From an uncultured Chloroflexia bacterium (GTDB lineage: Bacteria > Chloroflexota > Anaerolineae > Anaerolineales > UBA4823): a DNA stretch of 64,000 bases. The stretch covers positions 466,850 to 530,849 of the forward strand of contig CAWBUW010000002.1 in assembly GCA_963792075.1 (NCBI GenBank), written 5' to 3'. Positions within the stretch are counted from its first letter, which is position 1. Each line of letters opens with the position of its first letter. A model generated the notes under the pieces. It did not search any database and was not told the origin of the DNA. It worked only from the letters and a program-made list of their open reading frames with translations. This document shows positions 1-64,000 of the stretch, piece after piece. Made by a program: the position numbers and the translations under genes.

Positions 1-73
1 GTTCTGCGCGTGGTAGAAATCACTGCGACACCGGGCCCCCAGGCACTGGCACAATCCGAGATGATATTGATCT

Positions 74-1117
74 ATGTTCCCACGCCCTCCCCCTACCCCT
101 ATACCCACACCCATTCCGCGCAAAGGACAACTTGATCTTTCTCAAGCAATCACCGCCATCGCCGCCCCCGGAGCGCCGGAATATACCTGGGAGAACGCTG
201 CGCCTGTTTTGCTGGGCGTGCTGCTGCAATACCAGAATGTGACCGTGGATGCCTCGAGCCTGGCTGCCAAACTGCGCCCGAACCCGCTCGACGCAGCCGT
301 ATTTCCATATGAGATCGAGGATTACATTTTCAATCAAACCTCGTTGCAAGCGCTTTATCGCTTTGGCGGGGATATCGAGATCTTGCGCCGCATGGTCGAT
401 GCTGGACTGCCGGTGCTGCTGCAAAAGACCTATACCGGCACGGATGTGGCTGGCTGGGCGGCTGAATATGCCCTGGTAGTAGGTTTCGATGATTTCGAGC
501 AGCGCCTCGAGCTGATCGTGCTCCGTGAAGGCAGCATGCGGTCAGAACAAATCCTCTATGAGGATTTCATGCCGGCCTGGCTGCCTTTTGGCTACGCTTA
601 TTTTGCCATTCTTCCAACGGGGCGCTCGGGGGACCTGGCCCGAATCCTGGGGGAAAATTTCTCAGATACCCGGAATTACGCTGTCGCGATGGAAATTATC
701 GATATCGGATTGCAGAGAAATCTTGTGCAAACTTATTGGAGTTATTTTGCAGGAGCTACGCTCCTGACATACCAGGGAGAATACCAGCGTGCCGCTCTGC
801 TCTATGATGATGCTTTTTTCTTGTCCTATAGAATGCCGGAAGAGCAGCGCCCCTGGCGCGCACTGTGGTACAACTCGCGCCCTTATTGGGCATATTATTA
901 TACCGGTGATTTCGAACGAGTGATTACCCTGGCAGATGAAACGCTCACAAACGGTGGCAACCGTGGCCTGGAAGAGAGCCTGTACTGGCGCGCCATGGCG
1001 CGGAATGTATTGGGAAATCTTACGGGTGCGCTGGCGGATGTACAGGCCGCGCTGCAGGTACACCCGCAGTTTGGACCAGGCCTGTACCTGTTGGAACAGC
1101 TCAGCACAGCGCCATAA
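74..1117 (+). CDS. hypothetical protein with Pro/Thr-rich N-terminus and W/Y-rich helical-repeat (TPR-like) C-terminal half
   Basis: 347-aa ORF. A different frame is open from the window start to about 135, so the gene may begin upstream and change frame in the C-runs at 85-100. Confidence 0.5.
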   Translation: MFPRPPPTPIPTPIPRKGQLDLSQAITAIAAPGAPEYTWENAAPVLLGVLLQYQNVTVDASSLAAKLRPNPLDAAVFPYEIEDYIFNQTSLQALYRFGGDIEILRRMVDAGLPVLLQKTYTGTDVAGWAAEYALVVGFDDFEQRLELIVLREGSMRSEQILYEDFMPAWLPFGYAYFAILPTGRSGDLARILGENFSDTRNYAVAMEIIDIGLQRNLVQTYWSYFAGATLLTYQGEYQRAALLYDDAFFLSYRMPEEQRPWRALWYNSRPYWAYYYTGDFERVITLADETLTNGGNRGLEESLYWRAMARNVLGNLTGALADVQAALQVHPQFGPGLYLLEQLSTAP

Positions 1118-1174
1118 ATAGATAAATATGGTATAATTACGCAGCTTTAAGCGCTGCAATTCTAATTCACATGC

Positions 1175-1206
1175 AACGCCGGGATTCCGCCCGGTGTTGT
1201 TTTGTG
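1175..1206 (+). terminator. intrinsic terminator
   Basis: Stem AACGCCGGG/CCCGGTGTT (9 bp, one G-T), 6-nt loop, then GTTTTGTGTG. Lies 58 nt after the stop at 1117. Confidence 0.6.
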
Positions 1207-1226
1207 TGTATAACTTGTAAACTTTC

Positions 1227-1235
1227 TGATATTAT
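1227..1235 (+). promoter_or_regulatory. candidate extended -10 promoter for the pdh operon
   Basis: TGATATTAT (TGn + TATTAT) with no clear -35. Would give a leader of about 140 nt that includes hairpin 1294-1338. Confidence 0.25.
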
Positions 1236-1293
1236 TGAATGGGTTGGGTTCGTGCGGATCGCGTCTGTATAAACCCCCACCAGATTAAATATG

Positions 1294-1338
1294 TTTGGTA
1301 GTGTGTGTGGCGGCGTAGCCGCCACACACACTACCAAA
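1294..1338 (+). repeat. 21-bp perfect hairpin, TTGGTAG-GTGTG type
   Basis: TTTGGTAGTGTGTGTGGCGGC gta GCCGCCACACACACTACCAAA. No U-tract. Lies upstream of pdhA. Confidence 0.9.
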
Positions 1339-1384
1339 CAGAACTCAATTTTCAGATAGATACTAAATATTGAGGGAGTGGATA

Positions 1385-2344
1385 ATGGAAAAGCAAGTCT
1401 ATCTTGATCTATATCATCAGATGGTGCTGATCCGCCGCGTAGAAGAAGAAGCTGCCCAGCTTTACCAGCAGGGCAAAATCGGCGGTTTTTTGCACCTGTA
1501 TATTGGCCAGGAAGCGGTGAGCACTGGCCTGATCGGCCCACGAAAGCCGCAAGACCGCGTGATCACGGCTTACCGCGACCATGGCGTCGCCATTAATTGC
1601 GGCCTGCCGGTAAATAAGGTGATGGCGGAGCTGCTGGGCAAGGCAACGGGCGTGTCTAAGGGGAGGGGCGGCTCGATGCACATGGCAGACGTGACGAAGA
1701 ATTACTGGGGCGGGCACGCCGTGGTGGGCGCCCACCTGCCGATTGCCGCCGGCCTGGCGCTGGGCGACCAATACGCCGGTACGGATGGGGTCACCATCTG
1801 CATGTTCGGGGATGGCGCCACGAACATCGGTTTCTTTCACGAAGCCGTCAACCTGTCGAAGGTTTGGAACCTGCCCATTGTCTGGGTGTGCGAAAATAAC
1901 CAGTACGGAATGGGGACTTCCGTTGAACGCGCTTCTGCAGTGAGCGAAATCCGCCGCAAAGCCGATGGCTACGCTATCCCCAATGAGCGCGTCAATGGGA
2001 TGGATGTTATGGAAGTCTACAAGGCCAGCGAGCGCGTGCTGAAGCGTGTGCGCTCGGGCAAAGGCCCTTACTTCCTGGAGATGGTCACTTACCGCTTCCG
2101 GGGCCACTCGATGGGCGACCCCGAACGCTACCGCAAGTCCGAAGAGGTCAAGAAATGGCAGGAAGAGGACCCTATCGGTATTTACCACAAGTATTTGCTG
2201 GAACAGAAGCTCGCCACGCAGGCCAGCCTGGATGAGCTGGAGCAGAATGTGGAAACGGAATTGCGCGCCGCGATTGAGTTCGCTGAGAGCAGCCCGGAAC
2301 CTGCCCTTGAGACTTTGTTCGAAAACATTTACGCGGATGCCTAG
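1385..2344 (+). CDS. pdhA: pyruvate dehydrogenase E1 alpha subunit
   Basis: TPP motif GDGATN...NNQYGMGT. GAGGGAG lies 6 nt before the ATG at 1385; the ORF track begins at TTG 1370. Confidence 0.92.
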   Translation: MEKQVYLDLYHQMVLIRRVEEEAAQLYQQGKIGGFLHLYIGQEAVSTGLIGPRKPQDRVITAYRDHGVAINCGLPVNKVMAELLGKATGVSKGRGGSMHMADVTKNYWGGHAVVGAHLPIAAGLALGDQYAGTDGVTICMFGDGATNIGFFHEAVNLSKVWNLPIVWVCENNQYGMGTSVERASAVSEIRRKADGYAIPNERVNGMDVMEVYKASERVLKRVRSGKGPYFLEMVTYRFRGHSMGDPERYRKSEEVKKWQEEDPIGIYHKYLLEQKLATQASLDELEQNVETELRAAIEFAESSPEPALETLFENIYADA

Positions 2345-2353
2345 GAGGGCAAC

Positions 2354-3331
2354 ATGGCGAAAATCACGATGCGCGAGGCGATCTCCCAGGCTTTGTGGGA
2401 GGAAATGGAACGGGACCCCAAAGTTTTTATCTTGGGGGAAGAAGTCGGTGTGTGGGGAGGCACCTATGCGGTTACCAAGGGTTTCTACGACCACTTCGGT
2501 GAAAAACGAGTGCGTGATACCCCCATCTCCGAGTCGGCTATCATCGGCGCGGCGATCGGCGCCGCGCTGACCGGGCTGCGCCCGGTGGCCGAGCTGATGA
2601 CGATCAATTTTGCCTTTGCCGCTTTTGACCATATTGTCAACGAAGCGGCCAAGCTGCATTACATGTTCGGCGGGCAGTTCGTCCTGCCGCTGGTGATCCG
2701 CGCACCGGGCGGCGGCGGACGCCAGCTTGGCGCCACGCACTCGCAGACCCCCGATGCTATTTTTGCGCATTTCCCCGGCCTGAAAGTGGTTGCTCCAGGC
2801 ACACCGGAGGATGCGAAGGGCTTGCTCAAAGCGGCCATCCGCTCGAATGACCCTGTTTTGTTCATCGAGCATGCTACGCTGTACCAGACGCGGGGCGAAG
2901 TCCCCGAAGGGGATTACACGGTGCCGATTGGAAAATCCAAAATCCAGCGCCCCGGGCGGGATATTACCCTGGTGACCTACAGCAAGATGCTGGAATTGTC
3001 GCTGAAAGCTGCGGACCAGCTTGCCAAAGAGGGCATTGAGGTCGAGATCGTGGACCTGCGTACGCTGCGCCCGCTGGACATGGATCCGGTGATCGAGTTG
3101 TTCAAGAAAACCAACCGGGCAGTGGTCGTCGAAGAAGGCTGGCCTTCTTTCGGCGTGGGCGCTGAGATCTCCGCCCGTATTTACGAACAGGCCTTCGACT
3201 ACGTCGATGCGCCGGTCAAACGCATTGCCCAGAAGGAAGTCCCCCTGCCGTACAACCGGAAGCTCGAACAGAGCGCCATCCCGCAGGTAGAGGACATCGT
3301 CCAGGGCGTCAAGGAGGTGCTGCATGGCTGA
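2354..3331 (+). CDS. pdhB: pyruvate dehydrogenase E1 beta subunit
   Basis: 325-aa transketolase-like pyrimidine-binding and C-terminal domains, immediately after pdhA. Confidence 0.92.
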   Translation: MAKITMREAISQALWEEMERDPKVFILGEEVGVWGGTYAVTKGFYDHFGEKRVRDTPISESAIIGAAIGAALTGLRPVAELMTINFAFAAFDHIVNEAAKLHYMFGGQFVLPLVIRAPGGGGRQLGATHSQTPDAIFAHFPGLKVVAPGTPEDAKGLLKAAIRSNDPVLFIEHATLYQTRGEVPEGDYTVPIGKSKIQRPGRDITLVTYSKMLELSLKAADQLAKEGIEVEIVDLRTLRPLDMDPVIELFKKTNRAVVVEEGWPSFGVGAEISARIYEQAFDYVDAPVKRIAQKEVPLPYNRKLEQSAIPQVEDIVQGVKEVLHG

Positions 3332-4616
3332 AATCGTCATCATGCCCAAGCTCGGATTTGACATGGCCGAAGGCACCTTGGTGCGCTGGGTGATCGGCGA
3401 GGGCCGCGACGTGACCAAAGGTGCGGTGTTGGCGGAAATCGAAACCGATAAAGCCACCGTGGAGGTCGAATCGACTTTCAGTGGTGTGGTGGTGCGCCAC
3501 CTGGTAAAGCAGGGCGACGTTGTGCCGGTGAATACGCCGATCGCGGTGATTGGAGCGGCCGGCGAAAAGGTAGATTTCCAGGCGCTCGGATTAAGCGCGG
3601 AGAAGGCTGCCGCACCGGCAGCCTCAGCCCCTGCGATACCGGCTGCACAGCCTGTCGCGGCTGCAGCGGCTGCGATTGCTCCGGCTGCAGTAGAAGAGTT
3701 GGTGGAGGGCCATCTACCCGGAGGGGTAAAGGCCTCGCCGCTGGCACGGCGCGTGGCTGAAGAAAAAGGTCTGGACTTGCGCCTGGTGCGGGGCAGCGGC
3801 CCCGGCGGGCGGATTACCAGGACGGATGTCGCAGCGTACACGCCTGAGATGGCTGCTGCCCCGATGGCAGTCTCCCCTGCAACAGTGACCCCGCTGCCGG
3901 CTCCTATGGCGGGCGGTGAATTCCGCCCCGACCAGGCCATCCCGGTGAGCAAGCTGCGCGCGGCGATCGGCCGGCGCCTGGTGGAAGCCAAGCAGCAGGT
4001 GCCGCATTTTTACGTCACGCACGAATACAACATGGCCGCAGTGATGGACCTGCGCAAGCAGATCAATGCCATGCTGCCTGAAGACCAGAAAATTTCCGTC
4101 AACGACTTTATCGTCCGGGCTGTGGCGCTGGCATTGCGAGCTTTCCCGAATCTGAACGCCTCGCTGGATGCGGTCCATAATCAGGTCATTCAACATGGCC
4201 AGGTGAACGTGGGCGTGGCGGTGGCCGTAGAAAACGGGCTGCTGACCGTGGTTTGTAAGGAAACCGATCGCAAAGCGCTGCGCCAGATCGCAGTGGAAGT
4301 GCGTGGCATGGCTGCCCGGGCGCGCCAGGGCAAGGTGCGGACGGAAGATATCGAAGGCTCTACTTTTTCGATCAGCAACCTGGGAATGTTCGATGTCGAG
4401 CATTTCATCGCCATTATCAACCCGCCTGAAGCTGCGATCCTGGCGGTGGGCTCAGTGCGTGAAATCCCTGTGGTAGAGAATGGCGAGATCAAGATCGGCC
4501 AGCGGATGAAGGCCACGATTTCTGTGGACCATCGCGTCAGCGATGGCGCCGAAGCAGCACGCTTCTTGCAGGAATTAGCAAGATACCTTGAAGAGCCGTT
4601 GCGCTTGATGATTTAG
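3324..4616 (+). CDS. pdhC: dihydrolipoamide acetyltransferase E2
   Basis: N-terminal lipoyl domain (ETDKA), Ala/Pro linkers, E3-binding domain and catalytic DHRVSDG. Overlaps pdhB by 8 nt. Confidence 0.92.
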   Translation: MAEIVIMPKLGFDMAEGTLVRWVIGEGRDVTKGAVLAEIETDKATVEVESTFSGVVVRHLVKQGDVVPVNTPIAVIGAAGEKVDFQALGLSAEKAAAPAASAPAIPAAQPVAAAAAAIAPAAVEELVEGHLPGGVKASPLARRVAEEKGLDLRLVRGSGPGGRITRTDVAAYTPEMAAAPMAVSPATVTPLPAPMAGGEFRPDQAIPVSKLRAAIGRRLVEAKQQVPHFYVTHEYNMAAVMDLRKQINAMLPEDQKISVNDFIVRAVALALRAFPNLNASLDAVHNQVIQHGQVNVGVAVAVENGLLTVVCKETDRKALRQIAVEVRGMAARARQGKVRTEDIEGSTFSISNLGMFDVEHFIAIINPPEAAILAVGSVREIPVVENGEIKIGQRMKATISVDHRVSDGAEAARFLQELARYLEEPLRLMI

Positions 4617-4617
4617 C

Positions 4618-4660
4618 TTGGTAGAGTGTGCGGCAGTGAAACTGCTGCACACTCTACCAA
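4618..4660 (+). repeat. 19-bp hairpin, TTGGTAG-GTGTG type
   Basis: TTGGTAGAGTGTGCGGCAG tgaaa CTGCTGCACACTCTACCAA (one G-T). Starts 2 nt after the E2 stop. Its outer stem matches that of the 1294-1338 hairpin. Confidence 0.9.
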
Positions 4661-4677
4661 ACCGAAAGGAGTGAACC

Positions 4678-5247
4678 TTGCCCAGTGCACTATATGACCT
4701 GAAGTATCTTGAGGCCGGGCTGGAGGCGCTGGAAGCCTATCTCCTGGCCGATGGCCTATATTGGCAGATTGGCGCCAGCGCACCCGCGGGTGAAGCGCAG
4801 TTCCCCAGCCTGACCCTGGGCGGCTTACTCCTGGCCCACCAGCGTTTAGCCGCGCGCCGGTTGGATGCGGCTCAACAAAAGGACTTTGACAAGCTGGCCC
4901 ATACCCTGGAGCTCACCCGTTCTCACTGGCGTACAGCCTGGGGGAACAAAGCCAGGCGCAGCTTTCAAGCTCGCTTGACGCAGTGGAATAATTACCTGGG
5001 GGATTACTCAACCCAGCCAGATACCTATGCACACCAGTACCCGCAAGAAGTGCGCGTGCGCCTGATGTTGGCTTTGCTGCAGCCAGAGGCGGAGCAGATC
5101 GAGCCGGCGTCCTTGGAGCTGCTGGACAGCCTGGACGCGCTGCTGCACGCTCAGCTTCAACCGGGTGGGTTTGTCTGGGAGGCGGAGTTAGCGGGAGGAT
5201 TTCCGCAGGCCCAATTCTGGTACCTTTACGGGCGATTGGCAGAGTAA
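4678..5247 (+). CDS. hypothetical protein
   Basis: 189-aa ORF with TTG start preceded by AAAGGAG. No recognised motif. Confidence 0.6.
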   Translation: MPSALYDLKYLEAGLEALEAYLLADGLYWQIGASAPAGEAQFPSLTLGGLLLAHQRLAARRLDAAQQKDFDKLAHTLELTRSHWRTAWGNKARRSFQARLTQWNNYLGDYSTQPDTYAHQYPQEVRVRLMLALLQPEAEQIEPASLELLDSLDALLHAQLQPGGFVWEAELAGGFPQAQFWYLYGRLAE

Positions 5248-5402
5248 GTAACACTGCCCAGGGCTTTACAATCTCCATTGACAAATGCGCTCATGCTCCA
5301 GGAAAAGTGGGGTGAGGGAGACTCAGGCGAACTAAATCGGAATTGGTAAATGTTAAGACCCTGGTATCGTGCCAGTAACCTGGCGCGGCGATGCCAGGTT
5401 GG

Positions 5403-6128
5403 CTACTTCTGCGCGTCCTGCAGGCAGCTCACCAGCGCTTGCGCCAGGCCTTGCGGCTCTGCGGCGCTCAGTACAAGCACGGGTTGGCGCAAACCCTCGG
5501 CTAATTCCTTATCCACTGAAATTGATCGCAGTGCATTGTCTGCCAGCCAACTGCGCGGCAGGTAACCCAGCGCGCCTGGGGTCGCCGCGACGGCCTCCAG
5601 CATGGCAGCCGGATCGGGTGCCAGGAAAGCCTGGATCGGCGAGGGAGTGGAACCCCACAGCGCAGCTTTAAAGATCTGGCTGAGCTCCTCGCTGTCTGGA
5701 TAGCTCCAGGCCTGCACGGGCTGGGAGAAGGCTGCTTCCAGGCTGTCCCAGGTCACCATCTGCCCGGTGTATAACCGGCGTAGGGCTTCGGCAGAAAGGC
5801 TTGTGATCGGGTTATCAGGGTGCACGAGGATGACAATCTGCTCTTCCCCAATCTGAGCTGCAAAGTAAGGTGCTGCCAGCACCGGCGCACCCAGTCTCAG
5901 CGCCAGCCCATTCTGCAGGTCCAAGCGGGAGGCGGGGGTTTCCTCCATCCATAGGCGCAGATCGGGGAGCGTCGCCGCGCAGGCATAGAAGGATGGCTGC
6001 CAGGTGCGCACGGCAGGGGTCAGCGCCACGGTCAGCACCTGGGGTGTGGGTGGAGGGGGCTGGGTGGCAGGAGCTGTGCAAGCAGCCAGCAGCCCGGCAG
6101 CAAGGCAAAAGAGGAGAAGATTACGCAT
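5403..6128 (-). CDS. PstS/PBP-like substrate-binding lipoprotein
   Basis: Signal peptide plus lipobox MRNLLLFCLAAGLLAAC. PBP-like body. The start lies 4 nt after the uppP stop. Confidence 0.65.
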   Translation of the reverse strand: MRNLLLFCLAAGLLAACTAPATQPPPPTPQVLTVALTPAVRTWQPSFYACAATLPDLRLWMEETPASRLDLQNGLALRLGAPVLAAPYFAAQIGEEQIVILVHPDNPITSLSAEALRRLYTGQMVTWDSLEAAFSQPVQAWSYPDSEELSQIFKAALWGSTPSPIQAFLAPDPAAMLEAVAATPGALGYLPRSWLADNALRSISVDKELAEGLRQPVLVLSAAEPQGLAQALVSCLQDAQK

Positions 6129-6132
6129 GAAT

Positions 6133-6954
6133 TTATCGCACAAAGGCTACCCCGAGCGCGATCAGGCCAGCGATGGCGCAGTAGATGGCGAAACCGGTCA
6201 GCGAGCGGCGGGCCAGGTAACCCAACAACCAGCGGATGGAGAGATAACCGGTGACCGCGGCGGTGATAAAACCGGTCGCTACCGGCAGCACCATGCTGGA
6301 CAGGTTGGGAAGGTTAAATAAATCCAGCAGTGCCAGCAGACCGGCGGCTAACATCACCGGCACAGACATTAAAAAGGAAAAGCGAGCTGCGGAAGGACGA
6401 TCCAGGTGACGCAGCATGCCGCCGGTGATTGTCGCGCCAGAGCGTGAAATGCCAGGAAAGATCGCCAGTGCCTGGGCAATCCCCATCCAGAGTGCGTCCA
6501 ACCAGGTGAGCGTTTCAAGCGGGCGGCTGCGCTTGCCGATGCGCTCTGCAGCCAGAAGCAGCCCGGCGGTGACCAGCAGGAAAATGGCGGTAGCTACCGG
6601 GCTGGCGAAAGCTGCCTCGACCAGATCTTTGATCAGCAGACCCAGGATCCCGGCTGGGAGGGTCGCCAGGATCAAATACCAGCCCATGCGGGCATTGGGG
6701 TCAGCAAAAGGCTGGCGGCGGAGCAGACCGAGCAGGAAGGCGCGCCCAATGGCCCACAGGTCTTTCCAGAAGTACAGGATCACGGCTACCAGCGTGCCAT
6801 CCTGTACCAATACGTTGAAAATGAAAGCTTCATTGGCAGGGATCTTCCAACCGAAGAGAAAAGGCACCAGAACCAGGTGGGCGGAGGAGGAGATGGGCAG
6901 GAATTCGGTCAGGCCCTGTACAATACCGAGCAGAAAAGATTGTAGGAAGGTCAT
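6133..6954 (-). CDS. uppP: undecaprenyl-diphosphatase
   Basis: 273-aa polytopic BacA/UppP-like protein (LPISSSAHL and GISRSG motifs). Confidence 0.9.
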   Translation of the reverse strand: MTFLQSFLLGIVQGLTEFLPISSSAHLVLVPFLFGWKIPANEAFIFNVLVQDGTLVAVILYFWKDLWAIGRAFLLGLLRRQPFADPNARMGWYLILATLPAGILGLLIKDLVEAAFASPVATAIFLLVTAGLLLAAERIGKRSRPLETLTWLDALWMGIAQALAIFPGISRSGATITGGMLRHLDRPSAARFSFLMSVPVMLAAGLLALLDLFNLPNLSSMVLPVATGFITAAVTGYLSIRWLLGYLARRSLTGFAIYCAIAGLIALGVAFVR

Positions 6955-6969
6955 ATTATTATCGCCTGT

Positions 6970-8106
6970 TTATAGATCTTGAACGGTGGCAGCCTGGCGC
7001 TGTGCGAAGAAAGCCGCCGCGTATAGGTCGAGTGTGCCATCCAACACAGCCTGGCGCAGCTCGCGCGCGATCTGCAACAGCGTGTGCAGGTTGTGGATGG
7101 AGAGCAGCGTAGCCGAAAGCATCTCTTTGGCTGCGATCAGGTGGCGCAGGTATGCCCGAGAAAAATGTTGGCAGGTGTAGCAGGTGCAGGCAGAGTCAAT
7201 CGGCTGGGGATCCTGCGCATAGGCGGCATTGACTAAGTTGATCCGCCCGGTGCGCGTCATCGCCGCGTTATGGCGTGCCAGCCGGGTGGGCAGCACACAA
7301 TCGAAGATGTCCACGCCGCGCAGCACACCCTGCACCAGGTCTTCAGGGGTACCCACTCCCATCAAGTAGCGTGGGCGGTCTTCTGGCAGAATCCGATCCA
7401 CCAACTCCAGCGTGGCATACATTTCTTCTTTTGACTCGCCCACCGACAGCCCGCCAATGGCGCTGCCCGGCAAGTTTTGTGCTGCCACGAACTCGGCCGA
7501 GCGCTGGCGCAGGTCGGGGAAGATACCGCCTTGTACGATGCCAAAGAGCGCCTGGTCGGAACTTTGTTTGGCGCGCTGGCAGCGTTCGAGCCAGGCGTGG
7601 GTGCGCAGCATGGCGCGTTCGGAGTACACCCGGTCGAGGGGCGAGGCGCACTCATCGAAGGCCATGATGATATCTGCCCCCAGGTTCTCCTGGATGGCGA
7701 TGGCTTTTTCAGGCGTAAAGCGGTGCAGCGAGCCATCCGTGTGGCTTTTAAAAGTCACGCCATCCTCATCAATTTTGCGCGCATCCGCCAGCGAAAAAAC
7801 CTGGAAGCCGCCCGAATCGGTCAGCATGGGCCGGTCCCATTGCATAAAGCGGTGCAGACCGCCCATTTCAGCTACCAGCTCATCGCCGGGACGCAAATAG
7901 AGATGGTATGTATTCGATAGGACCAGCGTGGCGCCCAACTCGTGCAGTTGGGCGGGGGTGATCGATTTCACGGTAGCCTGGGTGCCGACCGGTGCGAAAA
8001 CGGGGGTGGGCAGCGGTCCGTGCGGTGTATGGAACACGCCCGCACGGGCTCGCCCCTGGCGGGCATGCAGTTCGAAGGAAAAAGGAGGTAAATTACTTAT
8101 ACTCAT
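6970..8106 (-). CDS. tgt: queuine tRNA-ribosyltransferase
   Basis: 378 aa with LTDSGGFQV and a C-terminal CxCxxC zinc motif. Confidence 0.93.
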   Translation of the reverse strand: MSISNLPPFSFELHARQGRARAGVFHTPHGPLPTPVFAPVGTQATVKSITPAQLHELGATLVLSNTYHLYLRPGDELVAEMGGLHRFMQWDRPMLTDSGGFQVFSLADARKIDEDGVTFKSHTDGSLHRFTPEKAIAIQENLGADIIMAFDECASPLDRVYSERAMLRTHAWLERCQRAKQSSDQALFGIVQGGIFPDLRQRSAEFVAAQNLPGSAIGGLSVGESKEEMYATLELVDRILPEDRPRYLMGVGTPEDLVQGVLRGVDIFDCVLPTRLARHNAAMTRTGRINLVNAAYAQDPQPIDSACTCYTCQHFSRAYLRHLIAAKEMLSATLLSIHNLHTLLQIARELRQAVLDGTLDLYAAAFFAQRQAATVQDL

Positions 8107-8114
8107 GGGGACAA

Positions 8115-8120
8115 ATTATA
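8115..8120 (-). promoter_or_regulatory. candidate -10 box for a leaderless tgt mRNA
   Basis: TATAAT on the minus strand, 8 nt upstream of the tgt ATG, with no Shine-Dalgarno. Confidence 0.35.
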
Positions 8121-8156
8121 CCTTTGGAGGGGGATATTGGGTTGTGTATGTGTATC

Positions 8157-8265
8157 GGTTCATTGGGAGTTGCCGTAACAAAGGGCAATTGTGGGGGTAT
8201 TTTGCGGGCTTTGCCCGCAAAATACCCCCACAAAACCGCCCTATCATGGCGATTCCCAGAGAGCC
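8157..8265 (+). mobile_element. MITE-like palindromic element, family 1, copy A (109 bp)
   Basis: Termini GGTTCATTGGGAGTTGCCGT ... ATGGCGATTCCCAGAGAGCC. Flanked by identical TGTGTATC at 8149-8156 and 8266-8273. Nested rod-like hairpin. Confidence 0.7.
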
Positions 8266-8424
8266 TGTGTATCCATTATCAATCCATGGGGTTTCTATTG
8301 AAAGGAATTGGCCTACAATTAAGAGGGCCGATCCATATTTCACATTTGAGAAGGCCTTCAAAATTCAGCCAAACGGCTGCGGGGTCGAGAAGGCCATAAT
8401 TTCTTTTTTTCGACGGAGGAAAAC

Positions 8425-8595
8425 ATGAAACTCAGTACACCTAAAAACATTACGTTCTGGATCGCAGTAGCACTTGCAGCCCTAGGGTTGCTTGCCAGTT
8501 TAGTCACGATCCCGGTGCTATCCCCCCTTGCCTTCTGGCTGGTGGTGGTCGGTTTCGTCGTTTTGGCATTGGGCAACCTCCTAGAAGGTTTCTAA
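8425..8595 (+). CDS. small two-TM membrane protein (56 aa), absent from the ORF track
   Basis: GGAGGA lies 5 nt before the ATG. MKLSTPKNITFWIAVALAALGLL...VVVGFVVLALGNLLEGF. Followed by a terminator. Confidence 0.45.
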   Translation: MKLSTPKNITFWIAVALAALGLLASLVTIPVLSPLAFWLVVVGFVVLALGNLLEGF

Positions 8596-8670
8596 TAAAG
8601 ATGTTGAAGGTACAAGCGGGCGCTGCTGAGACCTCGCAGTGACGCCTGCTCATCCCTTCAACTTACGGTT

Positions 8671-8710
8671 GAAGCGGGCATACCTGCCAGGTGTGCCCGC
8701 TTCTGTTTTA
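8671..8710 (+). terminator. intrinsic terminator
   Basis: 10-bp stem GAAGCGGGCA/TGCCCGCTTC, then TGTTTTA. Confidence 0.7.
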
Positions 8711-8712
8711 GT

Positions 8713-8803
8713 GGGAGCACTCAAAAGTTGTTGTAAAAGGGGGTTGTGTGCGGGCGGCGTAAGCCGTCCGCACACAACCCCCTAACAACCTTTTAGTGCA
8801 TCC
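8713..8803 (+). mobile_element. MITE-like palindromic element, family 2 (91 bp)
   Basis: Termini GGGAGCACTCAAAAG / CTTTTAGTGCATCC. 20-bp core stem at 8739-8782. Flanked by GTTTTAGT at 8705-8712 and 8804-8811. Confidence 0.6.
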
Positions 8804-8953
8804 GTTTTAGTAGGGGGGCTGGTGTTTCCCCTCAATTCTGAGATATAATCTTATTCCCGGAAGCCTACATTAAACAACTAAGATCAGCCTGCAGGATCAA
8901 GCGCTTCCGGGATGTTCCCTTTATCCTGCGGGGTTTTAAGAAGGAGAGGATTT

Positions 8954-10279
8954 ATGGAACCGATGAACCTGCCCGGCCCGAAGGCCCAGGCGCTTATTCA
9001 GCGCAGCAAAGCTGTCATTTCCCCGTCTTATGCGCGCGCTTACCCCTTTGTGATGGACCACGGGAAGGGTAGTTACGTGTGGGATGTGGATGGACACCAA
9101 TTCCTGGACTTTGCAGCCGGAATCGCGGTCAATTCGACCGGGCATTCCCATCCGAAAGTGGTGCAGGCAATCAAGGATCAATCAGAAAAATTCCTACACA
9201 TTTCCGCAGATTTTTACCACGAACCGTGGATCAAACTGGGCGAGATGCTGGATAATTCAGCGCCTTTCAAAGAAGACGCGGTTTCCTTTATGACCAATTC
9301 TGGCACCGAGAGTGTCGAAGCCGCAATCAAGCTCGCTCGCTTCAACACAGGCGCCGGCCAGTTCATTGGCTTCCTGGGCGCATTTCACGGGCGCACCCTG
9401 GGCTCGCTGACCTTTACCGCCAGTAAGCCGCACTATCGGGAAGGTTTCTACCCAATGATGGGCGGCGTGGTACACGTCCCTTACCCCAACGCATACCGCC
9501 CATTACTGTGCTCCCGCCCTGGTGAAGATTACGGCGAGGTAGTTGTGCGTTATATTGAGCAGCAGGTGTTTAGCCAGATCCTGCCACATCAGGAAGTAGC
9601 TGGCATTTTGGTAGAGACGATACAAGGGGAGGGTGGATATATTGTTCCTACACCTGGTTTCTACCCTGCGCTGCGCGAGCTGTGCAACCGGTTAGATATT
9701 TTGTTGATTGTAGACGAAGTGCAGTGCGGTATGGGACGTACCGGTAAAATGTGGGCGATTGAACATTTCGGCGTGGAGCCGGATATCGTCTGCTCGGGGA
9801 AAGGGATTGCCTCGGGCTTGCCCTTAGGCGCCATGATTGCCCGCAAGAGCATCGCCACCTGGCCGGCTGGCTCGCATGGTAACACATATGGTGGGAACCC
9901 CATCGCCAGCGTAGCCGCCATTGAGACGATTAACCTGATCCAGAACGAATACCTGGCCAACGCCACAGAAGTGGGGTCCTTTGCCCTGGGTGAGCTGCGC
10001 GAGATGCAGGCACGCCATCCATCGATTGGCGATGTGCGCGGCATTGGCTTGATGATTGGCGTGGAATTTGTCATGGATCGCGAGACCAAAGAACCTGGAC
10101 ACGACCTGGCTGAGCGTGTGTCCAATGAAGCTTTCCGGCGTGGCCTGCTTACCTTGACCTGTGGCAAGAGCTCTATTCGCATTTCACCTCCGCTGAACCT
10201 CAGCCGGCAGGAAATGGCTGACGGCCTCAAATTATTCGATGAGGCAATCAGCATCGCCGAAAAGGCTTATAACCTGTAA
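8954..10279 (+). CDS. class III PLP aminotransferase (4-aminobutyrate/ornithine aminotransferase-like)
   Basis: DEVQCGMGRTGKMWA motif. AAGGAGAGG lies before the ATG at 8954; the ORF track starts at 8912. Confidence 0.85.
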   Translation: MEPMNLPGPKAQALIQRSKAVISPSYARAYPFVMDHGKGSYVWDVDGHQFLDFAAGIAVNSTGHSHPKVVQAIKDQSEKFLHISADFYHEPWIKLGEMLDNSAPFKEDAVSFMTNSGTESVEAAIKLARFNTGAGQFIGFLGAFHGRTLGSLTFTASKPHYREGFYPMMGGVVHVPYPNAYRPLLCSRPGEDYGEVVVRYIEQQVFSQILPHQEVAGILVETIQGEGGYIVPTPGFYPALRELCNRLDILLIVDEVQCGMGRTGKMWAIEHFGVEPDIVCSGKGIASGLPLGAMIARKSIATWPAGSHGNTYGGNPIASVAAIETINLIQNEYLANATEVGSFALGELREMQARHPSIGDVRGIGLMIGVEFVMDRETKEPGHDLAERVSNEAFRRGLLTLTCGKSSIRISPPLNLSRQEMADGLKLFDEAISIAEKAYNL

Positions 10280-10280
10280 T

Positions 10281-11846
10281 ATGCTCCCCGATTTCCGCGT
10301 CCGCCAGCGCGATTACCTCCTGGAGATTAGCCGCATCCTGACCCAGGAATTAGACCTGGAGATATTGCTGCGCCGCATTCTCGATATCTCCGTTGAGATG
10401 CTGGCTGGGCAGGCTGGGCTGATTGTGCTGCGCGCAGCGCAGCGCTCTGCACAGGGCGGCTGGCGGGTGGCGGCAATCCACGGTATACCTGAGAGTGTCC
10501 TGCGCTATCTCGATCCGCTGTTGAGCGCCGTACCCGATCATGAAGACCCGCAGCGTTTTGAGCTGCCAGAAATCAACCGGGTATTGCAGCGCCTGACACA
10601 ACAGGTCAGCCTGGGGCTGTTGACGGGCGTGGGTTTGCCCCTGATCGCCCGCCAGCGCGTCATCGGGGTCATTTTCATCTTCCGTAGTTATCCGGGCGTG
10701 TTTTCCGCAAATGACCGCCTGTTGCTGCAAAGCTTTGCAGATCAGGCGGCCATTGCGGTGTACAACGCCATGCTTTACACCCAGGTGGCGCGCGAAAAGC
10801 AGCGCCTGGGCGCGCTGCTGGACTCGGCGGCAGACGGTATGCTGATACTCACGCCGGGGCATTCGGTGGAGCGCTGCAACCTGGCTTTCGCCCGTATGCT
10901 GGTGACAACCCCCAAAGCAATCGAAGGCCAGGATCATGCCCAGGTGATCCACCTGCTCAACCAGCAAAAAGGGATGACGCTGGAGAAGGCTGAGGCCGGG
11001 GGATGGCCGCTTTCGCCGAGTGCCACGCTGTACGTGGAAGGCGACTTAATGCGCACCGATGGCGTGCCGTTACCCGTGGGCATGACCTACGCGCCCCTGC
11101 TCTCGCCCGAAGGTAACCTGTTGAACATCATCGTAACCGTGCGGGATATCACTACCTTCCGCCAGGCCGAAGAGATCAAGACCACGTTTATCTCGGTGAT
11201 CGGCCATGAGCTGAAAACCCCCGTGGCTTTGATCAAGGGTTATGTTGGCACGCTGCGTCGCGAGGATGCTACCTGGGACCGGCAGGTTGTGCAGGAAAGC
11301 CTGGAAGTGATTGAAGAAGAGGCCGACCACCTGTCCGAGCTGATCGAGAACCTGTTGGATGCTTCGCGCTTGCAAGCGGGGGCTTTTAAGATCAACCAGG
11401 CGGACGTATCCCTGGACCGCGTGGCCGAACGCCTGGCAGAACGCTTCCGCACACAGACCAGCCGCCACGAAATAGTGGTAGACTTTCCGCAGAATTTTCC
11501 CGTGATCCTGGGAGACGAAGATCGCCTGGAGCAGGTGCTGGCCAACTTGATCTCGAACGCGATCAAGTATTCCCCGGAAGGCGGCGAAATCCGCATCCAG
11601 GGACAGGTCCGGCCTGACGAGGTGATCGTGTGCGTCAATGACCAGGGGCCGGGCGTAGCAGTGCAAGACGCACCACATATCTTTGACCGTTTTTACCGTT
11701 CGGCGAACGCCACTCGCACAATGAAAGGCGCTGGGCTGGGTTTGTACCTGGCCAAGGCTGTAGTGGAAGCTCATCGTGGGCGCATCTGGGTTGAACCCAG
11801 CGACGCCACGGGCGCGCACATTTGCTTTTCTCTGCCGCGTTCCTGA
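10281..11846 (+). CDS. sensor histidine kinase (GAF-PAS-HisKA-HATPase)
   Basis: H-box SVIGHELKTP plus G-boxes DQGPGV and GAGLGL. The ATG lies 1 nt after the upstream stop. Confidence 0.88.
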   Translation: MLPDFRVRQRDYLLEISRILTQELDLEILLRRILDISVEMLAGQAGLIVLRAAQRSAQGGWRVAAIHGIPESVLRYLDPLLSAVPDHEDPQRFELPEINRVLQRLTQQVSLGLLTGVGLPLIARQRVIGVIFIFRSYPGVFSANDRLLLQSFADQAAIAVYNAMLYTQVAREKQRLGALLDSAADGMLILTPGHSVERCNLAFARMLVTTPKAIEGQDHAQVIHLLNQQKGMTLEKAEAGGWPLSPSATLYVEGDLMRTDGVPLPVGMTYAPLLSPEGNLLNIIVTVRDITTFRQAEEIKTTFISVIGHELKTPVALIKGYVGTLRREDATWDRQVVQESLEVIEEEADHLSELIENLLDASRLQAGAFKINQADVSLDRVAERLAERFRTQTSRHEIVVDFPQNFPVILGDEDRLEQVLANLISNAIKYSPEGGEIRIQGQVRPDEVIVCVNDQGPGVAVQDAPHIFDRFYRSANATRTMKGAGLGLYLAKAVVEAHRGRIWVEPSDATGAHICFSLPRS

Positions 11847-11880
11847 GAGGTGAGCCAAATATTTATTTCAGGAGATTGGA

Positions 11881-13224
11881 ATGCCTAAAACCCGTATCAA
11901 TTGTCCGCAATGCCGCCAACCGATCGTGGCAGATATCAACCAGCTTTTCGATGCCGGAGTGGATCCACGCCAAAAGCAGATGCTTCTTTCCGGCCAGTTC
12001 AACCTGGCCCTGTGCCAGAACTGTGGCTACCAGGGTAACCTGGCGACGCCCATCGTCTATCATGACCCAGACAAAGAGCTGCTTTTAACCTACTTCCCGC
12101 CTGAACTGGGCCCGGTACAAGAACAAGAACGCATGATTGGCCCGCTGATCAAACAGGTAATGGACAGCCTGCCGCAGGAGAAGCGCAAAGGGTACCTGCT
12201 GCGCCCACAGAACATGTTCACAGTGCAGGCGCTGATCGAGCGCATCCTGGAGGGCGATGGGGTTACCAAAGAAATGATCCAGGAGCAGCAGAAGAAACTG
12301 GCTTTGCTGCAGCGATTGATGAGTGCAACCGACGAAACCCTGGCAGAGATCGCCAAGACGGATGATAAATTGATGGATGGTGACTTCTTTGCACTGCTCG
12401 GCCGGCTGGGGGAGGCCGCGGTCATGTCGGGTGACCAGAATGCTGCTACACGCCTGGGCGAGCTGCAGCAGAAGCTGGTGGAATTGACCACCTATGGGAA
12501 ACAGGTGAAAGATCAGAACGCGGAAGTAGAAGCTGCAGTCCAAACGCTGCAGAAAGTTGGCCGTGAGCTGACGCGTGAAAAACTAATCGAGCTATTCCTG
12601 AATGCTCCGAACGATACGCGCCTGAGCGTGATGGCTTCGCTGACCCGCCAGGGATTGGATTATGAGTTCTTCCAACTGCTAAGTGGGAAAATCGATGCGG
12701 CTCAGGGTGAGCAGCGTGAGCAGTTGCTTGCATTGCGGAAGAAACTGTTGGATATCACCCAGGCAGTGGATCAACAGATGGAAGCGCGTCTGAAGCTGGC
12801 ACGCCAGAATTTGCAGGAGCTGCTCAAAGCCCCCGACGTAGCTGTAGCAACACAGCAAAACCTGGGAGCGATTGATGAGTTCTTTATGCGCGTGTTGAAC
12901 GAGGAAATGGAGGCGGCACGCAAAGCAGCCGACCTGGGTCGTATCGCTGAGCTTCAAAAGATTGCCAACGTGCTCGAACAAGCCGCTCAGCCGCCGGCAG
13001 AGGTGCAGTTGATTGAGGACCTGCTCAGCGCTGAGGATGAAAAAAGTCTACAGGCCCTACTCGAAGCGAATAAGGATACGATCGTCGCGCCAGAGTTTGT
13101 GGAAACACTGACAGCCCTGGTGGGGCAGTTGGGCGAAAGCAGCGATCAGCCGCAGGAAGTCAAAGACCACCTGCAGCGGGTCTTCGAGGCGGTGCTGCAG
13201 TTCAGCATGCAAGCCAAAATGTAA
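11881..13224 (+). CDS. CpXC-domain protein with a long helical C-terminal region
   Basis: N-terminal CPQC...CQNCG zinc-ribbon-like pair. AGGAG before the ATG. Confidence 0.7.
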   Translation: MPKTRINCPQCRQPIVADINQLFDAGVDPRQKQMLLSGQFNLALCQNCGYQGNLATPIVYHDPDKELLLTYFPPELGPVQEQERMIGPLIKQVMDSLPQEKRKGYLLRPQNMFTVQALIERILEGDGVTKEMIQEQQKKLALLQRLMSATDETLAEIAKTDDKLMDGDFFALLGRLGEAAVMSGDQNAATRLGELQQKLVELTTYGKQVKDQNAEVEAAVQTLQKVGRELTREKLIELFLNAPNDTRLSVMASLTRQGLDYEFFQLLSGKIDAAQGEQREQLLALRKKLLDITQAVDQQMEARLKLARQNLQELLKAPDVAVATQQNLGAIDEFFMRVLNEEMEAARKAADLGRIAELQKIANVLEQAAQPPAEVQLIEDLLSAEDEKSLQALLEANKDTIVAPEFVETLTALVGQLGESSDQPQEVKDHLQRVFEAVLQFSMQAKM

Positions 13225-13238
13225 TATTAAAACGAAGT

Positions 13239-13296
13239 ATGCACACCTGTGATGTTGCTGCCGCGCACCAACATCACAGGTGTGCATTTATTTTTA
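13239..13296. terminator. bidirectional intrinsic terminator between convergent genes
   Basis: 19-bp perfect stem ATGCACACCTGTGATGTTG/CAACATCACAGGTGTGCAT, with TTATTTTTAAT downstream and an A-rich tract upstream. Confidence 0.7.
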
Positions 13297-13979
13297 ATAC
13301 TCTACCGGTGGGTTATCCAGGCGCAGGCCGTGGCCTCGGATGGTGGTAATGTAAGCATGCGCCGAATTGATCGCGGCCAGGCGGTCGCGCAGGCGGCGGA
13401 TGAGGGCGTCCAGCGCCTGTTCCGAGACGCCCACGGCATCATCTTCTCCCCAGACCTGTTCCACCAACTCGGTGCGTGTGACGACCCGGCCCTGGCGGTC
13501 ATACAAGAGCTCCAGCATTTGGAACTGGGAAACAGAGAGAGGGGCAGCAGCTCCCGGTCCATCACCCACACGCGGTGCGAACGTTTGTCCATACGCAGCC
13601 GGTATTCAATGGTTGGAGCGGGCTCTGCATTTTCCTGGGGAGGCTTTATTTCAAGCGGCAGCGTCGCATCTGAGCTGAGGTAAACGAACTCCTGTGCCAG
13701 GGCTACCTGGATGACATCGCCGTCCTGGAGCAACACCGGGTCTACGACGACTTCGCCGTTGCAATGGGTGCCATTTTTGCTGCCCAGATCCTCCAACAAA
13801 GTGCCATCTGCTCCGGGAGTCAGGCGGGCATGATAGCGAGAGACCTGGCGGTTGGGGATCACGATCTGGCAAGTGTCTTCGCGTCCCAGGACGATCTCGC
13901 GGTTTAACATCCAGCGCTGCCCGTTGAGCGGCCCTGTTTGGGCTACCAATGTGGGGAGATCTTCGCTCTTTCGCGCCAT
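13294..13979 (-). pseudogene. FHA-domain plus OmpR/PhoB-type winged-helix regulator, frame-disrupted (possibly a sequencing indel)
   Basis: The FHA signature (GR...SRYHARL...SKNGT) lies in one frame and the Trans_reg_C-like part (LSVSQFQMLELL...TIRGHGLRL) in another. The junction is at the (AG)4/G4 run, 13534-13544. Confidence 0.75.
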
Positions 13980-13996
13980 TTAAACCCTCCAGCGGG

Positions 13997-14006
13997 TATA
14001 ATATCA
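13997..14006. promoter_or_regulatory. overlapping divergent -10 boxes
   Basis: TATAAT on the plus strand (toward the kinase) overlaps TGATATTAT on the minus strand (toward the FHA gene, which has GGAGGG before its ATG). Confidence 0.3.
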
Positions 14007-14034
14007 TAAAATAGAATAAGATTGTTGGTAATCT

Positions 14035-15024
14035 ATGCCCGCGCCGCTTAAATCAGGAGAAGTACTGAGGAATCGCTATCAGATACGCCGCATCATCGGG
14101 CAAGGAGGCATGGGAAGTATATACCTGGCGGACGACCAACGCCTGGAAGGCCGCCAGTGTGCACTTAAAGAAGTAGATCACGACCGGTCACTCCCCCCGG
14201 AGATGCTGCGCCAGGCTCGCGAACAATTCTTGCGCGAAGCTACTGTTTTAGCGCGCCTGGACCATCCCAACTTACCCAAAGTATCGGATTATTTCTCAAT
14301 CGGCACCAGAGATTACCTGGTGATGGATTATGTCCCAGGGAAAGATCTGCGCACTTTGATGCTGGAAGCGAAGCAGTCCAGAACATTTTTGCCGGAGAGT
14401 GAAGTGCTTGCCTGGGCTAACCAACTGGCAGATGCACTGAGCTACCTGCACAGCCAGGAACCGCCCATCCTGCACCGCGATATCAAACCTGGCAACCTCA
14501 AGCTAACCCCCAGCGGGCTGCTCAAACTGGTGGACTTTGGCCTGGTCAAGATCCTGGCTTCAGATGATGTCACGATCACCGTGCTGCAGGGCCGTGGCAC
14601 GGCGCTGTACACGCCTTTGGAACAATACGGGGGAGACGCCGGGCATACCGATGCTCGCAGCGACATTTATTCGTTTGGCGCTACTCTTTACCACTTGCTG
14701 ACCAACCAGCCCCCGCAAGAAGCACGCGAGCGCTTTCTGCTGCCCGAAAGCATGGAACTCATCCGGCAGATCAACCCTGTGGTCAGCCCGCGTACGGAGC
14801 GAGCCGTCTTATGGGCGCTGAGCCTGCATCCAGATGACCGTCCAAAAGATGTGGAGGCGCTGCGCCAGGCGCTGTTGGGTAATTGGTCCCCGCCAGTCCG
14901 GCCTTATCGCCCTGCGCCGCCTCCCAAGCTGGCCGAAATCCTGGCGTCACCGGTGGAACGAGCCTTGCTCTGGGTTTCTGCAGGGTTGCTGGTCTTTTCG
15001 CTCCTGGTCACGCTGCTCCACTAG
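14035..15024 (+). CDS. Ser/Thr protein kinase with a C-terminal TM anchor
   Basis: [11 protein letters not shown] catalytic loop and DFGLVK motif. Pro-rich linker followed by one C-terminal TM helix. Confidence 0.9.
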
Positions 15025-15049
15025 ACAGGGCAGGTGACAGTTCCCTGTG

Positions 15050-17851
15050 CTACAGGTTGCGTAAGACGCCTTGCTGCCCCAAGAACCGCCATAACCAGGC
15101 GGCGCTCCCGCCCAACACAGCTCCACACAAAACCACCAGGATCACTCCCCAAACGCCCGCTGCCTCCAGCAGAGCTGGAGTGCCGGGCACCTGCAGCGCC
15201 AGCAGCGCATAGGCCAACGACCCTCCGATCAGAGCCAGGAAAGCAGAGCGGATCCCCCAGCGCAGGTCGACGCGCATCATCAAAGTGTAAGCGCCGGCCG
15301 CTGCAGCCGCAGCCACCAGCAGGCTGGTCAGCCAATCCGTAAAACCGGTGGTACGAGGGGGCAGCGGTTCTGGCGTGGGCGTCAGGACAGCCACCTCAGT
15401 CGGGGTAACAGTCGGCTCAGGTGTGGGAGTTTGCGTGGGCTCGATTGTTGCAGTTAGCCCTATGGTTGGGGTGACATTTTCAGGGGGCACGACAAACTGC
15501 AAGACCCCCGACTGCCGGGCCGGGTCACTTTCCACCCGGATCTCGATATCTCCCGTGCTGTCTATCCGGAAAGTAGCCCGGGCCACGCCTTGCACGGTCT
15601 GTGCCTCGATTTGCTGCATTGTCCCGCTGTCCCGCCCGGGGGAAAGGATAAAGCGAACGATCGTGCCATCCGGAACTATGTGCCCATTATGATCCAGGAT
15701 CGTTCCGGCGCGCACGGATACCGGGTCTCCCAGGCGTAACAGGGAGAGTGCAACGGCGGGTTCGGCGGTGGGTGTCCCCATCTCTCCGATGGCAGCCATG
15801 TCCAGCACTAACGGGATTACCTGGTTCGGGTCAGGAAAAGTCATGCTGTTCAGGTCGTAACCCACGCTCGGGACAGAAACGGGCAGGTTCCCCTCTGGCT
15901 GGATCTCCTGGAAAAGGATGCGCGCGGCCAGTTCAATGAACTGAGGGGAACGACTGTATAGGGCGTAGTAGGCGCTCAACTTTGATACTTCGGTCGCATC
16001 CAGATAATACGGAGCATTGAAGGCAAAGACCACCACCCGTTTCCCTTGGATCAGATCGGGGCGTTCGTCCAGGAAGCGGCGTAGGGCCAGCGAAGAGGGT
16101 ATATTCGGTGAGACATCCAGCATCGAAAACACCAGCCATTCGGCTTGCATGATGTCTTGTTCGATCTGCAGTTGTCCGGTGCCAGTGTCCAGCAGTTGTC
16201 TCAATTCATCAAAAGCATAGGACTTGAGGTTGCGCGGCAGGATGGCGCCGCCTACCTGTGGGCTGTACAGGCGTACCACTGCTTGTTCCAGTGCATTGAT
16301 GGCGACGGATTGCTCTTGAACGCAGCCGCTGCATGGCTGGTACAGGCGTGTATCGGTGATAAAGACGATCTGATCATTTGTCCCTGGCAGCGTGGTATCC
16401 AGTTCGGATGGCAGTGGGCTGATCAAGGTAGCCGATTGGCGGGCAACATCGAATACAACCTGGCGACCGGCGCCAACCTGGTTGGCCTGGGCCGTGTCGG
16501 GCAGGGTTTCGTTAAAGACGAAACGGCCGCCAAAAATACGATATTTGAGTGTCAGGATGCGCAGCACCGAAGCGTCTACTCGCTGGGCGAAAGCATCGTC
16601 CTCGCGGTATTTCAGGGCAAAAGAGTCCAGTGTGCGGGTAATGGTTGTGAAAGCATCCGGATCGCTGGAAGAGACGAAATTGTCCAACAAGAGCAGATCA
16701 TTGCCGGCCAGGAAGGCTTCTAGCGCGACGGCACGGCCATTGAAGGTCTGGCCGGTCGGATCGTAGAACCGGCGCACTGCCCGGCTGCCCAGGCTGTCGC
16801 TGATCATCACCCCGCCCTGGTCGCGCCAACTGCTGAGCTCAGGTAGTGACATCAAATTAGAAAAAGCCTGTGGGTCAAAGCTGACCGGTTTGGTCGTACG
16901 GCGGAAGTTTTCCTGGAAGCCCTGGTAACGAATGTGGGCGGTAACCAGTGCATCCACTGTAGATTCAGGTGTAGTTGCGCGGCCCGTCACAGAAAAAAAT
17001 GGGAATAGCTCGAATTGTTTGAGCTGTTCCAGGGTTTTGCGCACGGTAGCAACTTCATCTTCGGGCAGGCGGTCGGAACCACCGAACCCAGGGAAATGTT
17101 TGCCGGCTACGGCGATGCGGCTGTTGCTGCCCTGGTGTAGACCGGTGATGTAAGCCCGTGCCATTTCGCCCACCCAATACGGATCGCCACCAAAGGTACG
17201 GATGCCCAGGTCACTGCCGTTCTCTGAGAAAGGTGGTTCGAGCACATCCAACGAAGGACCCAGGAACAAATTGAAGCCCAGGATGGACAGCTCCTTGCCC
17301 ATCACTTCCCCGGTGCGCCTGGCCAGCTCTGGCTGCCAGGTCGCTCCGAGTGACATCTGGTCGGGCAGTTGGGTCACGCCACCCAGGATCTGGTCATAGG
17401 GGTACCCATCGCCATCTTGGGAGACTCCAATCAAGAGCGGGACGAAGGCGGGGAAGAAGGTCCCAACGCCTCCGGGTATGTCTTGCTGGTTCAAAGAGGA
17501 GCTGTATTCATCGCGCTGCAGTTGATCGGTCAGGCTCATTAAGATCGGGACAGTCTGGTCACTCCCGACAAAGTTATCGTTCTCGGCTTTCAGCATCACA
17601 CCGCCGATATGATATTGGGTGATAAATTCATAGATCTGATTCGCGTCCGGCGTGCCCAAGGCAGCTTCAGGCCCTTTGAAAGTTACCAGGAAAAGCTGCC
17701 CAACTCGTTCTTCGGGGGTCAGTGTATCTAACAGCGCCTGAGCCTGTTCCTGTGGAGTCACCGTCTGGGTAGATGGTGTGGCCTGCACTGGCAGCGCAGA
17801 GAGCAGCAGCAGGCAGAGCAGGAAGAGGGAATACAGCCGGCGGAAACGCAT
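15050..17851 (-). CDS. glycoside hydrolase family 3 (NagZ-like) with signal peptide and C-terminal TM helices
   Basis: KHFPGFGGSDR motif, a Thr/Pro linker, then hydrophobic C-terminal helices. Confidence 0.85.
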   Translation of the reverse strand: MRFRRLYSLFLLCLLLLSALPVQATPSTQTVTPQEQAQALLDTLTPEERVGQLFLVTFKGPEAALGTPDANQIYEFITQYHIGGVMLKAENDNFVGSDQTVPILMSLTDQLQRDEYSSSLNQQDIPGGVGTFFPAFVPLLIGVSQDGDGYPYDQILGGVTQLPDQMSLGATWQPELARRTGEVMGKELSILGFNLFLGPSLDVLEPPFSENGSDLGIRTFGGDPYWVGEMARAYITGLHQGSNSRIAVAGKHFPGFGGSDRLPEDEVATVRKTLEQLKQFELFPFFSVTGRATTPESTVDALVTAHIRYQGFQENFRRTTKPVSFDPQAFSNLMSLPELSSWRDQGGVMISDSLGSRAVRRFYDPTGQTFNGRAVALEAFLAGNDLLLLDNFVSSSDPDAFTTITRTLDSFALKYREDDAFAQRVDASVLRILTLKYRIFGGRFVFNETLPDTAQANQVGAGRQVVFDVARQSATLISPLPSELDTTLPGTNDQIVFITDTRLYQPCSGCVQEQSVAINALEQAVVRLYSPQVGGAILPRNLKSYAFDELRQLLDTGTGQLQIEQDIMQAEWLVFSMLDVSPNIPSSLALRRFLDERPDLIQGKRVVVFAFNAPYYLDATEVSKLSAYYALYSRSPQFIELAARILFQEIQPEGNLPVSVPSVGYDLNSMTFPDPNQVIPLVLDMAAIGEMGTPTAEPAVALSLLRLGDPVSVRAGTILDHNGHIVPDGTIVRFILSPGRDSGTMQQIEAQTVQGVARATFRIDSTGDIEIRVESDPARQSGVLQFVVPPENVTPTIGLTATIEPTQTPTPEPTVTPTEVAVLTPTPEPLPPRTTGFTDWLTSLLVAAAAAAGAYTLMMRVDLRWGIRSAFLALIGGSLAYALLALQVPGTPALLEAAGVWGVILVVLCGAVLGGSAAWLWRFLGQQGVLRNL

Positions 17852-17855
17852 ACCT

Positions 17856-18680
17856 TTAACAGGTCTCCTGTTCCAGAATGGCAGCCAGCAGTTGGCGGCG
17901 TTCTGCCCCGCTGAGCAGCTCTAGCCGGCGGATGCCCAGTGGATCGATCTCTTCACGCAGCATGCGCAGCTCGTGCTCGGTTGGCTCTGGGGTCGCGCAC
18001 ACATCTGGAGCAAGCTCTAATTCAAAGCCAGTGCGTGCCTGGATCTGAGCAATGCTGCTGCCTGGATGAAAGGTCGTCAGGCGCATGCGCCCGTTGGCAA
18101 AATCAAACTGGCCCAGGTCGGTCACGAGGTAGAGTGGACCTGCTCCGCGGCGGCGCTGGGCGGAATATCCCAGTCCGGAACATACATCCAGCCGTGAGAC
18201 GAAAGTCAGGCGGGAATGGCGCGGCACATACAGCATGATACGGTTGCTAAAGGTGGTCACATCTGGGATGCCCCCGCTGCCAGGGAGGCGCATGCGCGGG
18301 TGCCGCCCTCCGGTAGTCAAGTAATCTTTACCGAAGGCGATGTTGTTGAAATTCCCTGCTGGATCTACCTGGGCCGGGCGGAAGAATTCCTTGGGACACA
18401 GGCGGGGGAGGATGTCACATACCGCGCTGACAAACCCGATGTTCACTAGCGCCTGGTCCAGCCACAGGCTTTCGATGTGACTGACGGAAAGGGGCGCCGG
18501 ATTACGGCACATGCCCTGTCCGATGGCCGAAGTGAAATACAGGTGGGGCGCGTGCGTATAGCGGGCGAGCAAATAACCGGCTGCGACCAGGGGGGTTGCC
18601 AGTCCCTGGGCGACCACCTCGCCATCCTGGATTTGGCGGGCGATGCAGGCCACCATGTACTCGTCAGGGGTGATTTCCAT
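17856..18680 (-). CDS. CoA-transferase beta subunit family protein
   Basis: 274 aa resembling glutaconate/3-oxoacid CoA-transferase B subunits. No A subunit is adjacent. Confidence 0.7.
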   Translation of the reverse strand: MEITPDEYMVACIARQIQDGEVVAQGLATPLVAAGYLLARYTHAPHLYFTSAIGQGMCRNPAPLSVSHIESLWLDQALVNIGFVSAVCDILPRLCPKEFFRPAQVDPAGNFNNIAFGKDYLTTGGRHPRMRLPGSGGIPDVTTFSNRIMLYVPRHSRLTFVSRLDVCSGLGYSAQRRRGAGPLYLVTDLGQFDFANGRMRLTTFHPGSSIAQIQARTGFELELAPDVCATPEPTEHELRMLREEIDPLGIRRLELLSGAERRQLLAAILEQETC

Positions 18681-18702
18681 AATTCCGTAAACGCTCCACT
18701 TC

Positions 18703-19644
18703 TCAAGCAGCCTGGCAAAGTTGCTGGTGCAGTTCAGGCTGAATATTGCCGCCCGTGATCACCGCGATTGCCGGGCGAGCGTTAATTTTACCGCTGAATA
18801 CAGCCGCCAGGCAAACTGCAGCCGAGCCTTCGATCCGTTCGCCATAGCGCTGCCAGGCCAGGGCAATTGCCCGGGCAATGTCCGCCTCGCTTACCAGGAT
18901 GATCTCGTTAACGAACTGGCGTACGAGATGGATCGTTACCGAGCCAGTTTCCACGGGCCCAGACAGGCCATCGGCCAGGCTGGGCAGGTCCTGGATGCCG
19001 GCCTGGCTGCCGTGTGCGAACAAGCCGTGCATAAAAGCAGAGGCCTCCGATTGCACGCCAACCAGGCGGTGGGTGGGTGCCAGGGCCTGTAGAACCGCGC
19101 CGATCCCACTGATCAGGCCACCGCCGCCCACAGGGACCAACCAGGTAAGGGAGGGGAGCTTGGGCAGGTCAGCCAGGGCTTCCAGCGCCAGGGTCCCCTG
19201 GCCGGCGATCACCTGGCCATCATTATAAGGTGAGATCCAGGTGGCCTGGTGAGACTGCGCATAGCTGAGGCCGGCTTGCTCTGCTTCACCGTACCCGCCA
19301 GGCACCAACCGCACCTGTGCGCCCAGGGCTCGCATGGCGATAATCTTAGCGGGAACCGCATGCTCTGAGGCAAAGATGGTTACGGGAGCCTTAACCATGT
19401 TCCCCGCCAGGGCCACCCCTTGTCCATGGTTGCCTGCCGAAGCTGCCACCAGCCCACGCTCATATTCCCAATCCTGCAGGCTGAGCACCTTGTTCAGCGC
19501 GCCGCGCGCCTTAAATGACCCCGTCACCTGGTGATTGTCCCATTTCAAGTACAGCTCTTGCTCGCCATCTGTGGTCAGCGGGGTATGCTGGATGTACGGA
19601 GCGATGCGTGCCGCAGCTTGTTGGATCCAATCCAGGGGGATCAT
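18703..19644 (-). CDS. PLP-dependent threonine/serine dehydratase family
   Basis: SFKARGA lysine motif and a GGGGL glycine loop. Confidence 0.85.
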   Translation of the reverse strand: MIPLDWIQQAAARIAPYIQHTPLTTDGEQELYLKWDNHQVTGSFKARGALNKVLSLQDWEYERGLVAASAGNHGQGVALAGNMVKAPVTIFASEHAVPAKIIAMRALGAQVRLVPGGYGEAEQAGLSYAQSHQATWISPYNDGQVIAGQGTLALEALADLPKLPSLTWLVPVGGGGLISGIGAVLQALAPTHRLVGVQSEASAFMHGLFAHGSQAGIQDLPSLADGLSGPVETGSVTIHLVRQFVNEIILVSEADIARAIALAWQRYGERIEGSAAVCLAAVFSGKINARPAIAVITGGNIQPELHQQLCQAA

Positions 19645-19658
19645 AGGATTATTACCAC

Positions 19659-20435
19659 CTAAGTTGTGCGGGAATTCAGTTCTACCAGCGCTTGTTCGGC
19701 CAGCAGCACATTGTCGGTAAAAATTCCATCCACCCCGATCTGGGCCAGGCGCTGGATATCTTTGGGCTCGTTGACCGTATAAACGTTCACCCGCCTCCCG
19801 GTGCGATGGGCAGATGCAACCAGACGCACTGTGGCATCGTGGATTTCAGGATTTAGGGCCTGGTGAGTCACCCATAGACGCCCGATCCAACCCCGCGCCC
19901 AGGCGCCAGCCAGGCCGCGCAAGGCCAGCAGCCCGCGCGGAATTTGCGGCAGCAGGTGCGCCATCTTGCGCAGGTTGCCGGGGGAAAATGAGGAGAACAT
20001 GACCTTTTGGGCCAGGTTATGTCGTTGCACCACTTCGGCCACTCGCTCGTTCAGGGTATCTCGCGGTGTGGCATAATTGGTCAGCTCCACGTTGATGAAG
20101 GCTTTCTTCCCCACGGTTTCAAACACCTCATCCAGAGTAGGGATTTTTTCGCCTGCGAAATCGACGTCGAAATACGAACCGGAGTCCAGTTCTTTTAGTT
20201 GGGCCAGGGTGTGGGCGCAAGCCCGGCCATGCCCATTCGAGGTGCGCTCTAAAGTCTGATCGTGGAAAACAAATACCTGCCCATCGGCGCTGAGCTTGGC
20301 GTCCAGTTCGATGGCAGGGGGCTGGTTTTTGAACTGGCGCACTGCCAGTTCAAAGGCAGCCAGTGTGTTTTCGGGTGCATGGGAACTGGCCCCGCGGTGG
20401 GCAAAGAACATCGGGCGGGGAAATTCGTTCAGCAT
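19659..20435 (-). CDS. glycerophosphodiester phosphodiesterase
   Basis: FAHRGAS...PENT motifs; 258 aa. Confidence 0.85.
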   Translation of the reverse strand: MLNEFPRPMFFAHRGASSHAPENTLAAFELAVRQFKNQPPAIELDAKLSADGQVFVFHDQTLERTSNGHGRACAHTLAQLKELDSGSYFDVDFAGEKIPTLDEVFETVGKKAFINVELTNYATPRDTLNERVAEVVQRHNLAQKVMFSSFSPGNLRKMAHLLPQIPRGLLALRGLAGAWARGWIGRLWVTHQALNPEIHDATVRLVASAHRTGRRVNVYTVNEPKDIQRLAQIGVDGIFTDNVLLAEQALVELNSRTT

Positions 20436-20456
20436 TGGAGGATAACCTTCTGCGAC

Positions 20457-21869
20457 TTACAGCTCGACGAAGTAGGCCTCGGCTGCACGATCAATCAACT
20501 CGCGGCTCATCACCGCCTCGGTGGCCAGGTAGCGGCTGATATCTAAGATCTGGTCGCACAGGTCGCGTGGGTGGGAGGCACGGAGCTTACGTGCCCGCTT
20601 GATATACCATTCCTGGAGCAAGTAGGCCAATCCCTGGTCGTTGTATTGGACTCCTTTGGATTGGGCTGTGCGTTTGAAGATTTCGCGATACTCTTCGTAA
20701 GTCGGGTCACCGATCTCGATTTTGTGCCGCAGGCGGCGCAGGAAAGCTTCATCCACCAGGTCGCGCGGCGGCAGGTTGGTAGAGAAAACCACAAGCACGT
20801 CAAAGGGGATTTCAAGTTTGCGGCCGGTATGCAGGGTGAGGAAATCTACCCGGTTCTCCAGGGGGACGATCCAACGGTTGAGCAGATCACGCGGGCGCAC
20901 CAGTTGGCGGCCAAAGTCATCGATCAGCAAGATGCCGCCATTGGCTTTCACCTGGAAGGGAGCTTCGTAGTACTTGTTGGTGTCATCGAAGACCAGGTCC
21001 AGCCCGGCCAGGGTCAGCTCACCACCCACCACGATAAAAGGCCGGCGCACTAATATCCAGCGCGGGTCGCGGCGGGGGTTGCTACGCAGTGCGCCGGTCC
21101 CGGTCGGATTGACCGCCGCTTCATCGTTCGCTAACTGATGGTTGACCGAATCGTATAGCTTGATCACCTGGCCATCTACGTAAATCGCATAGGGAATATA
21201 CATCGTCTCACGCAAGACCATATTCCCAATGGCGCGCGCTACGCTCGTTTTGCCGTTGCCAGGGGGCCCGTACATGAAGATGGAAGTGCCCGAGTTGACG
21301 GCAGGGCCGATGCGCTGAAAAGTTTTTTCGGATAGCACCAGGTGCGAGAGCACCTGGCGGATGGTGCGGTTTGTCACCGTCAGGCGCTGGTGGGTTTGGC
21401 GTCGAACCGATTCGTTATAAACATGCACCGGCACCGGAGCCGGCCCAGCGTACTGGCTGCGATCCAGCGCTTCGCGCGCCCTCGCAATCCCGGCAGTCGT
21501 GATGGCGTATTGGTAGGCGCCCTCACCCAGGCCGATTTGCGAGGATTTCACTTCCACGAACTTTTCCTTTTTTAAGGTGTCCAGGAGCTGGTCCACCAGT
21601 CCTGTAAACGGCAAAGCAATCGCCTCAGCGATCTTAAAACCGGTCAGGTAACCCTGGAAATACAGGATTTTTAGGGCCAGGTCTTGCAGCCACAAGATGG
21701 ATAATCCTGTGTCTTCCAGGTTTAAGATATTGGGGGGAGAAAAGCTGGCATTTTGCTGGCTTTGAGGGGCTGCTGTGCCCTGGAAAGGAGGTGTGCTGGG
21801 TGGGCGCTGGGCCTGGAGAGGAGCGCTGGCTGGCTGGCGGGATAATAAGCCTGATTTGTGGGAATCCAT
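20457..21869 (-). CDS. AAA+ ATPase with a Pro/Gln-rich N-terminus
   Basis: Walker A GPPGNGKT, Walker B LLIDDFG and a classic AAA helical lid. GGAGG lies 6 nt before the ATG at 21869. Confidence 0.8.
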   Translation of the reverse strand: MDSHKSGLLSRQPASAPLQAQRPPSTPPFQGTAAPQSQQNASFSPPNILNLEDTGLSILWLQDLALKILYFQGYLTGFKIAEAIALPFTGLVDQLLDTLKKEKFVEVKSSQIGLGEGAYQYAITTAGIARAREALDRSQYAGPAPVPVHVYNESVRRQTHQRLTVTNRTIRQVLSHLVLSEKTFQRIGPAVNSGTSIFMYGPPGNGKTSVARAIGNMVLRETMYIPYAIYVDGQVIKLYDSVNHQLANDEAAVNPTGTGALRSNPRRDPRWILVRRPFIVVGGELTLAGLDLVFDDTNKYYEAPFQVKANGGILLIDDFGRQLVRPRDLLNRWIVPLENRVDFLTLHTGRKLEIPFDVLVVFSTNLPPRDLVDEAFLRRLRHKIEIGDPTYEEYREIFKRTAQSKGVQYNDQGLAYLLQEWYIKRARKLRASHPRDLCDQILDISRYLATEAVMSRELIDRAAEAYFVEL

Positions 21870-21950
21870 GATGGGCCTCCATACTTCTCTATCCAAAAAT
21901 TTGCCCTCATTTTTTGGGATAGGTTCCTAACTTACGAAAGATACACTCCG

Positions 21951-21959
21951 ATTATAGCA
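21951..21959 (-). promoter_or_regulatory. candidate extended -10 promoter of the AAA+ gene
   Basis: TGCTATAAT on the minus strand, giving a leader of about 75 nt with an AT-rich hairpin. Confidence 0.35.
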
Positions 21960-21977
21960 CGTCATTCCAAAAAATTT

Positions 21978-22118
21978 GGTTCATTAGGAGTTGCCGTGCA
22001 GAGCTTGCTTAATCGAAAGCCCTGCGTTCCACACCCCTCCCCCCAACTTTAAGAAAACCCTGAGTTGCCGTGACGAAGGGCTATATATGCCCTCTTCCAC
22101 GGCAATTCCTGGAGAGTC
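21978..22118 (+). mobile_element. family 1 element, 141-bp variant (copy C)
   Basis: Starts GGTTCATTAGGAGTTGCCGTG and ends CACGGCAATTCCTGGAGAGTC. The interior differs from copies A/B and contains CCCCTCCCCCC. No clear flanking duplication. Confidence 0.55.
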
Positions 22119-22139
22119 TCGTAAAAGCTGCGATTTAGG

Positions 22140-23036
22140 TTAAATCATTTTTATGATGATGCCGGCCAATACGAGAAGAATGAACGTGCTTACCGAGATC
22201 GCAAGTGCGATCATTTGGTGGCGAGGGAGCAGGCCAAGGAATGCTATGGGCCATGAATAGTATCCCATATACGGCGAAAAGAAAGGCCCTCCGAGTATAG
22301 CGCCTTGGCTCTGCCGTTTAACCACCGACCAAACCAGCAAAGGCAAGCCCACTAGTATCGAATAGGGCCAAAACGACAGATTCCATCCAGGAGGATCGTC
22401 TAGGAGTTTGCCGTACTGAAAGAAATAAGGTCCGTAAATTATAGTGGTGGCGAGGAAAAGCAGTGTAACTGGTAAGAAGGTGCTGATGATTCGGCGCATT
22501 CCACCTTCGCGATAAGCCTCAACTAGCCAATAGACAATCAGTCCAATTCCGAGTTGCGGCTTGGTCAGGGAGAAGAAAAGACCGATCTGGGGAGGGAGTA
22601 CATAGCCAATGGCAACCAGCCAGTCGATATTAGGGTTGAGGATATTATGGAATAGGTAGAGAGGGTTTGCTACCATCAATGCTGCCACCAGTAGCGAAGC
22701 GCCCATTTTTTTTGCTACGAGAAAATATGTTACCACAGCTACTGAAGCCAGTATGGCCCGCCCGACATCTGCTGGAAGAAATGCAATCGTAACGAGCGGG
22801 AGTAATGACCAGGGCACCCAGTGGCAGTTTTCTAGATCGTTAGGATTCTTTCCGGTGATTAAATACTGAGCACCGGGTCGGAAACAATTATCCCAATCAT
22901 TGGAGAACTTTTGAGTTTTTCCAAGGTAATATGCCAGTGCAAAAACACAAATGCCCAAGATGATTGTAGGGATAATGTTCTTGTATGACTTGATCGTCTT
23001 CAAAGCAGGGGGTTGATGAATAATAATTTCTGTCAT
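22140..23036 (-). CDS. polytopic membrane protein, GT-C-like putative glycosyltransferase
   Basis: 298 aa with about 8 TM helices. AT-richer than its surroundings. Divergent from a GT2 gene. Confidence 0.6.
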   Translation of the reverse strand: MTEIIIHQPPALKTIKSYKNIIPTIILGICVFALAYYLGKTQKFSNDWDNCFRPGAQYLITGKNPNDLENCHWVPWSLLPLVTIAFLPADVGRAILASVAVVTYFLVAKKMGASLLVAALMVANPLYLFHNILNPNIDWLVAIGYVLPPQIGLFFSLTKPQLGIGLIVYWLVEAYREGGMRRIISTFLPVTLLFLATTIIYGPYFFQYGKLLDDPPGWNLSFWPYSILVGLPLLVWSVVKRQSQGAILGGPFFSPYMGYYSWPIAFLGLLPRHQMIALAISVSTFILLVLAGIIIKMI

Positions 23037-23040
23037 AAAA

Positions 23041-23083
23041 CATCTAATGGGAACTGCCCCATCACGGCAACTCCCAATGAACC
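23041..23083 (-). mobile_element. family 1 element, 43-bp ends-only derivative (copy D)
   Basis: The minus strand reads GGTTCATTGGGAGTTGCCGTGATGGGGCAGTTCCCATTAGATG. Lies 4 nt upstream of the start codon at 23036. Confidence 0.5.
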
Positions 23084-23096
23084 TCTTTTTTCAAGG

Positions 23097-23102
23097 TATA
23101 AT
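23097..23102 (+). promoter_or_regulatory. candidate -10 box for a leaderless GT2 mRNA
   Basis: TATAAT, then 6 nt, then the ATG at 23109. No Shine-Dalgarno. Confidence 0.35.
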
Positions 23103-23108
23103 CAAAGC

Positions 23109-23792
23109 ATGAACCTGTCTGTGATTATACCTGTATATAATGAAAAATCAACTTTGCGCGAGATCGTGCAGCGCGTGCAAGCCACCGGTTTAGTTTCGGA
23201 AATTCTATGCGTGGATGATGGCTCCACGGATGGCAGCCGCGAGATCTTGACCGAGTTGGTGGGCAAGAATGGAGTGCGCGTGATCTTTCACGAACGCAAC
23301 CAGGGGAAAGGTGCCGCGGTGCGTACGGGCATCCGTGCGGCGAAAGGCGACTATATCCTCATTCAAGATGCCGACCTGGAATACGACCCGCGTGATTACC
23401 CCAATTTGATCAAGCCTGTCGAAGATGGATTAGCCGAAGTAGTGTATGGCTCGCGTTTCTTGGGCGGCGCACGCCGCCCGATCCTGTTTTGGAATATGGT
23501 GGCGAATAAGATCCTCACCTTTATCACCAATATTCTCTATAACAATATCCTCACGGATATGGAGACAGGCTACAAGCTTTTCATGCGCGAGCTGGTAGTG
23601 GATATGCCGCTCCACGCGCGTGGGTTTGAGTTCGAGCCCGAATTTACTGCCAAGATCCTGAAACGCAAGGCACGCATTTACGAGGTACCGATTACTTTCA
23701 CACCGCGCGATTACACCGAAGGCAAAAAGATCAAAGCCAAAGATGGATTTATTGCCATGTGGACTTTGATCAAATACCGCTTCGTTGATTGA
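23109..23792 (+). CDS. family 2 glycosyltransferase (polyprenyl-phosphate sugar synthase-like)
   Basis: SVIIPVYNE, DDGSTDGS and QDADLEYDP motifs. The ORF-track start at 23013 is an upstream extension. Confidence 0.85.
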   Translation: MNLSVIIPVYNEKSTLREIVQRVQATGLVSEILCVDDGSTDGSREILTELVGKNGVRVIFHERNQGKGAAVRTGIRAAKGDYILIQDADLEYDPRDYPNLIKPVEDGLAEVVYGSRFLGGARRPILFWNMVANKILTFITNILYNNILTDMETGYKLFMRELVVDMPLHARGFEFEPEFTAKILKRKARIYEVPITFTPRDYTEGKKIKAKDGFIAMWTLIKYRFVD

Positions 23793-23818
23793 CCGAATGG
23801 TGGAGCTTTATTGCCCCA

Positions 23819-24415
23819 TCATTTTTCTGCAGTTGCCCACATGTTGAGGAATAATTCAAAATACCCGAACTTCACCTTCCTCATTTCAAAACCTGCCTGT
23901 CCAAAATACCAGCCAATAAGAGGTAGCGTGTAAGCATAGGTATGCTCCTCAATCTCCTCCTCACTGACAAGGCTTAATTGGGCCATGGTTTTCAGAAGCC
24001 TATCAGACCAGGCAGCAGGGGTCGTCAGGATAACTTTTCCTCCTGGAATGAGCACCCGCTGGATTTCTCGAAACAGCAACGCCATGTTATTTGGATCAAG
24101 ATGTTCTACAACTGCTAACAAAGTGACGATGTTGAAATAAGCTTCCTCAAATGGAAGATGAGGTTCACGATCAAGATCCAGATTATAACTTTCAATATTC
24201 AATTCTTTTGCTGTTGTAGTGGGTAAGGCAACTTGATCCACTGCGATTTTTTTTGCAAAAGAGGTATGTGCCAGAAAATAGGGGTAACTTCCACAGCCAA
24301 TATCCAAAATGCGCCCGTTCCTCAAACGGTCAGGAATGATCGAGTTGGCTTTGCGGGCGCGCAAAAACGCCAACAGTGGTTCTAAATAGCCTTTTCCTCT
24401 GGTCAGGGATGTCAT
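23819..24415 (-). CDS. class I SAM-dependent methyltransferase
   Basis: Motif I ILDIGCGSY; 198 aa. Confidence 0.8.
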   Translation of the reverse strand: MTSLTRGKGYLEPLLAFLRARKANSIIPDRLRNGRILDIGCGSYPYFLAHTSFAKKIAVDQVALPTTTAKELNIESYNLDLDREPHLPFEEAYFNIVTLLAVVEHLDPNNMALLFREIQRVLIPGGKVILTTPAAWSDRLLKTMAQLSLVSEEEIEEHTYAYTLPLIGWYFGQAGFEMRKVKFGYFELFLNMWATAEK

Positions 24416-24418
24416 TGT

Positions 24419-26128
24419 CTATTCGCCCTCAGCAGGTTTAAGATCGCGCACGTTCAACTGCAAAGTGACCTGCCCGTTGAACTCGTTGGCTTCGAACTGG
24501 TACAACAAGTCCACCTCTGCCGGCAGGCGGTTGAGCCAACTGCCCATCCGGAAAGCGATGGCATCGTAAGTGATGCGCCCATCGGTGACGGACAGCTTCA
24601 AATGAGCGCTGTCCTTGCCCACCGTCCGGGCCCCGCGCACCTTCAGCCCGCGTGATACGAAAGTAGGCTGCCGGTTTTCCATGCCCGTCGGCTGCAGCCA
24701 TTCCAGGAATTTCAACAGCTCTGGCCTGAGCTCCGACAGTGGGATTTCCATGTCTGCGTGCAGGGTGGGGCGCAAATCCAGGGAACCAAGCTCACGCTCG
24801 GCGATCGCACGCAGCCGCTCCATAAGAATGGGCAGGTTTTCGTTGCGGACCGTAAAGCCTGCCGCGGCTGCATGCCCACCATGGTGTTCCAACAGCTCAG
24901 CGCATTCATCCAACGCCGCAGTGATGTGAAATTCACTGATACTACGGCAGGAAGCGCGGGTGAATTCGGGCCCATGCTGCCCGACGATCGCCGGGCGGTA
25001 ATATTGTTCGGTCAGGCGGGAAGCCACCAATCCAACCACGCCCGGGTTGAAATCGGGGTGGGCGGCAAACAAGAGCAGCGGTTCCCCCCCTTCGCTCAAG
25101 GCGATCTGTTCAGCCTCGATTTGTAGTAGGCGGGTGATCTCCTGTCGCTCACGGTTCTGGATTTCCAGTTTCTGTGCCAGCATGGCTGCTGTGCTGACCT
25201 CCGTGGCGGCCAGCAGTTCAAACGCTGCCAGCGCCGATTCGAGTCGCCCGGCGGCATTCAAACGGGGGCCGAGCGAATAACTGATATCGCCCGCGGTAAT
25301 ATTCGCCGGCTTCAAGCCAGATACTCCGATCAGCGCCATGATCCCCTGGCGCTGTGGACGGCGGATCTGCTCCAGGCCGGCCTTGACCAGGGCGCGGTTT
25401 TCCCCCGTCAGGGGTGCCAGGTCGGTAATGGTGCCCAGCGCAACCAGGTCCAGGTATTCCTCGCCAGGTGAGCGCCCGTTTGACATTTGGGGCGCCATCT
25501 CGGCCAGCCCGCAGGCCAGCTTGTAAGCCAGGCCAACCCCGGCCAGGTTTTTATCCGGGTAGGTGTCGAGCGGCTGCTTGGGGTTGATCACGGCCAGGGC
25601 CAGGGGCAGTTCGTTGGTTGGTTGGTGGTGATCGGTGATGATCAGACCCAGCCCAATCTTGCGCGCATGCTCGGCCTCGGCCGGCGAGCGGATGCCGCAG
25701 TCCACGGTAATCACCAGGGAAACGCCATCCTCGCGCAGCGAAGAAAGTGCTTCATTGTTGAGACCATATCCTTCTTCAAAGCGATTGGGGATGTACCCGC
25801 GCACCTGAGCTCCCAGGCGGCGCAGGAACTGGACCAACAACGCCGTGGCGGTCACCCCATCCGCATCGTAGTCGCCATAAATAGCGATGCGCTCATCTTG
25901 CCGGATGGCAGCGAGAATGCGTTCGGAGGCAGCCTGGATCCCCAGCATGTTCAAAGGCTCGGTGCCTGGCGGCGGCTGTGCAAACAGGAAACGCTGGGCA
26001 GCCTCCAGAGTCTGGTAGCCCCGGTTGTATAAGATCTGGCGCAGCACGGGGTGAAAATCTAAGAGGGCCTGTTCTGCTTCACCCGAGATGAGAGCAGGCA
26101 AAATCCAGCGTTTGCTCAGTGGCTGCAT
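24419..26128 (-). CDS. recJ: single-stranded-DNA-specific exonuclease RecJ
   Basis: DHH motifs (DYDADG, DCGIRS, ITDHH) and a DHHA1 domain. Confidence 0.92.
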   Translation of the reverse strand: MQPLSKRWILPALISGEAEQALLDFHPVLRQILYNRGYQTLEAAQRFLFAQPPPGTEPLNMLGIQAASERILAAIRQDERIAIYGDYDADGVTATALLVQFLRRLGAQVRGYIPNRFEEGYGLNNEALSSLREDGVSLVITVDCGIRSPAEAEHARKIGLGLIITDHHQPTNELPLALAVINPKQPLDTYPDKNLAGVGLAYKLACGLAEMAPQMSNGRSPGEEYLDLVALGTITDLAPLTGENRALVKAGLEQIRRPQRQGIMALIGVSGLKPANITAGDISYSLGPRLNAAGRLESALAAFELLAATEVSTAAMLAQKLEIQNRERQEITRLLQIEAEQIALSEGGEPLLLFAAHPDFNPGVVGLVASRLTEQYYRPAIVGQHGPEFTRASCRSISEFHITAALDECAELLEHHGGHAAAAGFTVRNENLPILMERLRAIAERELGSLDLRPTLHADMEIPLSELRPELLKFLEWLQPTGMENRQPTFVSRGLKVRGARTVGKDSAHLKLSVTDGRITYDAIAFRMGSWLNRLPAEVDLLYQFEANEFNGQVTLQLNVRDLKPAEGE

Positions 26129-26130
26129 AT

Positions 26131-27069
26131 TCAGGCCTTGACCACCGATTGAGCTAACACCGAGGCCCCGATCAGCCCGGCATCATCCCCCAGGGCTGCT
26201 CGGGTGATGACCAGGCCATCCATGTAGCGCTGCGTCATCAGGTTTTGCCGGACCCCTTCCAGCAGCGTGGCATACATCAGTTCTAAGCATTGCGAAACGC
26301 CTCCCCCCAGGATGATCGCAGTCGGATTGAAAGTGAGCAGGTAACTTGCAATCGCCTGGCCCAGGGCTCGAGCAGCACGGTCCAGCGCGGCGATGGCTAA
26401 TGCGTCGCCTTCCTTGGCCGCAAGGGCCACCTGCCGGGCCGAAATGGGCTGCCCTTTCGGCAGGGTGGAGAGGGCGCCTTTTCCCAACTCGGCCATCGCC
26501 CAACGCGCGATCCCGGTGCCTGAAGCAATCGCTTCCAGGTGCCCCTTGCCGCCGCAGCCACAAGCCGGTCCGTTCGGGTCTACGGTAATGTGTCCCAGCT
26601 CGCCTGCCAGGCCGCGCTGGCCCAGCAGCAGTTCATCGTTGATGATCACCCCCCCGCCGATGCCGGTGCTGACGGTGATGTACACCAGGTGATGGTGTCC
26701 GCGTCCCGCGCCATACTTCCACTCTCCCAGAGCAGCCAGGTTGGCGTCATTGCCCAACGCCACCGGCACCCCAAATTCGCTTTCCAGGATTTGCTGCAGG
26801 GGCAGGTTTTCCCATCCTGGGATGTTGGGCGCTTCGATGATCACCCCGGCATACGGATCGGTCGGGCCGGGCACGGCAATGCCAATGGCAGCCACGCTGT
26901 CTTGTTCGGGCCAGATGTCATGGACCAGAGCCACCAGGCGCTGCTGCGAATCCCCCTCACTGCCTTGGGTGGGGACGCGCTGCACCAACTCTGGGGTGTG
27001 GCTGTCCATCAAAAAACGAGCGGCGCGCATCTGCGTTCCGCCAATATCCAGCGCAATTACGTAGGGCAT
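26131..27069 (-). CDS. ROK family sugar kinase (glucokinase-like)
   Basis: ALDIGGT and the CGCGGKGHLE zinc motif. The start is taken at MPYVIALD. Confidence 0.85.
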   Translation of the reverse strand: MPYVIALDIGGTQMRAARFLMDSHTPELVQRVPTQGSEGDSQQRLVALVHDIWPEQDSVAAIGIAVPGPTDPYAGVIIEAPNIPGWENLPLQQILESEFGVPVALGNDANLAALGEWKYGAGRGHHHLVYITVSTGIGGGVIINDELLLGQRGLAGELGHITVDPNGPACGCGGKGHLEAIASGTGIARWAMAELGKGALSTLPKGQPISARQVALAAKEGDALAIAALDRAARALGQAIASYLLTFNPTAIILGGGVSQCLELMYATLLEGVRQNLMTQRYMDGLVITRAALGDDAGLIGASVLAQSVVKA

Positions 27070-27075
27070 GCTGGA

Positions 27076-27084
27076 AGTATAGCA
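27076..27084 (-). promoter_or_regulatory. candidate extended -10 promoter for a leaderless ROK mRNA
   Basis: TGCTATACT on the minus strand, then 6 nt, then the ATG at 27069. Confidence 0.4.
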
Positions 27085-27101
27085 TAAATAAGCCCATTTA
27101 C

Positions 27102-27110
27102 TGCTATAAT
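27102..27110 (+). promoter_or_regulatory. candidate extended -10 promoter of yvcK
   Basis: TGCTATAAT, then 10 nt, then the ATG at 27121. No Shine-Dalgarno. Confidence 0.4.
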
Positions 27111-27120
27111 CAGCACTGTT

Positions 27121-28458
27121 ATGGTTCAAAAGCAAGACCGCTGGTACCGTCGTTTGGCGGACTACCTGGTGACACTCTTGGGGTGGCTGGTGCCAGGGCT
27201 TGGCGTCAAACGTTATATTCTCTTGATCCTGGCAGGCACCACTCTGATTGGTGTTGGCCTGGCTGTTTTGATTCTGGATTTTTATCGCAACGCGCCTGAG
27301 ACCTGGTGGCTGCCTTTGGTGGCAGCGGCTTCGCTGCGCGGGTTCGCCAGGCCGGTGCGCGCCCTGATCTTCGGCAGCCTGGGCGTCGGGCTGATCCTGG
27401 TCGGCATGTGGGGGCTGAACCGCGCTCTGATGGCGCCTTACCGCCGGCCCGGAAGGCGGATGTTAGATGTGCTGACGCAGCACCGCAAGCGCGAGCGGGG
27501 TCCCCGCATCGTGGCAATGGGCGGCGGGCATGGTTTGTACAGCTTGCTGCGCGGCCTGAAGCAGTATACGCGCAACCTGACTGCGGTGGTCACGGTGGCT
27601 GACGACGGGGGCTCCTCGGGTAAGCTGCGCAGGTCGATGGGCATTTTGCCCCCCGGCGATATCCGCAACTGCCTGGCAGCAATGTCCAGCGAAGAAGCGC
27701 TGCTGGCGCAGCTTTTCCAATACCGCTTTCCAGAGGGGGACCATGGCCTGCAGGGGCATTCGTTTGGAAACTTGTTCATCACTGCCCTGACCGAGATCAC
27801 GGGTAGTTTTGAGGAAGCTGTGGCCGAGTCGGGGAAGGTGCTGGCTGTGCAAGGGCAGGTGCTGCCCGCTACCTTGCACGATGTGCGCCTGGTAGCTGAT
27901 ATTCGCCTGCCTTATGTCAGCTCTGACGTGCGTGTCGAAGGGGAAAGCCGCATCCCAGAAATGCCAGGGCAGATTAACCGGGTCTGGTTAGAGCCGAATG
28001 AACCGACGGCTTTCCCCGGAGTGATCCAGGCCTTGTTGGCCGCAGATCTGATCCTGGTTGGACCGGGCAGTCTGTATACCAGCATCTTACCCAACCTGCT
28101 GGTGCCAGATATCCTGGCGGCCATCCGCTCCAGCCGGGCGATGAAGGTGTATGTCTGCAACCTGGCCACGCAGCCGGGCGAAACGGATCATTTCAGCGCT
28201 GCCGATCATGTGCGCGCCCTGGTGGAACATGTGGGGGACGGCTTGTTCGATCTTGTGCTGGTCAACCAGCGTATGATGGGAACGCTGCCTGAGGGCGTGG
28301 AGTGGGTGCATTTGCAAGACGTATCTGAGATCCAGAGTGCAGTTTACCAGGCTGACCTGATCGACGAGAACATCCCCGGACGACATGATCCGGAGAAGCT
28401 GGGCAAAGTTCTGATGGAATTGCTTCAAGAACGCACCGGACCTCTGGTAGAATTGTAA
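27121..28458 (+). CDS. yvcK: YvcK/CofD-family gluconeogenesis factor with N-terminal TM helices
   Basis: UPF0052-like GGGHGL motif. The N-terminal ~100 aa are hydrophobic. Confidence 0.8.
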   Translation: MVQKQDRWYRRLADYLVTLLGWLVPGLGVKRYILLILAGTTLIGVGLAVLILDFYRNAPETWWLPLVAAASLRGFARPVRALIFGSLGVGLILVGMWGLNRALMAPYRRPGRRMLDVLTQHRKRERGPRIVAMGGGHGLYSLLRGLKQYTRNLTAVVTVADDGGSSGKLRRSMGILPPGDIRNCLAAMSSEEALLAQLFQYRFPEGDHGLQGHSFGNLFITALTEITGSFEEAVAESGKVLAVQGQVLPATLHDVRLVADIRLPYVSSDVRVEGESRIPEMPGQINRVWLEPNEPTAFPGVIQALLAADLILVGPGSLYTSILPNLLVPDILAAIRSSRAMKVYVCNLATQPGETDHFSAADHVRALVEHVGDGLFDLVLVNQRMMGTLPEGVEWVHLQDVSEIQSAVYQADLIDENIPGRHDPEKLGKVLMELLQERTGPLVEL

Positions 28459-28503
28459 GGTGTAAAATTTCACAATCCAACCAATCCATATAGGAGGTTT
28501 TCA

Positions 28504-29559
28504 ATGACAGTCAAAGTTGGTATCAATGGTTTCGGCCGCATTGGCCGCCAGGTGCTCAAAGCAATGCGAGATTTCCATGGCAGCGAATTGGAAATTGTCG
28601 CGTTCAATGACGTGGGTGACCTGCCCACTATGGCGCACCTGCTGAAATACGACTCGAACTATGGGCGTTTCAACGGCACGGTAGAAGTTGCTGCGGACGC
28701 TCTGGTCGTAGATGGTAAGCCGATCAAGGCTTTCAAGGAAACAGACCCGTCCAAGATTCCTTGGGGAGACCTGGGCGTCTCGATCGTGATCGAGTCCACC
28801 GGCATCTTTACCATCAAGAAAGATGGCGTCAACAAAAAGGGCAAAGTCGTCCTGGGGGCCGAGAACCACATCACCAAGGGCGGCGCGAAGAAAGTGATCA
28901 TTTCCGCCCCTGCAGAGGGTGAGGACCTGACGATCGTACTCGGTGTCAATGATGATAAATATGATCCTGCCAGGCATCACGTTGTGTCCAATGCCTCCTG
29001 CACCACCAACGGCCTCGCCCCGGCAGCCAAAGTTGTCAACGACAGCTTTGGCATCGTGCGCGGCATGATGGTGACCGTGCATGCGTACACGAACGATCAG
29101 AAGATCCTGGACCTGCCGCATTCTGATCTGCGCCGCGCCCGCGCCGCGGCGATGAGCATCATCCCCACCACCACCGGCGCTGCGAAAGCAGTCAAGCTGG
29201 TGATTCCCGATCTGGCCGGCAAGCTGGATGGGTACGCGCTGCGCGTCCCTACCTCGACCGTGTCGGTGATCGACCTGACCGTTGAGATGGCTAAAGCCAC
29301 CACCACCGAAGCGCTGCGCCAGGCATTCCGCGATGCTGCGGCTGGCCCGATGAAGGGCATCCTGCAGGCAGTCGATGAGCCCCTGGTCAGCATCGACTTC
29401 AAGGGTGACCCGCACTCCTCCTCGGTGGACATGGGCTTCACCACTGTCCTGGGCAAGGAAGCCGGCACCATGGCCAAGATCGTGGCCTGGTACGACAACG
29501 AGTGGGGCTACTCCGTTCGCACCGCTGACCTGGCCGCCCTCATGGCCAAGTCCCTCTAG
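28504..29559 (+). CDS. gap: glyceraldehyde-3-phosphate dehydrogenase
   Basis: INGFGRIGR and SNASCTTN motifs. AGGAGG before the ATG. Confidence 0.95.
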
Positions 29560-29593
29560 ACTACTTACACGATCTGCGCTGCTTGATTCTTTC

Positions 29594-29702
29594 GGTTTAT
29601 TGGGAGTTGCCGTGGCAGCGGGCAAATGTGGGGATGTTTTGCGGGCAAAGCCCGCAAAACATCCCCACAGAACCGCTCCATTACGGCGATTCCAAGAGAG
29701 TT
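29594..29702 (+). mobile_element. family 1 element, copy B (109 bp)
   Basis: Same length and termini as copy A. Flanks are ATTCTTTC and ATTTTTTC. Lies in the gap-pgk spacer. Confidence 0.7.
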
Positions 29703-29741
29703 ATTTTTTCCGAGTTGAGCAGCGCAGATTTTGGAGGCTCC

Positions 29742-30917
29742 ATGTTCAACAAAAAGACTATTCGTGATATCAATCCCGCGGGGAAGCGCATCCTGGTGCG
29801 CGTAGATTACAACGTGCCCATCAAAGACGGCAAAGTGAGCGACGATACACGTATCCGCGCGGCCATGCCCACGTTGAACTACCTGCTGGAAAAGGGTGCG
29901 GCCCTGATCCTGTGCTCACACCTGGGCCGGCCCAAAGGCGGACCGGATCCCAAGTATTCCCTCAAGCCGGTGGCAGATTACCTCAGCGGTTTGCTGGGCA
30001 AGCCGGTGGCCTTCGCCGAGGACTGCATTGGCCCGGTCGCTGAAGCGGCTGCCAAGGCGCTCAAGTCTGGCGATGTGCTGCTGCTCGAAAATACCCGCTT
30101 CCACCCGGAAGAGGAGAAGAACAACGAGGATATGGCCAAGCAGTTGGCCGGGTTGGCAGACCTGTACGTCAACGACGCTTTTGGATCGGCACACCGCGCC
30201 CATGCTTCGACAGAGGGCGTGGCGCATTTCCTGCCTGCTGTAGCTGGTCTGCTCATGGAAGAAGAAATCCGCTACCTGGGCCAGGCGATTGCCAACCCCA
30301 AGCGGCCGTTCATCGCCATCCTGGGCGGCGCTAAGATCAGTGATAAAATCGGCGTGATCAAGAACTTGCTGACCAAGGCCGACAAGGTGCTGATTGGCGG
30401 CGGCATGGCGAACACCTTCTTCAAGGCGCAGGGCATCTCCATGGCCAACTCGCTGGTAGAGGCGGAAGCGCTGGAAACGGCAAAGGAGATCCTCAAAGAT
30501 GCCGGCTCCAAGCTGCAGCTACCCGTCGACATGGTGATCGCAGATAAGTTCGAGGCAGAAGCCGCGAGCAAGACCGTGCCCGTAGGCCCGGTGCCGGATG
30601 GCTGGCGCATCCTCGACGTGGGTCCCGCAACAGTGACTGCCTTTGGCAAGGCGCTGAAGGGGGCAGGCACGGTGGTGTGGAACGGCCCGATGGGCGTGTT
30701 CGAGTTCCCCCGCTTTGCCCAGGGCACCTTCGGGGTGGCTAAAGCTGTGGCAGAATGCGGCGCGGTTTCGATCATCGGCGGCGGCGATTCGGTTGCCGCA
30801 GTTGCGCAAGCTGGCCTGGAGAAGCAGATCACGCACATTTCCACGGGCGGCGGCGCTTCCCTGGAAATGCTCGAAGGCCTGGTGCTGCCCGGCCTGGCTG
30901 CGCTGCGAGATAAATAG
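29742..30917 (+). CDS. pgk: phosphoglycerate kinase
   Basis: [10 protein letters not shown]...RVDYNVP. GGAGG lies 4 nt before the ATG. The ORF-track start at 29583 reads through the repeat. Confidence 0.95.
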
Positions 30918-31000
30918 TTCCGGATAATAACCAGGGGCGGGTCTATGGATCCGCCCCCGGCTGCTTACAGGCATTAGGCTTACCCCACAAGGAACAAACA

Positions 31001-31780
31001 ATGCGACTACCTTTTGTAGCTGGAAACTGGAAAATGTATAAGACGATTGCCGAAACCCGGCACCTCGTCTCTGAATTGGTCCCCGGATTGCAGGCCGTGC
31101 AGGGTGTGGAAAAAGTGATTTGCCCGCCCTTTACCGTCCTGCTGGCTGCTTCTGCGCTATTGGAAGGGACGGATATTGGCCTGGGGGCGCAGAATATGCA
31201 TTGGGAAGCGCAGGGGGCGTTCACGGGTGAGATTTCTCCGCCCATGGTCGCCGAAATCTGCCGCTACGTGATCCTGGGTCATTCTGAACGGCGCACATAC
31301 TTTGGCGAAACAGACGAGACTGTCAATATGAAAGCGCGGGCTGCATTGAAACACGGCCTGCTGCCCATCGTTTGTGTGGGCGAGACGCTGACCGAAAACG
31401 AAGCCGGTCGCACGGCAGATGTCGTTTCACGCCAAATGCGCGATGGCCTGGCCGGCCTGGCGTTCCCTACTGAAGACGTGGCGGCAACGCCCCTGGTGAT
31501 CGCTTATGAGCCGGTGTGGGCAATTGGCACCGGGCGGGCAGCGACTGCCGAGGGCGCCAATGCCGTTGTGGCGGATGTGATCCGTTCCGTGTTGGCCGAA
31601 CGTTTTGGCGCCTCGATCGCCCAGGCGGTGCGTGTGCTGTACGGCGGCTCGGTGAAAGCGGATAACGCCGCGGAGTTCTTTGCCCAGCCGGATATCGATG
31701 GGGCGTTGGTGGGCGGCGCCAGCCTGAAAGCTGGCGAGTTCATCCGCATCACCCAGGCTGCTGCCAACCCTCACGCTTGA
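31001..31780 (+). CDS. tpiA: triose-phosphate isomerase
   Basis: AGNWKM and AYEPVWAIGTG motifs. Confidence 0.95.
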   Translation: MRLPFVAGNWKMYKTIAETRHLVSELVPGLQAVQGVEKVICPPFTVLLAASALLEGTDIGLGAQNMHWEAQGAFTGEISPPMVAEICRYVILGHSERRTYFGETDETVNMKARAALKHGLLPIVCVGETLTENEAGRTADVVSRQMRDGLAGLAFPTEDVAATPLVIAYEPVWAIGTGRAATAEGANAVVADVIRSVLAERFGASIAQAVRVLYGGSVKADNAAEFFAQPDIDGALVGGASLKAGEFIRITQAAANPHA

Positions 31781-31827
31781 TCTCGGCATTTGGTCTGTTT
31801 TAGCGTTGTGCGGTTGAAATAATCGTC

Positions 31828-32592
31828 ATGATCCCTGCTTATACCGAGGGCATATTCCTGCTTCTACTGCTCTTGGTGCCGTTTTTATTTCTGCAGCGCA
31901 GCCTGCATCGTGAGGTGCAGGCTTTTTTCCTTTTGTTGACCCGCCGGCAGGACTTTTCGCTGGTGATCTTTTCCCTGCTGTTCTTCCCAGGGGTCCTGCT
32001 GCACGAAACCAGCCATTTTTTAATGGCGCGCCTGCTCAACGTGCGGACAGGACGTTTTTCGATGATCCCGCGCCCGCTGCCGGGTGGGCGGCTGCAGTTG
32101 GGCTATGTGGAAACGGCGCAAACAGATTTTCTACGCGACTCGTTGATCGGCATAGCCCCGCTGCTTGTGGGAGGATGTGTTGTGGTCTATGTCGGGTTGG
32201 TGCCTCTGGGCCTGGATGCCTTGTGGCAGTCCTGGACGGTGGGAACCCTGAACGCGTTGCTCCAGGCGCTGCGCCAGGTGTACCAGCAGCCGGATTTTTG
32301 GCTATGGTTCTACCTGGCATTCACCGTCAGCAGTACCATGCTGCCCTCTGCTTCTGACCGGCGGGCCTGGTTACCAATGGCAATCGCGCTCCTCCTGTTG
32401 TTCGGCTTCAGCCTGGCGGCAGGGGCAGGGCCCTGGATGGCAGAGCACCTGGCTCCTGCTCTGAACAGCGCCTTGCAAGCCCTGGACCTGGCGATTGGCA
32501 TCAGCATGCTGCTGCATGTGTTCCTGCTCCCCCTCGTTTGGGGGGCGCGCAAGGGCCTGTCTCGCCTGACCGGCCTTAGTGTGGGTTTTTAA
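31828..32592 (+). CDS. polytopic membrane protein with an HExxH motif (putative intramembrane metalloprotease)
   Basis: LHETSHFLMARLL lies within or beside a TM helix; 254 aa. Confidence 0.55.
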   Translation: MIPAYTEGIFLLLLLLVPFLFLQRSLHREVQAFFLLLTRRQDFSLVIFSLLFFPGVLLHETSHFLMARLLNVRTGRFSMIPRPLPGGRLQLGYVETAQTDFLRDSLIGIAPLLVGGCVVVYVGLVPLGLDALWQSWTVGTLNALLQALRQVYQQPDFWLWFYLAFTVSSTMLPSASDRRAWLPMAIALLLLFGFSLAAGAGPWMAEHLAPALNSALQALDLAIGISMLLHVFLLPLVWGARKGLSRLTGLSVGF

Positions 32593-32624
32593 ACGGGTGC
32601 CGCTGGCTTGCTTGTGGTACAATC

Positions 32625-32633
32625 ACAAACGCT
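32625..32633 (+). promoter_or_regulatory. candidate extended -10 promoter of the NusG-like gene
   Basis: TGGTACAAT, 14 nt upstream of the ATG at 32648. Confidence 0.3.
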
Positions 32634-32647
32634 TATTGAAATAATAT

Positions 32648-33153
32648 ATGGATTCCCACTGGTACGCCCTCCGTTGTAAACCCCGTAAGGAAGAGGTGGT
32701 CTGGAAGCAGGTGAGCGATCAAGGGTTTGAGGTGTTTTATCCCCGTTTACGGGTGAATCCGGTGAACCCTCGCGCCCGAAAGATAAAACCTTATTTTCCG
32801 GGCTACCTTTTTGTTCGCCTGGATTTGGCCGTCCTGGGAACTTCTGCTTTCCAATGGATGCCTCACACAATAGGGCTGGTTTCCTTCGGCGGTGAACCTG
32901 CTGCCGTGCCAGATAACCTGATCTTTGCTGTGCGCAAGCGAGTAGAAGAAATCGCAGAGGTGGGGGGGAAATATTTGATGGGCTAAAATCGGGTGATGCG
33001 GTTTCGATTGATTATGGGCCCTTCAGGGGTTATGAGGCTATCTTCGATGCTCGTGTCCCCGGCAGTGAACGTGTGAAAGTGATGCTGATCTGGCTGGATT
33101 CCCGCCAGATCCCGGTAGAATTGGATGTATCCAGTATCCGCCAAAAGAAGTAG
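32648..33153 (+). pseudogene. NusG/RfaH-like transcription antiterminator paralog, split at a G7 run (possibly a sequencing indel)
   Basis: The NGN domain (WYALRCKPRKEE...) stops at 32984-32986. The KOW domain (LKSGDAVSIDYGPFRGYEAIF...) continues in another frame to TAG 33151-33153. One extra G at 32962-32968 joins them. Confidence 0.8.
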
Positions 33154-33205
33154 AGTTCGGGCGAAGTGGGTAAATGCCTGAAAATATAAGATTGGAGAGC
33201 TGAAA

Positions 33206-34269
33206 ATGAAAAAAGCTTTAATCACAGGTATTACTGGACAGGACGGCTCGTACCTGGCTGAGTTGTTATTGTCCAAAGAGTATGAAGTTCATGGGATGAT
33301 CCGCCGGGCGAGCACCTTCAATACTCGCCGCATTGACCATCTCTACAACGATCCGCATAACAAGGTGAACCTTTATTTGCATTACGGTGACCTGGCCAGC
33401 GGCGGTTCCTTGACCGACATGGTCTATTCGATCCAGCCAGATGAGATTTATAATTTGGCTGCGCAATCTCACGTGCGCGTGAGCTTTGATCTGCCCGATT
33501 ATACGGGAGACATTACCGGCCTGGGCACCATCCGTTTGTTGGAAGCAATACGCAAGAGTGGGATCAAGACCCGTATGTACCAGGCTTCATCCAGCGAGAT
33601 GTTCGGCAGCGCCAGGCCCCCGCAGAGCGAGACGACAGCTTTCGAGCCCCAGAGCCCCTACGCAGCCGCCAAGGTTTATTCCTATTGGGTGACGCGGAAT
33701 TACCGCCAGGGCTATCAGATGTTTGCTTCGAACGGGATTTTATTCAACCACGAGTCCCCCGTCGCGGCGAAACCTTCGTTACCCGGAAAATTACGCGTGC
33801 CCTGGCTGCGATCAAGGCCGGCAAACAGGATTTCCTCTACCTGGGCAACCTGGATTCCAAGCGTGACTGGGGCTACGCACCTGACTATGTGGCAGCCATG
33901 TGGAAGATGATGGAGCAGGATCATGCCGATGATTTTGTCATTGGCACAGGTGAATCGCACTCGATCCGGGAATTCCTGGATGAATCCTTTGGCTACGTGG
34001 ATATGGATTGGCACCAGTATGTGCGCATCGATCCCAAGTACTTCCGCCCAACTGAGGTGGATTATTTGCAGGCAGATCCCGCCAAAGCGCGCCAGAATTT
34101 AGACTGGGAACCGCGCGTTTTCTTCAAAGACCTGGTGCGTATCATGGTGGATGCTGACCTGGAGCTGGAGGGCCTGGAGTCTCCCGGTGAAGGCAAGAAA
34201 CTGTTGGAAGTTCACCATGGCAAATGGCACCGTTGGGACTCACAGGTTGTGAGCATGGAGCGCCCATAA
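33206..34269 (+). pseudogene. gmd: GDP-mannose 4,6-dehydratase, split at a C5 run (possibly a sequencing indel)
   Basis: [12 protein letters not shown]...NHESP in one frame, then [12 protein letters not shown]... in the next. One extra C at 33756-33760 restores it. Confidence 0.85.
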
Positions 34270-34288
34270 AGTGTTCCAGAACCACTGA

Positions 34289-34330
34289 AGGGGTGCACTA
34301 AAAAGTTGTTGGTATGTGTGTGCGCGGGAA
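34289..34330 (+). repeat. truncated left half of a family 2 element
   Basis: GGGGTGCACTAAAAAGTTGTTGGTATGTGTGTGCGCGGG matches the left arm of 8713-8803 and the 1294 hairpin. No right arm is present. Confidence 0.5.
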
Positions 34331-34339
34331 GGTGGATAA

Positions 34340-34459
34340 TGTCTGATCAAAAGTTCAAACTCTCAGAAGATTGGCTGGCGGTTATCCTGGCATTTGTCTT
34401 GATCTTGCTGTCCGCCATTGGCGTGTTAGGCAAAAACGGCATCCCAATCAAGTTCTGAA
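34340..34459 (+). CDS. small single-TM protein (39 aa), absent from the ORF track
   Basis: AAGGTGG before the ATG. MSDQKFKLSEDWLAVILAFVLILLSAIGVLGKNGIPIKF. Lies 18 nt upstream of the transporter gene. Confidence 0.35.
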
Positions 34460-34477
34460 AGGTACCAGGAGGCAGGC

Positions 34478-35554
34478 ATGAACGAGAAGATAAAAACAGA
34501 GCAGCCTGATAACCGCACCATTCAGACGGTAGCCGGGCTTCTGGTGGTGGTGGTCCTTTCCATCATAGCCTGGTGGGTAACGAATTGGGTTTACCAGATC
34601 AAGCTTCCCTGGGGCATCCCAGGGAAAGCCTTGGAATACCCGTTATGGGCGGCACTGATGGGGCTTCTGGGGAACGTGGTGCTGAAATTAACAGGCTGGC
34701 ACGCTTACCTCCGGCCGGGTATGCGCACCGAGTTGTTTTTGAAAACCGGCCTGGTCTTGTTGGGCGCGGGGATTAACCTGGCGGTCCTGGTAAGCTACGG
34801 CTCGCTAGCTGCGCTGCAAGGGTTGATCATGATCACCAGTGTGTTCTTCTTCAGTTGGTGGCTGGGTGGGCGTTTTGGCCTGGATGATAAGCTGCGCGCG
34901 GTGATGTCCACAGCCGTCTCGGTCTGCGGTGTTTCAGCGGCGATTGCTGCGGCCGGTTCGGTGCTGGCGAAAAAAGAGCAGGTGACTTACGTAACCACGC
35001 TGGTCATCCTTACCGCGCTGCCGCTCATGGTATTTGCGCCTCTGGCAGCCGGCGCCATGCAGCTTCCTGAGCCGGTGGCTGGCGCCTGGTTCGGTGGCAA
35101 TATTGACACCACGGCCGCGGTGGTGGGCGCCGGGACGATCTATGGCGAAAAGGCCCAGGAAACCGCAACGATTGTCAAGACCACCCAAAACGCCTTGATC
35201 GGCGTGGTGGCTTTTTTGCTCGCCTTATATTTTGCTCTACATAGCGGCGAAACTGCGGGGAAACGCCCCTCCATAAAGCTGATCTGGGATCGTTTTCCGA
35301 AGTTTGTGCTCGGTTTTGTGCTCGCTTCGATCTTGTTTTCGGTGCACATGATTGACGGTGGCAAGGGTACCGCGATTGAAGCGCTGAAGAACTGGGCTTT
35401 CACCCTGGCTTTTGTCTCGATGGGCCTGGAGATGTCCACCAGTGACCTTAAGAGCATGGGCTGGCGACCGCTGGCAGTATTCTTGATCGTGACCGTCTTC
35501 AATACGCTTCTGGCGTTGGGTGTAGCCTGGGCATTATTTGGTGGGCAGGGATAA
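34478..35554 (+). CDS. YeiH/UPF0324 family membrane protein (putative sulfate exporter family)
   Basis: 358-aa polytopic protein with family-like composition. AGGAGG before the ATG. Confidence 0.65.
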   Translation: MNEKIKTEQPDNRTIQTVAGLLVVVVLSIIAWWVTNWVYQIKLPWGIPGKALEYPLWAALMGLLGNVVLKLTGWHAYLRPGMRTELFLKTGLVLLGAGINLAVLVSYGSLAALQGLIMITSVFFFSWWLGGRFGLDDKLRAVMSTAVSVCGVSAAIAAAGSVLAKKEQVTYVTTLVILTALPLMVFAPLAAGAMQLPEPVAGAWFGGNIDTTAAVVGAGTIYGEKAQETATIVKTTQNALIGVVAFLLALYFALHSGETAGKRPSIKLIWDRFPKFVLGFVLASILFSVHMIDGGKGTAIEALKNWAFTLAFVSMGLEMSTSDLKSMGWRPLAVFLIVTVFNTLLALGVAWALFGGQG

Positions 35555-35597
35555 TCTTAGGACCTGACCGAAAGGGATATTGGGGAGAGGAGTTTAA

Positions 35598-36683
35598 GTG
35601 AGGAATATTTTAGTGACAGGCGGCGCGGGGTTTATCGGCTCGAACTTTGTGCGCTTTATCCAGCAAGCTGAGCCAGACGTACAGGTCGTCAACCTGGATG
35701 TACTGACCTATGCCGGCAGTCTGGAAAACTTGAAGGACTTGCCTGTTCCTGAAAAGCACGTCTTTATTCAGGGCGATATTTGCGACCGCGCCCTGCTGGA
35801 GAGCCTGCTGCGCCAGTATCAGATCGATACCGTGGTGCACTTTGCCGCCGAGACGCATGTAGATCGCTCGATCCTCGGCCCGGGGCAGTTCATCCAAACG
35901 AACATCATTGGGACTTTTACGCTGCTCGAAGCAGTGCGCCAGTACTGGTTGAGCGAAAAGGCGCTCAAGGGCGCTCCGGTACGCTTCCATCATATTTCCA
36001 CCGACGAAGTTTTTGGTTCGCTGGATTCAGACGCGCCGGCCTGGACCGAAGAGACCCCTTACGCACCCAATTCACCTTATGCTGCTTCGAAAGCGGCCAG
36101 TGACCACCTGGTTCGTTCTTATGGGCATACCTACGGGCTGCCCTACTCGATTTCGAACTGTTCTAACAATTATGGCCCTTACCAGTTCCCGGAAAAATTG
36201 ATCCCGCTGATGATTTTAAACGCGTATCACGGAGAACCGCTGCCCATCTATGGGGATGGAGGCCAGATCCGAGATTGGCTGTACGTGGAAGACCACTGCG
36301 AAGCGATCTGGCGGATTCTGAGCAAGGGGCACCCGGGGCAGACCTATAACATCGGCGGTGGAGCTCAGCCTACCAACCTATTGGTTATCGAGCAGTTATG
36401 CAGCCAGATGGATGAGCTCTATCCCGATTCGCCGCATGCGCCCCACCGGTCGTTAATGCGCTTTGTAGCCGATCGTCCTGGCCATGACCGGCGGTATGCG
36501 ATCGATTTTGGGAAAATTCAGCAAGAGTTAGGTTGGCAGCCGCGCCAGTCGTTTGGCAGTGGTCTGCAGAAAACGGTGGCCTGGTACCTGGACCATCCTG
36601 ATTGGGTGGCGAAGGCCCAGCAGCAGGGTGATTACAAGGCTTGGGTGCAGCGCAATTATACGCAGAGAGAATCGGAGAATTGA
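35598..36683 (+). CDS. rfbB: dTDP-glucose 4,6-dehydratase
   Basis: [12 protein letters not shown] and [15 protein letters not shown] motifs. GTG start after GAGGAG. Confidence 0.9.
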
Positions 36684-36687
36684 AGAA

Positions 36688-37992
36688 ATGAAGCAAATAT
36701 GTGTCATCGGTGTTGGCTATGTGGGGCTGGTCACCGCAGCGATTTTTGCAGACCTGGGCAATCGCGTGATTGGGCTGGATATTTCGGCTGAAAAAATTGC
36801 CGGTTTGAAAGCAGGCGTCATGCCGATTTACGAGCCGGGATTGGCCGAAATCGTCAGCCATAACGTACATGCCGGACGCCTATCTTTTACCACTTCTTAC
36901 GATGAAGCTTTGAAAGATGTTGAATTTGTTTTTATCGGCGTCGGCACACCCTCTGGGTCGGACGGCGAGGCAGATTTGCGTTATGTGCGCCAGGTAGCTC
37001 AGTCCATCGCCGAGCACATGATCGCGCCGTTGATCCTCATCGACAAATCCACCGTTCCGGTAGGCACAGGCGAGTGGGTTGGGGATATTGTGCGTGCACA
37101 CCAGCCGCAGCCAATTCCTTTCTCGGTGGTTTCCTGCCCGGAATTCCTGCGCGAAGGCTCGGCAATCAGTGACAGCCTTAACCCCCACCGCACCGTGATT
37201 GGTTCCTCAGACCGGGCAGCCGCGGAACGTGTTGCCCAACTGCATATGCCGCTGCGCGCACCTATCATGATCACCGATCTGCGTACGGCCGAGATGATCA
37301 AATACGCCTCGAACGCTTTCCTGGCTACCAAGATATCTTTCATTAACGAAATCGCCAATATCTGTGAAGCCTTGGGCGCAGATGTTAAAGAGGTGGCTGC
37401 GGGCATGGGCTATGATAAGCGCATTGGCCCACAATTTCTTGACGCTGGCCTGGGCTATGGCGGCTCTTGTTTCCCCAAGGATGTCAAGGCCCTGGCCTAC
37501 ATGGCCGCTGAGAGCGGCCGTCACCCGCAACTGCTGCACGCTGTGATGGCGATCAATGACGACCGCCGGCCCATGGTGGTTCATCGCCTGAATGAAATGT
37601 TGTCCGGGTTGGAAGGCAAGACAGTTGGCTTGCTGGGCCTGGCTTTCAAACCGAACACGGATGATATGCGCGATGCTCCAGCCATCGACATTGCCCGGGC
37701 GCTGATTTCACAGGGGGCTGTGGTCAAGGCTTATGATCCGGTAGCTATGCCCACTGCGGCTCCGATCATGCCCGAGGTGTTGATGCAGGAGGATCCGTAT
37801 ACACTGGCTGAAGGCTGTGATGCACTTGTTGTGGTTACCGAGTGGAATGAGTTCAAACAGCTTGACCTGGAACGGCTACGCGATTTGATGAACCAGCCCG
37901 TTTTGCTGGATGGGCGGAACATTTATGATCCCAAGCAAATGGCAGCTCTCAAATTTACCTATCGAGGGATTGGACGCGGGCATGTGCTTTAG
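36688..37992 (+). CDS. ugd: UDP-glucose 6-dehydrogenase
   Basis: [13 protein letters not shown] and GGSCFPKD motifs. The start is taken at MKQICV. Confidence 0.9.
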
Positions 37993-38034
37993 ACCCTCCG
38001 GATGTAACCAGTCTAATTTCGGGAGGAGTCTTCG

Positions 38035-39027
38035 TTGACCAAAGCGTTAATTTTAGGTATCAATGGTCAGGATGGCTCCTACCTGTCCGAACTGCTGCTG
38101 GCTAAAGGCTACACCATCGTGGGCTGGCTTCCTACAGGGGTTCCCACCCCTTTAGATAATATTGCGCATTTACTAGGTCCAGGCGAGACGGCCCAGGTGC
38201 AGCTTGTCCAGGGACATTTGAACGACCAGGCTGGCTTATATACACTGATCGAGGAGGTTCAACCAGATGAAGTGTATAACCTGGCGGCGCCTTCTTTTCC
38301 TGCAGGTTCGTGGGAGCAGGCCGCGATGGTCGGCGATATCGCCGGGCTCGGCGTAGCGCGCCTGCTTGACGCCGTCCGCCAGGCGCGCCCTCAAGCTCGC
38401 TTTTACCAGGCCTCTACCAGCGAAATGTTTGGCGAACCGGTGGAAACCCCGCAGTCGGAGCGCACCCCTTTCCATCCGCGCAATCCTTACGGCGTAGCCA
38501 AGCTCTACGCTCATTGGATGGTGGTTAACGCTCGTATTAAGTATGGGCTGTATGCCGTGAGTGGCATTCTATATAACCATGAAAGCCCGCGCCGTGGGCT
38601 TGAATTTGTCACCCGCAAGATCACACATACTGCTGCAAAGATAAAGCTGGGGTTGGCAGACCGGCTGGCGCTGGGCAACCTGGAAGCCCGGCGGGATTGG
38701 GGGTATGCCGGCGATTATGTCCAGGCCATCTGGGCGATGCTGCATCAGGAAGAGCCAGAAGACCTGGTGATTGGCACCGGGCAGGCGCGGACAGTAGGTG
38801 AGTTTTGTACACGGGCTTTTGGATGCCTGGGATTGGACGCAAAGGACTATGTTGTACAAGATCCCAATCTCTATCGCCCATCCGAGGGCCTGGACCTGGT
38901 GGCTGATCCCCGCCGGGCCAAAGAGAAATTGGGCTGGGTGTCAGGTACAAGCTTTGACCAAATGGTGCATAGGATGGTTGAACATGATATGAAACTACTA
39001 AGCTCTGAACTGGAAGGAAAAAATTAA
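38035..39027 (+). CDS. gmd: GDP-mannose 4,6-dehydratase (second copy)
   Basis: ILGINGQDGSYLSELLL...YNHESPRRG. TTG start after GGGAGG. Confidence 0.85.
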   Translation: MTKALILGINGQDGSYLSELLLAKGYTIVGWLPTGVPTPLDNIAHLLGPGETAQVQLVQGHLNDQAGLYTLIEEVQPDEVYNLAAPSFPAGSWEQAAMVGDIAGLGVARLLDAVRQARPQARFYQASTSEMFGEPVETPQSERTPFHPRNPYGVAKLYAHWMVVNARIKYGLYAVSGILYNHESPRRGLEFVTRKITHTAAKIKLGLADRLALGNLEARRDWGYAGDYVQAIWAMLHQEEPEDLVIGTGQARTVGEFCTRAFGCLGLDAKDYVVQDPNLYRPSEGLDLVADPRRAKEKLGWVSGTSFDQMVHRMVEHDMKLLSSELEGKN

Positions 39028-39028
39028 C

Positions 39029-41151
<2,123 letters not shown>

Positions 41152-41155
41152 TCAG

Positions 41156-42127
41156 ATGAAATATCTGGTCACTGGCGCGGCAGGTTTTATTGCGAGTCGG
41201 GTGTCGGACCTGCTCCTCGAAGCCGGGCACACAATCGTAGGGGTGGATAACCTCAATGATGCCTATGATGTGCGCATGAAGGAGTATCGCCTGAAGCGAT
41301 TGCTCCCAAAGTCGGGATTCACTTTTCACAAGCTGGATATCGCAACCCGCGATCAGGTGGAACCTCTGGATGCGGAAGGCCCGTTCGATGCAGTTATCAA
41401 CCTGGCAGCACGGGCTGGAGTCCGGCAGGCGGTGGAGAACCCCTGGGTGTACCTGGATACCAATACGATGGGTACGCTGAACATGCTCGAGCTTTGCCGT
41501 CGCTTAAATGTCCCCAAGTTCCTCCTCGCTTCTACCTCCAGCATTTACGGCGCGGATGCCCCGATCCCCACGCCTGAAACCGCCTCCAGCGACCGGCCCC
41601 TGCAGCCTTACGCGGCCAGTAAGAAGGGCGCCGAAGTGCTGGCTTATACTTACCATTACTTGTACAAAGTAGACGTCAGCGTGGTGCGTTATTTCACGGT
41701 GTATGGCCCAGCAGGACGCCCGGATATGGTCATGTTCCGCCTGGCGAAATGGATCACTGAAGGTGAAACCGTACGCATGAACGGGGATGGGACTCAATCA
41801 CGTGGCTTCACCTACCTGGACGATATTGCCCGCGGCACGATCCTGGCGCTCAAACCGGTGGGTTACGAGATCCTCAACCTGGGTGGGCATGAAGCGATTA
41901 CGATGAATGAATTGATCCAAATGTTGGAAGAGATGATTGGGCGTAAGGCGCACCTGGAGTATTATCCATTCCATCCTGCGGACATGCAGGCGAACCTGGC
42001 AGACGTCAGCAAAGCACGCCAGATGTTGGGTTGGAGCCCAGAGTTTACTCTGCAGCGCGGTGTGCGCAACCTGGTGGACTGGTATATGCAGGAACGCAGT
42101 TGGGCCAGCCAGATTGCTACTCCCTGA
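41156..42127 (+). CDS. NAD-dependent epimerase (UDP-glucuronate 4-epimerase-like)
   Basis: VTGAAGFIASRV...NLNDAYDVRMKEYRL and YAASKKGAE. Confidence 0.75.
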   Translation: MKYLVTGAAGFIASRVSDLLLEAGHTIVGVDNLNDAYDVRMKEYRLKRLLPKSGFTFHKLDIATRDQVEPLDAEGPFDAVINLAARAGVRQAVENPWVYLDTNTMGTLNMLELCRRLNVPKFLLASTSSIYGADAPIPTPETASSDRPLQPYAASKKGAEVLAYTYHYLYKVDVSVVRYFTVYGPAGRPDMVMFRLAKWITEGETVRMNGDGTQSRGFTYLDDIARGTILALKPVGYEILNLGGHEAITMNELIQMLEEMIGRKAHLEYYPFHPADMQANLADVSKARQMLGWSPEFTLQRGVRNLVDWYMQERSWASQIATP

Positions 42128-42140
42128 TCAAGGAGCCAAA

Positions 42141-44366
42141 GTGAAGCAGCTTTCGCAAAATATGCAATCCGGGCTGCTCCGGGTTGAAGAAGTTCCAGCA
42201 CCGGATGTGCAGCCTGGGCGTGTCCTGGTGCAGACAGCTTACTCACTAATCAGTGCAGGCACAGAACGTTCGCTGGTCGAAACCGGGCGTAAGAGCCTGG
42301 TGGGCAAGGCGCTCTCACGGCCGGACCAGGTGCGCAAAGTGCTGCGTTCAGCGCAGCAGTTGGGGCTGCAGGCCACTTTCAGTTTAGTCAAATCCCGCCT
42401 GGACGCGCGCATGCCGTTGGGCTATAGCTCGGCGGGCGTGGTCCTTGCCGTGGGCGCTGGAATTGAGGGCCTGAAGGCCGGCGACTGGGTCGCCTGCGGC
42501 GGGGCTTCTGCCGGGCATGCGGAAGTGATGAGCGTACCGCGTAACCTGTGCGTGCCTGTGCCTGAGGGAGTGACTCTGCGCCAGGCAGCTTTTGCCACCG
42601 TGGGTGCGATAGCCCTGCAGGGGATCCGCCTGGCGGATGTGCGTATCGGTGAGGTCGTGCTGGTGATCGGCCTGGGATTACTGGGTAACCTGACTGTGCA
42701 GATGCTAAAAGCTTCCGGCTGCAGCGTGGCCGGTTATGACCCCAATTCGCAGCGCTGCGAACTGGCCTTGAAGTTGGGAGCAGATTACGCCTTTTCCGAC
42801 GAGAAGTTGTTGGAAAGCACGCTGGCGCATCTCTCTATGTCGCATGGCGCCGACGCCGTGATCATTACCGCAGGCACCTCCAGCAGCCGCCCGGTGGAGA
42901 TGGCCGGGGAGCTGTGCCGCGACAAGGGCAAGGTGATTGTGGTGGGAGCGGTCGGGCTGACCCTGCCGCGGGGTCCCTATTACAACAAGGAAATTTCGTT
43001 TGCCATCTCTCGCTCCTATGGTCCGGGCCGGTATGACCTCACCTATGAAGAGAAGGGGAGCGACTATCCATATGGTTACGTGCGCTGGACGGAAGGGCGC
43101 AATATGCACGCCTTCCTGGGGCTGCTCAAAGAGCGCAAAGTGGACGTCGACAGCCTGGTGACGCATACTTTTCCCTTAGACCAGGCCATTGAAGCCTATG
43201 ACCTGATCAGCGGTAAACGCCAACCAGCCTCCCCTGAAACACCTGGGCTGTCTTTCATGGGGGTGCTCTTTGAGTATCCTCAATTAGCCGACTTGAACCG
43301 GCGGGTTGAGATGCAGCCAGCCAGCGGTCGGTCCGCCTTGGCTTCACCGGACACGCTGAAGATCGGTGTGATTGGCGCCGGGAATTTCGCTCGCAGCATG
43401 CTGCTGCCTCACTTGAAGGGACATCCGCAAATAACCCTGGCCGGGGTGGCTACGCGGACGCCATTGGAGAGCCGGGATGTGGCTGACCGCTTCGGTTTTG
43501 GGTATGCTGCCACCGATCCAGACCAGGTTTTGCAGGACGCCGCCATCCAGGCGGTAATCATTGCCACGCGGCACGACTCGCATGCCAGCCTGGCTGTACG
43601 CGCCCTGCAAGCGGGCAAAGCCGTACACGTGGAAAAGCCGCTGGCGATGACGGAGGTTGAGCTGGAGGCGGTCGTTGAGGTTTATCGTCAACTGGCCGCG
43701 GGTGCCGGTGCATCCCCCTTCTTGATGGTTGGCTTCAACCGCCGCTTTGCGCCATTGGTGCGCCAGGCTGCAGATTTCTTTGCCCTGCGCAGCGAACCGT
43801 TGGCGATGTCTTTCCGCATCAATGCGGGTTATCTGCCCCTGGATCACTGGACGCAGGACCTGGAAGTTGGCGGCGGCCGGATCGTGGGCGAGGTCTGCCA
43901 CTTCCTGGATCTCTTCCAGTTCCTGGCAGGTGCGCAGCTGACCAGTGTGTATGCCCGTGCCTTGCCCAACCAGGGCCGTTATCGAGATGATAACTTGGCG
44001 ATTACCGCTGCACTGGCAGATGGATCTGTCGGTAATGTACTGTACGTTGCCAATGGCGATAAAGCGCAGGGCAAAGAATACCTGGAAATTTTCTGTGAGG
44101 GCTCTGCAGCCGTGTTGGATGATTACCAGAGCCTGGCGCTTTACCGCGGCCGGAAACAGGTCTCTCGCCAGGGGGCGCGGGATAAAGGACATCACGGTGA
44201 GATGCTCGCCTGGGTAGAGGCGCTCCGGAGCGGTCAATCCGAACCGGTGCCTTTTACGCACGCGGTCACCGCAACGCGAGCAACATTTGCTGTGCAGCAA
44301 TCTTTGTCCAGCGGCCAGCCTGTCTCGCTTCCTGTTCTGGATACCCTGAAAGGATCATCTGAATGA
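42141..44366 (+). CDS. bi-domain oxidoreductase (zinc-ADH-like plus Gfo/Idh/MocA-like)
   Basis: GTG start after AAGGAG. MDR-type N-terminal half and a GAGNFA Rossmann C-terminal half. Confidence 0.75.
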   Translation: MKQLSQNMQSGLLRVEEVPAPDVQPGRVLVQTAYSLISAGTERSLVETGRKSLVGKALSRPDQVRKVLRSAQQLGLQATFSLVKSRLDARMPLGYSSAGVVLAVGAGIEGLKAGDWVACGGASAGHAEVMSVPRNLCVPVPEGVTLRQAAFATVGAIALQGIRLADVRIGEVVLVIGLGLLGNLTVQMLKASGCSVAGYDPNSQRCELALKLGADYAFSDEKLLESTLAHLSMSHGADAVIITAGTSSSRPVEMAGELCRDKGKVIVVGAVGLTLPRGPYYNKEISFAISRSYGPGRYDLTYEEKGSDYPYGYVRWTEGRNMHAFLGLLKERKVDVDSLVTHTFPLDQAIEAYDLISGKRQPASPETPGLSFMGVLFEYPQLADLNRRVEMQPASGRSALASPDTLKIGVIGAGNFARSMLLPHLKGHPQITLAGVATRTPLESRDVADRFGFGYAATDPDQVLQDAAIQAVIIATRHDSHASLAVRALQAGKAVHVEKPLAMTEVELEAVVEVYRQLAAGAGASPFLMVGFNRRFAPLVRQAADFFALRSEPLAMSFRINAGYLPLDHWTQDLEVGGGRIVGEVCHFLDLFQFLAGAQLTSVYARALPNQGRYRDDNLAITAALADGSVGNVLYVANGDKAQGKEYLEIFCEGSAAVLDDYQSLALYRGRKQVSRQGARDKGHHGEMLAWVEALRSGQSEPVPFTHAVTATRATFAVQQSLSSGQPVSLPVLDTLKGSSE

Positions 44367-45640
44367 AAGTCTGTATCTTAGGTCTGGGTTATATCGGCTT
44401 ACCCACGGCAGCCATGTTCGCCACGCACGGTGTGCAGGTGCTGGGGGTGGACGTGAACGACCAGGTGGTCGCGACGCTGCAGAGCGGCAAGATCCATATC
44501 CACGAACCGGGCTTGCTGGACCTGGTGCAGGATGCTCTCACCACTGGGAATCTGCAGGTCAGCCACCAGCCAGAACTGGCTGACGCTTTTTTGATCGCAG
44601 TACCGACCCCATTTTATGAAGACAAGACTGCCGATATGCGCGCGGTGACCTCAGCAACTGAAGCCATTGTGCCTTACCTGCGCCCGGGGAACCTGGTAGT
44701 ACTCGAGTCCACTTCACCGCCCCGCACGACGGTAGATTTGGTGCTGCCTATCCTGGAGAAGTCCGGGCTGAAGGCAGGGCGGGATTTTTACCTGGCTTAT
44801 TCCCCCGAACGTGTGCTGCCGGGTAAAATCCTGGATGAGCTGGTGCAAAACGCACGCGTGATCGGTGGCCTGACTCCGGCCTGCGCCCGGCTTGGACGGG
44901 AATTGTACGCCCACTTTGTGCGCGGTGAAATTGTCGAAACCGATGCCACCACCGCCGAGATGGTCAAATTGATGGAAAATACTTACCGGGATGTGAATAT
45001 TGCGATTGCCAACGAGTTTTCCCGCCTGGCAGATCGTTTTGGGGTGGATGTATGGGATGCGATCAGCCTGGCTAACCGCCACCCGCGCGTGAAAATCCTC
45101 CGTCCAGGCCCGGGTGTGGGAGGTCACTGCATCAGCGTGGATCCCTGGTTCTTCGTACAGGCCGCCCCTGACCTGACCCCGTTGATCCACACGGCCCGGC
45201 TGGTCAACGATGCACAACCGCATTTTGTGGTCCAATTGGTACAGCGTTTGATGGGTGATCTGACCGGACGGCGCATTGCAGCCCTTGGATTAGCGTTCAA
45301 ACCGGATGTAGATGATCTGCGTGAGAGTCCCACGGTGGAGATATGCCAATTACTCTCCCAGGGAGGCGCACAGGTGAAGGCATTTGAGCCTTTCCGCCCG
45401 GATATGGGTTTTGAAGGTTTTCAAACCATGCTGACTCTGGATGCGGCGGTGAAGGATGCTGAATTGATCCTGCTTCTGGTTGGCCATGCGCAGTTCCGCG
45501 CCTTAGATCCGGTCCACCTGGCGCAGCTCACCTCGGCGCGCCAGGTTCTGGACACGGTCAATGGTTTGCCTCTGGCGGATTGGAAAGCAGCCGGCTTTGT
45601 GCTCTCCAGGCTGGGAGCCGCAAAGCCGGAGCCCAGGTAG
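44363..45640 (+). CDS. wecC: UDP-N-acetyl-D-mannosamine dehydrogenase
   Basis: GLGYIGLPTAA and GGHCISVDPWF motifs. Confidence 0.88.
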   Translation: MKVCILGLGYIGLPTAAMFATHGVQVLGVDVNDQVVATLQSGKIHIHEPGLLDLVQDALTTGNLQVSHQPELADAFLIAVPTPFYEDKTADMRAVTSATEAIVPYLRPGNLVVLESTSPPRTTVDLVLPILEKSGLKAGRDFYLAYSPERVLPGKILDELVQNARVIGGLTPACARLGRELYAHFVRGEIVETDATTAEMVKLMENTYRDVNIAIANEFSRLADRFGVDVWDAISLANRHPRVKILRPGPGVGGHCISVDPWFFVQAAPDLTPLIHTARLVNDAQPHFVVQLVQRLMGDLTGRRIAALGLAFKPDVDDLRESPTVEICQLLSQGGAQVKAFEPFRPDMGFEGFQTMLTLDAAVKDAELILLLVGHAQFRALDPVHLAQLTSARQVLDTVNGLPLADWKAAGFVLSRLGAAKPEPR

Positions 45641-45667
45641 TTCAGCGCTGCTGGTGTAGTTATTGAT

Positions 45668-46870
45668 ATGAGCCAGATGCGCCCTTCTTCGCCTGAGCAG
45701 CAAAAAGCGTACAAGGCGCTGTGTTGCATTCTAACAGACCGCTTTTCTCAAGTGCCATGGACGGATTTGTCAAAGGCGGATTGGATGAATTTGCAGCAGA
45801 TGGCGTTGCAGCACCGCGTGGGGCCACTGGTGTACTGGAAATTGAAGGGACAACTGCTTGATCAGTGGGGCGCGCCTGAAAAGTGGATCGAGCCGCTAAC
45901 CGATAGTTATTACACCACCTTTGCGTATAATACGCTCTTATTCCGTTCTCTCTGGCTGATTTTGGCTACATTGTACCTGGAGAAAATCCCGGTGGTACTG
46001 CTAAAAGGTGCCAGCCTGGCAACCCAGGTTTACGAGAATATTGGCCTGCGTCCGATGGGAGATCTGGACTTGCTTTTTGAACGCCAGGATATTCCCACTG
46101 CTGCCCGCGTGCTGCAGCAGCAAGGCCTAACGCCGGTGGTGATGGAAGATGAGGCCACCCCGGATAATCTGAATATTTACGCCCAGCCGTTCACTGGAAT
46201 GAATAGCCCCGTTGCGGTGGAAATGCATTGGGACCTGTTTGGCCGGGAGACGCACCGCTATGAACCAGACCTCGCCTGGTTTATAGCACAAACCGAGCCT
46301 TTCCAGCCGCCGCAGAGCGAGCCAGTGCAGATGGGTGATGTACGACTGCCCTCGGATTCACTGAATTTCATCTATCTGTCTGCGCACGCAGTTTTAAAAC
46401 ATCGGGGTTCCGGAGAGCATTTGCTTTGGTACGTAGACCTGTATCGCCTGGCCAGCCGAGGGAACCTGGATTGGGAATGGATGGCGGAAGCTGCCCGGCG
46501 CATGCACTGGGGCGCCGGCCTGGTAGCTTGTTTGTTAGTGCTGTCTCAGGATTTTGGCCTGCCTCTACCCAAAGGGTACCTGGATCAGATTCTCGCTTCG
46601 GTAGAAGCGCGGGATCTCGAATATGTGCAGCAGCGGGGTGAAATGAGGAATAACTGGCAGGGTTTCCTCACTACGCTCCACCCGTTAAGCTGGCGAGACC
46701 GGGGACGATTTCTCTGGGGCGCTGCTCTTCCACAGCCGGCCTACATGCGGTGGCGCTACCGCCCCTCACCAGAGTGGGCCTGGCCGTTGATGTACCCCTA
46801 CCGCTGGGTCCGAGGCTTCCTTAAGCTGTTTTTCAACGCTCCAGATACTCCGCCTCCCGCGGCGAGATAG
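45668..46870 (+). CDS. uncharacterised nucleotidyltransferase-family protein (NTP_transf_5-like)
   Basis: LLKGASL...GDLDLLF motif; 400 aa. Confidence 0.6.
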   Translation: MSQMRPSSPEQQKAYKALCCILTDRFSQVPWTDLSKADWMNLQQMALQHRVGPLVYWKLKGQLLDQWGAPEKWIEPLTDSYYTTFAYNTLLFRSLWLILATLYLEKIPVVLLKGASLATQVYENIGLRPMGDLDLLFERQDIPTAARVLQQQGLTPVVMEDEATPDNLNIYAQPFTGMNSPVAVEMHWDLFGRETHRYEPDLAWFIAQTEPFQPPQSEPVQMGDVRLPSDSLNFIYLSAHAVLKHRGSGEHLLWYVDLYRLASRGNLDWEWMAEAARRMHWGAGLVACLLVLSQDFGLPLPKGYLDQILASVEARDLEYVQQRGEMRNNWQGFLTTLHPLSWRDRGRFLWGAALPQPAYMRWRYRPSPEWAWPLMYPYRWVRGFLKLFFNAPDTPPPAAR

Positions 46871-46872
46871 CC

Positions 46873-48159
46873 ATGAGCATATTTCAATCGCGTAAGATAC
46901 TGCAACCGTTCCAGTTCCTGGCTCAACACGAGCTCTGGCATGCAGTGCTGCTGGTAGGCCTGAGCATCCTCCAGCCCGTCTTTTTGCCCTGGGCGGCTCT
47001 AGGGTTGGGGATATTATCTCTGATTCGCTGGCTGGGGAAGGGTCGTTGGAGTGTACGTACTCCAGTGGATGGTCCCATCATCGTACTGGCTCTGATGGCT
47101 TTGATCTCGTTATGGATCACTCCCCTGCCAGGGGTGACGCTGCCTGAGGTATACCGGTTACTGACCGGACTGGCTCTGTTTTATGTCATCGTAAATTGGT
47201 CAACGAAGCCCGCGCACGTTGCCTGGCTGACGGTTGGCACCGCCGGCCTGGCGCCGGGTTTGGCCTTCATGGCTATATTCAGCGTGAATTGGCCAGCCGG
47301 GAAATTGCCCTTGATCCCACGTTCGCTCTATGAGCCTTTTGCCCAACGGATTGCGGATGCAGTTCACCCAAATGTGCTGGCGGGAAACCTGGCGGTAGTC
47401 ATGCCGGTCTGCCTGGCATTATTCCTTTTTCGCTGGGGAGAGGGTCCGATGAAACACTGGCAGCGCATCCTGCTGCGCCTGCTTCTAGGCGGGATGCTGG
47501 CTTTTTGCGCTGCGATTTTTCTTTAACTCAGTCGCGCGGTTCCTGGATGGCTTTTGGATTGGCTGCAGCCGTGATCATCATGCTTCGTTTTCGTTGGGGT
47601 TGGCTGCTCACGCTGATCACCGGGGCGGGTGCGCTGGGCGTGGCTTATTATTTTCTGGACGTCCCGCGTTTGCTCCGCTGGCTGCGTTCCAGCTTCCTGG
47701 TGGGCGAACTGGCAGGCCGGATCGAACTGTGGGCGCGAGGAATCTTCATGCTGGAAGATTTCTTTTTTACCGGGATCGGCATGGGCACTTATGCACAGAC
47801 GGCGAATGCGCTCTACCCATTGCGGTCAGTCGCGCCACCGCACGCGCACAACTTGTTCTTGCAGGTTGGCCTGGATTTGGGCATGCCCGGATTGTTGGCC
47901 TGGCTGGCCATTTTCCTGGTCGTGACCTGGGCTGCCTGGCGCCTGACCCGCGGTCAAGAGTTCGAGTACTGTCTGGATGCGCGCGTTAGGTGCGGGTGTG
48001 TTGGGCAGCCAACTGGTGATGGCTGTGCATGGTCTGTTTGATGCCGTCACCTGGGGGATGATTCGGCCGGCGCCAATAACCTGGGGGCTGTGGGGGGTGT
48101 GCCTGGGTGCTTATTTGTTGGTCCATCGGATACAGCCTGCGGACGCGGAGGCGGCTTGA
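46873..48159 (+). pseudogene. O-antigen ligase/Wzy-like membrane protein read in three frame segments (possibly sequencing indels)
   Basis: The first segment ends at 47526. The Wzy_C-like core (LTQSRGSW...HAHNLFLQVGLDLG) is in another frame. The tail, from about 47950, returns to the first frame. Confidence 0.7.
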
Positions 48160-49205
48160 TCGCGCGGTTCCGGCGGTTGGGCCGGGAGCGGTGGCTGCAG
48201 CTCGTGCTTGGCAGCGCCATCAGTGTGCTGGCTCTATACCTGGCTTTGCGTAAGATTTCGCTCCAAGATGTGATGCAGGTATTTTCCCGTGCAAACTGGG
48301 TTTACCTGGCGTTCGCTTTGATCGCCTGGGCGATCCATAATTTAGCCAAAGCAGCGCGCTGGGGGCTGCTGTTGGCGCCGGTCCAAACTGAAAACAGGCC
48401 AGGAGTGCCGCTGCGGGATTTGTTCTTCTCGCTGATGGCAGGCCAGATGCTCAATCTGGTTTACCCCGGCCGGGTGGGAGACATCAGCCGTATCCTGGTC
48501 ATTGGCGGCCGCGGGCCAGGCAAAGCAGCGACTGCGGGGACTCTGGTTTTGGAAAAAGCAGTGGACACGATCTGCTATGCCATCTTAATGGCGATTTTGT
48601 CCTTGTTGATTGCGATACCGGGTTGGTTGGTTGGCGCACTGCTGTGGCTGGTTGGGATGCTGGCCGGTTTCTGGCTGTTTCTTTTTTTGTTTGGCCGGGA
48701 GCAGCCCTGGCCTGAGTCTCTCGTTACTTGGCTGGATCGCAGGCAAATGAGCTGGCTGCCGGCCAGGCGCATCGAAGGTTTGCTGCTTTCGTTCCGGGCG
48801 GGCGTCTCTGGGTTTGCAGGACTACGCGCCTGGCAACCCTTTGCCCGGCTGTCTTTGTGGTCCGCGACTGCCTGGGGAATGTCGCTCTTGATCAACTGGC
48901 TGGTTGCTATTTCTGTGGGCTTAAAGTTTGACACTCTCTCCTCAACGCTTGCTGCTCAGATCCTGGTTTTAATTGGATTGCAGGCCGGGATCGCGATTCC
49001 ATCGTTGCCGGGTAGGGTGGGGGTGTTCGAATATATCTGTGTGCTGACCTTGGGGGTATTTGGGATTGAGCCCTCGGCTGCCTTCGGCTACGGTGTGCTG
49101 CTGCACGTCGTGGTAATGCTGCCAACCTTATTGATGGGTTGGGCGGCGTTGGTGATCCTCGGGTTAGACCGCAAGCTGGTAATAGATGAACACGCAGAAG
49201 TTTGA
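48156..49205 (+). CDS. UPF0104/LPG-synthase-TM family flippase-like membrane protein
   Basis: Polytopic. The TTG start overlapping the upstream TGA is proposed; the start is uncertain (ORF track 48090). Confidence 0.65.
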   Translation: MIARFRRLGRERWLQLVLGSAISVLALYLALRKISLQDVMQVFSRANWVYLAFALIAWAIHNLAKAARWGLLLAPVQTENRPGVPLRDLFFSLMAGQMLNLVYPGRVGDISRILVIGGRGPGKAATAGTLVLEKAVDTICYAILMAILSLLIAIPGWLVGALLWLVGMLAGFWLFLFLFGREQPWPESLVTWLDRRQMSWLPARRIEGLLLSFRAGVSGFAGLRAWQPFARLSLWSATAWGMSLLINWLVAISVGLKFDTLSSTLAAQILVLIGLQAGIAIPSLPGRVGVFEYICVLTLGVFGIEPSAAFGYGVLLHVVVMLPTLLMGWAALVILGLDRKLVIDEHAEV

Positions 49206-49953
49206 AAGGGTAGATATCTTAGGCGTCCAGATCGCCTGTACCGATCGGGAAGGGTTGTTTCGCACAGCCTCCGACTGGGCCAACCAGAACGAAAAGCATA
49301 CAATTTGTTATGCCAACGCGCATACCCTAAATATTGCAGCTAAAAACGGGCCCCTGTGCAACGTGATGAACCAGGCAGACCTGGTTTATACAGACGGAAT
49401 CAGTGTGGTTTGGGCCGCCAAATTCCTTTATAATATCCATCTCGAGAAGATGACTGCCCGAGCCTGGTTCTACGACTTTGCTGCCCAGGCTGCACAAAGT
49501 GGCTCGAAAATTTTTCTTCTGGGCGGTATGGAAGGGGTCGCCCGGCGCGCGGCGGAAAATCTGGTCGCAGCCCAACCAGGGCTGCAGGTCGTAGGCTTCC
49601 AGACAGGCGTCTTCTCAACCGGCCAGTCCGCTGGCGAGGAACTTACCCTTGTAGAGCAGATTAACCGGGCCGGGCCAGATATCTTGTTTGTCGGCCTCGG
49701 GACGCCGCTGCAGGAGGATTGGATCTTCTGTAACCGGCAGGCTCTGAAGGTCCCGCTGTGCTGGGCGGTAGGTGCGTTGTTCGATTATTTAGCCGGGAGC
49801 GAGAAACCAGTCCCGGCGTGGATGGACCGGCTTGGTCTGGAATGGTTATGGCGTTTGGGGTTGGACCCGCGTGGGAAATGGGAGCGCTATTTATTGGGTA
49901 ACCCGCGCTTTATTTGGCGGGTGTGGCGTCAAAAACTAGCTCAGGATAAATAA
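49186..49953 (+). CDS. WecB/TagA/CpsF family glycosyltransferase (GT26)
   Basis: VGLGTPLQEDWI motif; 255 aa. Confidence 0.85.
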   Translation: MNTQKFERVDILGVQIACTDREGLFRTASDWANQNEKHTICYANAHTLNIAAKNGPLCNVMNQADLVYTDGISVVWAAKFLYNIHLEKMTARAWFYDFAAQAAQSGSKIFLLGGMEGVARRAAENLVAAQPGLQVVGFQTGVFSTGQSAGEELTLVEQINRAGPDILFVGLGTPLQEDWIFCNRQALKVPLCWAVGALFDYLAGSEKPVPAWMDRLGLEWLWRLGLDPRGKWERYLLGNPRFIWRVWRQKLAQDK

Positions 49954-49955
49954 AA

Positions 49956-50474
49956 ATGCCTTCAATCTTACTCGTGTGTACCGCAAATATCTGCCGTTCC
50001 CCGATGGCAGAAGCCATCCTTAAAGATCAGCTTTCTCGACGCCCGGATGCAGCGCAGTGGCAGGTGGCATCCGCCGGCACCTGGGCGCTGGATGGCCGCG
50101 GGGCTGCGTTGGGCACCCGAGACGCTCTCCGTGACCTGGGATTGACCGCGGAAGGACACGTCGCCCGCACGGTCACGCTGGATTTACTGCAAACGTTTGA
50201 CCTCATCCTGACCATGGAACGCGGGCAGCAAGAGGCATTACAGGTTGAATTTCCCCAGGTAGCTTCACGGATCTCCCTGCTGGCCGAGATGGTGGGCGCT
50301 CGTTTCGATATCCAGGATCCAATTGCCGGCACGCAGGCGGATTTCCGCGCGACGGCGCAGGAGCTGCTGCAGCTCCTGACCCAGGCTATGCACACCATCA
50401 CCCAGACTGCCACCCGGAATGCGGCGCTGCGCCCGGGGATGAGCGGGGATGATGAGGGTAGGAATCTCCTGTAA
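49956..50474 (+). CDS. low-molecular-weight protein-tyrosine phosphatase
   Basis: CTANICRS (CX5R-S) P-loop at the N-terminus. Confidence 0.88.
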   Translation: MPSILLVCTANICRSPMAEAILKDQLSRRPDAAQWQVASAGTWALDGRGAALGTRDALRDLGLTAEGHVARTVTLDLLQTFDLILTMERGQQEALQVEFPQVASRISLLAEMVGARFDIQDPIAGTQADFRATAQELLQLLTQAMHTITQTATRNAALRPGMSGDDEGRNLL

Positions 50475-50489
50475 GGATGTGGATTTAAA

Positions 50490-52466
50490 ATGAACACTTT
50501 TAAGAACCTGTGGGAACGGCGCGATGCGAAGATGCTGTTGTTGGTGCTGCTGGTAGCGCTGCTGTATGGGCTCTTGTACGTGTTCCTCGTCCCGCCCTGG
50601 CAGCATTACGATGAACCCTCGCATTTTGAAGTGGCCTGGCTGACAGCCCGCCGCGGGACAGTTCCGCAACTGGGAGATGAGACGGACCTGGAAATACGGC
50701 GGGCGATTGCCATTTCGATGCGCGCCCATGAATTTTTCCGCGATGCGGGTTTCGAGCCGCCTCTGGAAGAGAATGGCAATATCTGGCTGGGGCAGACCCA
50801 ATTTGGCAACCTGCCGCTGTATTATTACCTTGCGGCTATTCCAGTCCGATTGCTGGAAAACCAGGGTATTGATGCGATGCTCTATGGGGCGCGCCTGCTC
50901 TCATTGTTCTTCCTGCTGCTCAGCGTGCTTGCCTGTTGGGGTATCGTTGTAGAATTCACTCCCGCAGGCCATCGAATGCGCTTCCTGCTGCCATTGGGGC
51001 TGGCTTTGCTGCCGGGTTACGTGGATGTGATGACCGCGGCCAACAATGATACCCTTGCGGCTTGCCTGGCAGCCCTGGCATTGTGGGCAGCTCTGCGTTT
51101 GATCCGGCGAGGGTTTTCAATTGTCCCCTTTCTGGCTGTTTGCTTGCTGGCAGTCCTGATCTACTTCTCGAAAGAAACAGCTTATCCGGTGTACTTGCTT
51201 CTATTCGTGGCCATGCCCTTAATGCTGGCGCGTGGCCGGTTTGCGGCGCTGCGGCCCTGGATCTGGGGTGGTGTATTTACTGGCGTTGTGATTTTCCTGG
51301 CCTGGGCGATGATGCCCGGAGACGCAGCAGCCTGGTACCGGGTCACAACGCAGGCACTCCCGACGCGCACGGATGTTCAGCCGGCGGTAGTGGGGAATTA
51401 CGTCTTTCAGTTCGACCCTCAGGCCCCAAGTTCGCCGGATTGGTTCAATAACACTGCGGTTTTCCAACCCATGCCGCTGGCCATCCCAGACCGGAATGAG
51501 GTTTATACGCTGGGGGTATGGGCGTGGACAATGTCATCATCGCCCAATGCTGTTCAAGAGACAGCCAGGTTAACCCTCGGTTTTGGCTTCAACCGCTTTT
51601 CCAATACTTTTACTCTGACTCCCGAGCCAACCTTCCTGGTCATTACCGGCACCATGACTCCCGAGCAGTTTATGCCCTTTCGACTGTTGCTTGGACCAGG
51701 GTTTCATACCAGCTCCGGGAGTAGGGACCAGCTAGTTTTCATGGACGGGGTGGTTCTGGCGAAAGGGGAGTACCCCAGCGTTGAACCCCCCGAATATGAG
51801 GATGCTCAAGGATCGAGCGGATCCTGGGGCGGGCGGTCTTTCACCAACCTGGTGCGGAATGGCTCTGCTGAGCTGGGTGGGCTGCGTTTCCGCCCCCTGG
51901 TGGACCACCTTGTGGCGCGCTTCTTACCCGACCGGACCCAACCTTCTCTGCTGCTGACTTCGTTCCTGGACTGGCCGGGCTCACAGTTGTACTATTCAGG
52001 CGCAGCCGAGTGGCTGCTGACGACCTTTTGGGGCATGTTTGGCTGGGCGCATGTCCCGCTGCTCGGCTCACCACCGCGCTGGCTGTTTGCCGGGTATACC
52101 TTCATAGCTGTCCTGGCAACGGCCCTCTGGACCGTGGGAGCGCTATTTGGCCGGAACCAAAGCCTGCATACATTGCGTAGTGAGGCGCTTTTCCTGGTTT
52201 TAGCGCTGGTTCTGCCCTGGATGAGCACGCTGCTGCGCGCACCGCTCTATCTCGGCCTGGAGAATTTGTACCTGCCGGTGGCGCGCTACGCGCTGGCCGC
52301 GGCGATTCCAACCGTGTTCGTGTTGAACCTGGGGTTGCTCCAAATCTATGGCGCCTTGGATCGTAAATTCTCGGCGCGAGGGTGGATTACCGCAGGCGCA
52401 TTTATCGGCGGCTGGTTGCTATTCGCGCTATATGCCATTCTCAGCATTCGGATGTTCTATGCCTGA
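50490..52466 (+). CDS. large polytopic membrane protein (DUF2142-like, GT-C-like)
   Basis: 658 aa. HYDEPSHF lies after the first TM helix. Many TM helices plus a soluble insert. Confidence 0.6.
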   Translation: MNTFKNLWERRDAKMLLLVLLVALLYGLLYVFLVPPWQHYDEPSHFEVAWLTARRGTVPQLGDETDLEIRRAIAISMRAHEFFRDAGFEPPLEENGNIWLGQTQFGNLPLYYYLAAIPVRLLENQGIDAMLYGARLLSLFFLLLSVLACWGIVVEFTPAGHRMRFLLPLGLALLPGYVDVMTAANNDTLAACLAALALWAALRLIRRGFSIVPFLAVCLLAVLIYFSKETAYPVYLLLFVAMPLMLARGRFAALRPWIWGGVFTGVVIFLAWAMMPGDAAAWYRVTTQALPTRTDVQPAVVGNYVFQFDPQAPSSPDWFNNTAVFQPMPLAIPDRNEVYTLGVWAWTMSSSPNAVQETARLTLGFGFNRFSNTFTLTPEPTFLVITGTMTPEQFMPFRLLLGPGFHTSSGSRDQLVFMDGVVLAKGEYPSVEPPEYEDAQGSSGSWGGRSFTNLVRNGSAELGGLRFRPLVDHLVARFLPDRTQPSLLLTSFLDWPGSQLYYSGAAEWLLTTFWGMFGWAHVPLLGSPPRWLFAGYTFIAVLATALWTVGALFGRNQSLHTLRSEALFLVLALVLPWMSTLLRAPLYLGLENLYLPVARYALAAAIPTVFVLNLGLLQIYGALDRKFSARGWITAGAFIGGWLLFALYAILSIRMFYA

Positions 52467-53769
52467 AGGAGCAAATTTTGCCGGCGGGACCACTTTCCGC
52501 TTGGTTCCTCGCCTGGTTGCCTGGCTTGAAAACCATGCCGGCTGGCTGGCATTCGGCCTTGTACTCCTGGCATTCCTGGCAGGCGTGGTTTATTCGCTGA
52601 CCCTGGGAGAGCAGCTTCGCTTCTTGCCGGATGAGGCCGATTACCTCACCCTGGCCGGGAATTTGCTCGCTCAGGGCAAACATACCCTGGATGGACTGCA
52701 CCCCACCGCCTACCGCCCGCCGGGCTATCCAATTTTACTCGCTGGCCTTCAGGCCCTGGGCTTTGGACGCTGGATCCCTGCGGTCTTGGGCCTGCGCCTG
52801 GTGAACTTCGCACTCCTGGGCCTGACCTGGCTCTTACTGTATCGCCTGCTCAGCCGGATTTTCACGCCGGTCGCGGGGTTATTGGCGGTTGGGCTGGCAG
52901 CGGTCTATATTGTGCTTTTCTACACGGCGGGTGTTTTTTACCCACAGACGCTGGCGGCGTTCTTGCTCACCGCGCTGCTAACACTGCTTTGTGAGCATCC
53001 GGTTTCAGCCCCACTTCCAGTCTCCCGGATCCTCCTCGCTGGACTGCTCGCAGGCTGCCTGGTCTTGACCTTGCCGACTTTCCTTTTTATCTTCCCTGTC
53101 TTGTTGGCCTGGTTAGTTTATTATCGACGCGCCTGGAAAGCAGCCGCCCTGATGGCGATGATGGTGCTGCTCATCACAGGCGCATGGGCAGTCCGGAATT
53201 ACCTCGCTTTGGACGCGTGGGTTTTTGTTTCGACCAATGGCGGAGAGAATTTGCTGTTGGGTAATTCGCCCCAAACCACAGCCAATGCGGGCACGCTGGT
53301 GGATATTTCTTCTTTTCGCCAGCAGGCCGATGCCCTGGGGCTGAATGAAGTTCAGCGAGACGCTTACTTCCGCCAGCAGGCTCTGGATTACATCTGTGCA
53401 CACCCGGTCGCAGCAGCGCGCCTGTATTTCTCCAAATTTCTGAATTATTTTAACTACCGCAACCAGCTTGCCACGCAGTCTGAAGCCTCCCCCTTACGCG
53501 ACCTGGCGATGCTGTTCACCTATGTACCGCTCCTGGTTCTCGCCATCCTGCGCCTGGTTCTGAGCAAGGGTAAGCTGCACCCTGTGGAAGTTCTTTTCGC
53601 TTTGCTCTACCTCGCCAGCGCGTTGGTACAGGCTGTCTTCTTCACGCGCATCCGTTTCCGGCTGCCATTCGATTACTGCCTCATCGCGCTGGCGGCTGGC
53701 TTCCTGGCCCAGCGGATCCAATCCTGGTTGGGTAAAGCTGAAGGCAAAATAATGACTGGAGAAATATAG
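52459..53769 (+). CDS. GT39/ArnT-like glycosyltransferase (GT-C)
   Basis: RFLPDEADYL...AYRPPGYPILL motif region. The ATG at 52459 overlaps the upstream stop. Confidence 0.7.
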   Translation: MPEGANFAGGTTFRLVPRLVAWLENHAGWLAFGLVLLAFLAGVVYSLTLGEQLRFLPDEADYLTLAGNLLAQGKHTLDGLHPTAYRPPGYPILLAGLQALGFGRWIPAVLGLRLVNFALLGLTWLLLYRLLSRIFTPVAGLLAVGLAAVYIVLFYTAGVFYPQTLAAFLLTALLTLLCEHPVSAPLPVSRILLAGLLAGCLVLTLPTFLFIFPVLLAWLVYYRRAWKAAALMAMMVLLITGAWAVRNYLALDAWVFVSTNGGENLLLGNSPQTTANAGTLVDISSFRQQADALGLNEVQRDAYFRQQALDYICAHPVAAARLYFSKFLNYFNYRNQLATQSEASPLRDLAMLFTYVPLLVLAILRLVLSKGKLHPVEVLFALLYLASALVQAVFFTRIRFRLPFDYCLIALAAGFLAQRIQSWLGKAEGKIMTGEI

Positions 53770-55254
53770 TGGATTATAGATCGCATGTCAGGATAGCTTT
53801 ACTATTTCTCTGTGCACTGGTGGTTTCAGCTTGTTTTCCGGCAGCGACCACTTCGGCGCCTGTTGCTCCAAGCCAGACAGCCGAGACAGTCCACCCGTCT
53901 GCGGTGCCGACTGTCACTCCCGCCCAGCCAGCCGATTCGGTCGGACCAATCCAAACTGCCGCGGCTGCACGCGAATCCACCCTTGGGCGGGATCCATTTG
54001 CATTACCCGGTTCAGCATGGTTGGATTGAAGCTGCCGGCCAGTCGGGAGCTCGCTGGACGCGCCTGGATATTTTCTTTTGGGACCAAATCGAGCCGGTAA
54101 AGTCAAATCCGCCGGTTTATGACTGGTCGCAGATCGACGAAGCCAGCTTGAAAGACATCTCGGCCAGTGGCTTACAGCTTTCTGCTGTGATCTTGTTCAC
54201 TCCCGATTGGGCGCAGAAATACCCTGGCGTGGCTTGCGGTCCCATTGCGGAAGCAGAAATTGAACGCTTCGCCCAGTTTATGCACGCCCTGGTAGCGCGC
54301 TATTCACAGCCGCCCTACAATATTCGTTACTGGGAGATCGGCAACGAGCCGGATATTGACCATACGCTCGTCAGCCCACGCAGCGGCTTCGGGTGTTGGG
54401 GGGAGGCGGATGATCCCTATTATGGGGGAGGTTACTACGCCCAGGTCTTAAAGGCGGTGTATCCGCAAGTCAAAGCAGCCGATCCTCAAGCTCAGGTGCT
54501 GGTGGGTGGCCTGCTGCTGGATTGCGATCCGGAGCATCCTCCTTTGGATACCAACGGCCAGGCAAAAAACTGTGCGCCGGCGCGCTTTTTGGAAGGCGTC
54601 CTCAAGGCCGGAGGGGGAGCCTACTTAGATGGCGTCAGCTTCCATGCCTATGATTATTACTACAACGCACTGGGCCAATATGGCAACCCGAATTGGAATG
54701 CGGACTGGCGCACAACGGGCCCGGCCTGGATTCCCAAGGTGGCTTACCTGCGCAACCTGCTGGGCGCGGCGGGTATGCCTGAGACCCCTCTTTTTCTCAC
54801 CGAGCTCGCTACGATCTGCGGGCGTGACGGTTCTGAAGATTATTGCCACACTCCGGATCTGGAGCAGACCAAGGCCATCTATGTGGTGCAGTCATTGGCA
54901 GCAGGGAAGGCGGAGGGTTTGCAGTCCGTGATCTGGTTTGGGATCACCGGCTGGCGTGCATCTGGAATGCTGCAAGGAAGCACCCCGCTCCCTGTGTACC
55001 ACGCGCTGAGCTTTTTTCAGGCTACAATCGCTGACACCGAGTTCACCAGCCGCATTCAGGAATACCCGGGCGTGCAGGGGTATGTTTTTACCCGGGCGGA
55101 CCAGGAAACCTGGGTGCTCTGGTCAGCAGATGGGAATGGGCACCAGATTGAGCTTCCTGGAATCCCTGGCGCGATTTATAATGTAGCAGGTCAAAAATTA
55201 GATACTTCGCAGAGTATCGAGATCACTGTCTCGCCGGTTTATTTGCGCTGGTGA
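53769..55254 (+). pseudogene. lipoprotein glycoside hydrolase (GH5/GH39-like), with signal peptide and catalytic domain in different frames
   Basis: The lipobox LVVSAC ORF (53769-54029) and the WEIGNEPD-containing ORF (53812-55254) are joined by removing one G near 53985-53991. Confidence 0.7.
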
Positions 55255-55305
55255 TAAATCGGGTCAAGGCCGCTGGTCTTTCGCGACGAAAATCTGCTTT
55301 CGGGG

Positions 55306-55965
55306 TTGTTAGAGGTGAATGAAGTGTTGGATCAAAGTCAATTGAGCCAGGGGATTGACGCCGGAGATACCGGATCTAGTACAACGCAGGCAAACAGCGA
55401 TGAAGCGGTGCTGGCTCTTGCGGTCGAAGGTGACCAGGAAGCTTTTGGCATCCTTTATGAACGTTACGTAGGACGGATCTACAGTTATATTTATTATCGC
55501 ACCGGGAACCATCATGATGCTGAGGATTTGACCGCTCGTGTTTTTATCCGGGCGATCCGTAGTATCGTCAAGTACCAGGACCGCGGCCTGCCCATTTCCG
55601 CCTGGCTGTACCGGATTGCGCATAACCTGGTCGCGAACTGGCACCGTGATCGCAGCCGCCGCCCGGAGATTGTCTTGGATGAGCGCCTGGCATTTTACCC
55701 CAGCGCAGAGCATCCGGAAATAACGATGTTGAGAAATGAGGAGCAAGACCGCTTAATGAGGATCATCCGCAAACAGCCCCAGGATCGCCAACAGCTTTTG
55801 ATCTTGAAATTCGTGGACCATTTATCCAATGCGGAGATCGGGCAGATCATGGGACGTACCGAAGGCGCGGTTAAGAGCCTGTACCACCGTACTTTATTGT
55901 CTCTGCGTGACGAATTAGGCGAGTTCGCTGTCAATACGATGGAAGGAACATCAGGAGAAACGTAA
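55306..55965 (+). CDS. ECF-type RNA polymerase sigma factor
   Basis: Region 2 (DAEDLTARVFIRA) and region 4 (LSNAEIGQIMGRTEGAVKSLYHR). The start codon is uncertain. Confidence 0.85.
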   Translation: MLEVNEVLDQSQLSQGIDAGDTGSSTTQANSDEAVLALAVEGDQEAFGILYERYVGRIYSYIYYRTGNHHDAEDLTARVFIRAIRSIVKYQDRGLPISAWLYRIAHNLVANWHRDRSRRPEIVLDERLAFYPSAEHPEITMLRNEEQDRLMRIIRKQPQDRQQLLILKFVDHLSNAEIGQIMGRTEGAVKSLYHRTLLSLRDELGEFAVNTMEGTSGET

Positions 55966-56286
55966 ATGAAAAAAACATTTACATCGCCGTTTACCAGACC
56001 AGGCCAGGTGGATGAAATCCAGCCGGATGAGACTGCGGAGCTCGAGCGGCTTTTGCTTGGGCAGCTCGCGCCGGTAAGACCTCGCCAGGATTACGTCCAT
56101 GACCTGGGCAAGCGGCTGGCGGACAAAGTGCTGCCGGTGGTTGCCGAAGAGCGTCAGCGAGCGGATCAAATCGACCTGTGGCAAGGGCTTTTACTGATTG
56201 CTGCAGGGGTGGTCAGCGGGATCCTGATGGTTTTATTCGGTGTGCGCATGGTGCGAAACGTTTCTGTGGCGCGCCAGGCGCGGTAG
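55966..56286 (+). CDS. putative single-TM anti-sigma factor
   Basis: Its ATG directly abuts the sigma gene stop codon (no spacer). 106 aa with one TM helix near the C-terminus. Confidence 0.55.
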   Translation: MKKTFTSPFTRPGQVDEIQPDETAELERLLLGQLAPVRPRQDYVHDLGKRLADKVLPVVAEERQRADQIDLWQGLLLIAAGVVSGILMVLFGVRMVRNVSVARQAR

Positions 56287-56319
56287 GGGGTTGGGTGTAC
56301 TCGCGCCGTTAAATAAGTT

Positions 56320-56354
56320 GCGCCCAAGATATGGGAGTCCTATATCTTGGGCGC
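56320..56354 (+). repeat. 13-bp perfect hairpin
   Basis: GCGCCCAAGATAT ... ATATCTTGGGCGC with a 9-nt loop. Confidence 0.85.
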
Positions 56355-56369
56355 TTGAGCAGGATGATT

Positions 56370-56415
56370 GGGATCAATTTTGCGGTGAATCCGCAAAATT
56401 GATCCCTTTTTATTT
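56370..56415 (+). terminator. intrinsic terminator at a convergent junction
   Basis: 16-bp perfect stem GGGATCAATTTTGCGG/CCGCAAAATTGATCCC, then TTTTTATTT. Confidence 0.7.
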
Positions 56416-56727
56416 AATGAGCAGTTGTTGCGCCAACCAGCGCGCCTCGGCGATCAGGTCGGCCTCGATGGGGAGCCGGTAAGCCTCATCGACTTTGAGC
56501 AAAAAATGGCCGGCCACGCGCCGCACCTCTGCGGGCAGGTCCGCCAGGCCTTCCAGCGCGCGCAGCTGATCGTACGCACTGCGGCTGCGCGCGACCTGGC
56601 CGCGTGCTTCCAGGTATGCCCGCGCGGCGATCCCGGCCGCCCGCCTGGCGCAGACGCGGGCCCGCCCCTCGTTACCGTCCCGGCGGGCTGCCTCGGCCAG
56701 GGCTATTTCGGCTTCAAAATCTGGCAT
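56410..56727 (-). CDS. small helical protein with an RX4H (HEPN-like) motif
   Basis: 105 aa starting at MPDFEAEIALAE. Contains RRVAGH. The ORF-track N-terminus reads through a hairpin. Confidence 0.4.
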   Translation of the reverse strand: MPDFEAEIALAEAARRDGNEGRARVCARRAAGIAARAYLEARGQVARSRSAYDQLRALEGLADLPAEVRRVAGHFLLKVDEAYRLPIEADLIAEARWLAQQLLIK

Positions 56728-56735
56728 ATAGATTA

Positions 56736-56782
56736 TTTGGGGTTTATTTTGGGCGGCGGAGCCGCCCAAAATAAACCCCAAA
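56736..56782 (+). repeat. 22-bp perfect hairpin filling an intercistronic gap
   Basis: TTTGGGGTTTATTTTGGGCGGC gga GCCGCCCAAAATAAACCCCAAA. Confidence 0.9.
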
Positions 56783-56787
56783 CCCCT

Positions 56788-58647
56788 CTATTTGAATCTG
56801 GCGAAGAAGGAGCGTTCTTTCGCTGCCTCTGCAACCGCCGGCTCTTTGTGATTGCCGTTCCCATTGCTGCCATTCTTCCCGGGGGAATAATTATACCCGT
56901 GGGAGTAGTAATAATACGACGAATAGCGGTACTTACCGTAGTAGTGCGCTGCTTTGCGGGCAATCGGGTTGAGGACGACCCCCAGAATGCGAGCGCCCGA
57001 ACGGTGAAGCTGCTCCAGCATGGCCTGCGCCGAGTCGATCTTTGTCTTTCCCGGCTCGATGATCATAATGACGCCATCCACGCGCGCCGAAAGCACCACC
57101 GGATCCGTCACGATCGAAGGTGGGCTGTCTAAGATCACCACGTCATAATTCTCGCTGAGCTGGTCCAGGATCTGGGTCATGCGCTCGGAGGCCAGGAGCT
57201 CGGTCGGGTTCGGGGGGATTTCTCCACTGGGGATTACGGTGATTTCCGGGTCTCCCCAGGTAACGAAGGCGGCCACGTCGTGTATATTGTGCCGGAACAG
57301 GTCGGTCAGCCCCACCCGGTTGGCCAGGTTGAGCTTTTGGTGCAGAGAGGGACGGCGAAGGTCTGCATCCAGCAAAGCGACTTTCTTGCCGCCTTGCGCG
57401 ATCACCATTGCCAGGTTGATCGCCACGGTGGTCTTGCCTTCGCTGGGGCCTGAGCTGGTGACCAGGATCGTGCGCAGGGGTTTATCCACGCTGGCAAATT
57501 CCAGGTTGGTGCGCAGTGCCCGGAAGGCCTCGGCAATGGGTGAGCGCGGCTGATCGGCCACGTAGGCGGCGCCATCTGCCTGCGAGTCCTTTTCCATTTC
57601 CCCGATCAGGCCGATGGTGGGCAGCTTCAGGGCACGCGCCACATCCTCGGGCGTCTTGAGCGTATCGTCCAGGTACTCTACCAGGAAGGCGATGCCGCCG
57701 GCCAGGGCCAGGCCCATCACCAACCCCAGCATAAGGTTTTGTACCGGCTGCGGCTGGACCGGATGGGTGGGCAGCGGCGCGCTTTCGATCTGGATCACGT
57801 TCGTGGTGCTTTGCAGCCGCGCCAGGCGGATGCTCTCGTAATTGTTCAGCAGGTTCGAGTAGATCTGCTGGTACAGCGCCAGCGTGGTCTGAAGCTGCGA
57901 CTGGCGGATCGATTGGCTGCTCGTTCCGGTAGAACTGCCCAGGACAATCGTCTGCTGGTAGGCCTGCTGGTACAGGTTCAGGCGGGTTTCCAGCGCAGAG
58001 AGATAATCCTCTTTCTCGGCCAGGGTATCGCCGGTCAGCAACTCCATCTCTTTGCGCAGGTCCCGGATCTCGATCTCCAGCGCGGCGATCTCCGTTTCTA
58101 AAGTCGTTTGCTGCTTTTTCAGGCTTTCTTCAGATTGCTGTGCCATCTGGTCTTGCACCGAGATGATCTGCGCCTCGATCTGGTCGATCTGCCGCTGCAG
58201 GTTTTCCTCGGCGGTGATAAAGCGGCTGGTCTGGGTGAGCTCGTTCTGCTCGATGAACACCTTGATCAGTGTGTTGGCGATGAGCTGCGCCCGCGCCGGG
58301 TCGCTGTCCTTGACCGTAATATCCAGGATCAGCATGTCGGTCATCTGTTTGACGCTGACCTGGTCTTTGTTTACCGAAAATCCCAATTCCTGCCCGACCG
58401 CCTCCAGGACTGGCTGGGTGACGATCAACTGCGTATAGGTTTTGGCAAGCTGCAGGTCGCTATAAATGTAATAATAATCCGTGCCGCGGCTTTCGGGAGG
58501 GCGGGAAACCATCACCTTCGTGGTCGTCTGGTAGATGGTGGGTTGGTACAGCGTGTATACATACCCCCCCGCGACGCCCAGCACCGCCCCTACCACCACT
58601 AACCACGCCCATTTCTGGACCAATGTAAAAATTTGTCGAATATCCAT
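56788..58647 (-). CDS. polysaccharide co-polymerase / tyrosine autokinase (Wzz domain plus BY-kinase)
   Basis: N-terminal TM and Wzz-like coiled region, P-loop GPSEGKT, and Tyr-rich tail HYYGKYRYSSYYYYSHGYNY. Confidence 0.88.
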   Translation of the reverse strand: MDIRQIFTLVQKWAWLVVVGAVLGVAGGYVYTLYQPTIYQTTTKVMVSRPPESRGTDYYYIYSDLQLAKTYTQLIVTQPVLEAVGQELGFSVNKDQVSVKQMTDMLILDITVKDSDPARAQLIANTLIKVFIEQNELTQTSRFITAEENLQRQIDQIEAQIISVQDQMAQQSEESLKKQQTTLETEIAALEIEIRDLRKEMELLTGDTLAEKEDYLSALETRLNLYQQAYQQTIVLGSSTGTSSQSIRQSQLQTTLALYQQIYSNLLNNYESIRLARLQSTTNVIQIESAPLPTHPVQPQPVQNLMLGLVMGLALAGGIAFLVEYLDDTLKTPEDVARALKLPTIGLIGEMEKDSQADGAAYVADQPRSPIAEAFRALRTNLEFASVDKPLRTILVTSSGPSEGKTTVAINLAMVIAQGGKKVALLDADLRRPSLHQKLNLANRVGLTDLFRHNIHDVAAFVTWGDPEITVIPSGEIPPNPTELLASERMTQILDQLSENYDVVILDSPPSIVTDPVVLSARVDGVIMIIEPGKTKIDSAQAMLEQLHRSGARILGVVLNPIARKAAHYYGKYRYSSYYYYSHGYNYSPGKNGSNGNGNHKEPAVAEAAKERSFFARFK

Positions 58648-58653
58648 AATTTT

Positions 58654-58662
58654 ATTATATCA
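58654..58662 (-). promoter_or_regulatory. candidate extended -10 promoter for a leaderless BY-kinase mRNA
   Basis: TGATATAAT on the minus strand, then 6 nt, then the ATG at 58647. Confidence 0.4.
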
Positions 58663-58667
58663 GAGGT

Positions 58668-58710
58668 GGGGTGTTCAAAGGGACGGCTTTGCCGCCCCTT
58701 TGAACACCCC
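58668..58710 (+). repeat. 20-bp hairpin (one mismatch)
   Basis: GGGGTGTTCAAAGGGACGGC ttt GCCGCCCCTTTGAACACCCC. Confidence 0.85.
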
Positions 58711-58733
58711 AAAATATTATCCGAGGGCATCTT

Positions 58734-59850
58734 TTACCGCGCTACCACCAGCATCACCTGCTCGTCGGTCATGCTGGGGTAGAGAGGGAGCGTCACTTCC
58801 CGCGCCGCGACGGCTTCGGTCACCGGCAGCTTCACGTCCGGGTACAGCCTGCGATAATGCGTGAACAGGTGGATCGGGGGGTAGTGGATGCTCGTCTGGA
58901 TGCCGGCGGCGCGCAGGGTGTCAATAAAGCGCAGGCGGTCCGTGCCCTCGGGCAGCAAGGCCGGGAAAATGTGGTAGGCTGGCTCCCACCCCGTGCCCAT
59001 CTGCCGGAAGGGCAGCCCCAGCCCGCTCCCCGCCAGCGACTGCCAGTACGCCTCGGTGATCTCTCGCCTCCGGGCGTTGTTGGCGGCCAGCTTCCTTAAC
59101 TGCACCAGCCCCAGCGCGGAGCGTATCTCGTCCAGGCGGTAGTTGTAGCCCATGTCCACCACGTCGTAGGTGTAGGCGTGGCCCTTGTGGCGGTCCCAGG
59201 TCAGGCTGGTCATGCCATGCGAGCGCAGCAGGCGCACCTTCTCGGCAATCCCGTCGTCATCCGTGACCAGCATGCCGCCCTCGCCGGTGGACAGGTTCTT
59301 GTTGGAGAAGAAGCTGAAGCAGCCTACCTGCCCCCACGTGCCCAGCGCTTTCTCGCCCAGCCCGGCGCCCGGCGCGTGCGCGGCATCCTCGATGACCTTT
59401 AGCCCATATTTCTGGGCAACTGCCAGGATCTCGGGCATGCGGCAGGGATAGCCTCCGTAGTGCATCACGATGATCGCCTTGGTGCGCGGTGTGATCTGCG
59501 CCTCGATCGATTCCGGCGAGATGGTCAGCTCCTCCTCCCCGCAAACCTCGGCAAAACGCACCTGCGCCCCGGTGTACAGGACGGCGTTCGTGGTGGCCAC
59601 AAAGCTCAGCGAAGGCGCAATCACTTCGTCGCCCGGGCCAATGCCCAGCGCCAGGCAGGCCAGGTGCAGCGCCACGGTCGCGTTGGACACGGCCAGCGCA
59701 TGCTTGGACCCCGTGCCGCGCGGCGAACTCGCGCTCGAATTCCTGCGTCACGGCGCCCATGGTCAGCCACTTGCTGCGCAGCACCTGCAGCACGGCCTGC
59801 TCTTCCTCGATGCCAAAATCCAGGTCTGCTAAGGGAACTTTCCAATCCAT
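58734..59850 (-). pseudogene. DegT/DnrJ/EryC1/StrS-family sugar aminotransferase, N-terminus in another frame (possibly a sequencing indel)
   Basis: MDWKVPLADL...EFAARHG is in one frame and SKHALAVSNATVALHLA... in another. The junction is the C4 run at 59709-59712. FSFFSNKNLSTGEGG motif present. Confidence 0.8.
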
Positions 59851-59853
59851 ACG

Positions 59854-60564
59854 CTAATCCTCTCCCAAAATCTGCTCGCGCAGCGCGTCGAAATCCTGCA
59901 CTGCCTGTTCGTAATCGTCCGGCCTCCCCAGGTCCTGCCAATAGCCTTCGAAAGGATAGCCCTTCACCCGCTCGCCGGCTGCAATCAGCTTCAGGACCAG
60001 GTCGGGGAAATCCAGGTAAGTGTTGTGCGGGATATATTCCAACACGCGCGGCTCGAACACGTAAATCCCCATGCTGACGAAGAAGTCGTAGCGCGGCTTT
60101 TCAAGGTATCCAATGATCTCGTGGTCCCCATCGAACTGGATCACCCCCAGGTCCACCTTGACCTGCCGGGCGTGGGTGGCAATGGTCGCCGCGGCCCCGC
60201 TCTGGCGGTGGGAGGCGATCAGCGCCCGCAGGTCGAGCGTGGTCAGCACGTCGCCGTTGGTGATCAAGAAGGTGTCGTCCAGCCCTTCGATCAGCGACAG
60301 CGGCCCGGCCGTCCCCAGCGGCTGTTCCTCGAAGCTGTAACGGATCTTCAGCCCCAGCCGCCGGCCATCTTGAAAAAATGCTTTGAGCAGCTCGGCCAGG
60401 TGGCCCACGGTCAGGATCACCTCATCCACCCCGGCCTTTTTCATCTGCCGCAGCAAGATCTCCAAAATGGGCATATCGCCGATCGGCATCAAGGGCTTGG
60501 GGAGTATTTTTGTATAGGGCGCCAGACGTGTGCCTTTGCCCCCTGCGAGAACGACTGCTTTCAT
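59854..60564 (-). CDS. sugar-phosphate nucleotidyltransferase
   Basis: LAGGKGTRLAPYT..LPKPL motif. GGAGGA before the ATG at 60564. Confidence 0.85.
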   Translation of the reverse strand: MKAVVLAGGKGTRLAPYTKILPKPLMPIGDMPILEILLRQMKKAGVDEVILTVGHLAELLKAFFQDGRRLGLKIRYSFEEQPLGTAGPLSLIEGLDDTFLITNGDVLTTLDLRALIASHRQSGAAATIATHARQVKVDLGVIQFDGDHEIIGYLEKPRYDFFVSMGIYVFEPRVLEYIPHNTYLDFPDLVLKLIAAGERVKGYPFEGYWQDLGRPDDYEQAVQDFDALREQILGED

Positions 60565-60579
60565 TTTTCCTCCAATGGT

Positions 60580-60618
60580 AGGGTTATGTGTTTGTGCACA
60601 GCACAAACACATAACCCT
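60580..60618 (+). repeat. 18-bp perfect hairpin filling an intercistronic gap
   Basis: AGGGTTATGTGTTTGTGC aca GCACAAACACATAACCCT. Lies 2 nt after the upstream stop and 6 nt before the next SD (minus-strand sense). Confidence 0.9.
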
Positions 60619-60620
60619 GT

Positions 60621-61613
60621 TTAAACCATGTATTGATCGGGCTTGAATAATCCCGGGTTCTCCCGCACCCAGTCGATGGTGCGCGCCAGGCCCTGGCGTA
60701 AACTCACCTGAGGGGTCCAGCCCAGGCGCTCCCGCGCCAGGCGGTTATCGGAGAGCAGGCGCCTGACCTCGCTCTTCACCGGGCGCAGGCGCTCGGCCTC
60801 CACTTCGATGCGCACCGGGCGGCCGACCAGCTCCAGGATCAGGTCGGCCAGCTCGCCAATGCGCACCTCGCTGCCCACCCCCAGGTTGATCGTCTCGCCC
60901 TCGATGCCGGGCGTCTCGGCGGCTTTGAGGAACCCGGCCACGGTATCGCTGACGTAGGTCAGGTCGCGGCGGGCGTCCAGGTTGCCCAGGCGGATCACGT
61001 CCCGGGTCAGCGCCTGCGAGATGATGGTGGGGATCACGGCGCGGGCGGACTGGCGCGGGCCGTAGGTGTTGAACGGGCGCAGCGTGACCACGGGCAGGTC
61101 GTACGAGCGGTAGAAGGCCTCGGCCAGCTTATCGGCGCCGATCTTGCTGGCGGAATAGGGCGACTGCCCCTGCAGCGGGTGGTCCTCGCCGATCGGGACG
61201 CGCAGGGCGGTGCCGTACACTTCGCTGGTGGAGGTGTGCACGATGCGCTCCACGCCCGCCGCCTGGGCGGCCAGCAGCACGTTCAGCGTGCCGATCACGT
61301 TCGTTTCCACCACTTCCGCCGGGTGGCGGTACGAGTAGGGGATGGCGATCAGCGCGCCCAGGTGGAGCACGGTTTGCATGCCGGCCACGGCGCTGCGCAT
61401 GGCGGCCTGGTCACGCAGGTCGCCGGCCACCAGCTCCACCTGCGCCAGCGCTTCCGGCGGGAGCTGGTGCAGCAGCCCGGCATCGCCGCGCGAGTTGTAG
61501 CGCACAAACGCCCGCACCTGCGCCCCCTCGCCTACCAGGCGCTCCACCAGGTGCGAGCCGATGAACCCGCCCGCGCCGGTGACCAGGACCTTGCGAGATT
61601 GCCAAAATGCCAT
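60621..61613 (-). CDS. SDR-family NAD-dependent sugar epimerase/dehydratase
   Basis: VTGAGGFIGSHL and YSASKIGADKL motifs. The start is taken at MAFWQS; the ORF-track extension is repeat-encoded. Confidence 0.85.
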   Translation of the reverse strand: MAFWQSRKVLVTGAGGFIGSHLVERLVGEGAQVRAFVRYNSRGDAGLLHQLPPEALAQVELVAGDLRDQAAMRSAVAGMQTVLHLGALIAIPYSYRHPAEVVETNVIGTLNVLLAAQAAGVERIVHTSTSEVYGTALRVPIGEDHPLQGQSPYSASKIGADKLAEAFYRSYDLPVVTLRPFNTYGPRQSARAVIPTIISQALTRDVIRLGNLDARRDLTYVSDTVAGFLKAAETPGIEGETINLGVGSEVRIGELADLILELVGRPVRIEVEAERLRPVKSEVRRLLSDNRLARERLGWTPQVSLRQGLARTIDWVRENPGLFKPDQYMV

Positions 61614-61614
61614 G

Positions 61615-61806
61615 ATCTTTTCCTTTCCCCCTCCCCCCTTGGGGGAGGGCAGGTTGCGAAGCAACCGGGGTGAGGGAGAATAGACGTCCCCTCACCCCTA
61701 CCCTCTCCCCAGGCTGCGCAGCAGCCGTTGGGCGATGGGCAGGATCTTTACCCCTCCCCCGTTGGGGGAGGGCAGGTTGCGGAGCAACCGTGGGGTGATG
61801 GAGGAG
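61615..61806 (+). repeat. two ~62-nt direct copies of a GC-rich hairpin unit plus linker hairpins
   Basis: The units at 61615-61678 and 61743-61806 each contain CCCTCCCCC-N3-GGGGGAGGG, GGTTGC-N3-GCAACC and GGGGTGA.GGAG. Confidence 0.85.
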
Positions 61807-63571
61807 CTGGAGGTGCGGGCTCATTCGCTTCGCGCTGGCGCACCGAGTTGGCGTAGACGGCCTCGCGCAGGTTGCGGATCTGCTCTTGCAGCGCGGCCAG
61901 GTCGCCCCGGTAAGCGGTTTCTTCCAGCGTCTCCAGCCAGTCTTCGATGCGCATGGGGGTCAGCCTCACCAGGCACAGGTCGCAGGGCAGCGGCTCGCCG
62001 CGCGGCCGGGTGATGGCAGACGCAGGCGCGGAGGCCGTGGCGGCCTTGGCCGCTTTGCGCGCCACCTGCTCGTGCGCGTTCATGGCGTACAGCGCCGCGG
62101 CGACGTCCGGCCATAACAGCACCTGCGCCCCGGTCAGCCCGCACAGCGCCAGCAGGCGTTTGCGTTCCGCGCGGGTGATGTTGTGGATGGCAAACACCAC
62201 CACGCCCACGTCCTTCTTCTTCACCACGGAAGCGATGTCCGCCGTCCGCCCCAGCACGTTCAGGCCGCGGATGCGGCTGCCCTGCTTGTTGAGGTCGTCG
62301 TCCACGTAGCCCACGATCTCGAACATATCGGCGTAATGGCCGTGGCCGAGCTTCCAGGCGGCGTATTGGCCGGTCTCGCCGCCGCCGACGACGAGCACGC
62401 GCTCGCGCGCCAGGGGCTGCGAGCCGCGCAAGGCCAGCCAGCGCGTGGCCAGGCCGGTGACCAGCCTCCCACGGTAGCGCGTGGCGATGTACCCCAGGAG
62501 GGAGAAGGCCGCAGCCATCAGCAGCAGCCCGTCCGGCACGAAATGCCCGTAGACCGCCGTGGCTGCCAGGACGTTATTGATGATCAAGGCGATGACCGTG
62601 GCCAACACCACACCGGGCAGCAGCTCGCCCATGTCGTTGGCTCCGGCGGCTGACCAGGAGATGCGGTTGGTCCCCACCAGCACGTTGGTGAGGCTGAAGA
62701 GCAGGGCGAACAACAGGGTCGCCTGCAGCATCTGCGGCCAGCCGCGGTCCAGCGGAGCCTGCGCCCGCCAGGCCAGCGCCGTAAAGGCCACGGCTGCCGT
62801 GGTGGTCACCAGGTCCATCAGGAACCAGCGCACGTGGCGGTGCATGAGCACCTGCAGCGGCCCGCGCAGCAGGCGCACCTCATCCGGCGCCTGTCCTTGC
62901 CACGGCGCCTGCCCCAGCCGCGGCACCAGCACCAGCAGGGTCCAGAAGATGATGTCCAGGTCGGTCCAAAACGAGCGGTGGCGCACGTACAACTGGTCCA
63001 GGCGCAGCTTGCCGGGCAGGATCTCCTCCAGGTAAGTCTGCATCATATCGATGCCCTGCAGGCGGTTCTCTTCATCGTGGTACATCACCGAAGCCGGGCT
63101 GGTGATGCCCGGGCGCACCGAGAGCACCTCCGCAGCCACTTCGGCGGGCCAGTCGCGGGCAATCTCGGGGTCTTCGGGGCGGGGGCCGACCAGGCTCATC
63201 TCGCCCTTGAGCACGTTCCAAAGCTGGGGCAGCTCGTTGAGCTTGGTATCGCGCAGCCACTTGCCCAGGGGCGTAATGCGCCCGTCGTCCTGGCCCGTCA
63301 CGCGCGGCCCGGCGTAGCTGGCGGCCTCTTCGCGCATGGTGCGGAACTTGAGGATGCGGAAGACCTTGCCGCCGCGGCCCATGCGCGGCCCGCGGTAGAG
63401 CGCCGGCCCGGGCGAATCGCGCCGCACCAGCCAGGCCACCCAGAGCAAGACCGGCCAGAGCAGCAGCAGCCCGAGCAGCGCGGCCAGGACGTCGAACAGG
63501 CGCTTGACCGGCCCCTGCCCGCGCAGCAGGGGAGGAAGCAAGCCCGGACGGGTGGCGGTAGTCTCAGCCAT
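61748..63571 (-). CDS. polyprenyl-phosphate glycosyl-1-phosphate transferase with C-terminal TM and Rossmann-like extension
   Basis: The Bac_transf core (KFRTM...LNELPQLWNVLKGEMSLVGPRP) is at the N-terminus, followed by TM helices and VLVVGGGETG...VGYVDDD. Confidence 0.8.
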   Translation of the reverse strand: MAETTATRPGLLPPLLRGQGPVKRLFDVLAALLGLLLLWPVLLWVAWLVRRDSPGPALYRGPRMGRGGKVFRILKFRTMREEAASYAGPRVTGQDDGRITPLGKWLRDTKLNELPQLWNVLKGEMSLVGPRPEDPEIARDWPAEVAAEVLSVRPGITSPASVMYHDEENRLQGIDMMQTYLEEILPGKLRLDQLYVRHRSFWTDLDIIFWTLLVLVPRLGQAPWQGQAPDEVRLLRGPLQVLMHRHVRWFLMDLVTTTAAVAFTALAWRAQAPLDRGWPQMLQATLLFALLFSLTNVLVGTNRISWSAAGANDMGELLPGVVLATVIALIINNVLAATAVYGHFVPDGLLLMAAAFSLLGYIATRYRGRLVTGLATRWLALRGSQPLARERVLVVGGGETGQYAAWKLGHGHYADMFEIVGYVDDDLNKQGSRIRGLNVLGRTADIASVVKKKDVGVVVFAIHNITRAERKRLLALCGLTGAQVLLWPDVAAALYAMNAHEQVARKAAKAATASAPASAITRPRGEPLPCDLCLVRLTPMRIEDWLETLEETAYRGDLAALQEQIRNLREAVYANSVRQREANEPAPPAPPSPHGCSATCPPPTGEG

Positions 63572-63589
63572 AGGCGCAGCTTTCACTCA

Positions 63590-63630
63590 CCCTTCCCCCA
63601 TTGGGGGAAGGGCCGGGGATGAGGGAGGGG
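63590..63630 (+). repeat. third copy of the GC-rich hairpin unit
   Basis: CCCTTCCCCC att GGGGGAAGGG followed by CCGGGGATGAGGGAGGGG. Confidence 0.8.
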
Positions 63631-63682
63631 ATAAAATGATTGCAGCACGGATGTTCTGCTCGCATAAGAGGCGAAAGATAAT

Positions 63683-64000
63683 CTAAGGTTGGATGGCGGC
63701 GAAATAGTGGGTATTGAACAGGCCCAGCTTTTCGAGCGCAGCGCACAGCAGCCAGGAGATTGGCACGAGCCGCCTGGCGATCGGCGGCGCCAGCGTAATC
63801 TTGTGCAGCTCCACCTGGCAGCCGGCAAACAAGCGCCGGATCTCTGCCGGGCGGATGCCGCGCGTTTGGGGGTTGGTAGGGTTCAGCCAAAAATCGTACC
63901 ACAGGATCAGTCCGCCGGGGCGCAGCACGCGTATCATCTCAGTCGCCAAATCTTGCTTGATTGGGTCGGAGAGGATGGATGAAAATACGGTGTACTGCAT
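63683..64000 (-). CDS. class I SAM methyltransferase, C-terminal part (runs off the window)
   Basis: LRPGGLILWYDFW motif region. The ORF is open to the window edge. Confidence 0.6.
   Translation of the reverse strand: MQYTVFSSILSDPIKQDLATEMIRVLRPGGLILWYDFWLNPTNPQTRGIRPAEIRRLFAGCQVELHKITLAPPIARRLVPISWLLCAALEKLGLFNTHYFAAIQP

Follow-up and report, generated by a model that had tools for sequence, protein, structure and literature searches.

Correia/NEMIS in Neisseria, RUP in Streptococcus, ERIC, Nezha and Chunjie are small, intergenic, multi-copy elements that have terminal inverted repeats, form stable hairpins and are mobilised in trans. MITEs linked to the ISL3 family, with 8-nt direct repeats and ends that begin GGCTCT, have been documented in Microcystis, and a 187-nt MITE of Microcystis aeruginosa has been attributed to ISL3 transposases (PMC11448079). 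Our literature search found no earlier description of an ISL3 MITE in Anaerolineae. Here we analysed a 64-kb stretch of DNA (the window) in which a 109-bp intergenic element lies at 8157-8265, and we are highly confident that this element is a MITE that descends from an ISL3-family insertion sequence (IS) of Chloroflexota and relies for its movement on the transposase of such an IS, acting in trans. An earlier note on this DNA had read the element as MITE-like, non-autonomous and flanked by a target-site duplication. This reading is supported by an ISL3 IS with the same ends and by the recurrence of 8-bp duplications at other sites, and it is consistent with the element-free gap-pgk spacers of relatives.

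The element at 8157-8265 and its copies in the window

The features of this element and of the related copies in the window are as follows.

8149-8156, no strand: target-site duplication, left copy, TGTGTATC, 8/8 identical to 8266-8273
8157-8265, plus strand: 109-bp MITE copy with intact termini, beginning GGTTCATTGGGAGTTGCCGT and ending ATGGCGATTCCCAGAGAGCC
8157-8178, plus strand: left terminal inverted repeat (IRL), GGTTCATTGGGAGTTGCCGTAA, matching the autonomous IS at locus L019 in 21/22 positions of its IRL
8190-8232, no strand: central perfect palindrome, with 20-bp arms at 8190-8209 and 8213-8232 and the loop TTT at 8210-8212
8244-8265, plus strand: right terminal inverted repeat (IRR), TCATGGCGATTCCCAGAGAGCC, with two mismatches to the family IRR consensus
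8266-8273, no strand: target-site duplication, right copy, TGTGTATC, 8/8 identical to the left copy
21978-22118, plus strand: 141-bp rearranged variant, consisting of an IRL, ~62 bp of unrelated sequence and a mini-element at 22062-22118
23041-23083, minus strand: 43-bp decayed remnant, in which a degenerate IRR follows a perfect 22-bp IRL
29586-29593 and 29703-29710, no strand: duplication of the second 109-bp copy, ATTCTTTC/ATTTTTTC, 7/8 match
29594-29702, plus strand: second 109-bp copy, between gap and pgk, 83% identical to the copy at 8157-8265

The coordinates and ends of the element at 8157-8265, its length of 109 bp and its perfect 8-bp flanking duplication are all as the earlier note gave them. 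As a control for the TGTGTATC duplication, the flanks were compared in shifted registers, which matched at 0-4 of 8 positions, and an empty site corresponding to 8149-8273 would be predicted to read ...GTATGTGTATCCATTATC... with one TGTGTATC. The copy is located between tgt (6970-8106, minus strand) and a 56-aa ORF (8425-8595); its 109 bp have no coding capacity, and the ORFs that overlap it gave no match in a Pfam search. Because its ends are intact and its duplication is perfect, this copy looks recent and is probably the youngest of the insertions in the window. The IRL at 8157-8178 is presumably the end that is bound and cleaved by the transposase.

The neighboring 56-aa ORF, on the plus strand, is hydrophobic and unannotated (MKLSTPKNITFWIAVALAALGLL...) and lies within the 800-bp spacer between tgt and an aminotransferase gene. 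A terminator-like hairpin and then a second long hairpin (8671-8703 and 8738-8783) are situated 3' of this ORF, and the motif TTTTAGTG occurs three times around the ORF and the two hairpins.

We found four matches to the 20-mer of the left terminus, with at most one mismatch, in the window (8157, 21978 and 29594 on the plus strand and 23083 on the minus strand), where the chance expectation was none (100 dinucleotide-preserving shuffles). All four copies are intergenic, one between tgt and the small ORF, one between gap and pgk, and two flanking a 298-aa membrane-protein ORF; three of the four have decayed ends and two carry no duplication. The second 109-bp copy and its 7/8 flanks, both reported in the earlier note, were confirmed, and the outermost bases of this copy have decayed to GGTTT... 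/ ...GAGAGTT. The 141-bp variant is likewise present at 21978-22118 with a recognisable right end (4/22 mismatches); in its mini-element a second, partial IRL core (GAGTTGCCGTGA) stands at the start and the IRR at the end, and a duplication is absent, the flanking 8-mers agreeing at 1/8 positions. The 43-bp piece at 23041-23083 on the minus strand does exist, but it is a decayed remnant and not the ends-only derivative that it had been called, since its right repeat is degenerate (10/11 inner bases match and the outer 7 have diverged), and no flanking duplication was found.

The left-end repeats at 21978 (plus) and 23083 (minus) face outward and bracket the 298-aa ORF (22140-23036, minus strand), a multi-pass membrane protein that adjoins glycosyltransferase and methyltransferase genes in the lowest-GC part of the window (52%). 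A composite transposon at 21978-23083 around this ORF is not supported; its ends share no duplication (3/8) and the ORF has no Pfam match.

In the gap-pgk spacer, a native 12-bp perfect hairpin is formed by 29572-29583 (ATCTGCGCTGCT) and 29718-29729 (AGCAGCGCAGAT), and is followed by TTTT and the pgk RBS. The MITE copy at 29594 sits in the AT-rich loop of this hairpin, so that the native stem now extends the MITE rod. The spacer is 182 bp long in the window and 65 bp long after subtraction of the element and one copy of the duplication. In one relative, with 87% GAPDH identity, the gap-pgk spacer has 64 bp, the same layout (hairpin, T-run, RBS, and ATG) and no copy of the element; in another, with 92% GAPDH identity, it has 139 bp and an unrelated hairpin, and again the element is missing. 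The spacer lengths fit (65 vs 64 bp), but the spacers of the relatives are too diverged for base-by-base alignment, and no nucleotide-level empty site was found among these relatives, the closest being only 92% identical in the GAPDH protein. Any effect of the insertion on the host would be incidental, e.g., a hairpin of -70 kcal/mol added to the gap-pgk transcript.

An ISL3 insertion sequence with the same ends and the family across Chloroflexota

The element shares its termini and the length of its duplication with an autonomous IS, its targets are AT-rich and mostly intergenic, and near-identical 109-bp copies of it are dispersed. No transposase had been noticed in the window, and a tblastn search for an ISL3 transposase found none in the 64 kb. 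A transposase bounded by the same termini is present in an Anaerolineales genome, where an autonomous ISL3-family IS of 1391 bp (L019 6279-7669) has the IRL GGTTCATTGGGAGTTGCCGTGA and the IRR ...TCACGGCAATTCCTAGAGAGCC and is flanked by the perfect 8-bp duplication GCAATTCG, in agreement with the 8-nt direct repeats given for ISL3 elements in the literature (PMC11448079). Its one ORF of 420 aa matches DDE_Tnp_ISL3 (PF01610, E = 1.4e-64) and Zn_ribbon_ISL3 (PF14690, E = 1.2e-6) and is annotated by NCBI as an ISL3 family transposase; this combination of an N-terminal zinc ribbon and DDE_Tnp_ISL3 in a single ORF is that of ISL3 elements, for which about 400-440 aa and an IS of about 1.2-1.5 kb are expected. 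The identical IS, with an identical transposase, lies beside at least four different flanks in other assemblies, with contigs that break exactly at the IS ends. A second autonomous copy (L036) has the same ends and a transposase 66% identical to the first, and shares its metagenome contig with a 109-bp element. The MITE termini are thus seen on an autonomous IS at L019/L091-L095 and at L036.

A scan for GGTTYATTRGGAGTTGCCGT in one genome per prokaryotic species gave 29 loci. Twenty-four of them are in Chloroflexota MAGs, labelled Anaerolineae/Anaerolineales, Chloroflexia, or Ca. Aquidulcis (Limnocylindria), and show the extended terminus and, contig permitting, the matching right end. The five loci outside Chloroflexota (Kordia, Alteromonas, Pseudomonas, and others) were discarded; they lie in coding sequence without the extended terminus or the right end, and five is about the number expected by chance. 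The Chloroflexota loci have conserved termini (GGTTCATTGGGAGTTGCCGTGA ... TCACGGCRATTCCCAGAGAGCC) and widely differing interiors; the consensus of the IRL agrees with that of the IRR at 18/22 positions, and at least 67 elements have two recognisable ends. The lengths of the elements cluster at 53-66, 109-110, 140-141, and 157-161 bp, size classes among which we found no consistent helical phase.

The genome scan and the window together gave 22 complete elements, of which 13 have flanking octamers identical at 8/8 positions and four more at 7/8; registers shifted by 1-3 bp gave background values. The 109-bp subfamily was also sought in metagenomes by its left-repeat core and the palindrome's GC clamp; the 59 loci obtained represent 42 distinct sites within a single metagenome population, and perfect duplications flank most of these sites. 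In the pooled data, 34 of 67 distinct sites have duplications of 8/8 and 14 of 7/8, i.e., 48/67 at 7-8 of 8. The recurrence of the 8-bp duplication at most of these 67 independent sites bears out the earlier reading of the flanking octamers as a target-site duplication, and dozens of near-identical 109-bp copies were found at unrelated sites beyond the window. The perfect duplications have an A+T content of 76% compared with 44% for the surrounding DNA, and a crude ORF call places 52/67 sites between genes. Where the flanking genes are co-directional, 12 elements point the same way and nine the opposite way, with no bias in orientation. Strong native hairpins enclose or adjoin the gap-pgk copy and several other copies; an insertion preference for hairpin loops found no support, the reconstructed empty sites having a mean of -15.5 kcal/mol versus -16.7 kcal/mol for the neighboring sequence.

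Several features of individual loci are also worth recording. The length of 109-110 bp is common to elements with dissimilar interiors (L002, L003, L006, L012, L017, L020, L025, L027, L028, and the window copies). A subfamily of 140-161 bp with the same termini (L010 3875-4034, L016 3565-3725, L018, and L029) has an interior full of ACACGGA/TCCGTGT repeats, which resemble the inner terminal repeat (CACGG) and, by this likeness, may be extra transposase-binding sites. In L047, L069, and L079 (a minus-strand copy), the 109-bp MITE is interrupted just after the central palindrome by a foreign sequence with ...TACTCGTGACAAGAGCC, whose resemblance to the end of another ISL3-type element suggests a nested insertion. 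In the MAG labelled Anaerolinea thermophila SulCav_PC08_66_51_18, several contigs start or stop within ~50 bp of the repeat (L001, L010, L015, and L021), which indicates that the family fragments short-read assemblies.

The rod-like fold and the central palindrome

The element had been described as folding into a rod, and the fold energies of both 109-bp copies confirm this: on the plus strand the copies form rods of -77.7 kcal/mol (8157-8265, z = -11.6) and -69.6 kcal/mol, with z between about -10 and -12, and the minus strand is almost as stable (-68.3 kcal/mol, z = -10.2, for 8157-8265). Such a stable fold could also be that of a structured non-coding RNA gene or a cis-regulatory RNA family selected for its rod, with the repeats as paralogous RNA genes, a reading that we consider very improbable. 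It would be favored, beyond the fold itself, by the covariation check in an alignment of 11 diverse copies of the 109-bp subfamily, in which 9/36 pairs covary and the observed score was reached in 0/500 shuffles, and by the outer-stem mismatches, which are G-U-compatible on the plus strand only. However, the outer "stem" is formed by the terminal repeats of a transposase-encoding IS, the copies are flanked by 8-bp duplications, their orientation shows no bias with respect to neighboring genes, and the apical covariation is purely Watson-Crick and strand-symmetric, with loops that come as reverse-complement pairs. The earlier note had recognised no RNA family in the element, and Rfam likewise gives no match at the gathering threshold in the window; the matches below it are to generic (miRNA-like) hairpins, the best with 26.6 bits against a threshold of 90. 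Scans for sigma-70 promoters and for intrinsic (Rho-independent) terminators found no site inside either 109-bp copy, and the apical stem has TTTT before it and AAAA after it on both strands.

The three G-T pairs of the outer stem had been taken as a hint of a plus-strand RNA, which is unsupported. In this stem the left repeat pairs with the right repeat, and the consensus repeats differ at 4/22 positions. The first G-T pair, at position 13 of the left repeat (G against A), is fixed across the family and is found in all 11 aligned copies and in the autonomous IS of both L019 and L036. For the second, GGCGATT against GGCAATT, the variant is common and is shared with the L036 IS; the third is a C-to-T substitution private to the window copy, which reads CATGG instead of the family's CACGG. 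Since the first two pairs occur in the autonomous IS as well, they reflect asymmetry or polymorphism of the terminal repeats, and none of the three speaks for an RNA.

The two compensated apical pairs and the TTT and AAA loops by which the two 109-bp copies differ were correctly described. Across the 11 copies, 100% of the cells of the 16-pair apical helix are paired, with a single G-U cell, and 6/16 pairs are changed on both sides, including a block change from TTTT/AAAA to GGGG/CCCC; in the outer helix, seven pairs vary on one side only. The 3-nt loops fall into reverse-complement pairs, namely TTC (21) and GAA (9), TTT (3) and AAA (4), and TCC (1) and GGA (1), and in a second subfamily the one-base center of the palindrome also flips (G in L002 and C in L028). 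When the loop orientation was compared with four informative polymorphic sites in a four-gamete test, all four allele combinations occurred with each site, so loop flipping is recurrent or has been shuffled among copies by recombination. At the 16 sites sampled in two to three metagenomes the orientation never differs, and hence the loop is not a rapid in-place switch. The strict Watson-Crick upkeep, the block changes, and the loop inversion together point to a palindrome kept perfect by homogenisation at the DNA level, rather than by selection on RNA, and the compensated apical pairs are explained by a palindrome of the DNA no less well than by an RNA structure under selection. The same pattern of loop inversion is known from the hairpin-associated minute inversions in plastid spacers such as trnH-psbA (PMC2903610). 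There, too, a loop between perfect arms recurs as its reverse complement on different backgrounds, but these inversions belong to an organelle and not to a transposon, and the analogy is only mechanistic.

Simple neutral decay explains neither the constancy of the 109-110 bp length nor the strictness of the palindrome. We regard it as rather unlikely that the palindrome and this size are required for, or made by, the transposition mechanism. In that case the ISL3 transposase would act on a folded MITE, as a cruciform or a single-stranded hairpin, or else a copy-out step would switch templates inside the palindrome; if true, such structure-dependent transposition would explain the six compensated pairs, the flip-flop of the loop, which recurs from copy to copy but not within a site across samples, and the same length of elements with dissimilar interiors.

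The window also contains stand-alone, near-perfect hairpins of 18-23 bp (1292-1340, 4618-4660, 8738-8783, 13239-13287, 56736-56782, 58667-58711, and 60580-60618), mostly with 3-nt loops, which have unique sequences and are found directly after the end of a gene or in the space between convergent genes. Their 5' arms are G+T-rich and their apices GCGGC/GCGGGC-like, in the style of the central palindrome of the MITE (compare the hairpin at 56736, TTTGGGGTTTATTTTGGGCGGC, with the MITE core, TGTGGGGGTATTTTGCGGGC), and most are not followed by a T-run. They may be gene-end hairpins of the source lineage. Related to the structure-dependent reading, and likewise rather unlikely, is the idea that the MITE carries a mobile copy of this type of host hairpin and is tolerated, or exapted, as a 3'-end element of mRNAs. 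Two 48-nt repeats that contain a hairpin (CTTTCCCCCTCCCCCCTTGGGGGAGGGCAGGTTGCGAAGCAACC...), located at 61623-61670 and 61746-61793, are 92% identical, lie 123 bp apart, and are unrelated to the MITE.

Proposed mobilisation, remaining alternatives, and known systems

An ISL3 transposase encoded elsewhere would bind the terminal repeats of ~22 bp and move the 109-bp DNA, which would integrate at AT-rich sites by staggered cuts of 8 bp. The binding, the catalysis, and the supply of the transposase in trans are inferred from the way ISL3-family elements and MITEs generally behave. The partner IS would be present elsewhere in the source genome or would have been lost, and in the latter case the decayed copies would be fossils. 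The rod-like fold would arise from the terminal repeats, which pair with each other, and from the central perfect palindrome, in which template switching or gene conversion between the arms would keep the pairing perfect and invert the loop.

The copies could instead be remnants of a full-length IS, deleted in situ at each site and not transposing separately. Decayed copies do exist in the window (23041-23083 and 21978-22118), and MITEs first arise as deletion derivatives of an IS; however, the same 109-bp sequence, with a palindrome that is not that of the IS, recurs at over 40 unrelated sites that each carry a separate 8-bp duplication, and at 12 of them the sequence is identical, whereas independent deletions would not yield identical products. 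This origin is contradicted for the 109-bp class and is possible for the 43-bp remnant, and as an account of the family we give it very little credence. Least probable is a REP/BIME-like palindrome spread on single-stranded hairpins by a RAYT (IS200/IS605-type, HUH tyrosine) transposase: the element is indeed short, palindromic, intergenic, and multi-copy, and the window is rich in stand-alone perfect hairpins at gene ends, but REPs make no target duplications of fixed length, such as those at 7-8 of 8 positions in 48/67 sites here, the termini are those of an IS with a DDE ISL3 transposase, and neither a conserved GTAG-type 5' motif nor a RAYT was seen.

The Chloroflexota MITE, as a mobile derivative of an ISL3 IS, is an ordinary kind of selfish DNA and reveals no new type of system. 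For annotation, it explains a class of intergenic repeats with a strong fold, in genomes of Anaerolineae and of other Chloroflexota, that could otherwise pass for RNA genes, and it accounts for contig breaks in MAGs, several of whose contigs end exactly in the repeat. It also yields the terminal-repeat sequences for a subgroup of ISL3 found in at least three labelled Chloroflexota classes. With regard to mechanism, the many near-identical copies, which differ mainly by inversion of the loop, are a natural dataset on the upkeep of perfect palindromes, usable for studies of template switching or of the poorly understood chemistry of ISL3 transposition. The points of remaining interest are the conservation of the termini across Chloroflexota classes, the 109-110 bp length, the flip-flop palindrome, and the likeness of the core to the hairpins of 18-23 bp at gene 3' ends.

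Correia/NEMIS, RUP, ERIC, Nezha, and Chunjie depend on other parent transposase families and have other duplication lengths (e.g., TA for Correia and RUP), and we know of no sequence similarity between any of them and the Chloroflexota element. With the ISL3-family IS (ISfinder), the window element shares the terminal repeats of the 1391-bp IS, which start GGCTCT/GGTTC, and the 8-bp duplications at AT-rich targets; unlike the IS, it has no transposase, is 109 bp long, and contains a central palindrome that is not seen in the IS interior. The 187-nt MITE of Microcystis (PMC11448079) is likewise non-coding, forms a stem-loop, and has imperfect terminal repeats that match those of ISL3 (GGCTCTTCG...) and direct repeats of 8 nt, but it differs in phylum, sequence, and length. 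Compared with the Microcystis MITE, the Chloroflexota element is distinguished by one long perfect palindrome in its interior, by loops that flip-flop, and by termini that are conserved across several classes.

Follow-up and report, generated by a model that had tools for sequence, protein, structure and literature searches.

A short palindromic element of an uncultured Chloroflexia bacterium, probably a MITE of an ISKra4-family insertion sequence placed upstream of a promoter

Classical bacterial MITEs, such as Correia/CREE of Neisseria, RUP, ERIC and the cyanobacterial Nezha, are short, non-coding elements with terminal inverted repeats, target duplications and strong hairpin potential. They are intergenic and able to sit in transcribed regions, as is the element described here, but they stem from other parent IS families and generate duplications of other lengths (TA for Correia), and we know of no classical MITE that lies at a fixed distance from promoters. 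REP elements and BIMEs, which are associated with RAYT, resemble the present element as extragenic palindromes that are often located after genes. It differs from them in having a target duplication and IS-matched terminal inverted repeats, both of which, to our knowledge, are absent from REP elements. The prokaryotic Mutator-like transposases, as defined by Guerillot et al. 2014 (PMC3942029), are characterized by inverted repeats of 18-39 bp and direct repeats of 8 or 9 bp. TnGBS, ISLre2 and several IS of the ISKra4 group insert approximately 16 bp upstream of the -35 element of sigma-A promoters, with IR-right adjoining the promoter where the inverted repeats are asymmetric; for IS256, no promoter-distance signal was reported (PMC3942029). 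The ISKra4 group (p-MULT 4), whose listed host phyla include Chloroflexi, shares with the family described below G...C termini, inverted repeats within 18-39 bp and direct repeats of 8-9 bp (PMC3942029). The literature that we searched contains no report of MITE derivatives of ISKra4 or ISLre2, or of MITEs in Anaerolineae. Here, we describe a 91-bp palindromic element in a stretch of 64,000 nucleotides from an uncultured Chloroflexia bacterium (the window). We consider it likely that this element is a MITE derived from, and moved in trans by, an ISKra4-family IS, and that it was placed by promoter position, its contact with a terminator being incidental.

The element occupies positions 8713-8803 (plus strand) between two copies of the octamer GTTTTAGT, located at 8705-8712 and 8804-8811. 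In it, a core hairpin is set between an IRL-like and an IRR-like end, an architecture seen in alignments and by nhmmer, where a MITE profile built from other genomes matches 8713-8803 at E = 1e-17. The left terminal inverted repeat (8713-8733, plus strand) reads GGGAGCACTCAAAAGTTGTTG. The right one (8783-8803, minus strand) is IRR-like and reads GGATGCACTAAAAGGTTGTTA as its reverse complement; it retains the IRR-specific ...CCTAACAAC... as well as CCTAA, within which the full IS described below have their transposase stop codon. The outer arms of the element form imperfect inverted repeats of 16 nt (8717-8732 and 8784-8799) with 88% complementarity. They enclose a G+C-rich core hairpin (8738-8783) with a conserved pairing, whose 21-nt arms (8738-8758 and 8763-8783) are 95% complementary, with one G-T and a 4-nt loop. 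The region 8660-8830 has a folding energy of -104.4 kcal/mol, corresponding to z = -10.7 against shuffles. The element is non-coding, as only spurious ORFs overlap it, and the chance of an exact 8-bp flanking repeat is approximately 1.5e-5 per element. The octamer duplication with 91 bp between its copies, and the imperfect inverted termini around a core stem with one G-T, had been described in an earlier note on this DNA and were confirmed in the sequence.

Within the 64-kb window, the MITE is present as one full and one truncated copy only. The latter, placed near 34289-34330 by the earlier note, was located at 34291-34330 (plus strand) and consists of an intact IRL (GGGTGCACTAAAAAGTTGTTG) and part of the left core arm, without the right end. 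Its left terminus at 34291-34311 differs at 2 positions, and the window search expects 0 such matches by chance. We regard this copy as truncated because the similarity runs into the left core arm and then ends. Just upstream of it, an NAD-dependent sugar dehydratase/epimerase-like gene (33206-34269), whose product looks like GDP-mannose 4,6-dehydratase, is split into two ORFs that overlap in different frames (33206-33910 and 33685-34269); judging from its sequence, this may be either a frameshift pseudogene or an assembly error.

When 185,579 species-representative genomes were scanned for exact matches to the pattern GGGNGCACTNAAAAGTTGTTG, the 21-bp terminus was located at 39 loci, of which 36 derive from 14 Chloroflexota MAGs, mostly Anaerolineae/Anaerolineales. 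The 3 remaining loci lie in a Pseudomonadota MAG, a Ferruginibacter and an actinobacterial MAG; with 19 fixed bases, about as many would arise by chance. Complete copies of 64-168 bp with the same architecture are found at many unrelated loci, and the terminal pairs are conserved across 13 copies. MAG CAZGIX01 has at least 11 terminus loci, divided between two closely related subfamilies; 9 of these loci are complete and closely similar short copies. The core of the window subfamily, GTTGTAAAAGGGGGTTGTGTG, yielded 0 matches in metagenome contigs. Direct repeats of 7-9 bp, mostly 8 bp, surround 16 of the 17 short copies examined, as exemplified by ACATAGAA (L014), GATGCAAA (L019), GTCACTTC (L022), CCCCGAAA (L012), (C)TCCTTCCG (L018) and AAGACATA(G) (L034), where the ambiguity in length arises from G/C runs at the element ends. 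The duplication is therefore reproduced at other copies, and the earlier proposal of a mobile palindromic element that makes 8-bp duplications stands. Two copies in different MAGs (L009 805-884 and L027 5716-5833) carry the near-identical duplicated octamers CCAGATGA and CCAGATGAC in otherwise unrelated surrounding DNA, which may be a coincidence or a weak target preference.

These copies also bear on a reading in which the sequence is not mobile here, but is a conserved structured RNA or a regulatory palindrome belonging to the aminotransferase operon (leader, sRNA or extra terminator), or an element of REP/BIME type handled by a RAYT. Such a reading would accommodate the very stable fold, the pairing of the inner stem, which is kept by compensatory, two-sided changes at 9 pairs (13 copies from four genomes), and the similar lone hairpins at gene 3' ends in the window. 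It is exceedingly improbable in view of the copies beside unrelated genes in many genomes, which have flanking duplications, of a syntenic relative (L043) without the element, and of Rfam, which gave 0 matches at gathering score anywhere in the window.

The termini of the MITE also bound elements of 1,462-1,473 bp in L024, L036 and L039. Each of these full IS comprises one ORF of approximately 450 aa with its stop codon inside the IRR. Their IRL reads GGG[T/A]GCACTAAAAAGTTGTTGG, and their IRR, as reverse complement, reads GGGAGCACTCAAA[A/T]G[G/A/T]TGTTAGG. Direct repeats surround two of the three full IS, namely CCGTAAAA/CCATAAAA in L036 and TCCCCTCAA in L039. At L024 (3529-5011), the octamer abutting the right end, ATCTAAAG, recurs 7 nt off the left end without adjoining it, which may mean that the left junction has 7 additional bases or that a secondary event took place. 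The L024 ORF, the only one scored, reaches 245 bits against NF033572 (NCBIfam, ISKra4 family transposase; cutoff 205), compared with 69 bits against the ISLre2 model (cutoff 200) and a score far below cutoff against the ISH6 model. It is continuous and without a frameshift, which excludes the ISMich2 group. The ORFs of L036 and L039 are 67% and 54% identical to the L024 transposase, of which positions 1-444 and 1-451, respectively, were aligned by tblastn. In MAG JAXHUT01, five contig ends stop within the same IS, as would be the case for a repeat present in many copies. The family agrees with the ISKra4 group in that the protein encoded by its autonomous elements, whose termini are identical, exceeds the NF033572 cutoff. 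The window element differs from the group in its length of 91 bp, in lacking a transposase and in its G+C-rich, perfect hairpin interior, which is lacking in the full IS. With this, an enzyme family can be named for a repeat that recurs in 14 Chloroflexota genomes (mostly Anaerolineae) among those scanned.

A search by tblastn found no ISKra4-type transposase in the 64-kb window, and a duplication of 8 bp is not unique to ISKra4. The MITE might instead be moved by another family that generates 8-bp duplications (IS256, ISL3, IS1595 or IS6), its likeness to ISKra4 being due to shared ancestry or coincidence. However, 20-21 of the 21 terminal bases are identical to those of an IS that encodes an ISKra4-family transposase (20/21 between the window IRL and the L039 IRL), and the right end keeps the IRR-specific CCTAA with the transposase stop codon. 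The promoter-distance signature described below fits the ISKra4 group, while none was reported for IS256 (PMC3942029). We consider mobilization by another family very unlikely and postulate that the cognate ISKra4-family transposase exists or existed in the source genome.

The single full copy visible in the source DNA, with its IRL-like and IRR-like ends both present, could also be the relic of a full IS that inserted at this site and lost its interior, so that the short element itself never transposed. The core hairpin, however, is homologous among short copies of different species and absent from the full IS, which implies that the short form predates the window insertion. The 9 complete, similar short copies among the at least 11 terminus loci of one MAG further show that the short form transposes. 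Decay in place is hence highly improbable, and these comparisons point to an old derivative that transposes on its own, not to a local deletion product.

The target choice of the family was analyzed at 59 junctions between inverted repeat and genome, from the loci and the window, which were read outward with a consensus-weighted -35 / 15-19 / -10 score. The best outward promoter, according to this E. coli (not Chloroflexota) consensus model, lies at d = 13-18 in 26 of the 59 junctions, compared to 10.4 expected (p = 2e-6), and the mean promoter score is highest at d = 15-16. Strong promoters at d = 13-17 were found at 9 junctions, whereas random positions of the same loci gave 0.25 on average and never more than 3 in any of 2000 trials; examples are TTGACA-17-TATAAT in L014 (d = 15), TTGACT-17-TATAAT in L037 (d = 16) and TTGACC-17-TACAAT in L035 (d = 16). 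Sixteen strong promoters face outward and one faces inward. When only -10 hexamers with at least 5/6 matches to TATAAT are considered, 19 of 43 start 37-41 nt out, where 3.6 are expected (p = 3.5e-10). With its -10 at 40 nt, the right junction of the window copy belongs to this cluster. In only about 40% of the elements can a promoter be recognised at the distance expected. As a whole, the promoter-distance statistics match the published insertion of ISKra4 and TnGBS upstream of sigma-A promoters. Placement approximately 15-16 bp upstream of a sigma-A -35 is shared by the ISKra4 group and the family, the trait of the group being an insertion about 13-17 bp upstream of the -35; at the window copy, the -35 is weak and the -10 offset fits.

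The elements are also oriented with respect to the promoter. By inspection, the IRR-like end faces the -10 in 11 of the 12 short elements that have such a -10. This resembles the TnGBS ICEs and ISLre2 (p-MULT 3), which insert in an oriented manner 15-17 bp upstream of the -35 with IR-right on the promoter side (PMC3942029). They differ in belonging to another transposase clade, as indicated by the low ISLre2 model score, and occur mainly in Firmicutes. The promoter-upstream targeting described for ISKra4, ISLre2 and TnGBS thus appears to be kept by non-autonomous derivatives of 60-170 bp. MITE copies could serve as promoter markers in uncultured Chloroflexota, with the -35 approximately 16 nt and the -10 approximately 39 nt past the IRR-like end. 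For annotation, such palindromes would be neither terminators nor RNA genes.

The earlier note had suggested that the family targets hairpin or terminator contexts. In the full form of this idea, the MITE transposase prefers hairpins or terminator U-tracts, and a second palindromic family in the window, family 1, behaves alike, with one enzyme serving both. The window octamer is indeed the U-tract of the terminator hairpin at 8671-8703, L022 lies inside a 15-bp palindrome, L030 and L014 have hairpins within approximately 25-45 nt, and family 1 likewise carries an exact 8-bp duplication, TGTGTATC. When the 50-nt flanks of the 59 junctions were folded, however, their mean MFE was -7.9 kcal/mol, with 3% at or below -15, compared with -11.2 kcal/mol and 23% for random 50-mers of the same loci and -10.1 kcal/mol and 14% for ORF-free 50-mers of the same loci. 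The window left flank, at -28.6 kcal/mol, is the single strongest of the junction flanks. Hairpin or terminator targeting was rejected on the basis of these flanks, which are less structured than the controls, with the window copy as a lone outlier; the signal is promoter distance. That terminators occur only tens of bases from some copies (L014, L030) is expected, because the space upstream of a promoter in compact intergenic DNA is often the end of the previous gene. A hairpin preference with one enzyme for both families is therefore quite unlikely, all the more since the family-1 termini are unrelated and absent from the 40 loci searched.

Family 1 (8157-8265) is flanked by its octamer at 8149-8156 and 8266-8273. 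Its termini, GGTTCATTGGGAGTTGCCGT and, as reverse complement, GGCTCTCTGGGAATCGCCAT, are unlike those of family 2, the family of the 91-bp element. Further family-1 sites are located at 29594-29700 and, as solo termini, at 21978-21997 (plus strand) and 23064-23083 (minus strand), and the core hairpin of family 1 shows compensatory substitutions between its two full copies. The 1.1-kb segment between the inverted solo termini (21978-23083) was considered as a family-1 IS and rejected, as it encodes a membrane protein (298 aa, 22140-23036, minus strand) and no transposase. The enzyme common to both families that the earlier note envisaged did not find support: family-2 termini match an ISKra4-type IS, and for the unrelated family-1 termini no partner was found. 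A duplication of 8-9 bp is the rule for Mutator-like transposases and several other families, and its length is therefore no proof of a shared enzyme. As both families sit in promoter-bearing spacers, their enzymes may be related. On the minus strand, a TATAAT at 8115-8120 lies 36 nt from the left junction of family 1 and 8 nt before the tgt start codon, an arrangement that suggests a leaderless tgt mRNA.

Upstream of the 91-bp element, a small ORF (8425-8595) encodes 56 aa with two hydrophobic stretches. It is followed by an intrinsic-terminator hairpin at 8671-8703 (plus strand), which is located outside the mobile element and consists of 15 pairs, 9 of them G-C, with a loop of 3 and the tail TGTTTTAGTG. 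This hairpin with its tail is the sole terminator-like call within 8000-9500, and the assignment of the left octamer to its U-tract by the earlier note was confirmed. Between the small ORF and the terminator lies a long imperfect hairpin (8603-8662) with 29-nt arms of 72% complementarity. The two hairpins have GTTGAAG..AAGCGGGC in common, an indication that part of the small ORF's 3' UTR was duplicated.

Downstream of the element, a class-III aminotransferase gene (8954-10279, plus strand; PF00202) is preceded by a putative sigma-A-type promoter at 8820-8849 (plus strand), assigned from its hexamers and their spacing. This promoter comprises a weak -35, either TGGTGT (8820-8825) or GTGTTT (8822-8827), and a perfect -10, TATAAT (8844-8849). 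The right end of the MITE is separated from the -35 by 16-18 nt and from the -10 by 40 nt, and the start codon at 8954 follows approximately 105 nt downstream of the -10. As the -35 matches at most 2-3 of 6 positions, below the 4/6 of a generic promoter scan, that scan gives no call here. We infer from the hexamers and their position that TATAAT 8844-8849 belongs to a working aminotransferase promoter.

Comparison with relatives supports this assignment. In L043, UppP-Tgt is followed divergently by the aminotransferase and a GAF/PAS kinase, and the 153-bp spacing between tgt and the aminotransferase gene contains none of the inserts of the window, including the MITE. Here, TTGATT-18-TATAAT lies approximately 120 nt upstream of the aminotransferase start codon, a position that supports 8844-8849 as the aminotransferase promoter. 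L041 and L043 are syntenic, with approximately 75% amino-acid identity in the aminotransferase, and their intergenic DNA is too diverged to align; the closest relative, P0002/L040, with an amino-acid identity of 85%, lacks synteny on the upstream side. The reconstructed empty site, GCCCGCTTCTGTTTTAGTAGGGGGG, gave 0 exact matches in metagenome contigs. In L041 (1990-2300), the spacer between tgt and the aminotransferase gene measures 560 bp and contains a different palindromic element of approximately 100 bp (GTCATTGCGAACCCGG...TCGCAATGAC), along with another copy of GTCATTGC. Across several lineages, small inserts seem to accumulate in this divergent-promoter spacer.

We propose the following course of insertion. 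The partner IS would encode a prokaryotic Mutator-like DDE transposase (p-MULT 4), which would bind the terminal repeats of approximately 21 bp, GGG[A/T]GCACT.AAAAGTTGTTG, and cut the target with a stagger of 8 bp; gap repair would then duplicate the octamer GTTTTAGT. The target would be selected by promoter position, approximately 15-16 bp upstream of a sigma-A-type -35 and with the IRR-like end promoter-proximal, although the molecular basis of this promoter targeting is itself conjectural. At the window locus, the target would be the aminotransferase promoter with its -10 at 8844-8849. The layout before insertion would have been terminator hairpin, UGUUUUAGU, approximately 8 nt and the -35, and the allele would have read ...GCCCGCTTCTGTTTTAGTAGGGGGGCTGG. 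A cut 16 nt upstream of the -35 would fall into the U-tract because the terminator ends approximately 8 nt upstream of the -35. Since the octamer is duplicated, the hairpin would still be followed by the same nine bases (UGUUUUAGU) after the insertion, so that termination should be unchanged and the upstream terminator unaffected. The upstream terminator and the downstream promoter have probably both remained functional after the insertion.

The core hairpin of the element has no T-run directly after it and is not called by the terminator scan, which calls only 8671-8703; it is followed by TAACAACC on the plus strand and by TTTTAC on the minus strand. The compensatory changes in the core could have arisen because the hairpin is under selection, or through template switching that corrects palindromes in master copies. 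A more speculative reading, which we consider unlikely, is that the short elements are mobile hairpin cassettes delivered by the transposase between a terminator and the next promoter, with the core being a captured, insulating host terminator. It is motivated by the perfect pairing of the core and its resemblance to lone hairpins at gene 3' ends. Capture could go back to an event in which a terminator came to lie between two IS ends, given that on this reading the IS habitually lands beside terminators. If this were true, the core hairpin would insulate the promoter from read-through.

Lone perfect or near-perfect hairpins with stems of 16-23 bp are located in the window at 1292-1340, 4618-4660, 13239-13287, 56370-56406, 56736-56782, 58667-58711 and 60580-60618. 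The gene context was checked for those starting at 1292, 56370, 56736 and 60580, and each of these is located at the 3' end of a gene. Several of the hairpins share the apex GGCGGC-NNN-GCCGCC with the MITE core and lack a clear T-run, and similar lone long hairpins with this apex are found at gene 3' ends in other MAGs too. The window hairpins may represent unusual terminators or yet another class of repeat. The hairpin at 1292-1340 and its flanks (approximately 1285-1368) follow the pattern AAATA..TTTGG..hairpin..CAAT.TT..GATAGATACT, with TAAATAT on both sides of the hairpin in the window. The same segment aligns with lone hairpins at two loci of an Anaerolineaceae MAG, L027 3882-3956 (minus strand) and L011 7701-7783 (plus strand); this hairpin type may represent a third small repeat family.

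Follow-up and report, generated by a model that had tools for sequence, protein, structure and literature searches.

The gap-pgk spacer described here belongs to a member of the Anaerolineae (Chloroflexota) and is occupied for most of its length by one nested hairpin with a short mobile element inside it. The locus raises the question of whether the element made the hairpin or entered one that already existed, and whether the way in which pgk is expressed has been altered as a result. The DNA analysed is a stretch of 64,000 nucleotides, referred to as the window. The likely reading is that of a tolerated passenger, in which a decayed ISL3-derived MITE would sit at the tip of an older stem-loop and would leave the base of the stem and the accessibility of the pgk Shine-Dalgarno (SD) sequence unchanged.

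Layout of the gap-pgk spacer

The features of the locus, together with related features elsewhere in the window, are listed in Table 1.

Table 1. Coordinates of the gap-pgk locus, the inserted element, and related features (window positions unless a relative is named).
Feature	Position	Strand	Detail
gap (glyceraldehyde-3-phosphate dehydrogenase, 351 aa)	28504..29559	+	Pfam Gp_dh_N E 1e-60, Gp_dh_C E 4e-36
gap stop codon TAG	29557-29559	+	
Outer stem 5' arm (probably pre-existing)	29571..29589	+	exact 12-nt core 29572-29583; pair probabilities 0.74-1.0
Left target-site duplication ATTCTTTC	29586..29593	.	spans stem top and original loop
ISL3-derived MITE, 109 bp	29594..29702	+	shares termini with parent IS in L024
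MITE left TIR	29594-29614		
MITE inner hairpin, perfect 20 bp	29627-29669		
MITE right TIR, decayed	29682-29702		terminal TT, not CC
Right target-site duplication ATTTTTTC	29703..29710	.	7/8 identical to left copy
Outer stem 3' arm (probably pre-existing)	29712..29730	+	exact 12-nt core 29718-29729
pgk Shine-Dalgarno GGAGG	29733..29737	+	read from sequence
pgk (phosphoglycerate kinase, 391 aa)	29742..30917	+	Pfam PGK, E 2e-162; ATG at 29742
tpiA (triosephosphate isomerase, 259 aa)	31001..31780	+	Pfam TIM, E 2e-91
Second complete MITE copy, same subfamily	8157..8265	+	81-83% identical to gap-pgk copy; perfect 8-bp TSD TGTGTATC (8149-8156, 8266-8273)
Degenerate composite copy, 141 nt	21978..22118	+	left end and minimal right half around an unrelated insert; TSD not recognisable
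Solo left end of element	23063..23083	-	21/21 consensus match; inverted relative to 21978
Stand-alone hairpins	1292-1340, 4618-4660, 8738-8783, 13239-13287, 56320-56354, 56370-56406, 56736-56782, 58667-58711, 60580-60618		
Predicted SD / gap-stop pairings	window 29553-29560 with 29730-29737; L003 74-83 with 163-172; L002 73-80 with 208-215; L005 71-77 with 220-226		

The spacer between gap and pgk is 182 nucleotides in length, and the rod within it spans 158 of these. The sequence ATCTGCGCTGCT (29572-29583) is the exact reverse complement of AGCAGCGCAGAT (29718-29729). At the RNA level the outer stem is longer, at 19 bp (29571-29589 with 29712-29730), with 12 exact pairs, three G·U pairs, and three Watson-Crick pairs. 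It begins 11 nucleotides past the gap stop codon and ends 2-3 nucleotides short of the pgk SD. Only four U residues (UUUU) follow the stem, and then GGAGG. The preliminary description of this locus had given the same repeat coordinates, the same spacer and rod lengths, and a distance of 3 nucleotides to GGAGG, and these hold. The single nested hairpin it proposed is confirmed by RNA folding of positions 29555-29750, which form one rod of -103.5 kcal/mol (z = -11; shuffle mean -56.0 kcal/mol, with 0 of 200 shuffles as stable).

Exact inverted repeats of at least 12 nucleotides, with arms up to 200 nucleotides apart, were listed for the 64-kb window. Among the 25 longest of the 32 pairs, the outer repeat is the sole widely separated one, and the others are compact hairpins or palindromes.

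The outer hairpin does not have the combination of a GC-rich stem, a 3-8-nucleotide loop, and at least 5 U residues in the 8 positions immediately 3' that defines a canonical intrinsic terminator. A + strand terminator scan of the spacer gave zero calls and no sigma-70-like promoter was called in it, both by consensus rules that may not apply to Chloroflexota. Internal promoters and canonical terminators were likewise not called in the spacers of three relatives. No Rfam family matched anywhere in the window at gathering level, and a permissive Rfam scan of the spacer returned only sub-threshold matches to generic hairpins (miRNA-precursor).

The inserted element and its family

The insert, named a family 1 element in the preliminary description, is a MITE derived from an ISL3-family IS of Anaerolineae, and the mobile nature proposed for it is borne out by its target-site duplication (TSD). 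The parent IS was identified in a related Anaerolineales MAG (L024, positions 6279-7669). This IS is 1391 bp long, its termini are identical to those of the MITE, and the TSD GCAATTCG is present on both sides. Its transposase (6384-7646, 420 aa) matches PF01610 DDE_Tnp_ISL3 with an E-value of 1.4e-64 and also the ISL3 zinc ribbon, and on the NCBIfam equivalog for ISL3, NF033550, it scores 293 bits where the cutoff is 180. Within the window no parent IS was seen; the single ISL3-type DDE transposase is that of the parent IS in the related MAG.

The TIRs are imperfect and approximately 21 bp long (GGTTCATTGGGAGTTGCCGTG ... CACGGCGATTCCCAGAGAGCC), and the consensus ends agree at 16 of 21 positions. 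The ISL3 pattern of imperfect TIRs of about 15-40 bp that start with GG, in elements of about 1.2-2 kb, is found here. Folded alone, the MITE reaches -69.6 kcal/mol and forms a perfect 20-bp stem and an 11-bp TIR stem.

The family was searched for by scanning the 20-nucleotide left end against species-representative genomes and JGI metagenomes. True left-end matches come almost exclusively from Anaerolineae and other Chloroflexota. The complete copies collected number 97, with a perfect 8-bp TSD in 72 and a 7/8 match in 6 more. Most are about 110 nucleotides in length, and approximately 15 are full length at 1.2-1.39 kb (1213-1391 bp). The 8-bp, usually AT-rich TSD that is typical of ISL3 is present in L024 and in the 72 copies, and the target consensus is AT-rich, palindromic, and approximately AAAATTTT. 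Throughout these Anaerolineae MAGs and metagenomes the family combines conserved termini with variable interiors and 8-bp TSDs, and the termini are near-invariant among 69 unique copies. As expected of MITEs, the short copies are non-coding, numerous, and dispersed, and they carry the TIRs and the TSD length of the autonomous element.

REP and BIME sequences are short imperfect palindromes without TSDs and are linked to RAYT (IS200/IS605-like) transposases. A palindrome of this type was rejected for the present element, which has 8-bp TSDs and TIRs in common with an ISL3 DDE transposase element.

The gap-pgk copy is the only one of the 69 with a terminal TT in place of CC. Two further bases are found in no other copy, an A at position -9 and a T at left position 5, and the TSD of the gap-pgk copy is imperfect (7/8). 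Because the private changes fall in near-invariant terminal bases and the duplication has only a 7/8 match, this copy is probably an old, immobile fossil.

We know of no earlier description of this family, and none was found in the literature searched. It is apparently undescribed yet widespread in Anaerolineae, and its definition here, through the terminal sequences, the parent IS, and an AT-rich target of 8 bp, aids annotation and explains contig breaks in MAGs of a poorly studied phylum. Contigs often end in or beside the MITE (L006, L015, L020, L026, and many metagenome loci), 19 copies lie at contig edges, and the contig of locus L004 breaks exactly at the palindrome center (its position 1). 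Since contigs end in this way so often, the family repeatedly causes assemblies of Anaerolineae MAGs to break.

Several copies occur in or with arrays or palindromes of CGCGGAT, CACGGAT, or CACGAAT (L008 at 3304, L057 at 1770 on the minus strand, and the interiors of L021, L023, and L034). These arrays may represent a second palindromic repeat family of Anaerolineae with nested insertions.

Elsewhere in the window, inverted left ends of the ISL3 element (21978 on the plus strand, 23083 on the minus strand) bracket the 141-nucleotide degenerate MITE and a membrane ORF. The ORF (22140-23036, minus strand) encodes a multi-pass membrane protein of 298 aa with no Pfam match. The GC content dips to 46-50% between 21500 and 24500, compared with about 60% in the surroundings. 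The bracketed region 21978-23083 lacks a matching TSD and may be an acquired island, or else an element that has been rearranged or that carries a passenger.

The inner 20-bp stem is perfect in every copy of the subfamily despite sequence differences between them (29627-29669, 8190-8232, and approximately 4285-4327 in L025). The two window copies differ at two positions of this stem, and the opposite arm compensates for both; the stem of L025 differs at more positions than those of the window copies do. This pattern, seen in 3-4 distinct copies only, suggests that something preserves the inner palindrome, which could be selection or the templated correction of quasi-palindromes.

The window also contains approximately 10 stand-alone near-perfect hairpins of 16-23 bp, mostly with 3-nucleotide loops and each with a sequence of its own. 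In many of them the 5' arm is rich in G and T and has ...GCGGC or ...GGGC at its end. The hairpins all fall in AT-rich intergenic DNA. Several are 3-20 nucleotides past the 3' ends of genes, and one separates two convergent genes. Their appearance is that of gene-end or terminator hairpins of this genome, with no U-tract, and they are similar to the inner hairpin of the MITE. A further small repeat family is represented by two direct copies of a 48-nucleotide unit (61623-61670 and 61746-61793) that are 92% identical and 123 nucleotides apart. Each unit is composed of a hairpin, CCCCTCCCCC-N4-GGGGGAGGG, followed by GGTTGCGAAGCAACC.

The enclosing hairpin and the insertion point

The empty site was reconstructed by removing the element and one target duplication, which gives the junction sequence GCTGCTTGATTCTTTCCGAGTTGAGCAGC. 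The preliminary description had predicted that such a deletion leaves a simple hairpin with a 12-bp stem and a 17-nucleotide loop. A strong hairpin is indeed restored, and its dimensions are different: with G·U pairs counted it has a 19-bp stem and a 5-nucleotide loop, with a free energy of -33.6 kcal/mol (z = -5.6). The 8-bp target straddles the apex of this stem-loop.

The sense strand folds better than the antisense strand because of the G·U pairs, both in the empty construct (-33.6 versus -24.7 kcal/mol) and in the filled one (-103.5 versus -83.6 kcal/mol). A near-identical contig from another sample (L004) contains the element and has 2 differences in 1314 nucleotides. One of them, T>C at 29716, puts a G-C pair in place of a G·U pair in the outer stem. 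The folding asymmetry and this change together suggest that the outer stem is a structure of the RNA.

Except at the same site in L004, the outer-arm sequence was found nowhere else in the window or in the more than 150 loci fetched. The repeat flanking the element was placed outside it in the preliminary description, and its uniqueness, along with the absence of such flanks from other family copies, agrees with that placement. The outer stem is independent of the element.

Eight relatives with a Pgk identity of 80-92% were compared (L002, L003, L005, L155-L158, and the truncated L001). The element is absent from the gap-pgk spacer in all eight. Each of these spacers is significantly structured (z from -2.7 to -6.2), and the hairpin sequences are unrelated. 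In the three closest relatives the hairpin begins 8-14 nucleotides past the gap stop codon, as it does in the window. Because relatives and the intergenic DNA of the window also carry strong hairpins, the strong hairpin after gap is a feature of the host with the MITE inside it. The structured hairpins that occupy the same spacer without the element agree with the pre-existing hairpin of the preliminary description. The logic of the TSD and the uniqueness of the outer repeat argue for the order in which the hairpin came first and the MITE second.

No true orthologous empty site was recovered among these loci. The spacer of the nearest element-free relative (L005, 92% Pgk identity) cannot be aligned, and those of L001-L003 are likewise too diverged to serve as an empty site. 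Exact-protein look-ups with the Pgk and Gap of the window found no further locus.

The gap-pgk spacer of L157, a relative of approximately 81%, contains a 14-bp stem, CAAGACCCCAAAGG / CCTTTGGGGTCTTG, around a 59-nucleotide interior (1356-1443). Here too a post-gap hairpin may enclose extra sequence, in this case with no relation to the ISL3 MITE.

Targeting of hairpin tips by the MITE family was rejected. The local hairpin enclosing the insertion point was scored at 69 unique sites and at 2172 AT-matched control sites outside long ORFs on the same contigs, and the two sets show no significant difference (Mann-Whitney p = 0.63; p = 0.15 in a pilot with 15 sites). The fractions are equal at every threshold except -20 kcal/mol or below, where 3 of 69 sites compared with 1.1% of controls form a small, non-significant excess. 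A strong flanking inverted repeat is absent in 66 of the 69 copies. No bias of the family toward hairpin tips is seen. Its targets are AT-rich 8-mers, and the proposal in the preliminary description that the hairpin itself was the insertion target was not upheld. Where a GC-rich stem has an AT-rich apex, that apex is just one more such 8-mer.

Predicted consequences for the transcript and comparison with known systems

The effect of the insertion on the RNA was modeled by equilibrium partition-function folding of positions 29480-29820 with and without 29594-29710. The unpaired probability of the SD is 0.035 in the filled and in the empty construct alike. Pair probabilities of the outer stem are also equal, except at the apical closing pair (0.74 filled, 1.0 empty), and the predicted accessibility over 29731-29760 is identical. 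In longer contexts the SD is predicted to be mostly paired, again to the same degree with and without the MITE. The predicted thermodynamics of the stem base and the SD are unchanged by the insert. Because the insertion hit the tip, the stem base, its distances to the gap stop codon and the RBS, the predicted pairing, and the SD accessibility all stay as they were. The end of the stem 3 nucleotides from the RBS is a geometry inherited from the host hairpin and not made by the element. Occlusion of the RBS by the insert, as suggested in the preliminary description, is therefore not borne out, since the 3' arm that abuts the RBS was already in place and the predicted SD accessibility is the same either way. 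The regulatory consequences put forward there find no support in these computations.

In co-transcriptional snapshots the 5' arm is about half unpaired until the 3' arm emerges, at which point the full stem forms. A strong kinetic trap of the 5' arm during transcription of the insert was considered and is not predicted by these snapshots.

From these observations we infer in what order the events took place, what the hairpin does, and that the insertion is neutral. A MITE mobilized in trans by an ISL3 DDE transposase, which would recognize the approximately 21-bp TIRs, insert into AT-rich 8-bp targets, and duplicate them, would have inserted at ATTCTTTC, where an older 19-bp stem-loop between the gap stop codon and the pgk SD has its AT-rich apex. 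That stem-loop would reflect a conserved habit, as strong and unrelated gap-pgk hairpins are present in every relative examined. Its most likely role is to protect the 3' end or to attenuate weakly, and so to set the ratio of gap to pgk-tpiA. The insertion would have been tolerated, would have drifted to fixation in the population, and would later have decayed. The best-supported reading is a tolerated passenger at the tip, the only site in the spacer that would take up 117 extra nucleotides without harm to the functional base of the hairpin. Neutrality is what the equilibrium folding points to. At present the effect is most likely neutral or mild, with a longer and more stable rod that would still be a barrier to exonucleases. 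The rod may add a substrate for double-stranded RNases, and a mild effect at the RNA level is possible, either through this extra double-stranded RNA for RNase III or through a stronger 3' barrier.

A regulatory MITE is an unlikely alternative to the tolerated passenger. The co-transcribed 20-bp inner helix and the paired TIRs would form a long double-stranded RNA, and cleavage by RNase III, or stronger termination or 3'-end protection, would uncouple pgk-tpiA from gap or lower it relative to gap. The stability of the insert alone (-69.6 kcal/mol, with its perfect 20-bp and 11-bp TIR stems) favors this, as does its resemblance to the stand-alone 18-23-bp intergenic hairpins of the genome. In addition, pgk must be read through the structure, as no separate pgk promoter is detectable, and MITEs in transcripts that act through RNase III or RNase E have precedent (PMC10969869). 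However, the pre-existing 19-bp stem already provides a comparable barrier or substrate, and the insert makes no difference to RBS accessibility at equilibrium. The copy shows decay at its ends instead of visible conservation, and a strong block is improbable given that pgk and tpiA are core glycolytic genes.

Less likely again is a coupling clamp, in which the spacer hairpin would juxtapose the gap stop region CCUCUAGA (29553-29560) with the pgk SD UUUUGGAGG (29729-29737) so that the two pair. A terminating gap ribosome would melt this helix and free the pgk RBS, and the MITE would survive because an insertion at the tip spares the clamp. In the 29480-29820 context the SD is predicted to pair, below the long stem, with the gap stop region, made up of the last codon(s) and the stop codon (unpaired probability about 0.04). 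An analogous pairing between the SD and CUCUAA is predicted in the three closest relatives (P = 0.35, 0.98, and 0.68), in which the spacers are unrelated. One pair is compensatory, C-G in the window and L003 and U-A in L002, and L157 has 8 bp of latent complementarity in which an AU insertion on one side is matched by one on the other. The pairing is predicted in 4 of 8 lineages, but it is absent in four relatives of approximately 80%, and in the window it depends on context, with a probability that falls to about one half on a change of 1 nucleotide. The covarying pair is broken in L005. The duplex rank test gives weak results (p = 0.15 for the window and 0.04 when combined, the latter on lineages that are not independent), and both partners are otherwise constrained, one as Leu-stop coding sequence and the other as the SD consensus. 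A broader form of the clamp is more doubtful still. It would be functional and would make the translation of pgk depend on termination at gap across structured spacers of 70-180 nucleotides, the MITE would be kept because the tip alone tolerates 117 extra nucleotides, and the ISL3-MITEs of Anaerolineae would bring with them perfect hairpins of the terminator style, open to grafting onto RNA structures of the host.

It is very improbable that the outer repeat, instead of being an older host hairpin, belongs to a nested or larger mobile element or arose in the insertion event itself: the copies in L008 and L057 do sit inside palindromes of repeated CGCGGAT or CACGAAT, and longer family variants carry internal repeat arrays, but the uniqueness of the outer arms, the general lack of strong inverted repeats around other copies, and the same-place hairpins of relatives without the element all argue against it, as does the position of the TSD inside the outer arms, where it is expected after insertion into a pre-existing loop.

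The tolerated passenger has close counterparts among known elements. A 187-nucleotide ISL3-derived MITE of Microcystis aeruginosa has GGCTCTTCG termini and 8-nucleotide direct repeats (PMC11448079). Like ISL3 IS elements and their MITEs, the Anaerolineae family has a parent DDE ISL3 transposase, imperfect TIRs starting with GG, and 8-bp AT-rich TSDs, and its short, non-coding copies form hairpins and are numerous. The reverse complement of its right end, GGCTCTCTGGG, resembles the ISL3 GGCTCTTCG motif. It differs from ISL3 elements and the Microcystis MITE in its lineage, Anaerolineae (Chloroflexota), and in the sequence of its TIRs and interiors.

The preliminary description considered a mobile hairpin in a core glycolytic operon to be unusual. 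MITEs co-transcribed in operon spacers are well documented, among them Chunjie, Correia (RNase III), and ERIC (RNase E) (PMC10969869). So far as it is summarized in PMC10969869, the operon MITE of 2008 work likewise lies between or within the genes of an operon that is structurally intact. It differs in its parent family, and what sets the gap-pgk copy apart is its position at the apex of an existing intercistronic stem-loop and its decay without sign of recent activity.

The Correia repeats of Neisseria and the ERIC/IRU repeats of enterobacteria are also co-transcribed, palindromic, and MITE-like, and form long hairpins in intergenic or intercistronic RNA. Their hairpins can alter mRNA processing and stability through RNase III or RNase E (PMC10969869). 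They differ in TSD length, and the parent transposase is known for the Anaerolineae MITE. Cleavage, an IHF site, and promoter function belong to the Correia and ERIC repeats, whereas the gap-pgk MITE is known from its sequence and predicted folds. The structural prerequisite for similar effects, a perfect 20-bp helix, is present in the predicted fold.

That intercistronic hairpins stabilize an upstream segment such as gap is a classical idea. In Zymomonas mobilis, the gap-pgk mRNA reportedly undergoes segmental stabilization by an intercistronic stem-loop, and the malE-malF REP of E. coli is said to stabilize the upstream mRNA segment. The host hairpin described here is alike in being strong, in lying within about 15 nucleotides of the stop codon of a highly expressed upstream cistron, and in belonging to a glycolytic gap-pgk unit. 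Unlike those stem-loops it is unique in sequence, with no repeat family and no canonical U-tract, and its role here is putative.

The gap-pgk insertion reveals no new mechanism. It is a clean natural case of a transposon at the apex of a host RNA hairpin with the base undisturbed, in effect a natural 'loop-insertion' experiment, and transcript data on this copy could tell whether the post-gene hairpins of Chloroflexota act via the position of their base or via their overall shape. Set against these known systems, both the gap-pgk MITE and its setting are of familiar kinds, and what is new is the Anaerolineae family to which the element belongs.

Follow-up and report, generated by a model that had tools for sequence, protein, structure and literature searches.

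A split RfaH-like NusG paralog at the head of a glycan locus in an Anaerolineales genome and an ops-like element accompanying its relatives

Results and Discussion

Arrangement of the locus

In the window, by which we mean the whole 64-kb stretch of DNA analysed, a gene for a NusG-like protein, interrupted by a change of reading frame, is preceded by gap, pgk, tpiA and a gene for an M50-like membrane protein and is followed by a long series of glycan genes. The features of this region, including three further genes with displaced frames, are given below in window coordinates.

32615..32623, plus strand: extended -10 promoter-like TGGTACAAT, 25 nt upstream of the paralog ATG (read from sequence)
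32648..32986, plus strand: NGN-domain ORF as written, 112 aa (Pfam NusG NGN, E=2.1e-16)
32962..32968, plus strand: G7 homopolymer (read from sequence)
32968..33153, plus strand: KOW-domain coding segment in another frame, EIFDGLKSGDAV...IRQKK* (sequence; tblastn)
33154..33205, plus strand: 52-nt spacer before gmd, free of the ops-like element
33206..34269, plus strand: gmd, GDP-mannose 4,6-dehydratase, interrupted where one base is missing at C5 (33756-33760) (Pfam halves)
34478..55965, plus strand: co-oriented, tightly packed glycan operon (Pfam; intergenic gaps; synteny of the low-molecular-weight tyrosine phosphatase, LMWPc, and the sigma factor in relatives)
46873..48041, plus strand: Wzy/O-antigen-ligase-like gene with a one-base deletion between 47445 and 47523 (three-frame reading)
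58734..59850, minus strand: DegT-type aminotransferase with a one-base insertion near 59702-59715, C4/GG on the plus strand (Pfam)

The ATG at 32648 opens an ORF on the plus strand that ends with TAA at 32984-32986 and comprises residues 1-107 of the family protein followed by the out-of-frame tail KYLMG, and the gene as written would yield an NGN domain with a foreign extension of five residues. The remaining part lies in the frame offset by +2 (...GGGEIFDGLKSGDAVSIDYGPFRGYEAIFDARVPGSERVKVMLIWLDSRQIPVELDVSSIRQKK*, also written as EIFDGLKSGDAVSIDYGPFRGYEAIFDAR...IRQKK) and runs to the stop at 33151-33153; it has no start codon of its own, and no ORF of at least 30 aa is listed in this frame. 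If the homopolymer is read as G8, the codons GTG GGG GGG GAA give V-G-G-E and the frame is restored, resulting in a protein of 168 aa whose junction EVGGEIFDGLK corresponds to the family consensus (A/V)GGE(V/I/L)FDGLK and whose residues 106-168 are found at 100% identity in the second frame (tblastn). The preliminary description had reported an NGN ORF at 32648-32986, a G7 tract at 32962-32968, a KOW part reaching 33153 and an intact product of about 168 aa upon addition of one G, and both the coordinates and the translation agree with ours. From its sequence we infer TGGTACAAT to be the promoter of the paralog, and it probably serves the operon as well; motifs of the TGnTAnAAT type are similarly placed upstream of the ortholog in many relatives. 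A consensus promoter scan missed this element because a -35 match is absent.

Comparison was made with 80 loci from GTDB representative genomes, a set in which the source species is absent. The ortholog is intact and encoded in a single frame in all 80 of them (54-71% identity), and most share the order gap-pgk-tpiA-M50-like-paralog succeeded by a variable glycan cassette, a layout identical to that of the window. This confirms for related Anaerolineales genomes that the gene lies outside the secE-nusG-rplK context and heads a glycan locus, both of which had been proposed from the window only. In the relatives the cassette often begins with gmd and often ends with genes for a low-molecular-weight tyrosine phosphatase and a sigma-70-family factor. 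The extent of the downstream glycan region, originally estimated as roughly 31 kb, needs to be divided: glycan genes are present throughout about 33.2-63.6 kb, yet co-orientation with the paralog is limited to 33206-55965 (about 22.8 kb, intergenic gaps of at most 208 nt), a segment beginning 52 nt after it, while the glycan genes at 56788-63586 occupy the opposite strand in convergent orientation. The segment 34478..55965, presumed to be the target of the antiterminator, encodes SDR epimerases/dehydratases, two UDP-sugar dehydrogenases, WecB, the Wzy-like protein, WecG, a low-molecular-weight tyrosine phosphatase, DUF2142 and others. Its last gene (55306-55965) specifies a sigma-70-family factor with regions 2 and 4, ECF-like, which closes the co-oriented operon; since an ortholog of 65-72% identity follows the cassette in many relatives, it constitutes a conserved limit to the variable region on its right side.

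A specialised paralog of NusG

The repaired protein carries the Pfam NusG NGN domain at residues 4-94 (E=2.1e-16) and a C-terminal KOW domain, and with one G added it has the composition and length (NGN plus KOW, about 160-180 aa) by which specialised NusG paralogs (NusG-SP) are recognised. Each of the curated NCBIfam models for NusG-type proteins matches it end to end (the RfaH model aligns with residues 5-164, the NusG model with residues 14-164), and all of them score under their cutoffs, RfaH being the best:

RfaH, TIGR01955: 82.7 bits, cutoff 144.5
RfaH, NF006534: 69.2 bits, cutoff 124
UpxY, NF033644: 53.2 bits, cutoff 100
NusG equivalog, TIGR00922: 38.6 bits, cutoff 135.7
LoaP, NF033641: 29.3 bits, cutoff 125

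Solved structures are approximately equally close (NusG chain 2lq8, 47.7 bits; E. coli RfaH, 41.5 bits), and the alignments with both PDB proteins extend through the KOW domain. More than 3,577 homologs were detected, the best having 80% identity. None of the top 120 is interrupted; their lengths fall between 168 and 208 aa, for most within 168-175 aa, and those of them that are named belong to Anaerolineales. AF2 models the NGN domain with pLDDT mostly of 70-90, while the C-terminal domain is built of low-confidence strands (pLDDT about 40-55). By the curated thresholds the protein is not RfaH, UpxY or LoaP; its sequence assigns it to an uncharacterised NusG-SP clade of Chloroflexota, nearest to RfaH by profile score. 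Identity and role at the level of the family are well supported, with a probability that we put at about 0.9.

That the gene might instead be the housekeeping nusG of the organism was named in the preliminary description as what would overturn the specialised assignment, and the window does contain no other nusG. Yet the equivalog score of 38.6 bits is far from 135.7, and in dozens of genomes the surroundings are glycolysis genes and a glycan cassette instead of secE-nusG-rplK, whereas the housekeeping gene resides with ribosomal and RNA polymerase genes except in reduced genomes (PMC7593976). A housekeeping function has, in our estimation, next to no probability, and the assignment to specialised paralogs stands.

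An ops-like element in relatives and metagenomes

The leaders of the locus had been suggested as a place to look for a conserved recruitment element. Such an element exists in the relatives, and no copy of it occurs in the 64-kb window. In about 34 of the 80 loci (~40%) the non-coding DNA after the paralog contains, 40-270 nt past the stop codon, the motif aTGTCGGAAGGGCGGAGCG(C/T)Gg with sharp bounds and unconserved flanks; its 21-mer consensus is TGTCGGAAGGGCGGAGCGYG, and its core is GCG-G-AGC. The motif is strand-specific: at three or fewer mismatches, 35 matches fall on the paralog strand versus 1 on the other strand over the 80 relatives. Scores of the position weight matrix are bimodal, about 34 loci having at least 15 and most of these more than 30, with the others below 13, i.e. 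in the range of the reverse-strand background. The loci and contigs concerned are as follows.

Element-bearing loci, 40-270 nt after the stop (first part): L006, L008, L009, L011, L014, L023, L024, L029, L030, L033, L036
Element-bearing loci (rest): L039-L041, L043, L047, L050, L057, L059, L060, L069-L072, L074, L080
Metagenome contigs with the element: L081-L200

A non-template hairpin is common to E. coli ops (GCGGTAGC) and Bacteroides opsX (YGCGNAGCR) (PMC11685472), and the core GCG-G-AGC fits the GCG-N-AGC scheme of this hairpin. The exact 21-mer is present in at least 120 metagenome contigs. Among the matches listed, 81 copies had enough upstream sequence to be scored; 30 of these follow the paralog (median distance 101 nt) and 51 are unlinked to it, the unlinked ones lying mostly in non-coding DNA directly 5′ of glycan or envelope genes. 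Genes after the unlinked copies encode NTP_transf_5, an ABC exporter, hexapeptide acetyltransferases, Bac_transf, GT2, LytR-CpsA-Psr proteins and, in one case, a NusG-like protein. This distribution resembles that of a regulon controlled in trans, as with RfaH and ops, in which binding and pausing would be the expectation from sequence. Since 51 of the 81 copies precede other glycan or envelope genes, the factor appears to be regulon-wide and RfaH-like instead of strictly locus-specific. The earlier proposal of a locus-specific antiterminator is thereby retained in one half, a specialised paralog heading a glycan locus, and loses its restriction to that locus; the designation of dedicated antiterminator is supported for the family because of the conserved locus layout and the element in relatives and metagenomes.

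The NusG-like case is found on metagenome contig Ga0233423_10047953 (L091), where the ORF of a second, divergent NusG-NGN gene starts 74 nt after the element; the C-terminal part of its product is unlike a KOW domain. It suggests that further paralogs or truncated forms may be under the same control.

In the window, the spacer between the paralog and gmd includes GGGCGAAGTG at 33161-33170, which weakly resembles the element core, and many intact relatives with a short spacer at this place are also devoid of the element. An Rfam scan of the window and of five motif-bearing loci gave no family at the gathering threshold, JUMPstart included. A de novo k-mer search for an alternative element in 48 motif-less loci and the window returned only clade-specific promoter-like strings, and the relaxed core GCGNAGC gave no signal, as its matches near the paralog of motif-less loci were 4 on the plus and 4 on the minus strand. 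Presence of the motif did not covary with particular residues of the protein, the largest difference in frequency between motif-bearing and motif-less orthologs being 0.33.

Further single-base frameshifts and the origin of the split

Three other genes of the locus are displaced in frame by a single base. In gmd, the first gene after the paralog, the reading NHESP|RRGETF requires C6 in place of C5; its two parts match the Pfam profile at positions 1-188 and 186-332, and paired HSPs in two frames were obtained from 51 relatives with about 80% identity on both sides of the shift. In the Wzy-like gene the region of the deletion has T5 runs at 47502-47506 and 47516-47520, Wzy_C is recognised only in the second ORF, and the homolog from one relative (L009) aligns in two frames. 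In the degT gene the N-terminal 47 residues (MDWKVPLADL...EFAARHG) are in another frame and the Pfam match begins at profile position 46. Together with the paralog this makes four indels, of which three are one-base deletions in runs that would truly be 6-8 bases long, and the frame past each of the shifts is open and conserved. In the paralog the KOW part retains 22 of 24 near-invariant C-terminal positions, and the ratio of KOW to NGN conservation (0.91) ranks third of 80, at the low end. All four frameshifts are in the glycan half (32.6-59.9 kb) and none was found in about 32 kb of housekeeping genes, the numbers of homopolymer runs of at least 5 being 131 in the housekeeping half versus 87 in the glycan half; under uniform error such clustering has p ~0.04-0.08.

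These four indels are a warning as to the assembly quality of this stretch, and the split gene is best regarded as a probable consensus error or recent pseudogene. Related assemblies illustrate the first of these possibilities. Among the loci from "MFD" MAGs, which have contigs of Mb scale and belong to the same clade, 6 of 24 (L012, L024, L025, L027, L032 and L057) are affected, with 12 frameshifts altogether in gap, pgk, tpiA and the genes beside them, versus 0 of 56 non-MFD loci. As these genes are essential, the frameshifts must be artefacts, which indicates indel errors of assembly in this type of data; judging by the scale and names of the contigs, the MFD MAGs would be long-read assemblies. 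According to a published survey, nusG has 1-nt frameshifts in 11 "complete" genomes as well, and in 9 cases the same species offers an intact nusG (PMC7593976). For the gene studied here, no sequence of the same species was found in the protein, genome or metagenome collections searched; exact look-ups of the 112-aa ORF and of the adjacent M50-like protein gave no record, and a scan of metagenomes with the flanks of the G-tract, allowing tract lengths of 5-10, produced zero matches. We consider an erroneous consensus at G7 to have somewhat better than an even chance.

The clustering in the glycan half would fit real decay of one locus and, equally, a lower effective coverage of a strain-variable locus, which for glycan loci is plausible. 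If the frameshift is real and recent, the glycan locus would have been inactivated, slipped-strand events having made pseudogenes of gmd and of the genes for the antiterminator, DegT and the Wzy-like polymerase/ligase, a state reminiscent of Yersinia pestis, whose O-antigen cluster carries several frameshifts. Confinement of four indels to one functional unit, the slightly lower than expected conservation of the KOW part and the missing ops-like element speak for such inactivation; nevertheless, past the shifts the sequences are free of nonsense mutations and deletions and have not lost their conservation, some 20 other genes of the locus are intact, and the element is missing from many intact relatives as well. 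Lesions confined to indels are, moreover, characteristic of consensus errors, and such errors occur often in the long-contig MAGs of this clade. Genuine inactivation is on these grounds a possible though tentative explanation, and an under-called base remains the one that we prefer.

The G7 tract as a switch or recoding site

Glycan loci are classical targets of phase variation, and the tract had been considered as a potential on/off switch for the whole locus, provided that its length is real and variable. At the level of sequence a slip of -1 on the heptamer G GGG GGG gives exactly the conserved VGGEIFDG, so that either slipped-strand alternation between G7 and G8 might be imagined, or -1 ribosomal frameshifting or transcriptional slippage by which the G7 allele would still give some full-length protein. 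The tract is not conserved, however: the run at this site, which encodes the conserved (A/V)GGE motif, comprises 2-6 G in all 80 relatives (mode 3), and its length in the window results from a GTG valine codon followed by two GGG glycine codons. Nor is there a sign of selection for long tracts, as G/C runs of at least 7 are depleted in the window (4 observed versus 16.9 +/- 4.3 expected from a first-order Markov model). Statistically the G7 run is unremarkable, and seven G is short for a contingency tract. Programmed -1 frameshifting finds its heptamer here but neither a stimulatory structure after the tract (downstream fold z = -0.05) nor a counterpart in the relatives, where the gene occupies a single frame. 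A dedicated switch also leaves the similar indels in three unrelated nearby genes unexplained. The idea of a switch is not supported by these comparisons, and we regard a contingency or recoding site at G7 as very improbable.

Only a small chance is likewise given to the more general supposition that the G7 allele is both real and functional. In one version, slippage or -1 recoding would toggle the master antiterminator together with the envelope-glycan regulon. In the other, the 112-aa NGN-only product would act as a recruitment-independent anti-pausing factor constitutively bound to RNA polymerase; the isolated NGN domain of RfaH has ops-independent activity, and a product of this kind would account for the absence of the ops-like element at the window locus.

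Proposed mechanism and comparison with known systems

Taken at the level of the family, the paralog is best viewed as a cis-encoded, RfaH-like NusG-SP of Anaerolineales. By homology to RfaH and UpxY, its NGN domain would bind elongating RNA polymerase in the operon leader and render it resistant to pausing and termination, while the KOW domain may provide coupling or autoinhibitory functions; their combined action would ensure full-length transcription of the co-oriented glycan operon of about 23 kb starting 52 nt downstream. In many relatives recruitment most likely proceeds via the ops-like non-template DNA element TGTCGGAAGGGCGGAGCGYG. As for the split, it is most likely a one-base under-call of G8 in the consensus and the real gene is probably intact; if real, the split would be a very recent slip.

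RfaH of Proteobacteria offers the closest parallel. It, too, joins an NGN to a KOW domain in about 165 aa and is associated with polysaccharide operons of great length, and its curated model (TIGR01955) scores best, with end-to-end alignment. In the relatives, a short strand-specific leader element resembles ops, its core GGCGGAGCG(C/T)G being equal to E. coli ops GGCGGTAGCGTG minus one T, and in metagenomes it is found at glycan loci away from the paralog too, much as a regulon controlled in trans would have it. The differences are that the paralog scores far below both RfaH cutoffs, that its host belongs to Chloroflexota and that the Anaerolineales element has about 21 nt versus 12 nt of ops. 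With respect to the alpha-helical autoinhibited KOW of RfaH, the C-terminal domain is modelled here as strands at low pLDDT.

With UpxY of Bacteroides capsule operons the paralog shares its position as the first gene of the glycan operon served, and the Anaerolineales element has the GCG-N-AGC core in common with the opsX hairpin YGCGNAGCR (PMC11685472). However, its UpxY score is about half of the cutoff, the next gene is gmd and not a UpxZ-like one, a single copy is present in each fetched ±10-kb locus in contrast to at least 8 paralogs per Bacteroides genome, and the element of the relatives is located after the paralog gene, not before it. LoaP, described from Firmicutes and others, is similarly a cis-encoded NusG-SP for a long biosynthetic operon; the paralog is remote from it by score (29.3 bits), and while a nascent RNA hairpin was proposed for LoaP recruitment (PMC11685472), the conserved element of Anaerolineales has unconserved flanks. 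The likeness to phase-variable genes with homopolymers consists in a mononucleotide tract that lies inside the coding sequence for a surface-glycan regulator and sets the frame by a single repeat unit; with 7 G, however, the tract is short, it is confined to this lineage, such tracts show no enrichment, and unrelated neighbours have similar indels.

Anaerolineales, abundant and largely uncultured, appear to possess an uncharacterised RfaH/UpxY-like system, whose paralog occupies a fixed chromosomal site at the head of a hypervariable glycan cassette. The most useful by-product of the analysis is the ops-like element of the relatives, which has the GCG-N-AGC core common to E. coli and Bacteroides and marks unlinked glycan operons as well. 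If confirmed, it would extend ops-type recruitment by non-template DNA to a distant phylum and supply an easily recognised sequence tag by which the envelope-glycan regulons of Chloroflexota MAGs could be located.

Other features of the locus

Between gmd and the sugar-nucleotide genes (34270-35554) there is a DUF698/YeiH-type membrane protein, an odd passenger for a glycan locus; its gene comes after a gap of 208 nt, the widest between genes of the operon, and is preceded by a hydrophobic ORF of 50 aa (34306-34458). A candidate frameshift near 53784-53879, in the gene at 53812-55254, was dismissed, the match in the second frame being too weak (E=0.25). On the minus strand, a 612-aa ORF (61748-63586) has an N-terminal Bac_transf domain followed by transmembrane segments and CoA_binding_3, a domain order reverse to that of usual WbaP. 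A fifth indel initially supposed in this ORF was rejected, since the Bac_transf protein of metagenome locus L137 has a similar extension past the domain, its own ORF ending at the contig end before the CoA_binding_3 region; the order of Bac_transf and CoA_binding_3 looks like a natural architecture and not like an indel artefact.

Follow-up and report, generated by a model that had tools for sequence, protein, structure and literature searches.

A probable Wzy-dependent surface heteropolysaccharide locus of Chloroflexota that includes two predicted GT-C glycosyltransferases

Systems that combine a GT-A lipid-sugar synthase, a flippase and a GT-C glycosyltransferase are established in streptococci (PMC11754754). 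In lactococci and streptococci, DUF2142 GT-Cs (WpsI/WpsJ) have been proposed as polymerases or transferases (PMC12599335, PMC9746298), and for archaeal glycosylation PF03706 proteins beside PMT/STT3-like enzymes have already been proposed (PMC5898192). A route from lipid-linked sugar through flippase to GT-C is thereby known from streptococci, lactococci and archaea, and the original prediction that a locus with such enzymes might represent an undescribed route does not stand. Here we analysed a 64,000-nucleotide stretch (the window, in which all positions are given), and consider it likely that its second half is a Wzy-dependent surface heteropolysaccharide locus of the Chloroflexota (Anaerolineales type), regulated by a BY-kinase and a low-molecular-weight phosphotyrosine phosphatase (LMW-PTP) and cut at its right-hand end by the window.

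The locus consists of two convergent operons. The plus-strand operon (32648–56286) has a dedicated NusG/RfaH-like factor at its head and carries nucleotide-sugar enzymes, a Wzy, a PF03706 flippase-like protein, a TagA-like GT26, a phosphatase, two GT-Cs, a GH-A-like lipoprotein, and an ECF sigma factor with a candidate anti-sigma factor. The minus-strand operon comes in from past 64000, in the order methyltransferase, phosphoglycosyl transferase (PGT), 4,6-dehydratase, nucleotidyltransferase, aminotransferase and BY-kinase. A strong hairpin (56370–56406, no strand assigned), with a 16-bp stem and T tracts, keeps the two apart. Pfam and NCBIfam searches largely bore out the gene content originally read from the translations, with four corrections: the PGT (61748–63571, minus strand) had been missed; five genes, those for the NusG paralog, gmd#1, DegT, Wzy and the lipoprotein hydrolase, proved to be split by 1-nt frameshifts; the minus-strand operon begins past the window edge; and both polytopic transferases have a true GT-C fold.

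The NusG/RfaH-like paralog (32648–33153; Pfam NusG, 7e-17), which RfaH and UpxY models match at scores under their cutoffs, has its NGN domain in one frame; beyond a G7 run (32962–32968) its KOW domain continues in the +2 frame. Its orthologue in the related locus L002 is intact (168 aa, 66% identical), and 21 related loci have the gene in the corresponding position. Loss of one nucleotide from a C run (33756–33760) divides GDP-mannose 4,6-dehydratase copy 1 (gmd#1, 33206–34269; PF16363) into two ORFs that cover PF16363 positions 1–188 and 186–332. The nucleotide-sugar genes that follow on the plus strand include rfbB, dTDP-glucose 4,6-dehydratase (35598–36683; TIGR01181, 487 bits, above cutoff), ugd, UDP-glucose 6-dehydrogenase (about 36691–37992; Pfam/NCBIfam), a second GDP-mannose 4,6-dehydratase (gmd#2, 38035–39027; PF16363, 369 bits; TIGR01472, 343 bits, under the 415-bit cutoff), wecB, UDP-GlcNAc 2-epimerase (39029–40183; TIGR00236, 485 bits) and wecC, UDP-ManNAc dehydrogenase (44363–45640; NF008286, 450 bits). 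Between wecB and wecC lie a GDP-L-fucose synthase-like (fcl-like) SDR (40180–41151; NF047922, 286 bits, below cutoff), an NDP-sugar epimerase/dehydratase SDR (41156–42127) whose full-length PDB match to the epimerase-type 6ZL6 (E=4e-54) makes it possibly a UDP-GlcA 4-epimerase, and a fusion of a zinc-type alcohol dehydrogenase with a GFO/IDH/MocA oxidoreductase (about 42126–44366; Pfam), which has a 746-aa orthologue in L001.

Further along the same strand, the Wzy_C polymerase/ligase-like protein (46873–48041) is split by a frameshift near 47516–47524, and its halves align with residues 6–209 and 210–371 of the intact Wzy of L004, the closest relative. The PF03706 membrane protein (MprF-flippase-like, TIGR00374; 48090–49205, Pfam/NCBIfam), previously named as a UPF0104 flippase-like protein in a locus with no visible Wzx, is indeed present, and in about 13 related loci its gene adjoins Wzy. 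No Wzx turned up in the window and only one among 56 related DUF2142 loci, so that a Wzx/Wzy pathway here has one of its defining parts missing or replaced. Next come a GT26 glycosyltransferase of the WecG/TagA family (49186–49953; TagA 7MPK, E=2.6e-35) and the LMW-PTP (49956–50474; Pfam), whose gene adjoins that for the DUF2142 protein in 44 of 83 related loci.

Two polytopic proteins that had been called GT-C-like have a true GT-C fold, judging from predicted structures and Foldseek searches and, for the second, also from its homologues. The 658-aa DUF2142 protein (50490–52466; PF09913, 47.9 bits, above cutoff; model pLDDT 92) matches Pmt1/2/4 and STT3, and an extracytoplasmic beta-sandwich (CBM-like) domain inserted at residues 274–467 matches CBM4/16. 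Across 52 homologues H39, E42 and H45 are invariant, and Y40, D41 and P43 nearly so. The GT39/PMT_2-like protein (52459–53769) is 436 aa long, shorter than the 473 aa of its ORF. By itself it yields a sub-threshold PMT_2 match only; its homologues either have PF13231 or go by the name GT39, its model (pLDDT 92.6) matches STT3, AglB, PglB, ArnT and AftB with E down to 1.6e-5, and D58-E59 is invariant. The lipoprotein (53787–55254), whose glycoside hydrolase domain is clan GH-A-like, has its lipobox and catalytic part in different frames owing to a frameshift around 53977–54029; orthologues in L001–L003 are intact and 48–62% identical. Its WEIGNEPD motif is conserved, its GH39/GH42 matches are weak, and the gene occurs in 51 of the 83 loci, often as tandem copies.

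On the minus strand, a 123-aa conserved protein (56410–56781; L001 orthologue 67% identical in a local alignment) adjoins a fusion of a Wzz/GNVR chain-length domain with the BY-kinase (56788–58647; Pfam/NCBIfam). The DegT-type sugar aminotransferase (58734–59850) is split near 59700 and has intact 378–381-aa orthologues in L001, L003 and L006; beyond it lie a sugar-1-phosphate nucleotidyltransferase (59854–60564; Pfam), an NDP-hexose 4,6-dehydratase-like SDR (60621–61613; PDB 1R66, E=2e-43) and the PGT, an initiating polyprenyl-phosphate enzyme with Bac_transf at its N terminus and transmembrane helices and a CoA_binding_3-like domain towards its C terminus. Among 120 listed homologues, of more than 4900 matches, lengths are 500–640 aa and query coverage 78–99%, and each one for which an organism is named comes from the Chloroflexota.

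The last gene, for a SAM-dependent methyltransferase (63683–64000, minus strand; C-terminal 105 aa), is cut by the window edge, so the minus-strand operon begins past 64000, as had been suspected, and the count of glycosyltransferases is censored there. Inside the window the reported scarcity of soluble glycosyltransferases holds literally: Pfam and NCBIfam place a GT2 or GT4 domain in none of the ORFs scanned across 1–64 kb. By comparison with relatives, this shortage is most likely an edge effect of a window that stops inside the operon. L004, whose methyltransferase and PGT are 72% and 68% identical to those of the window, has the order GT2-methyltransferase-Wzy-PGT; L067 has a 68% identical methyltransferase; and L006 and L007 have arrays of GT2 and GT4 genes 5′ of the PGT. 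In 16 metagenomic loci the PGT comes straight after the methyltransferase, which is the arrangement of the window, and all 14 of these that have upstream sequence encode a GT2 or GT4 no more than about 4 kb upstream of the pair; their remaining upstream ORFs include another 13 GT4 and 6 GT2. The original prediction had set its route against ordinary GT2/GT4 genes and a MOP-family flippase downstream: the former are expected past 64000 from relatives at 48–72% identity, the window itself ending there, and the latter did not turn up, the 25 families met most often upstream of the methyltransferase in related loci including no Wzx.

We propose that the PGT would begin a repeat unit by loading undecaprenyl phosphate, probably with the amino-dideoxy sugar that its three neighbour genes produce. 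GT2 and GT4 enzymes, whose genes are expected just beyond the window edge, would act with the GT26 to extend the unit in the cytoplasm with GDP-, UDP- and dTDP-sugars from the plus-strand genes. The lipid-linked unit would be flipped, the PF03706 protein being the sole locus-encoded candidate, and polymerised by Wzy under the control of the kinase and phosphatase. Outside the membrane, the two GT-Cs may act on lipid-linked donors to add side-branches or transfer the chain to an acceptor, and the lipoprotein hydrolase may trim or release the polymer.

Alternatively, the region might house two separate neighbouring systems, the minus-strand block and Wzy making an exopolysaccharide and the PTP-DUF2142-hydrolase core with the GT39-like enzyme forming a distinct system, for example for PMT-like glycosylation of envelope proteins or for attachment or remodelling of a wall polymer; we regard this as rather improbable. 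The halves can exist apart, given that about 20 genomes have NusG-gmd-(PF03706 or GT26)-PTP-DUF2142-hydrolase, with the core always after gap-pgk-tpi-NusG and no PGT/kinase block within 10 kb, and that L006 and L007 have the PGT block but lack DUF2142. In structure the 658-aa protein is best matched by protein O-mannosyltransferases, and its soluble domain is inserted between transmembrane blocks, as the MIR domain is in PMTs. However, at least ten Chloroflexota genomes (L012, L013, L020, L042, L043, L047, L058, L067, L076 and L086) carry both parts collinearly on a single strand, as PGT-SDR-NTP transferase-DegT-BY kinase-Wzy-(PF03706-GT26)-PTP-DUF2142-hydrolase, which argues for one pathway and not an accident of position. 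The widely conserved core also contributes the phosphatase that naturally partners the other block's BY-kinase, and in many loci, as in the window, Wzy belongs to the core side.

The five frameshifts could make the locus non-functional in the source organism, and their distribution (five 1-nt shifts in the 31 kb of the glycan locus, against none detected in 32 kb of upstream housekeeping genes, a half in which frameshifts were looked for less systematically) fits a decaying cluster that makes no product or an altered one. We think such decay unlikely: every shift falls at a short homopolymer, where long-read consensus errors typically arise (the source contig measures 826 kb), the rest of each split gene is well conserved without stops or other decay, and other intragenic homopolymer runs of at least 7 are unshifted.

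The original reading, in which GT-Cs build the glycan mainly outside the membrane from polyprenyl-phosphate single-sugar donors and hardly any GT-A or GT-B enzyme works in the cytoplasm, in the manner of mycobacterial arabinan, draws on the two GT-Cs that modelling supports, on further PMT_2 and GT87-like GT-Cs in related loci, on a DUF2142 core without GT2 or GT4 in L001, L002 and most of the 56 loci, and on the order PF03706, membrane-anchored GT2, GT-C, DUF2142 in L059 and L081 (where the PF03706 and GT2 ORF coordinates overlap by a few bases), but is highly improbable, because the polyprenyl-phosphate sugar synthase that it requires is absent from the window, the L059 GT2 is not specifically GtrB/ArnC-like, the PGT, Wzy and BY-kinase are a hallmark of block-wise assembly of cytoplasmically built units, and GT2/GT4 arrays adjoin the PGT block in all informative relatives.

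Four further genes lie on the plus strand. The gene for a YeiH-like (PF03601) membrane protein (34478–35554; Pfam) occurs in none of the 83 related loci and is probably an insertion, and that for an NTP_transf_5 protein (45668–46870; PF14907, 141 bits) occurs in one of them and is not a conserved member of the locus. The ECF sigma factor gene (55306–55965; Pfam) is kept downstream of the hydrolase in 8 loci, and the single-TM protein encoded after it (55966–56286) is a candidate anti-sigma factor.

We read the locus as a Wzy-type cluster that occurs across Chloroflexota, with its own NusG paralog, a flippase candidate of the MprF-like kind and a conserved core of phosphotyrosine phosphatase, DUF2142 protein and hydrolase. 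Pfam and NCBIfam scans, which covered all sizeable ORFs between 27 and 64 kb, mostly bore out the gene list of the original prediction, from which the initiating Bac_transf phosphoglycosyl transferase (PGT; 61748-63571, minus strand) had been missing. On the plus strand, CofD-gap-pgk-tpi (housekeeping genes) and the gene for a small membrane protein precede position 32648, where a NusG/RfaH-like paralog begins. Profile matches on the same strand include two GDP-mannose dehydratases, rfbB, ugd, wecB, an fcl-like SDR, a further epimerase-type SDR, an ADH/GFO fusion and wecC, together with an NTP_transf_5 protein, a Wzy_C protein, a PF03706 (MprF-flippase-like) protein, a TagA-family GT26 and a low-molecular-weight phosphotyrosine phosphatase (LMW-PTP). 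Also encoded on this strand are a 658-aa DUF2142 protein, a membrane protein of 436 aa, a glycoside-hydrolase-like lipoprotein, and an ECF sigma factor paired with a single-TM protein. Plus- and minus-strand genes converge at a 16-bp hairpin (56370-56406), and the minus strand encodes a methyltransferase cut by the window end, the PGT, a 4,6-dehydratase-like SDR, a sugar-1-phosphate nucleotidyltransferase, a DegT aminotransferase and a Wzz-BY-kinase fusion. Enzymes for GDP-6-deoxyhexose/fucose, UDP-GlcA, UDP-ManNAc(A), dTDP-4-keto-6-deoxyglucose and an NDP-amino-dideoxyhexose are all present, and UDP-GalA is possibly supplied alongside UDP-GlcA. An Rfam search of the window returned no RNA family.

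Scanning species-representative genomes with a DUF2142 alignment yielded 332 relatives and 80 loci that were kept, nearly all labelled as Chloroflexota lineages or uncultured bacteria and one as Nanoarchaeota. When the window proteins were mapped onto 83 loci, about 20 showed the order CofD-gap-pgk-tpi-membrane protein-NusG paralog-gmd/fcl-like-(PF03706 or GT26)-PTP-DUF2142-hydrolase. At least ten others carry, on a single strand, PGT-SDR-nucleotidyltransferase-DegT-BY kinase-Wzy-PF03706-GT26-PTP-DUF2142-hydrolase(s)-sigma, and the window has this second order with the PGT-to-kinase block inverted. The plus- and minus-strand genes could instead be read as two independent modules, but this reading is weakened by the collinearity of both parts on one strand in at least ten genomes. 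The neighbours of DUF2142 that recur most are the hydrolase (51 of the 83 loci, often as two to four tandem copies) and the PTP (44/83), followed by PF03706 (34/83), GT26 (32/83) and the GT39-like enzyme (8/83); further GT-C enzymes (PMT_2, GT87-like) often lie near DUF2142 in related loci. Two window genes are missing from nearly all related loci and resemble insertions specific to this lineage: those for a YeiH-like protein (34478-35554; 0/83) and the NTP_transf_5 protein (45668-46870; 1/83). Chloroflexota envelopes are little understood, and almost all such loci are known from uncultured genomes. As a locus with a single conserved place on the chromosome, downstream of gap-pgk-tpi and with its own NusG paralog, it is a good candidate for encoding a major envelope polymer of the group.

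The original prediction saw a fit to a Wzy-type pathway, and its parts are in place: PGT, Wzy, BY-kinase and PTP, with the NusG paralog at the head of the plus-strand operon. The kinase fusion matched Wzz, GNVR and the TIGR01007 kinase domain in Pfam and NCBIfam, and the cognate phosphatase (49956-50474, plus strand) matched LMWPc at 100.6 bits. The Wzy_C match (70.6 bits) lies in the second half of a gene that is split by a frameshift; the two halves of this gene align end to end with the intact Wzy of L004, a locus of the closest relative. The PGT scored 190 bits against Bac_transf and 277 bits against TIGR03025, the latter below the cutoff of 295.55 and matched in two stretches. Its N-terminal catalytic domain is followed by C-terminal TM helices and a CoA_binding_3-like domain, the reverse of the order in WbaP/WcaJ-type enzymes. 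We rejected a frameshift artefact as the source of this order because homologues among the matches listed (500-640 aa) cover 78-99% of the query, and they share the layout; those listed with an organism name are Chloroflexota. A scan of a genome-contig database with the PGT alone gave no match.

With Wzx/Wzy clusters of the BY-kinase/LMW-PTP kind (E. coli group 1 Wzc/Wzb; streptococcal cps type), the locus shares the Bac_transf PGT, Wzy_C, the Wzz-BY-kinase fusion, the LMW-PTP and many nucleotide-sugar genes, as well as, in relatives, GT2/GT4 arrays that adjoin the PGT. Unlike those clusters, it has no MOP-family Wzx, here and in nearly all relatives, its PGT domains are reversed and a NusG paralog leads it; the window further adds GT-C enzymes, GT26, the PF03706 protein and the hydrolase lipoprotein.

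Inside the window, GT26 is the sole cytoplasmic GT-A/GT-B enzyme, and no glycosyltransferase was found in the 32 kb of upstream housekeeping DNA. To that extent the proposed near-lack of soluble glycosyltransferases stands, but the count is censored by the window edge and does not establish glycosyltransferase poverty. The locus continues past 64000, as had been anticipated: the last ORF (63683-64000, minus strand), which reads towards the PGT, encodes the 105 C-terminal residues of a SAM methyltransferase, and the minus-strand operon therefore starts outside the window. In the closest relative (L001 and L004, from JGI metagenome 3300037461), L004 has the order GT2-methyltransferase-Wzy-PGT-SDR-nucleotidyltransferase, and its methyltransferase is 72% identical to the window fragment. 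Two further related loci, L006 and L007 (PGT 51-53% identical), have, immediately 5' of the PGT, a GT2 and at least three GT4 genes. Scanning metagenomes with the methyltransferase yielded 172 relatives, including 16 loci in which the PGT follows directly, as it does here; every one of the 14 that have upstream sequence (14/14) encodes a GT2 or GT4 within about 4 kb upstream, usually with the L004-type GT2 immediately adjacent and GT4s farther out. Upstream ORFs without a BLAST label add 13 GT4 and 6 GT2, and also include Wzy_C, beta-helix, CapK-like, acetyltransferase and sulfotransferase proteins.

Because GT2/GT4 genes occupy the syntenic position in L004, L006, L007 and all 14 loci, the near-absence of soluble glycosyltransferases in the window is, judged by sequence and synteny, best explained as an effect of the window end, and a nearly glycosyltransferase-free glycan locus should not be carried forward as a headline claim. 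Of the genes that the original prediction had named as evidence against itself if found downstream, GT2/GT4 genes do occur there in relatives, but no MOP-family flippase is among the commonest families there. The 12-TM proteins upstream of the methyltransferase, considered as Wzx candidates, were rejected as Wzy_C by Pfam. In six loci (L136, L145-L147, L152 and L153), a right-handed beta-helix protein of about 640 aa lies between GT2 and methyltransferase; the scanned representative, in L147, has a TAT signal, and the protein may be a polysaccharide lyase or epimerase.

The two polytopic proteins are, on their structural models, predicted glycosyltransferases of the GT-C fold. The 658-aa protein (50490-52466, plus strand) matches DUF2142 (PF09913) at 47.9 bits against a gathering cutoff of 30.1 bits, over profile positions 1-262 of 395, and many of its 110 homologues also match PMT_2. 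Its AlphaFold model, built on 52 homologues (pLDDT 92), matches the protein O-mannosyltransferases Pmt1/2/4 and STT3 in Foldseek with probability 1.0, and a 190-residue beta-sandwich between both TM blocks matches CBM4/CBM16 modules. For the 436-aa protein (52459-53769, plus strand) alone, the PMT_2 match is sub-threshold; many of its 502 homologues are labelled GT39 or ArnT-like, and its model (pLDDT 92.6) matches STT3, AglB, PglB, ArnT, Pmt4, ALG enzymes and AftB. Across the two proteins, the GT-C fold is matched with Foldseek probability 1.0 to PMT, STT3, ArnT and AftB. The first outer loop of the 658-aa protein carries an acidic Y-D-E-P motif in which E42 is invariant and Y40, D41 and P43 are nearly so, and that of the 436-aa protein an invariant acidic motif, D58-E59. 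As predicted glycosyltransferases, both proteins belong with glycosyl transfer, and of the GT-C-like polytopic proteins originally proposed these two are confirmed by models and Foldseek.

A UPF0104 flippase-like protein had been noted in place of a recognizable Wzx, and this stands: PF03706 is present (48090-49205, plus strand) and no scanned ORF of the window matches Polysacc_synt. Only 1 of 56 related DUF2142 loci has a Wzx, and the 25 commonest families among 119 ORFs 5' of the methyltransferase include none; the genome may carry a Wzx at another site. PF03706 directly follows Wzy in about 13 loci and is the only flippase-like candidate; no small dedicated flippase of the GtrA/ArnEF/GtcA type was found. 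In two loci (L059:1613-8325 and L081:3916-9174), the order is Wzy-PF03706-membrane-anchored GT2-GT-C-DUF2142-hydrolase, with PF03706 and GT2 ORF coordinates that overlap by a few bases. This arrangement looks like a three-component glycosylation set in which GT2 holds the place of the window's GT26. Membrane-anchored GT2s adjoin PF03706 in L059 and L081, and the methyltransferase in L004; those of L004 and L059, considered as Und-P-sugar synthases, are not specifically GtrB/ArnC-like.

Gtr and ArnC/ArnT are multi-component systems of transmembrane glycosylation. In the S. mutans SCC locus, likewise, a GT-A Und-P-sugar synthase, a flippase and a GT-C act jointly (SccN/SccM, SccP/SccQ; PMC11754754). 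This route is already established there, and the suggestion in the original prediction of an undescribed assembly route is not upheld. Our locus resembles the S. mutans type in that its polysaccharide genes include extracytoplasmic GT-Cs, with a flippase-like membrane protein alongside. It differs in that the window encodes no polyprenyl-phosphate sugar synthase (GtrB/ArnC/DPM1-type GT2), its flippase candidate is PF03706 and not of the GtrA/ArnEF type, and GT26 stands where L059 and L081 have a membrane GT2.

DUF2142 proteins of lactococcal and streptococcal wall polysaccharides have been proposed as the polymerase WpsI and WpsJ-like transferase, which would polymerize lipid-linked oligosaccharides or transfer them en bloc (PMC12599335, PMC9746298). 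The polytopic DUF2142 GT-C similarly sits in a surface polysaccharide cluster, whereas the Chloroflexota protein has a large CBM-like beta-sandwich insert and pairs with a PTP and hydrolase; the window has neither the ABC transporter of the rhamnan branch nor a WpsA/B-like GT2. For archaeal PF03706/UPF0104 proteins, the presence of PMT/STT3-like and AglD-like genes nearby has led to the prediction that they are flippases in glycosylation (PMC5898192), and the domain (PplT) is found fused to glycosyltransferases and O-antigen-ligase-like domains (bioRxiv 10.1101/2022.03.11.483950). Here too an MprF-flippase-like protein lies beside PMT/STT3-like GT-Cs, but in a bacterial, Wzy-associated context with GT26; a flippase role for glycolipids is a prediction in all of these cases.

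The likeness of GT26 and wecB to linkage-unit chemistry holds in part. As in TagO-TagA-MnaA systems, a TagA-family GT26 (E=2.6e-35 against the TagA structure 7MPK) co-occurs with UDP-ManNAc supply (wecB, wecC), but TagO/WecA, a TagGH-type ABC exporter and an LCP ligase are absent from the scanned ORFs of 1-64 kb and could be encoded elsewhere in the genome. The locus thus fits a Wzy-type pathway except for Wzx, and fails the TagO/TagA and lactococcal dual-chain systems on several defining parts.

In this locus, GT-C enzymes and a candidate flippase of the MprF-like kind accompany Wzy-type genes, and we envisage the following sequence. The PGT would begin the repeat unit, using the amino sugar that its three conserved neighbours supply, and GT2/GT4 enzymes encoded just outside the window would complete it together with GT26. 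The unit would then be flipped and polymerized by Wzy under the control of the kinase and phosphatase; GT-C enzymes could use lipid-linked donors outside the membrane to add branches or transfer the chain, and the hydrolase may trim or release the polymer. A bolder version, which we think rather unlikely, is that in Chloroflexota PF03706 beside Wzy takes over the role of Wzx and the DUF2142 GT-C either polymerizes the polymer that is exported or attaches it to the monoderm envelope. If true, this would be a previously uncharacterized export and attachment branch of Wzy-type pathways. If PF03706 does act as a flippase of lipid-linked glycans, pathways with no known flippase would gain one; an example is that of streptococcal Glc-P-Und, whose flippases are still unidentified (PMC11754754).

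Five genes, all within the glycan locus, are each interrupted at a short homopolymer by a single-base frameshift; no such shift was detected across the 32 kb of upstream housekeeping genes, and orthologues in relatives are intact. The frameshifts lie in the NusG paralog (G7 run, 32962-32968), the first gmd (C run, 33756-33760), Wzy (about 47520, within ~47516-47524), the hydrolase lipoprotein (~53977-54029) and DegT (~59700-59715). These frameshifts could reflect either real decay or consensus errors made where a long-read assembly crosses a strain-variable region. In the NusG paralog, an NGN domain is followed by a KOW domain that runs on in another frame to 33153. The protein scores under the RfaH and UpxY equivalog cutoffs and thus represents a separate subfamily. 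Its position is fixed in 21 related loci, where it follows gap-pgk-tpi and the small membrane protein and leads the polysaccharide operon. The window yielded no Rfam leader for it and no ops-like element. The hydrolase (53787-55254, plus strand), a GH-A-like lipoprotein, has its lipobox in the frame from 53787 and its catalytic part in that from about 53977, and its family assignment is tentative because sequence matches are weak (GH42, E=0.045; GH39, E=0.005).

Four related loci (L058, L068, L076 and L050) have three or four tandem paralogues of the hydrolase-like lipoprotein gene downstream of the DUF2142 homologue. A BacA/UppP undecaprenyl-diphosphate phosphatase gene (6133-6954, minus strand), about 26 kb upstream of the locus, is probably a housekeeping gene unrelated to it. 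Related loci also contain genes for sulfate activation (ATP sulfurylase/APS kinase) and for sulfotransferases (L002:5853-7595; L006:342-956 and 9069-9935), and some of the polymers of these loci may therefore be sulfated.
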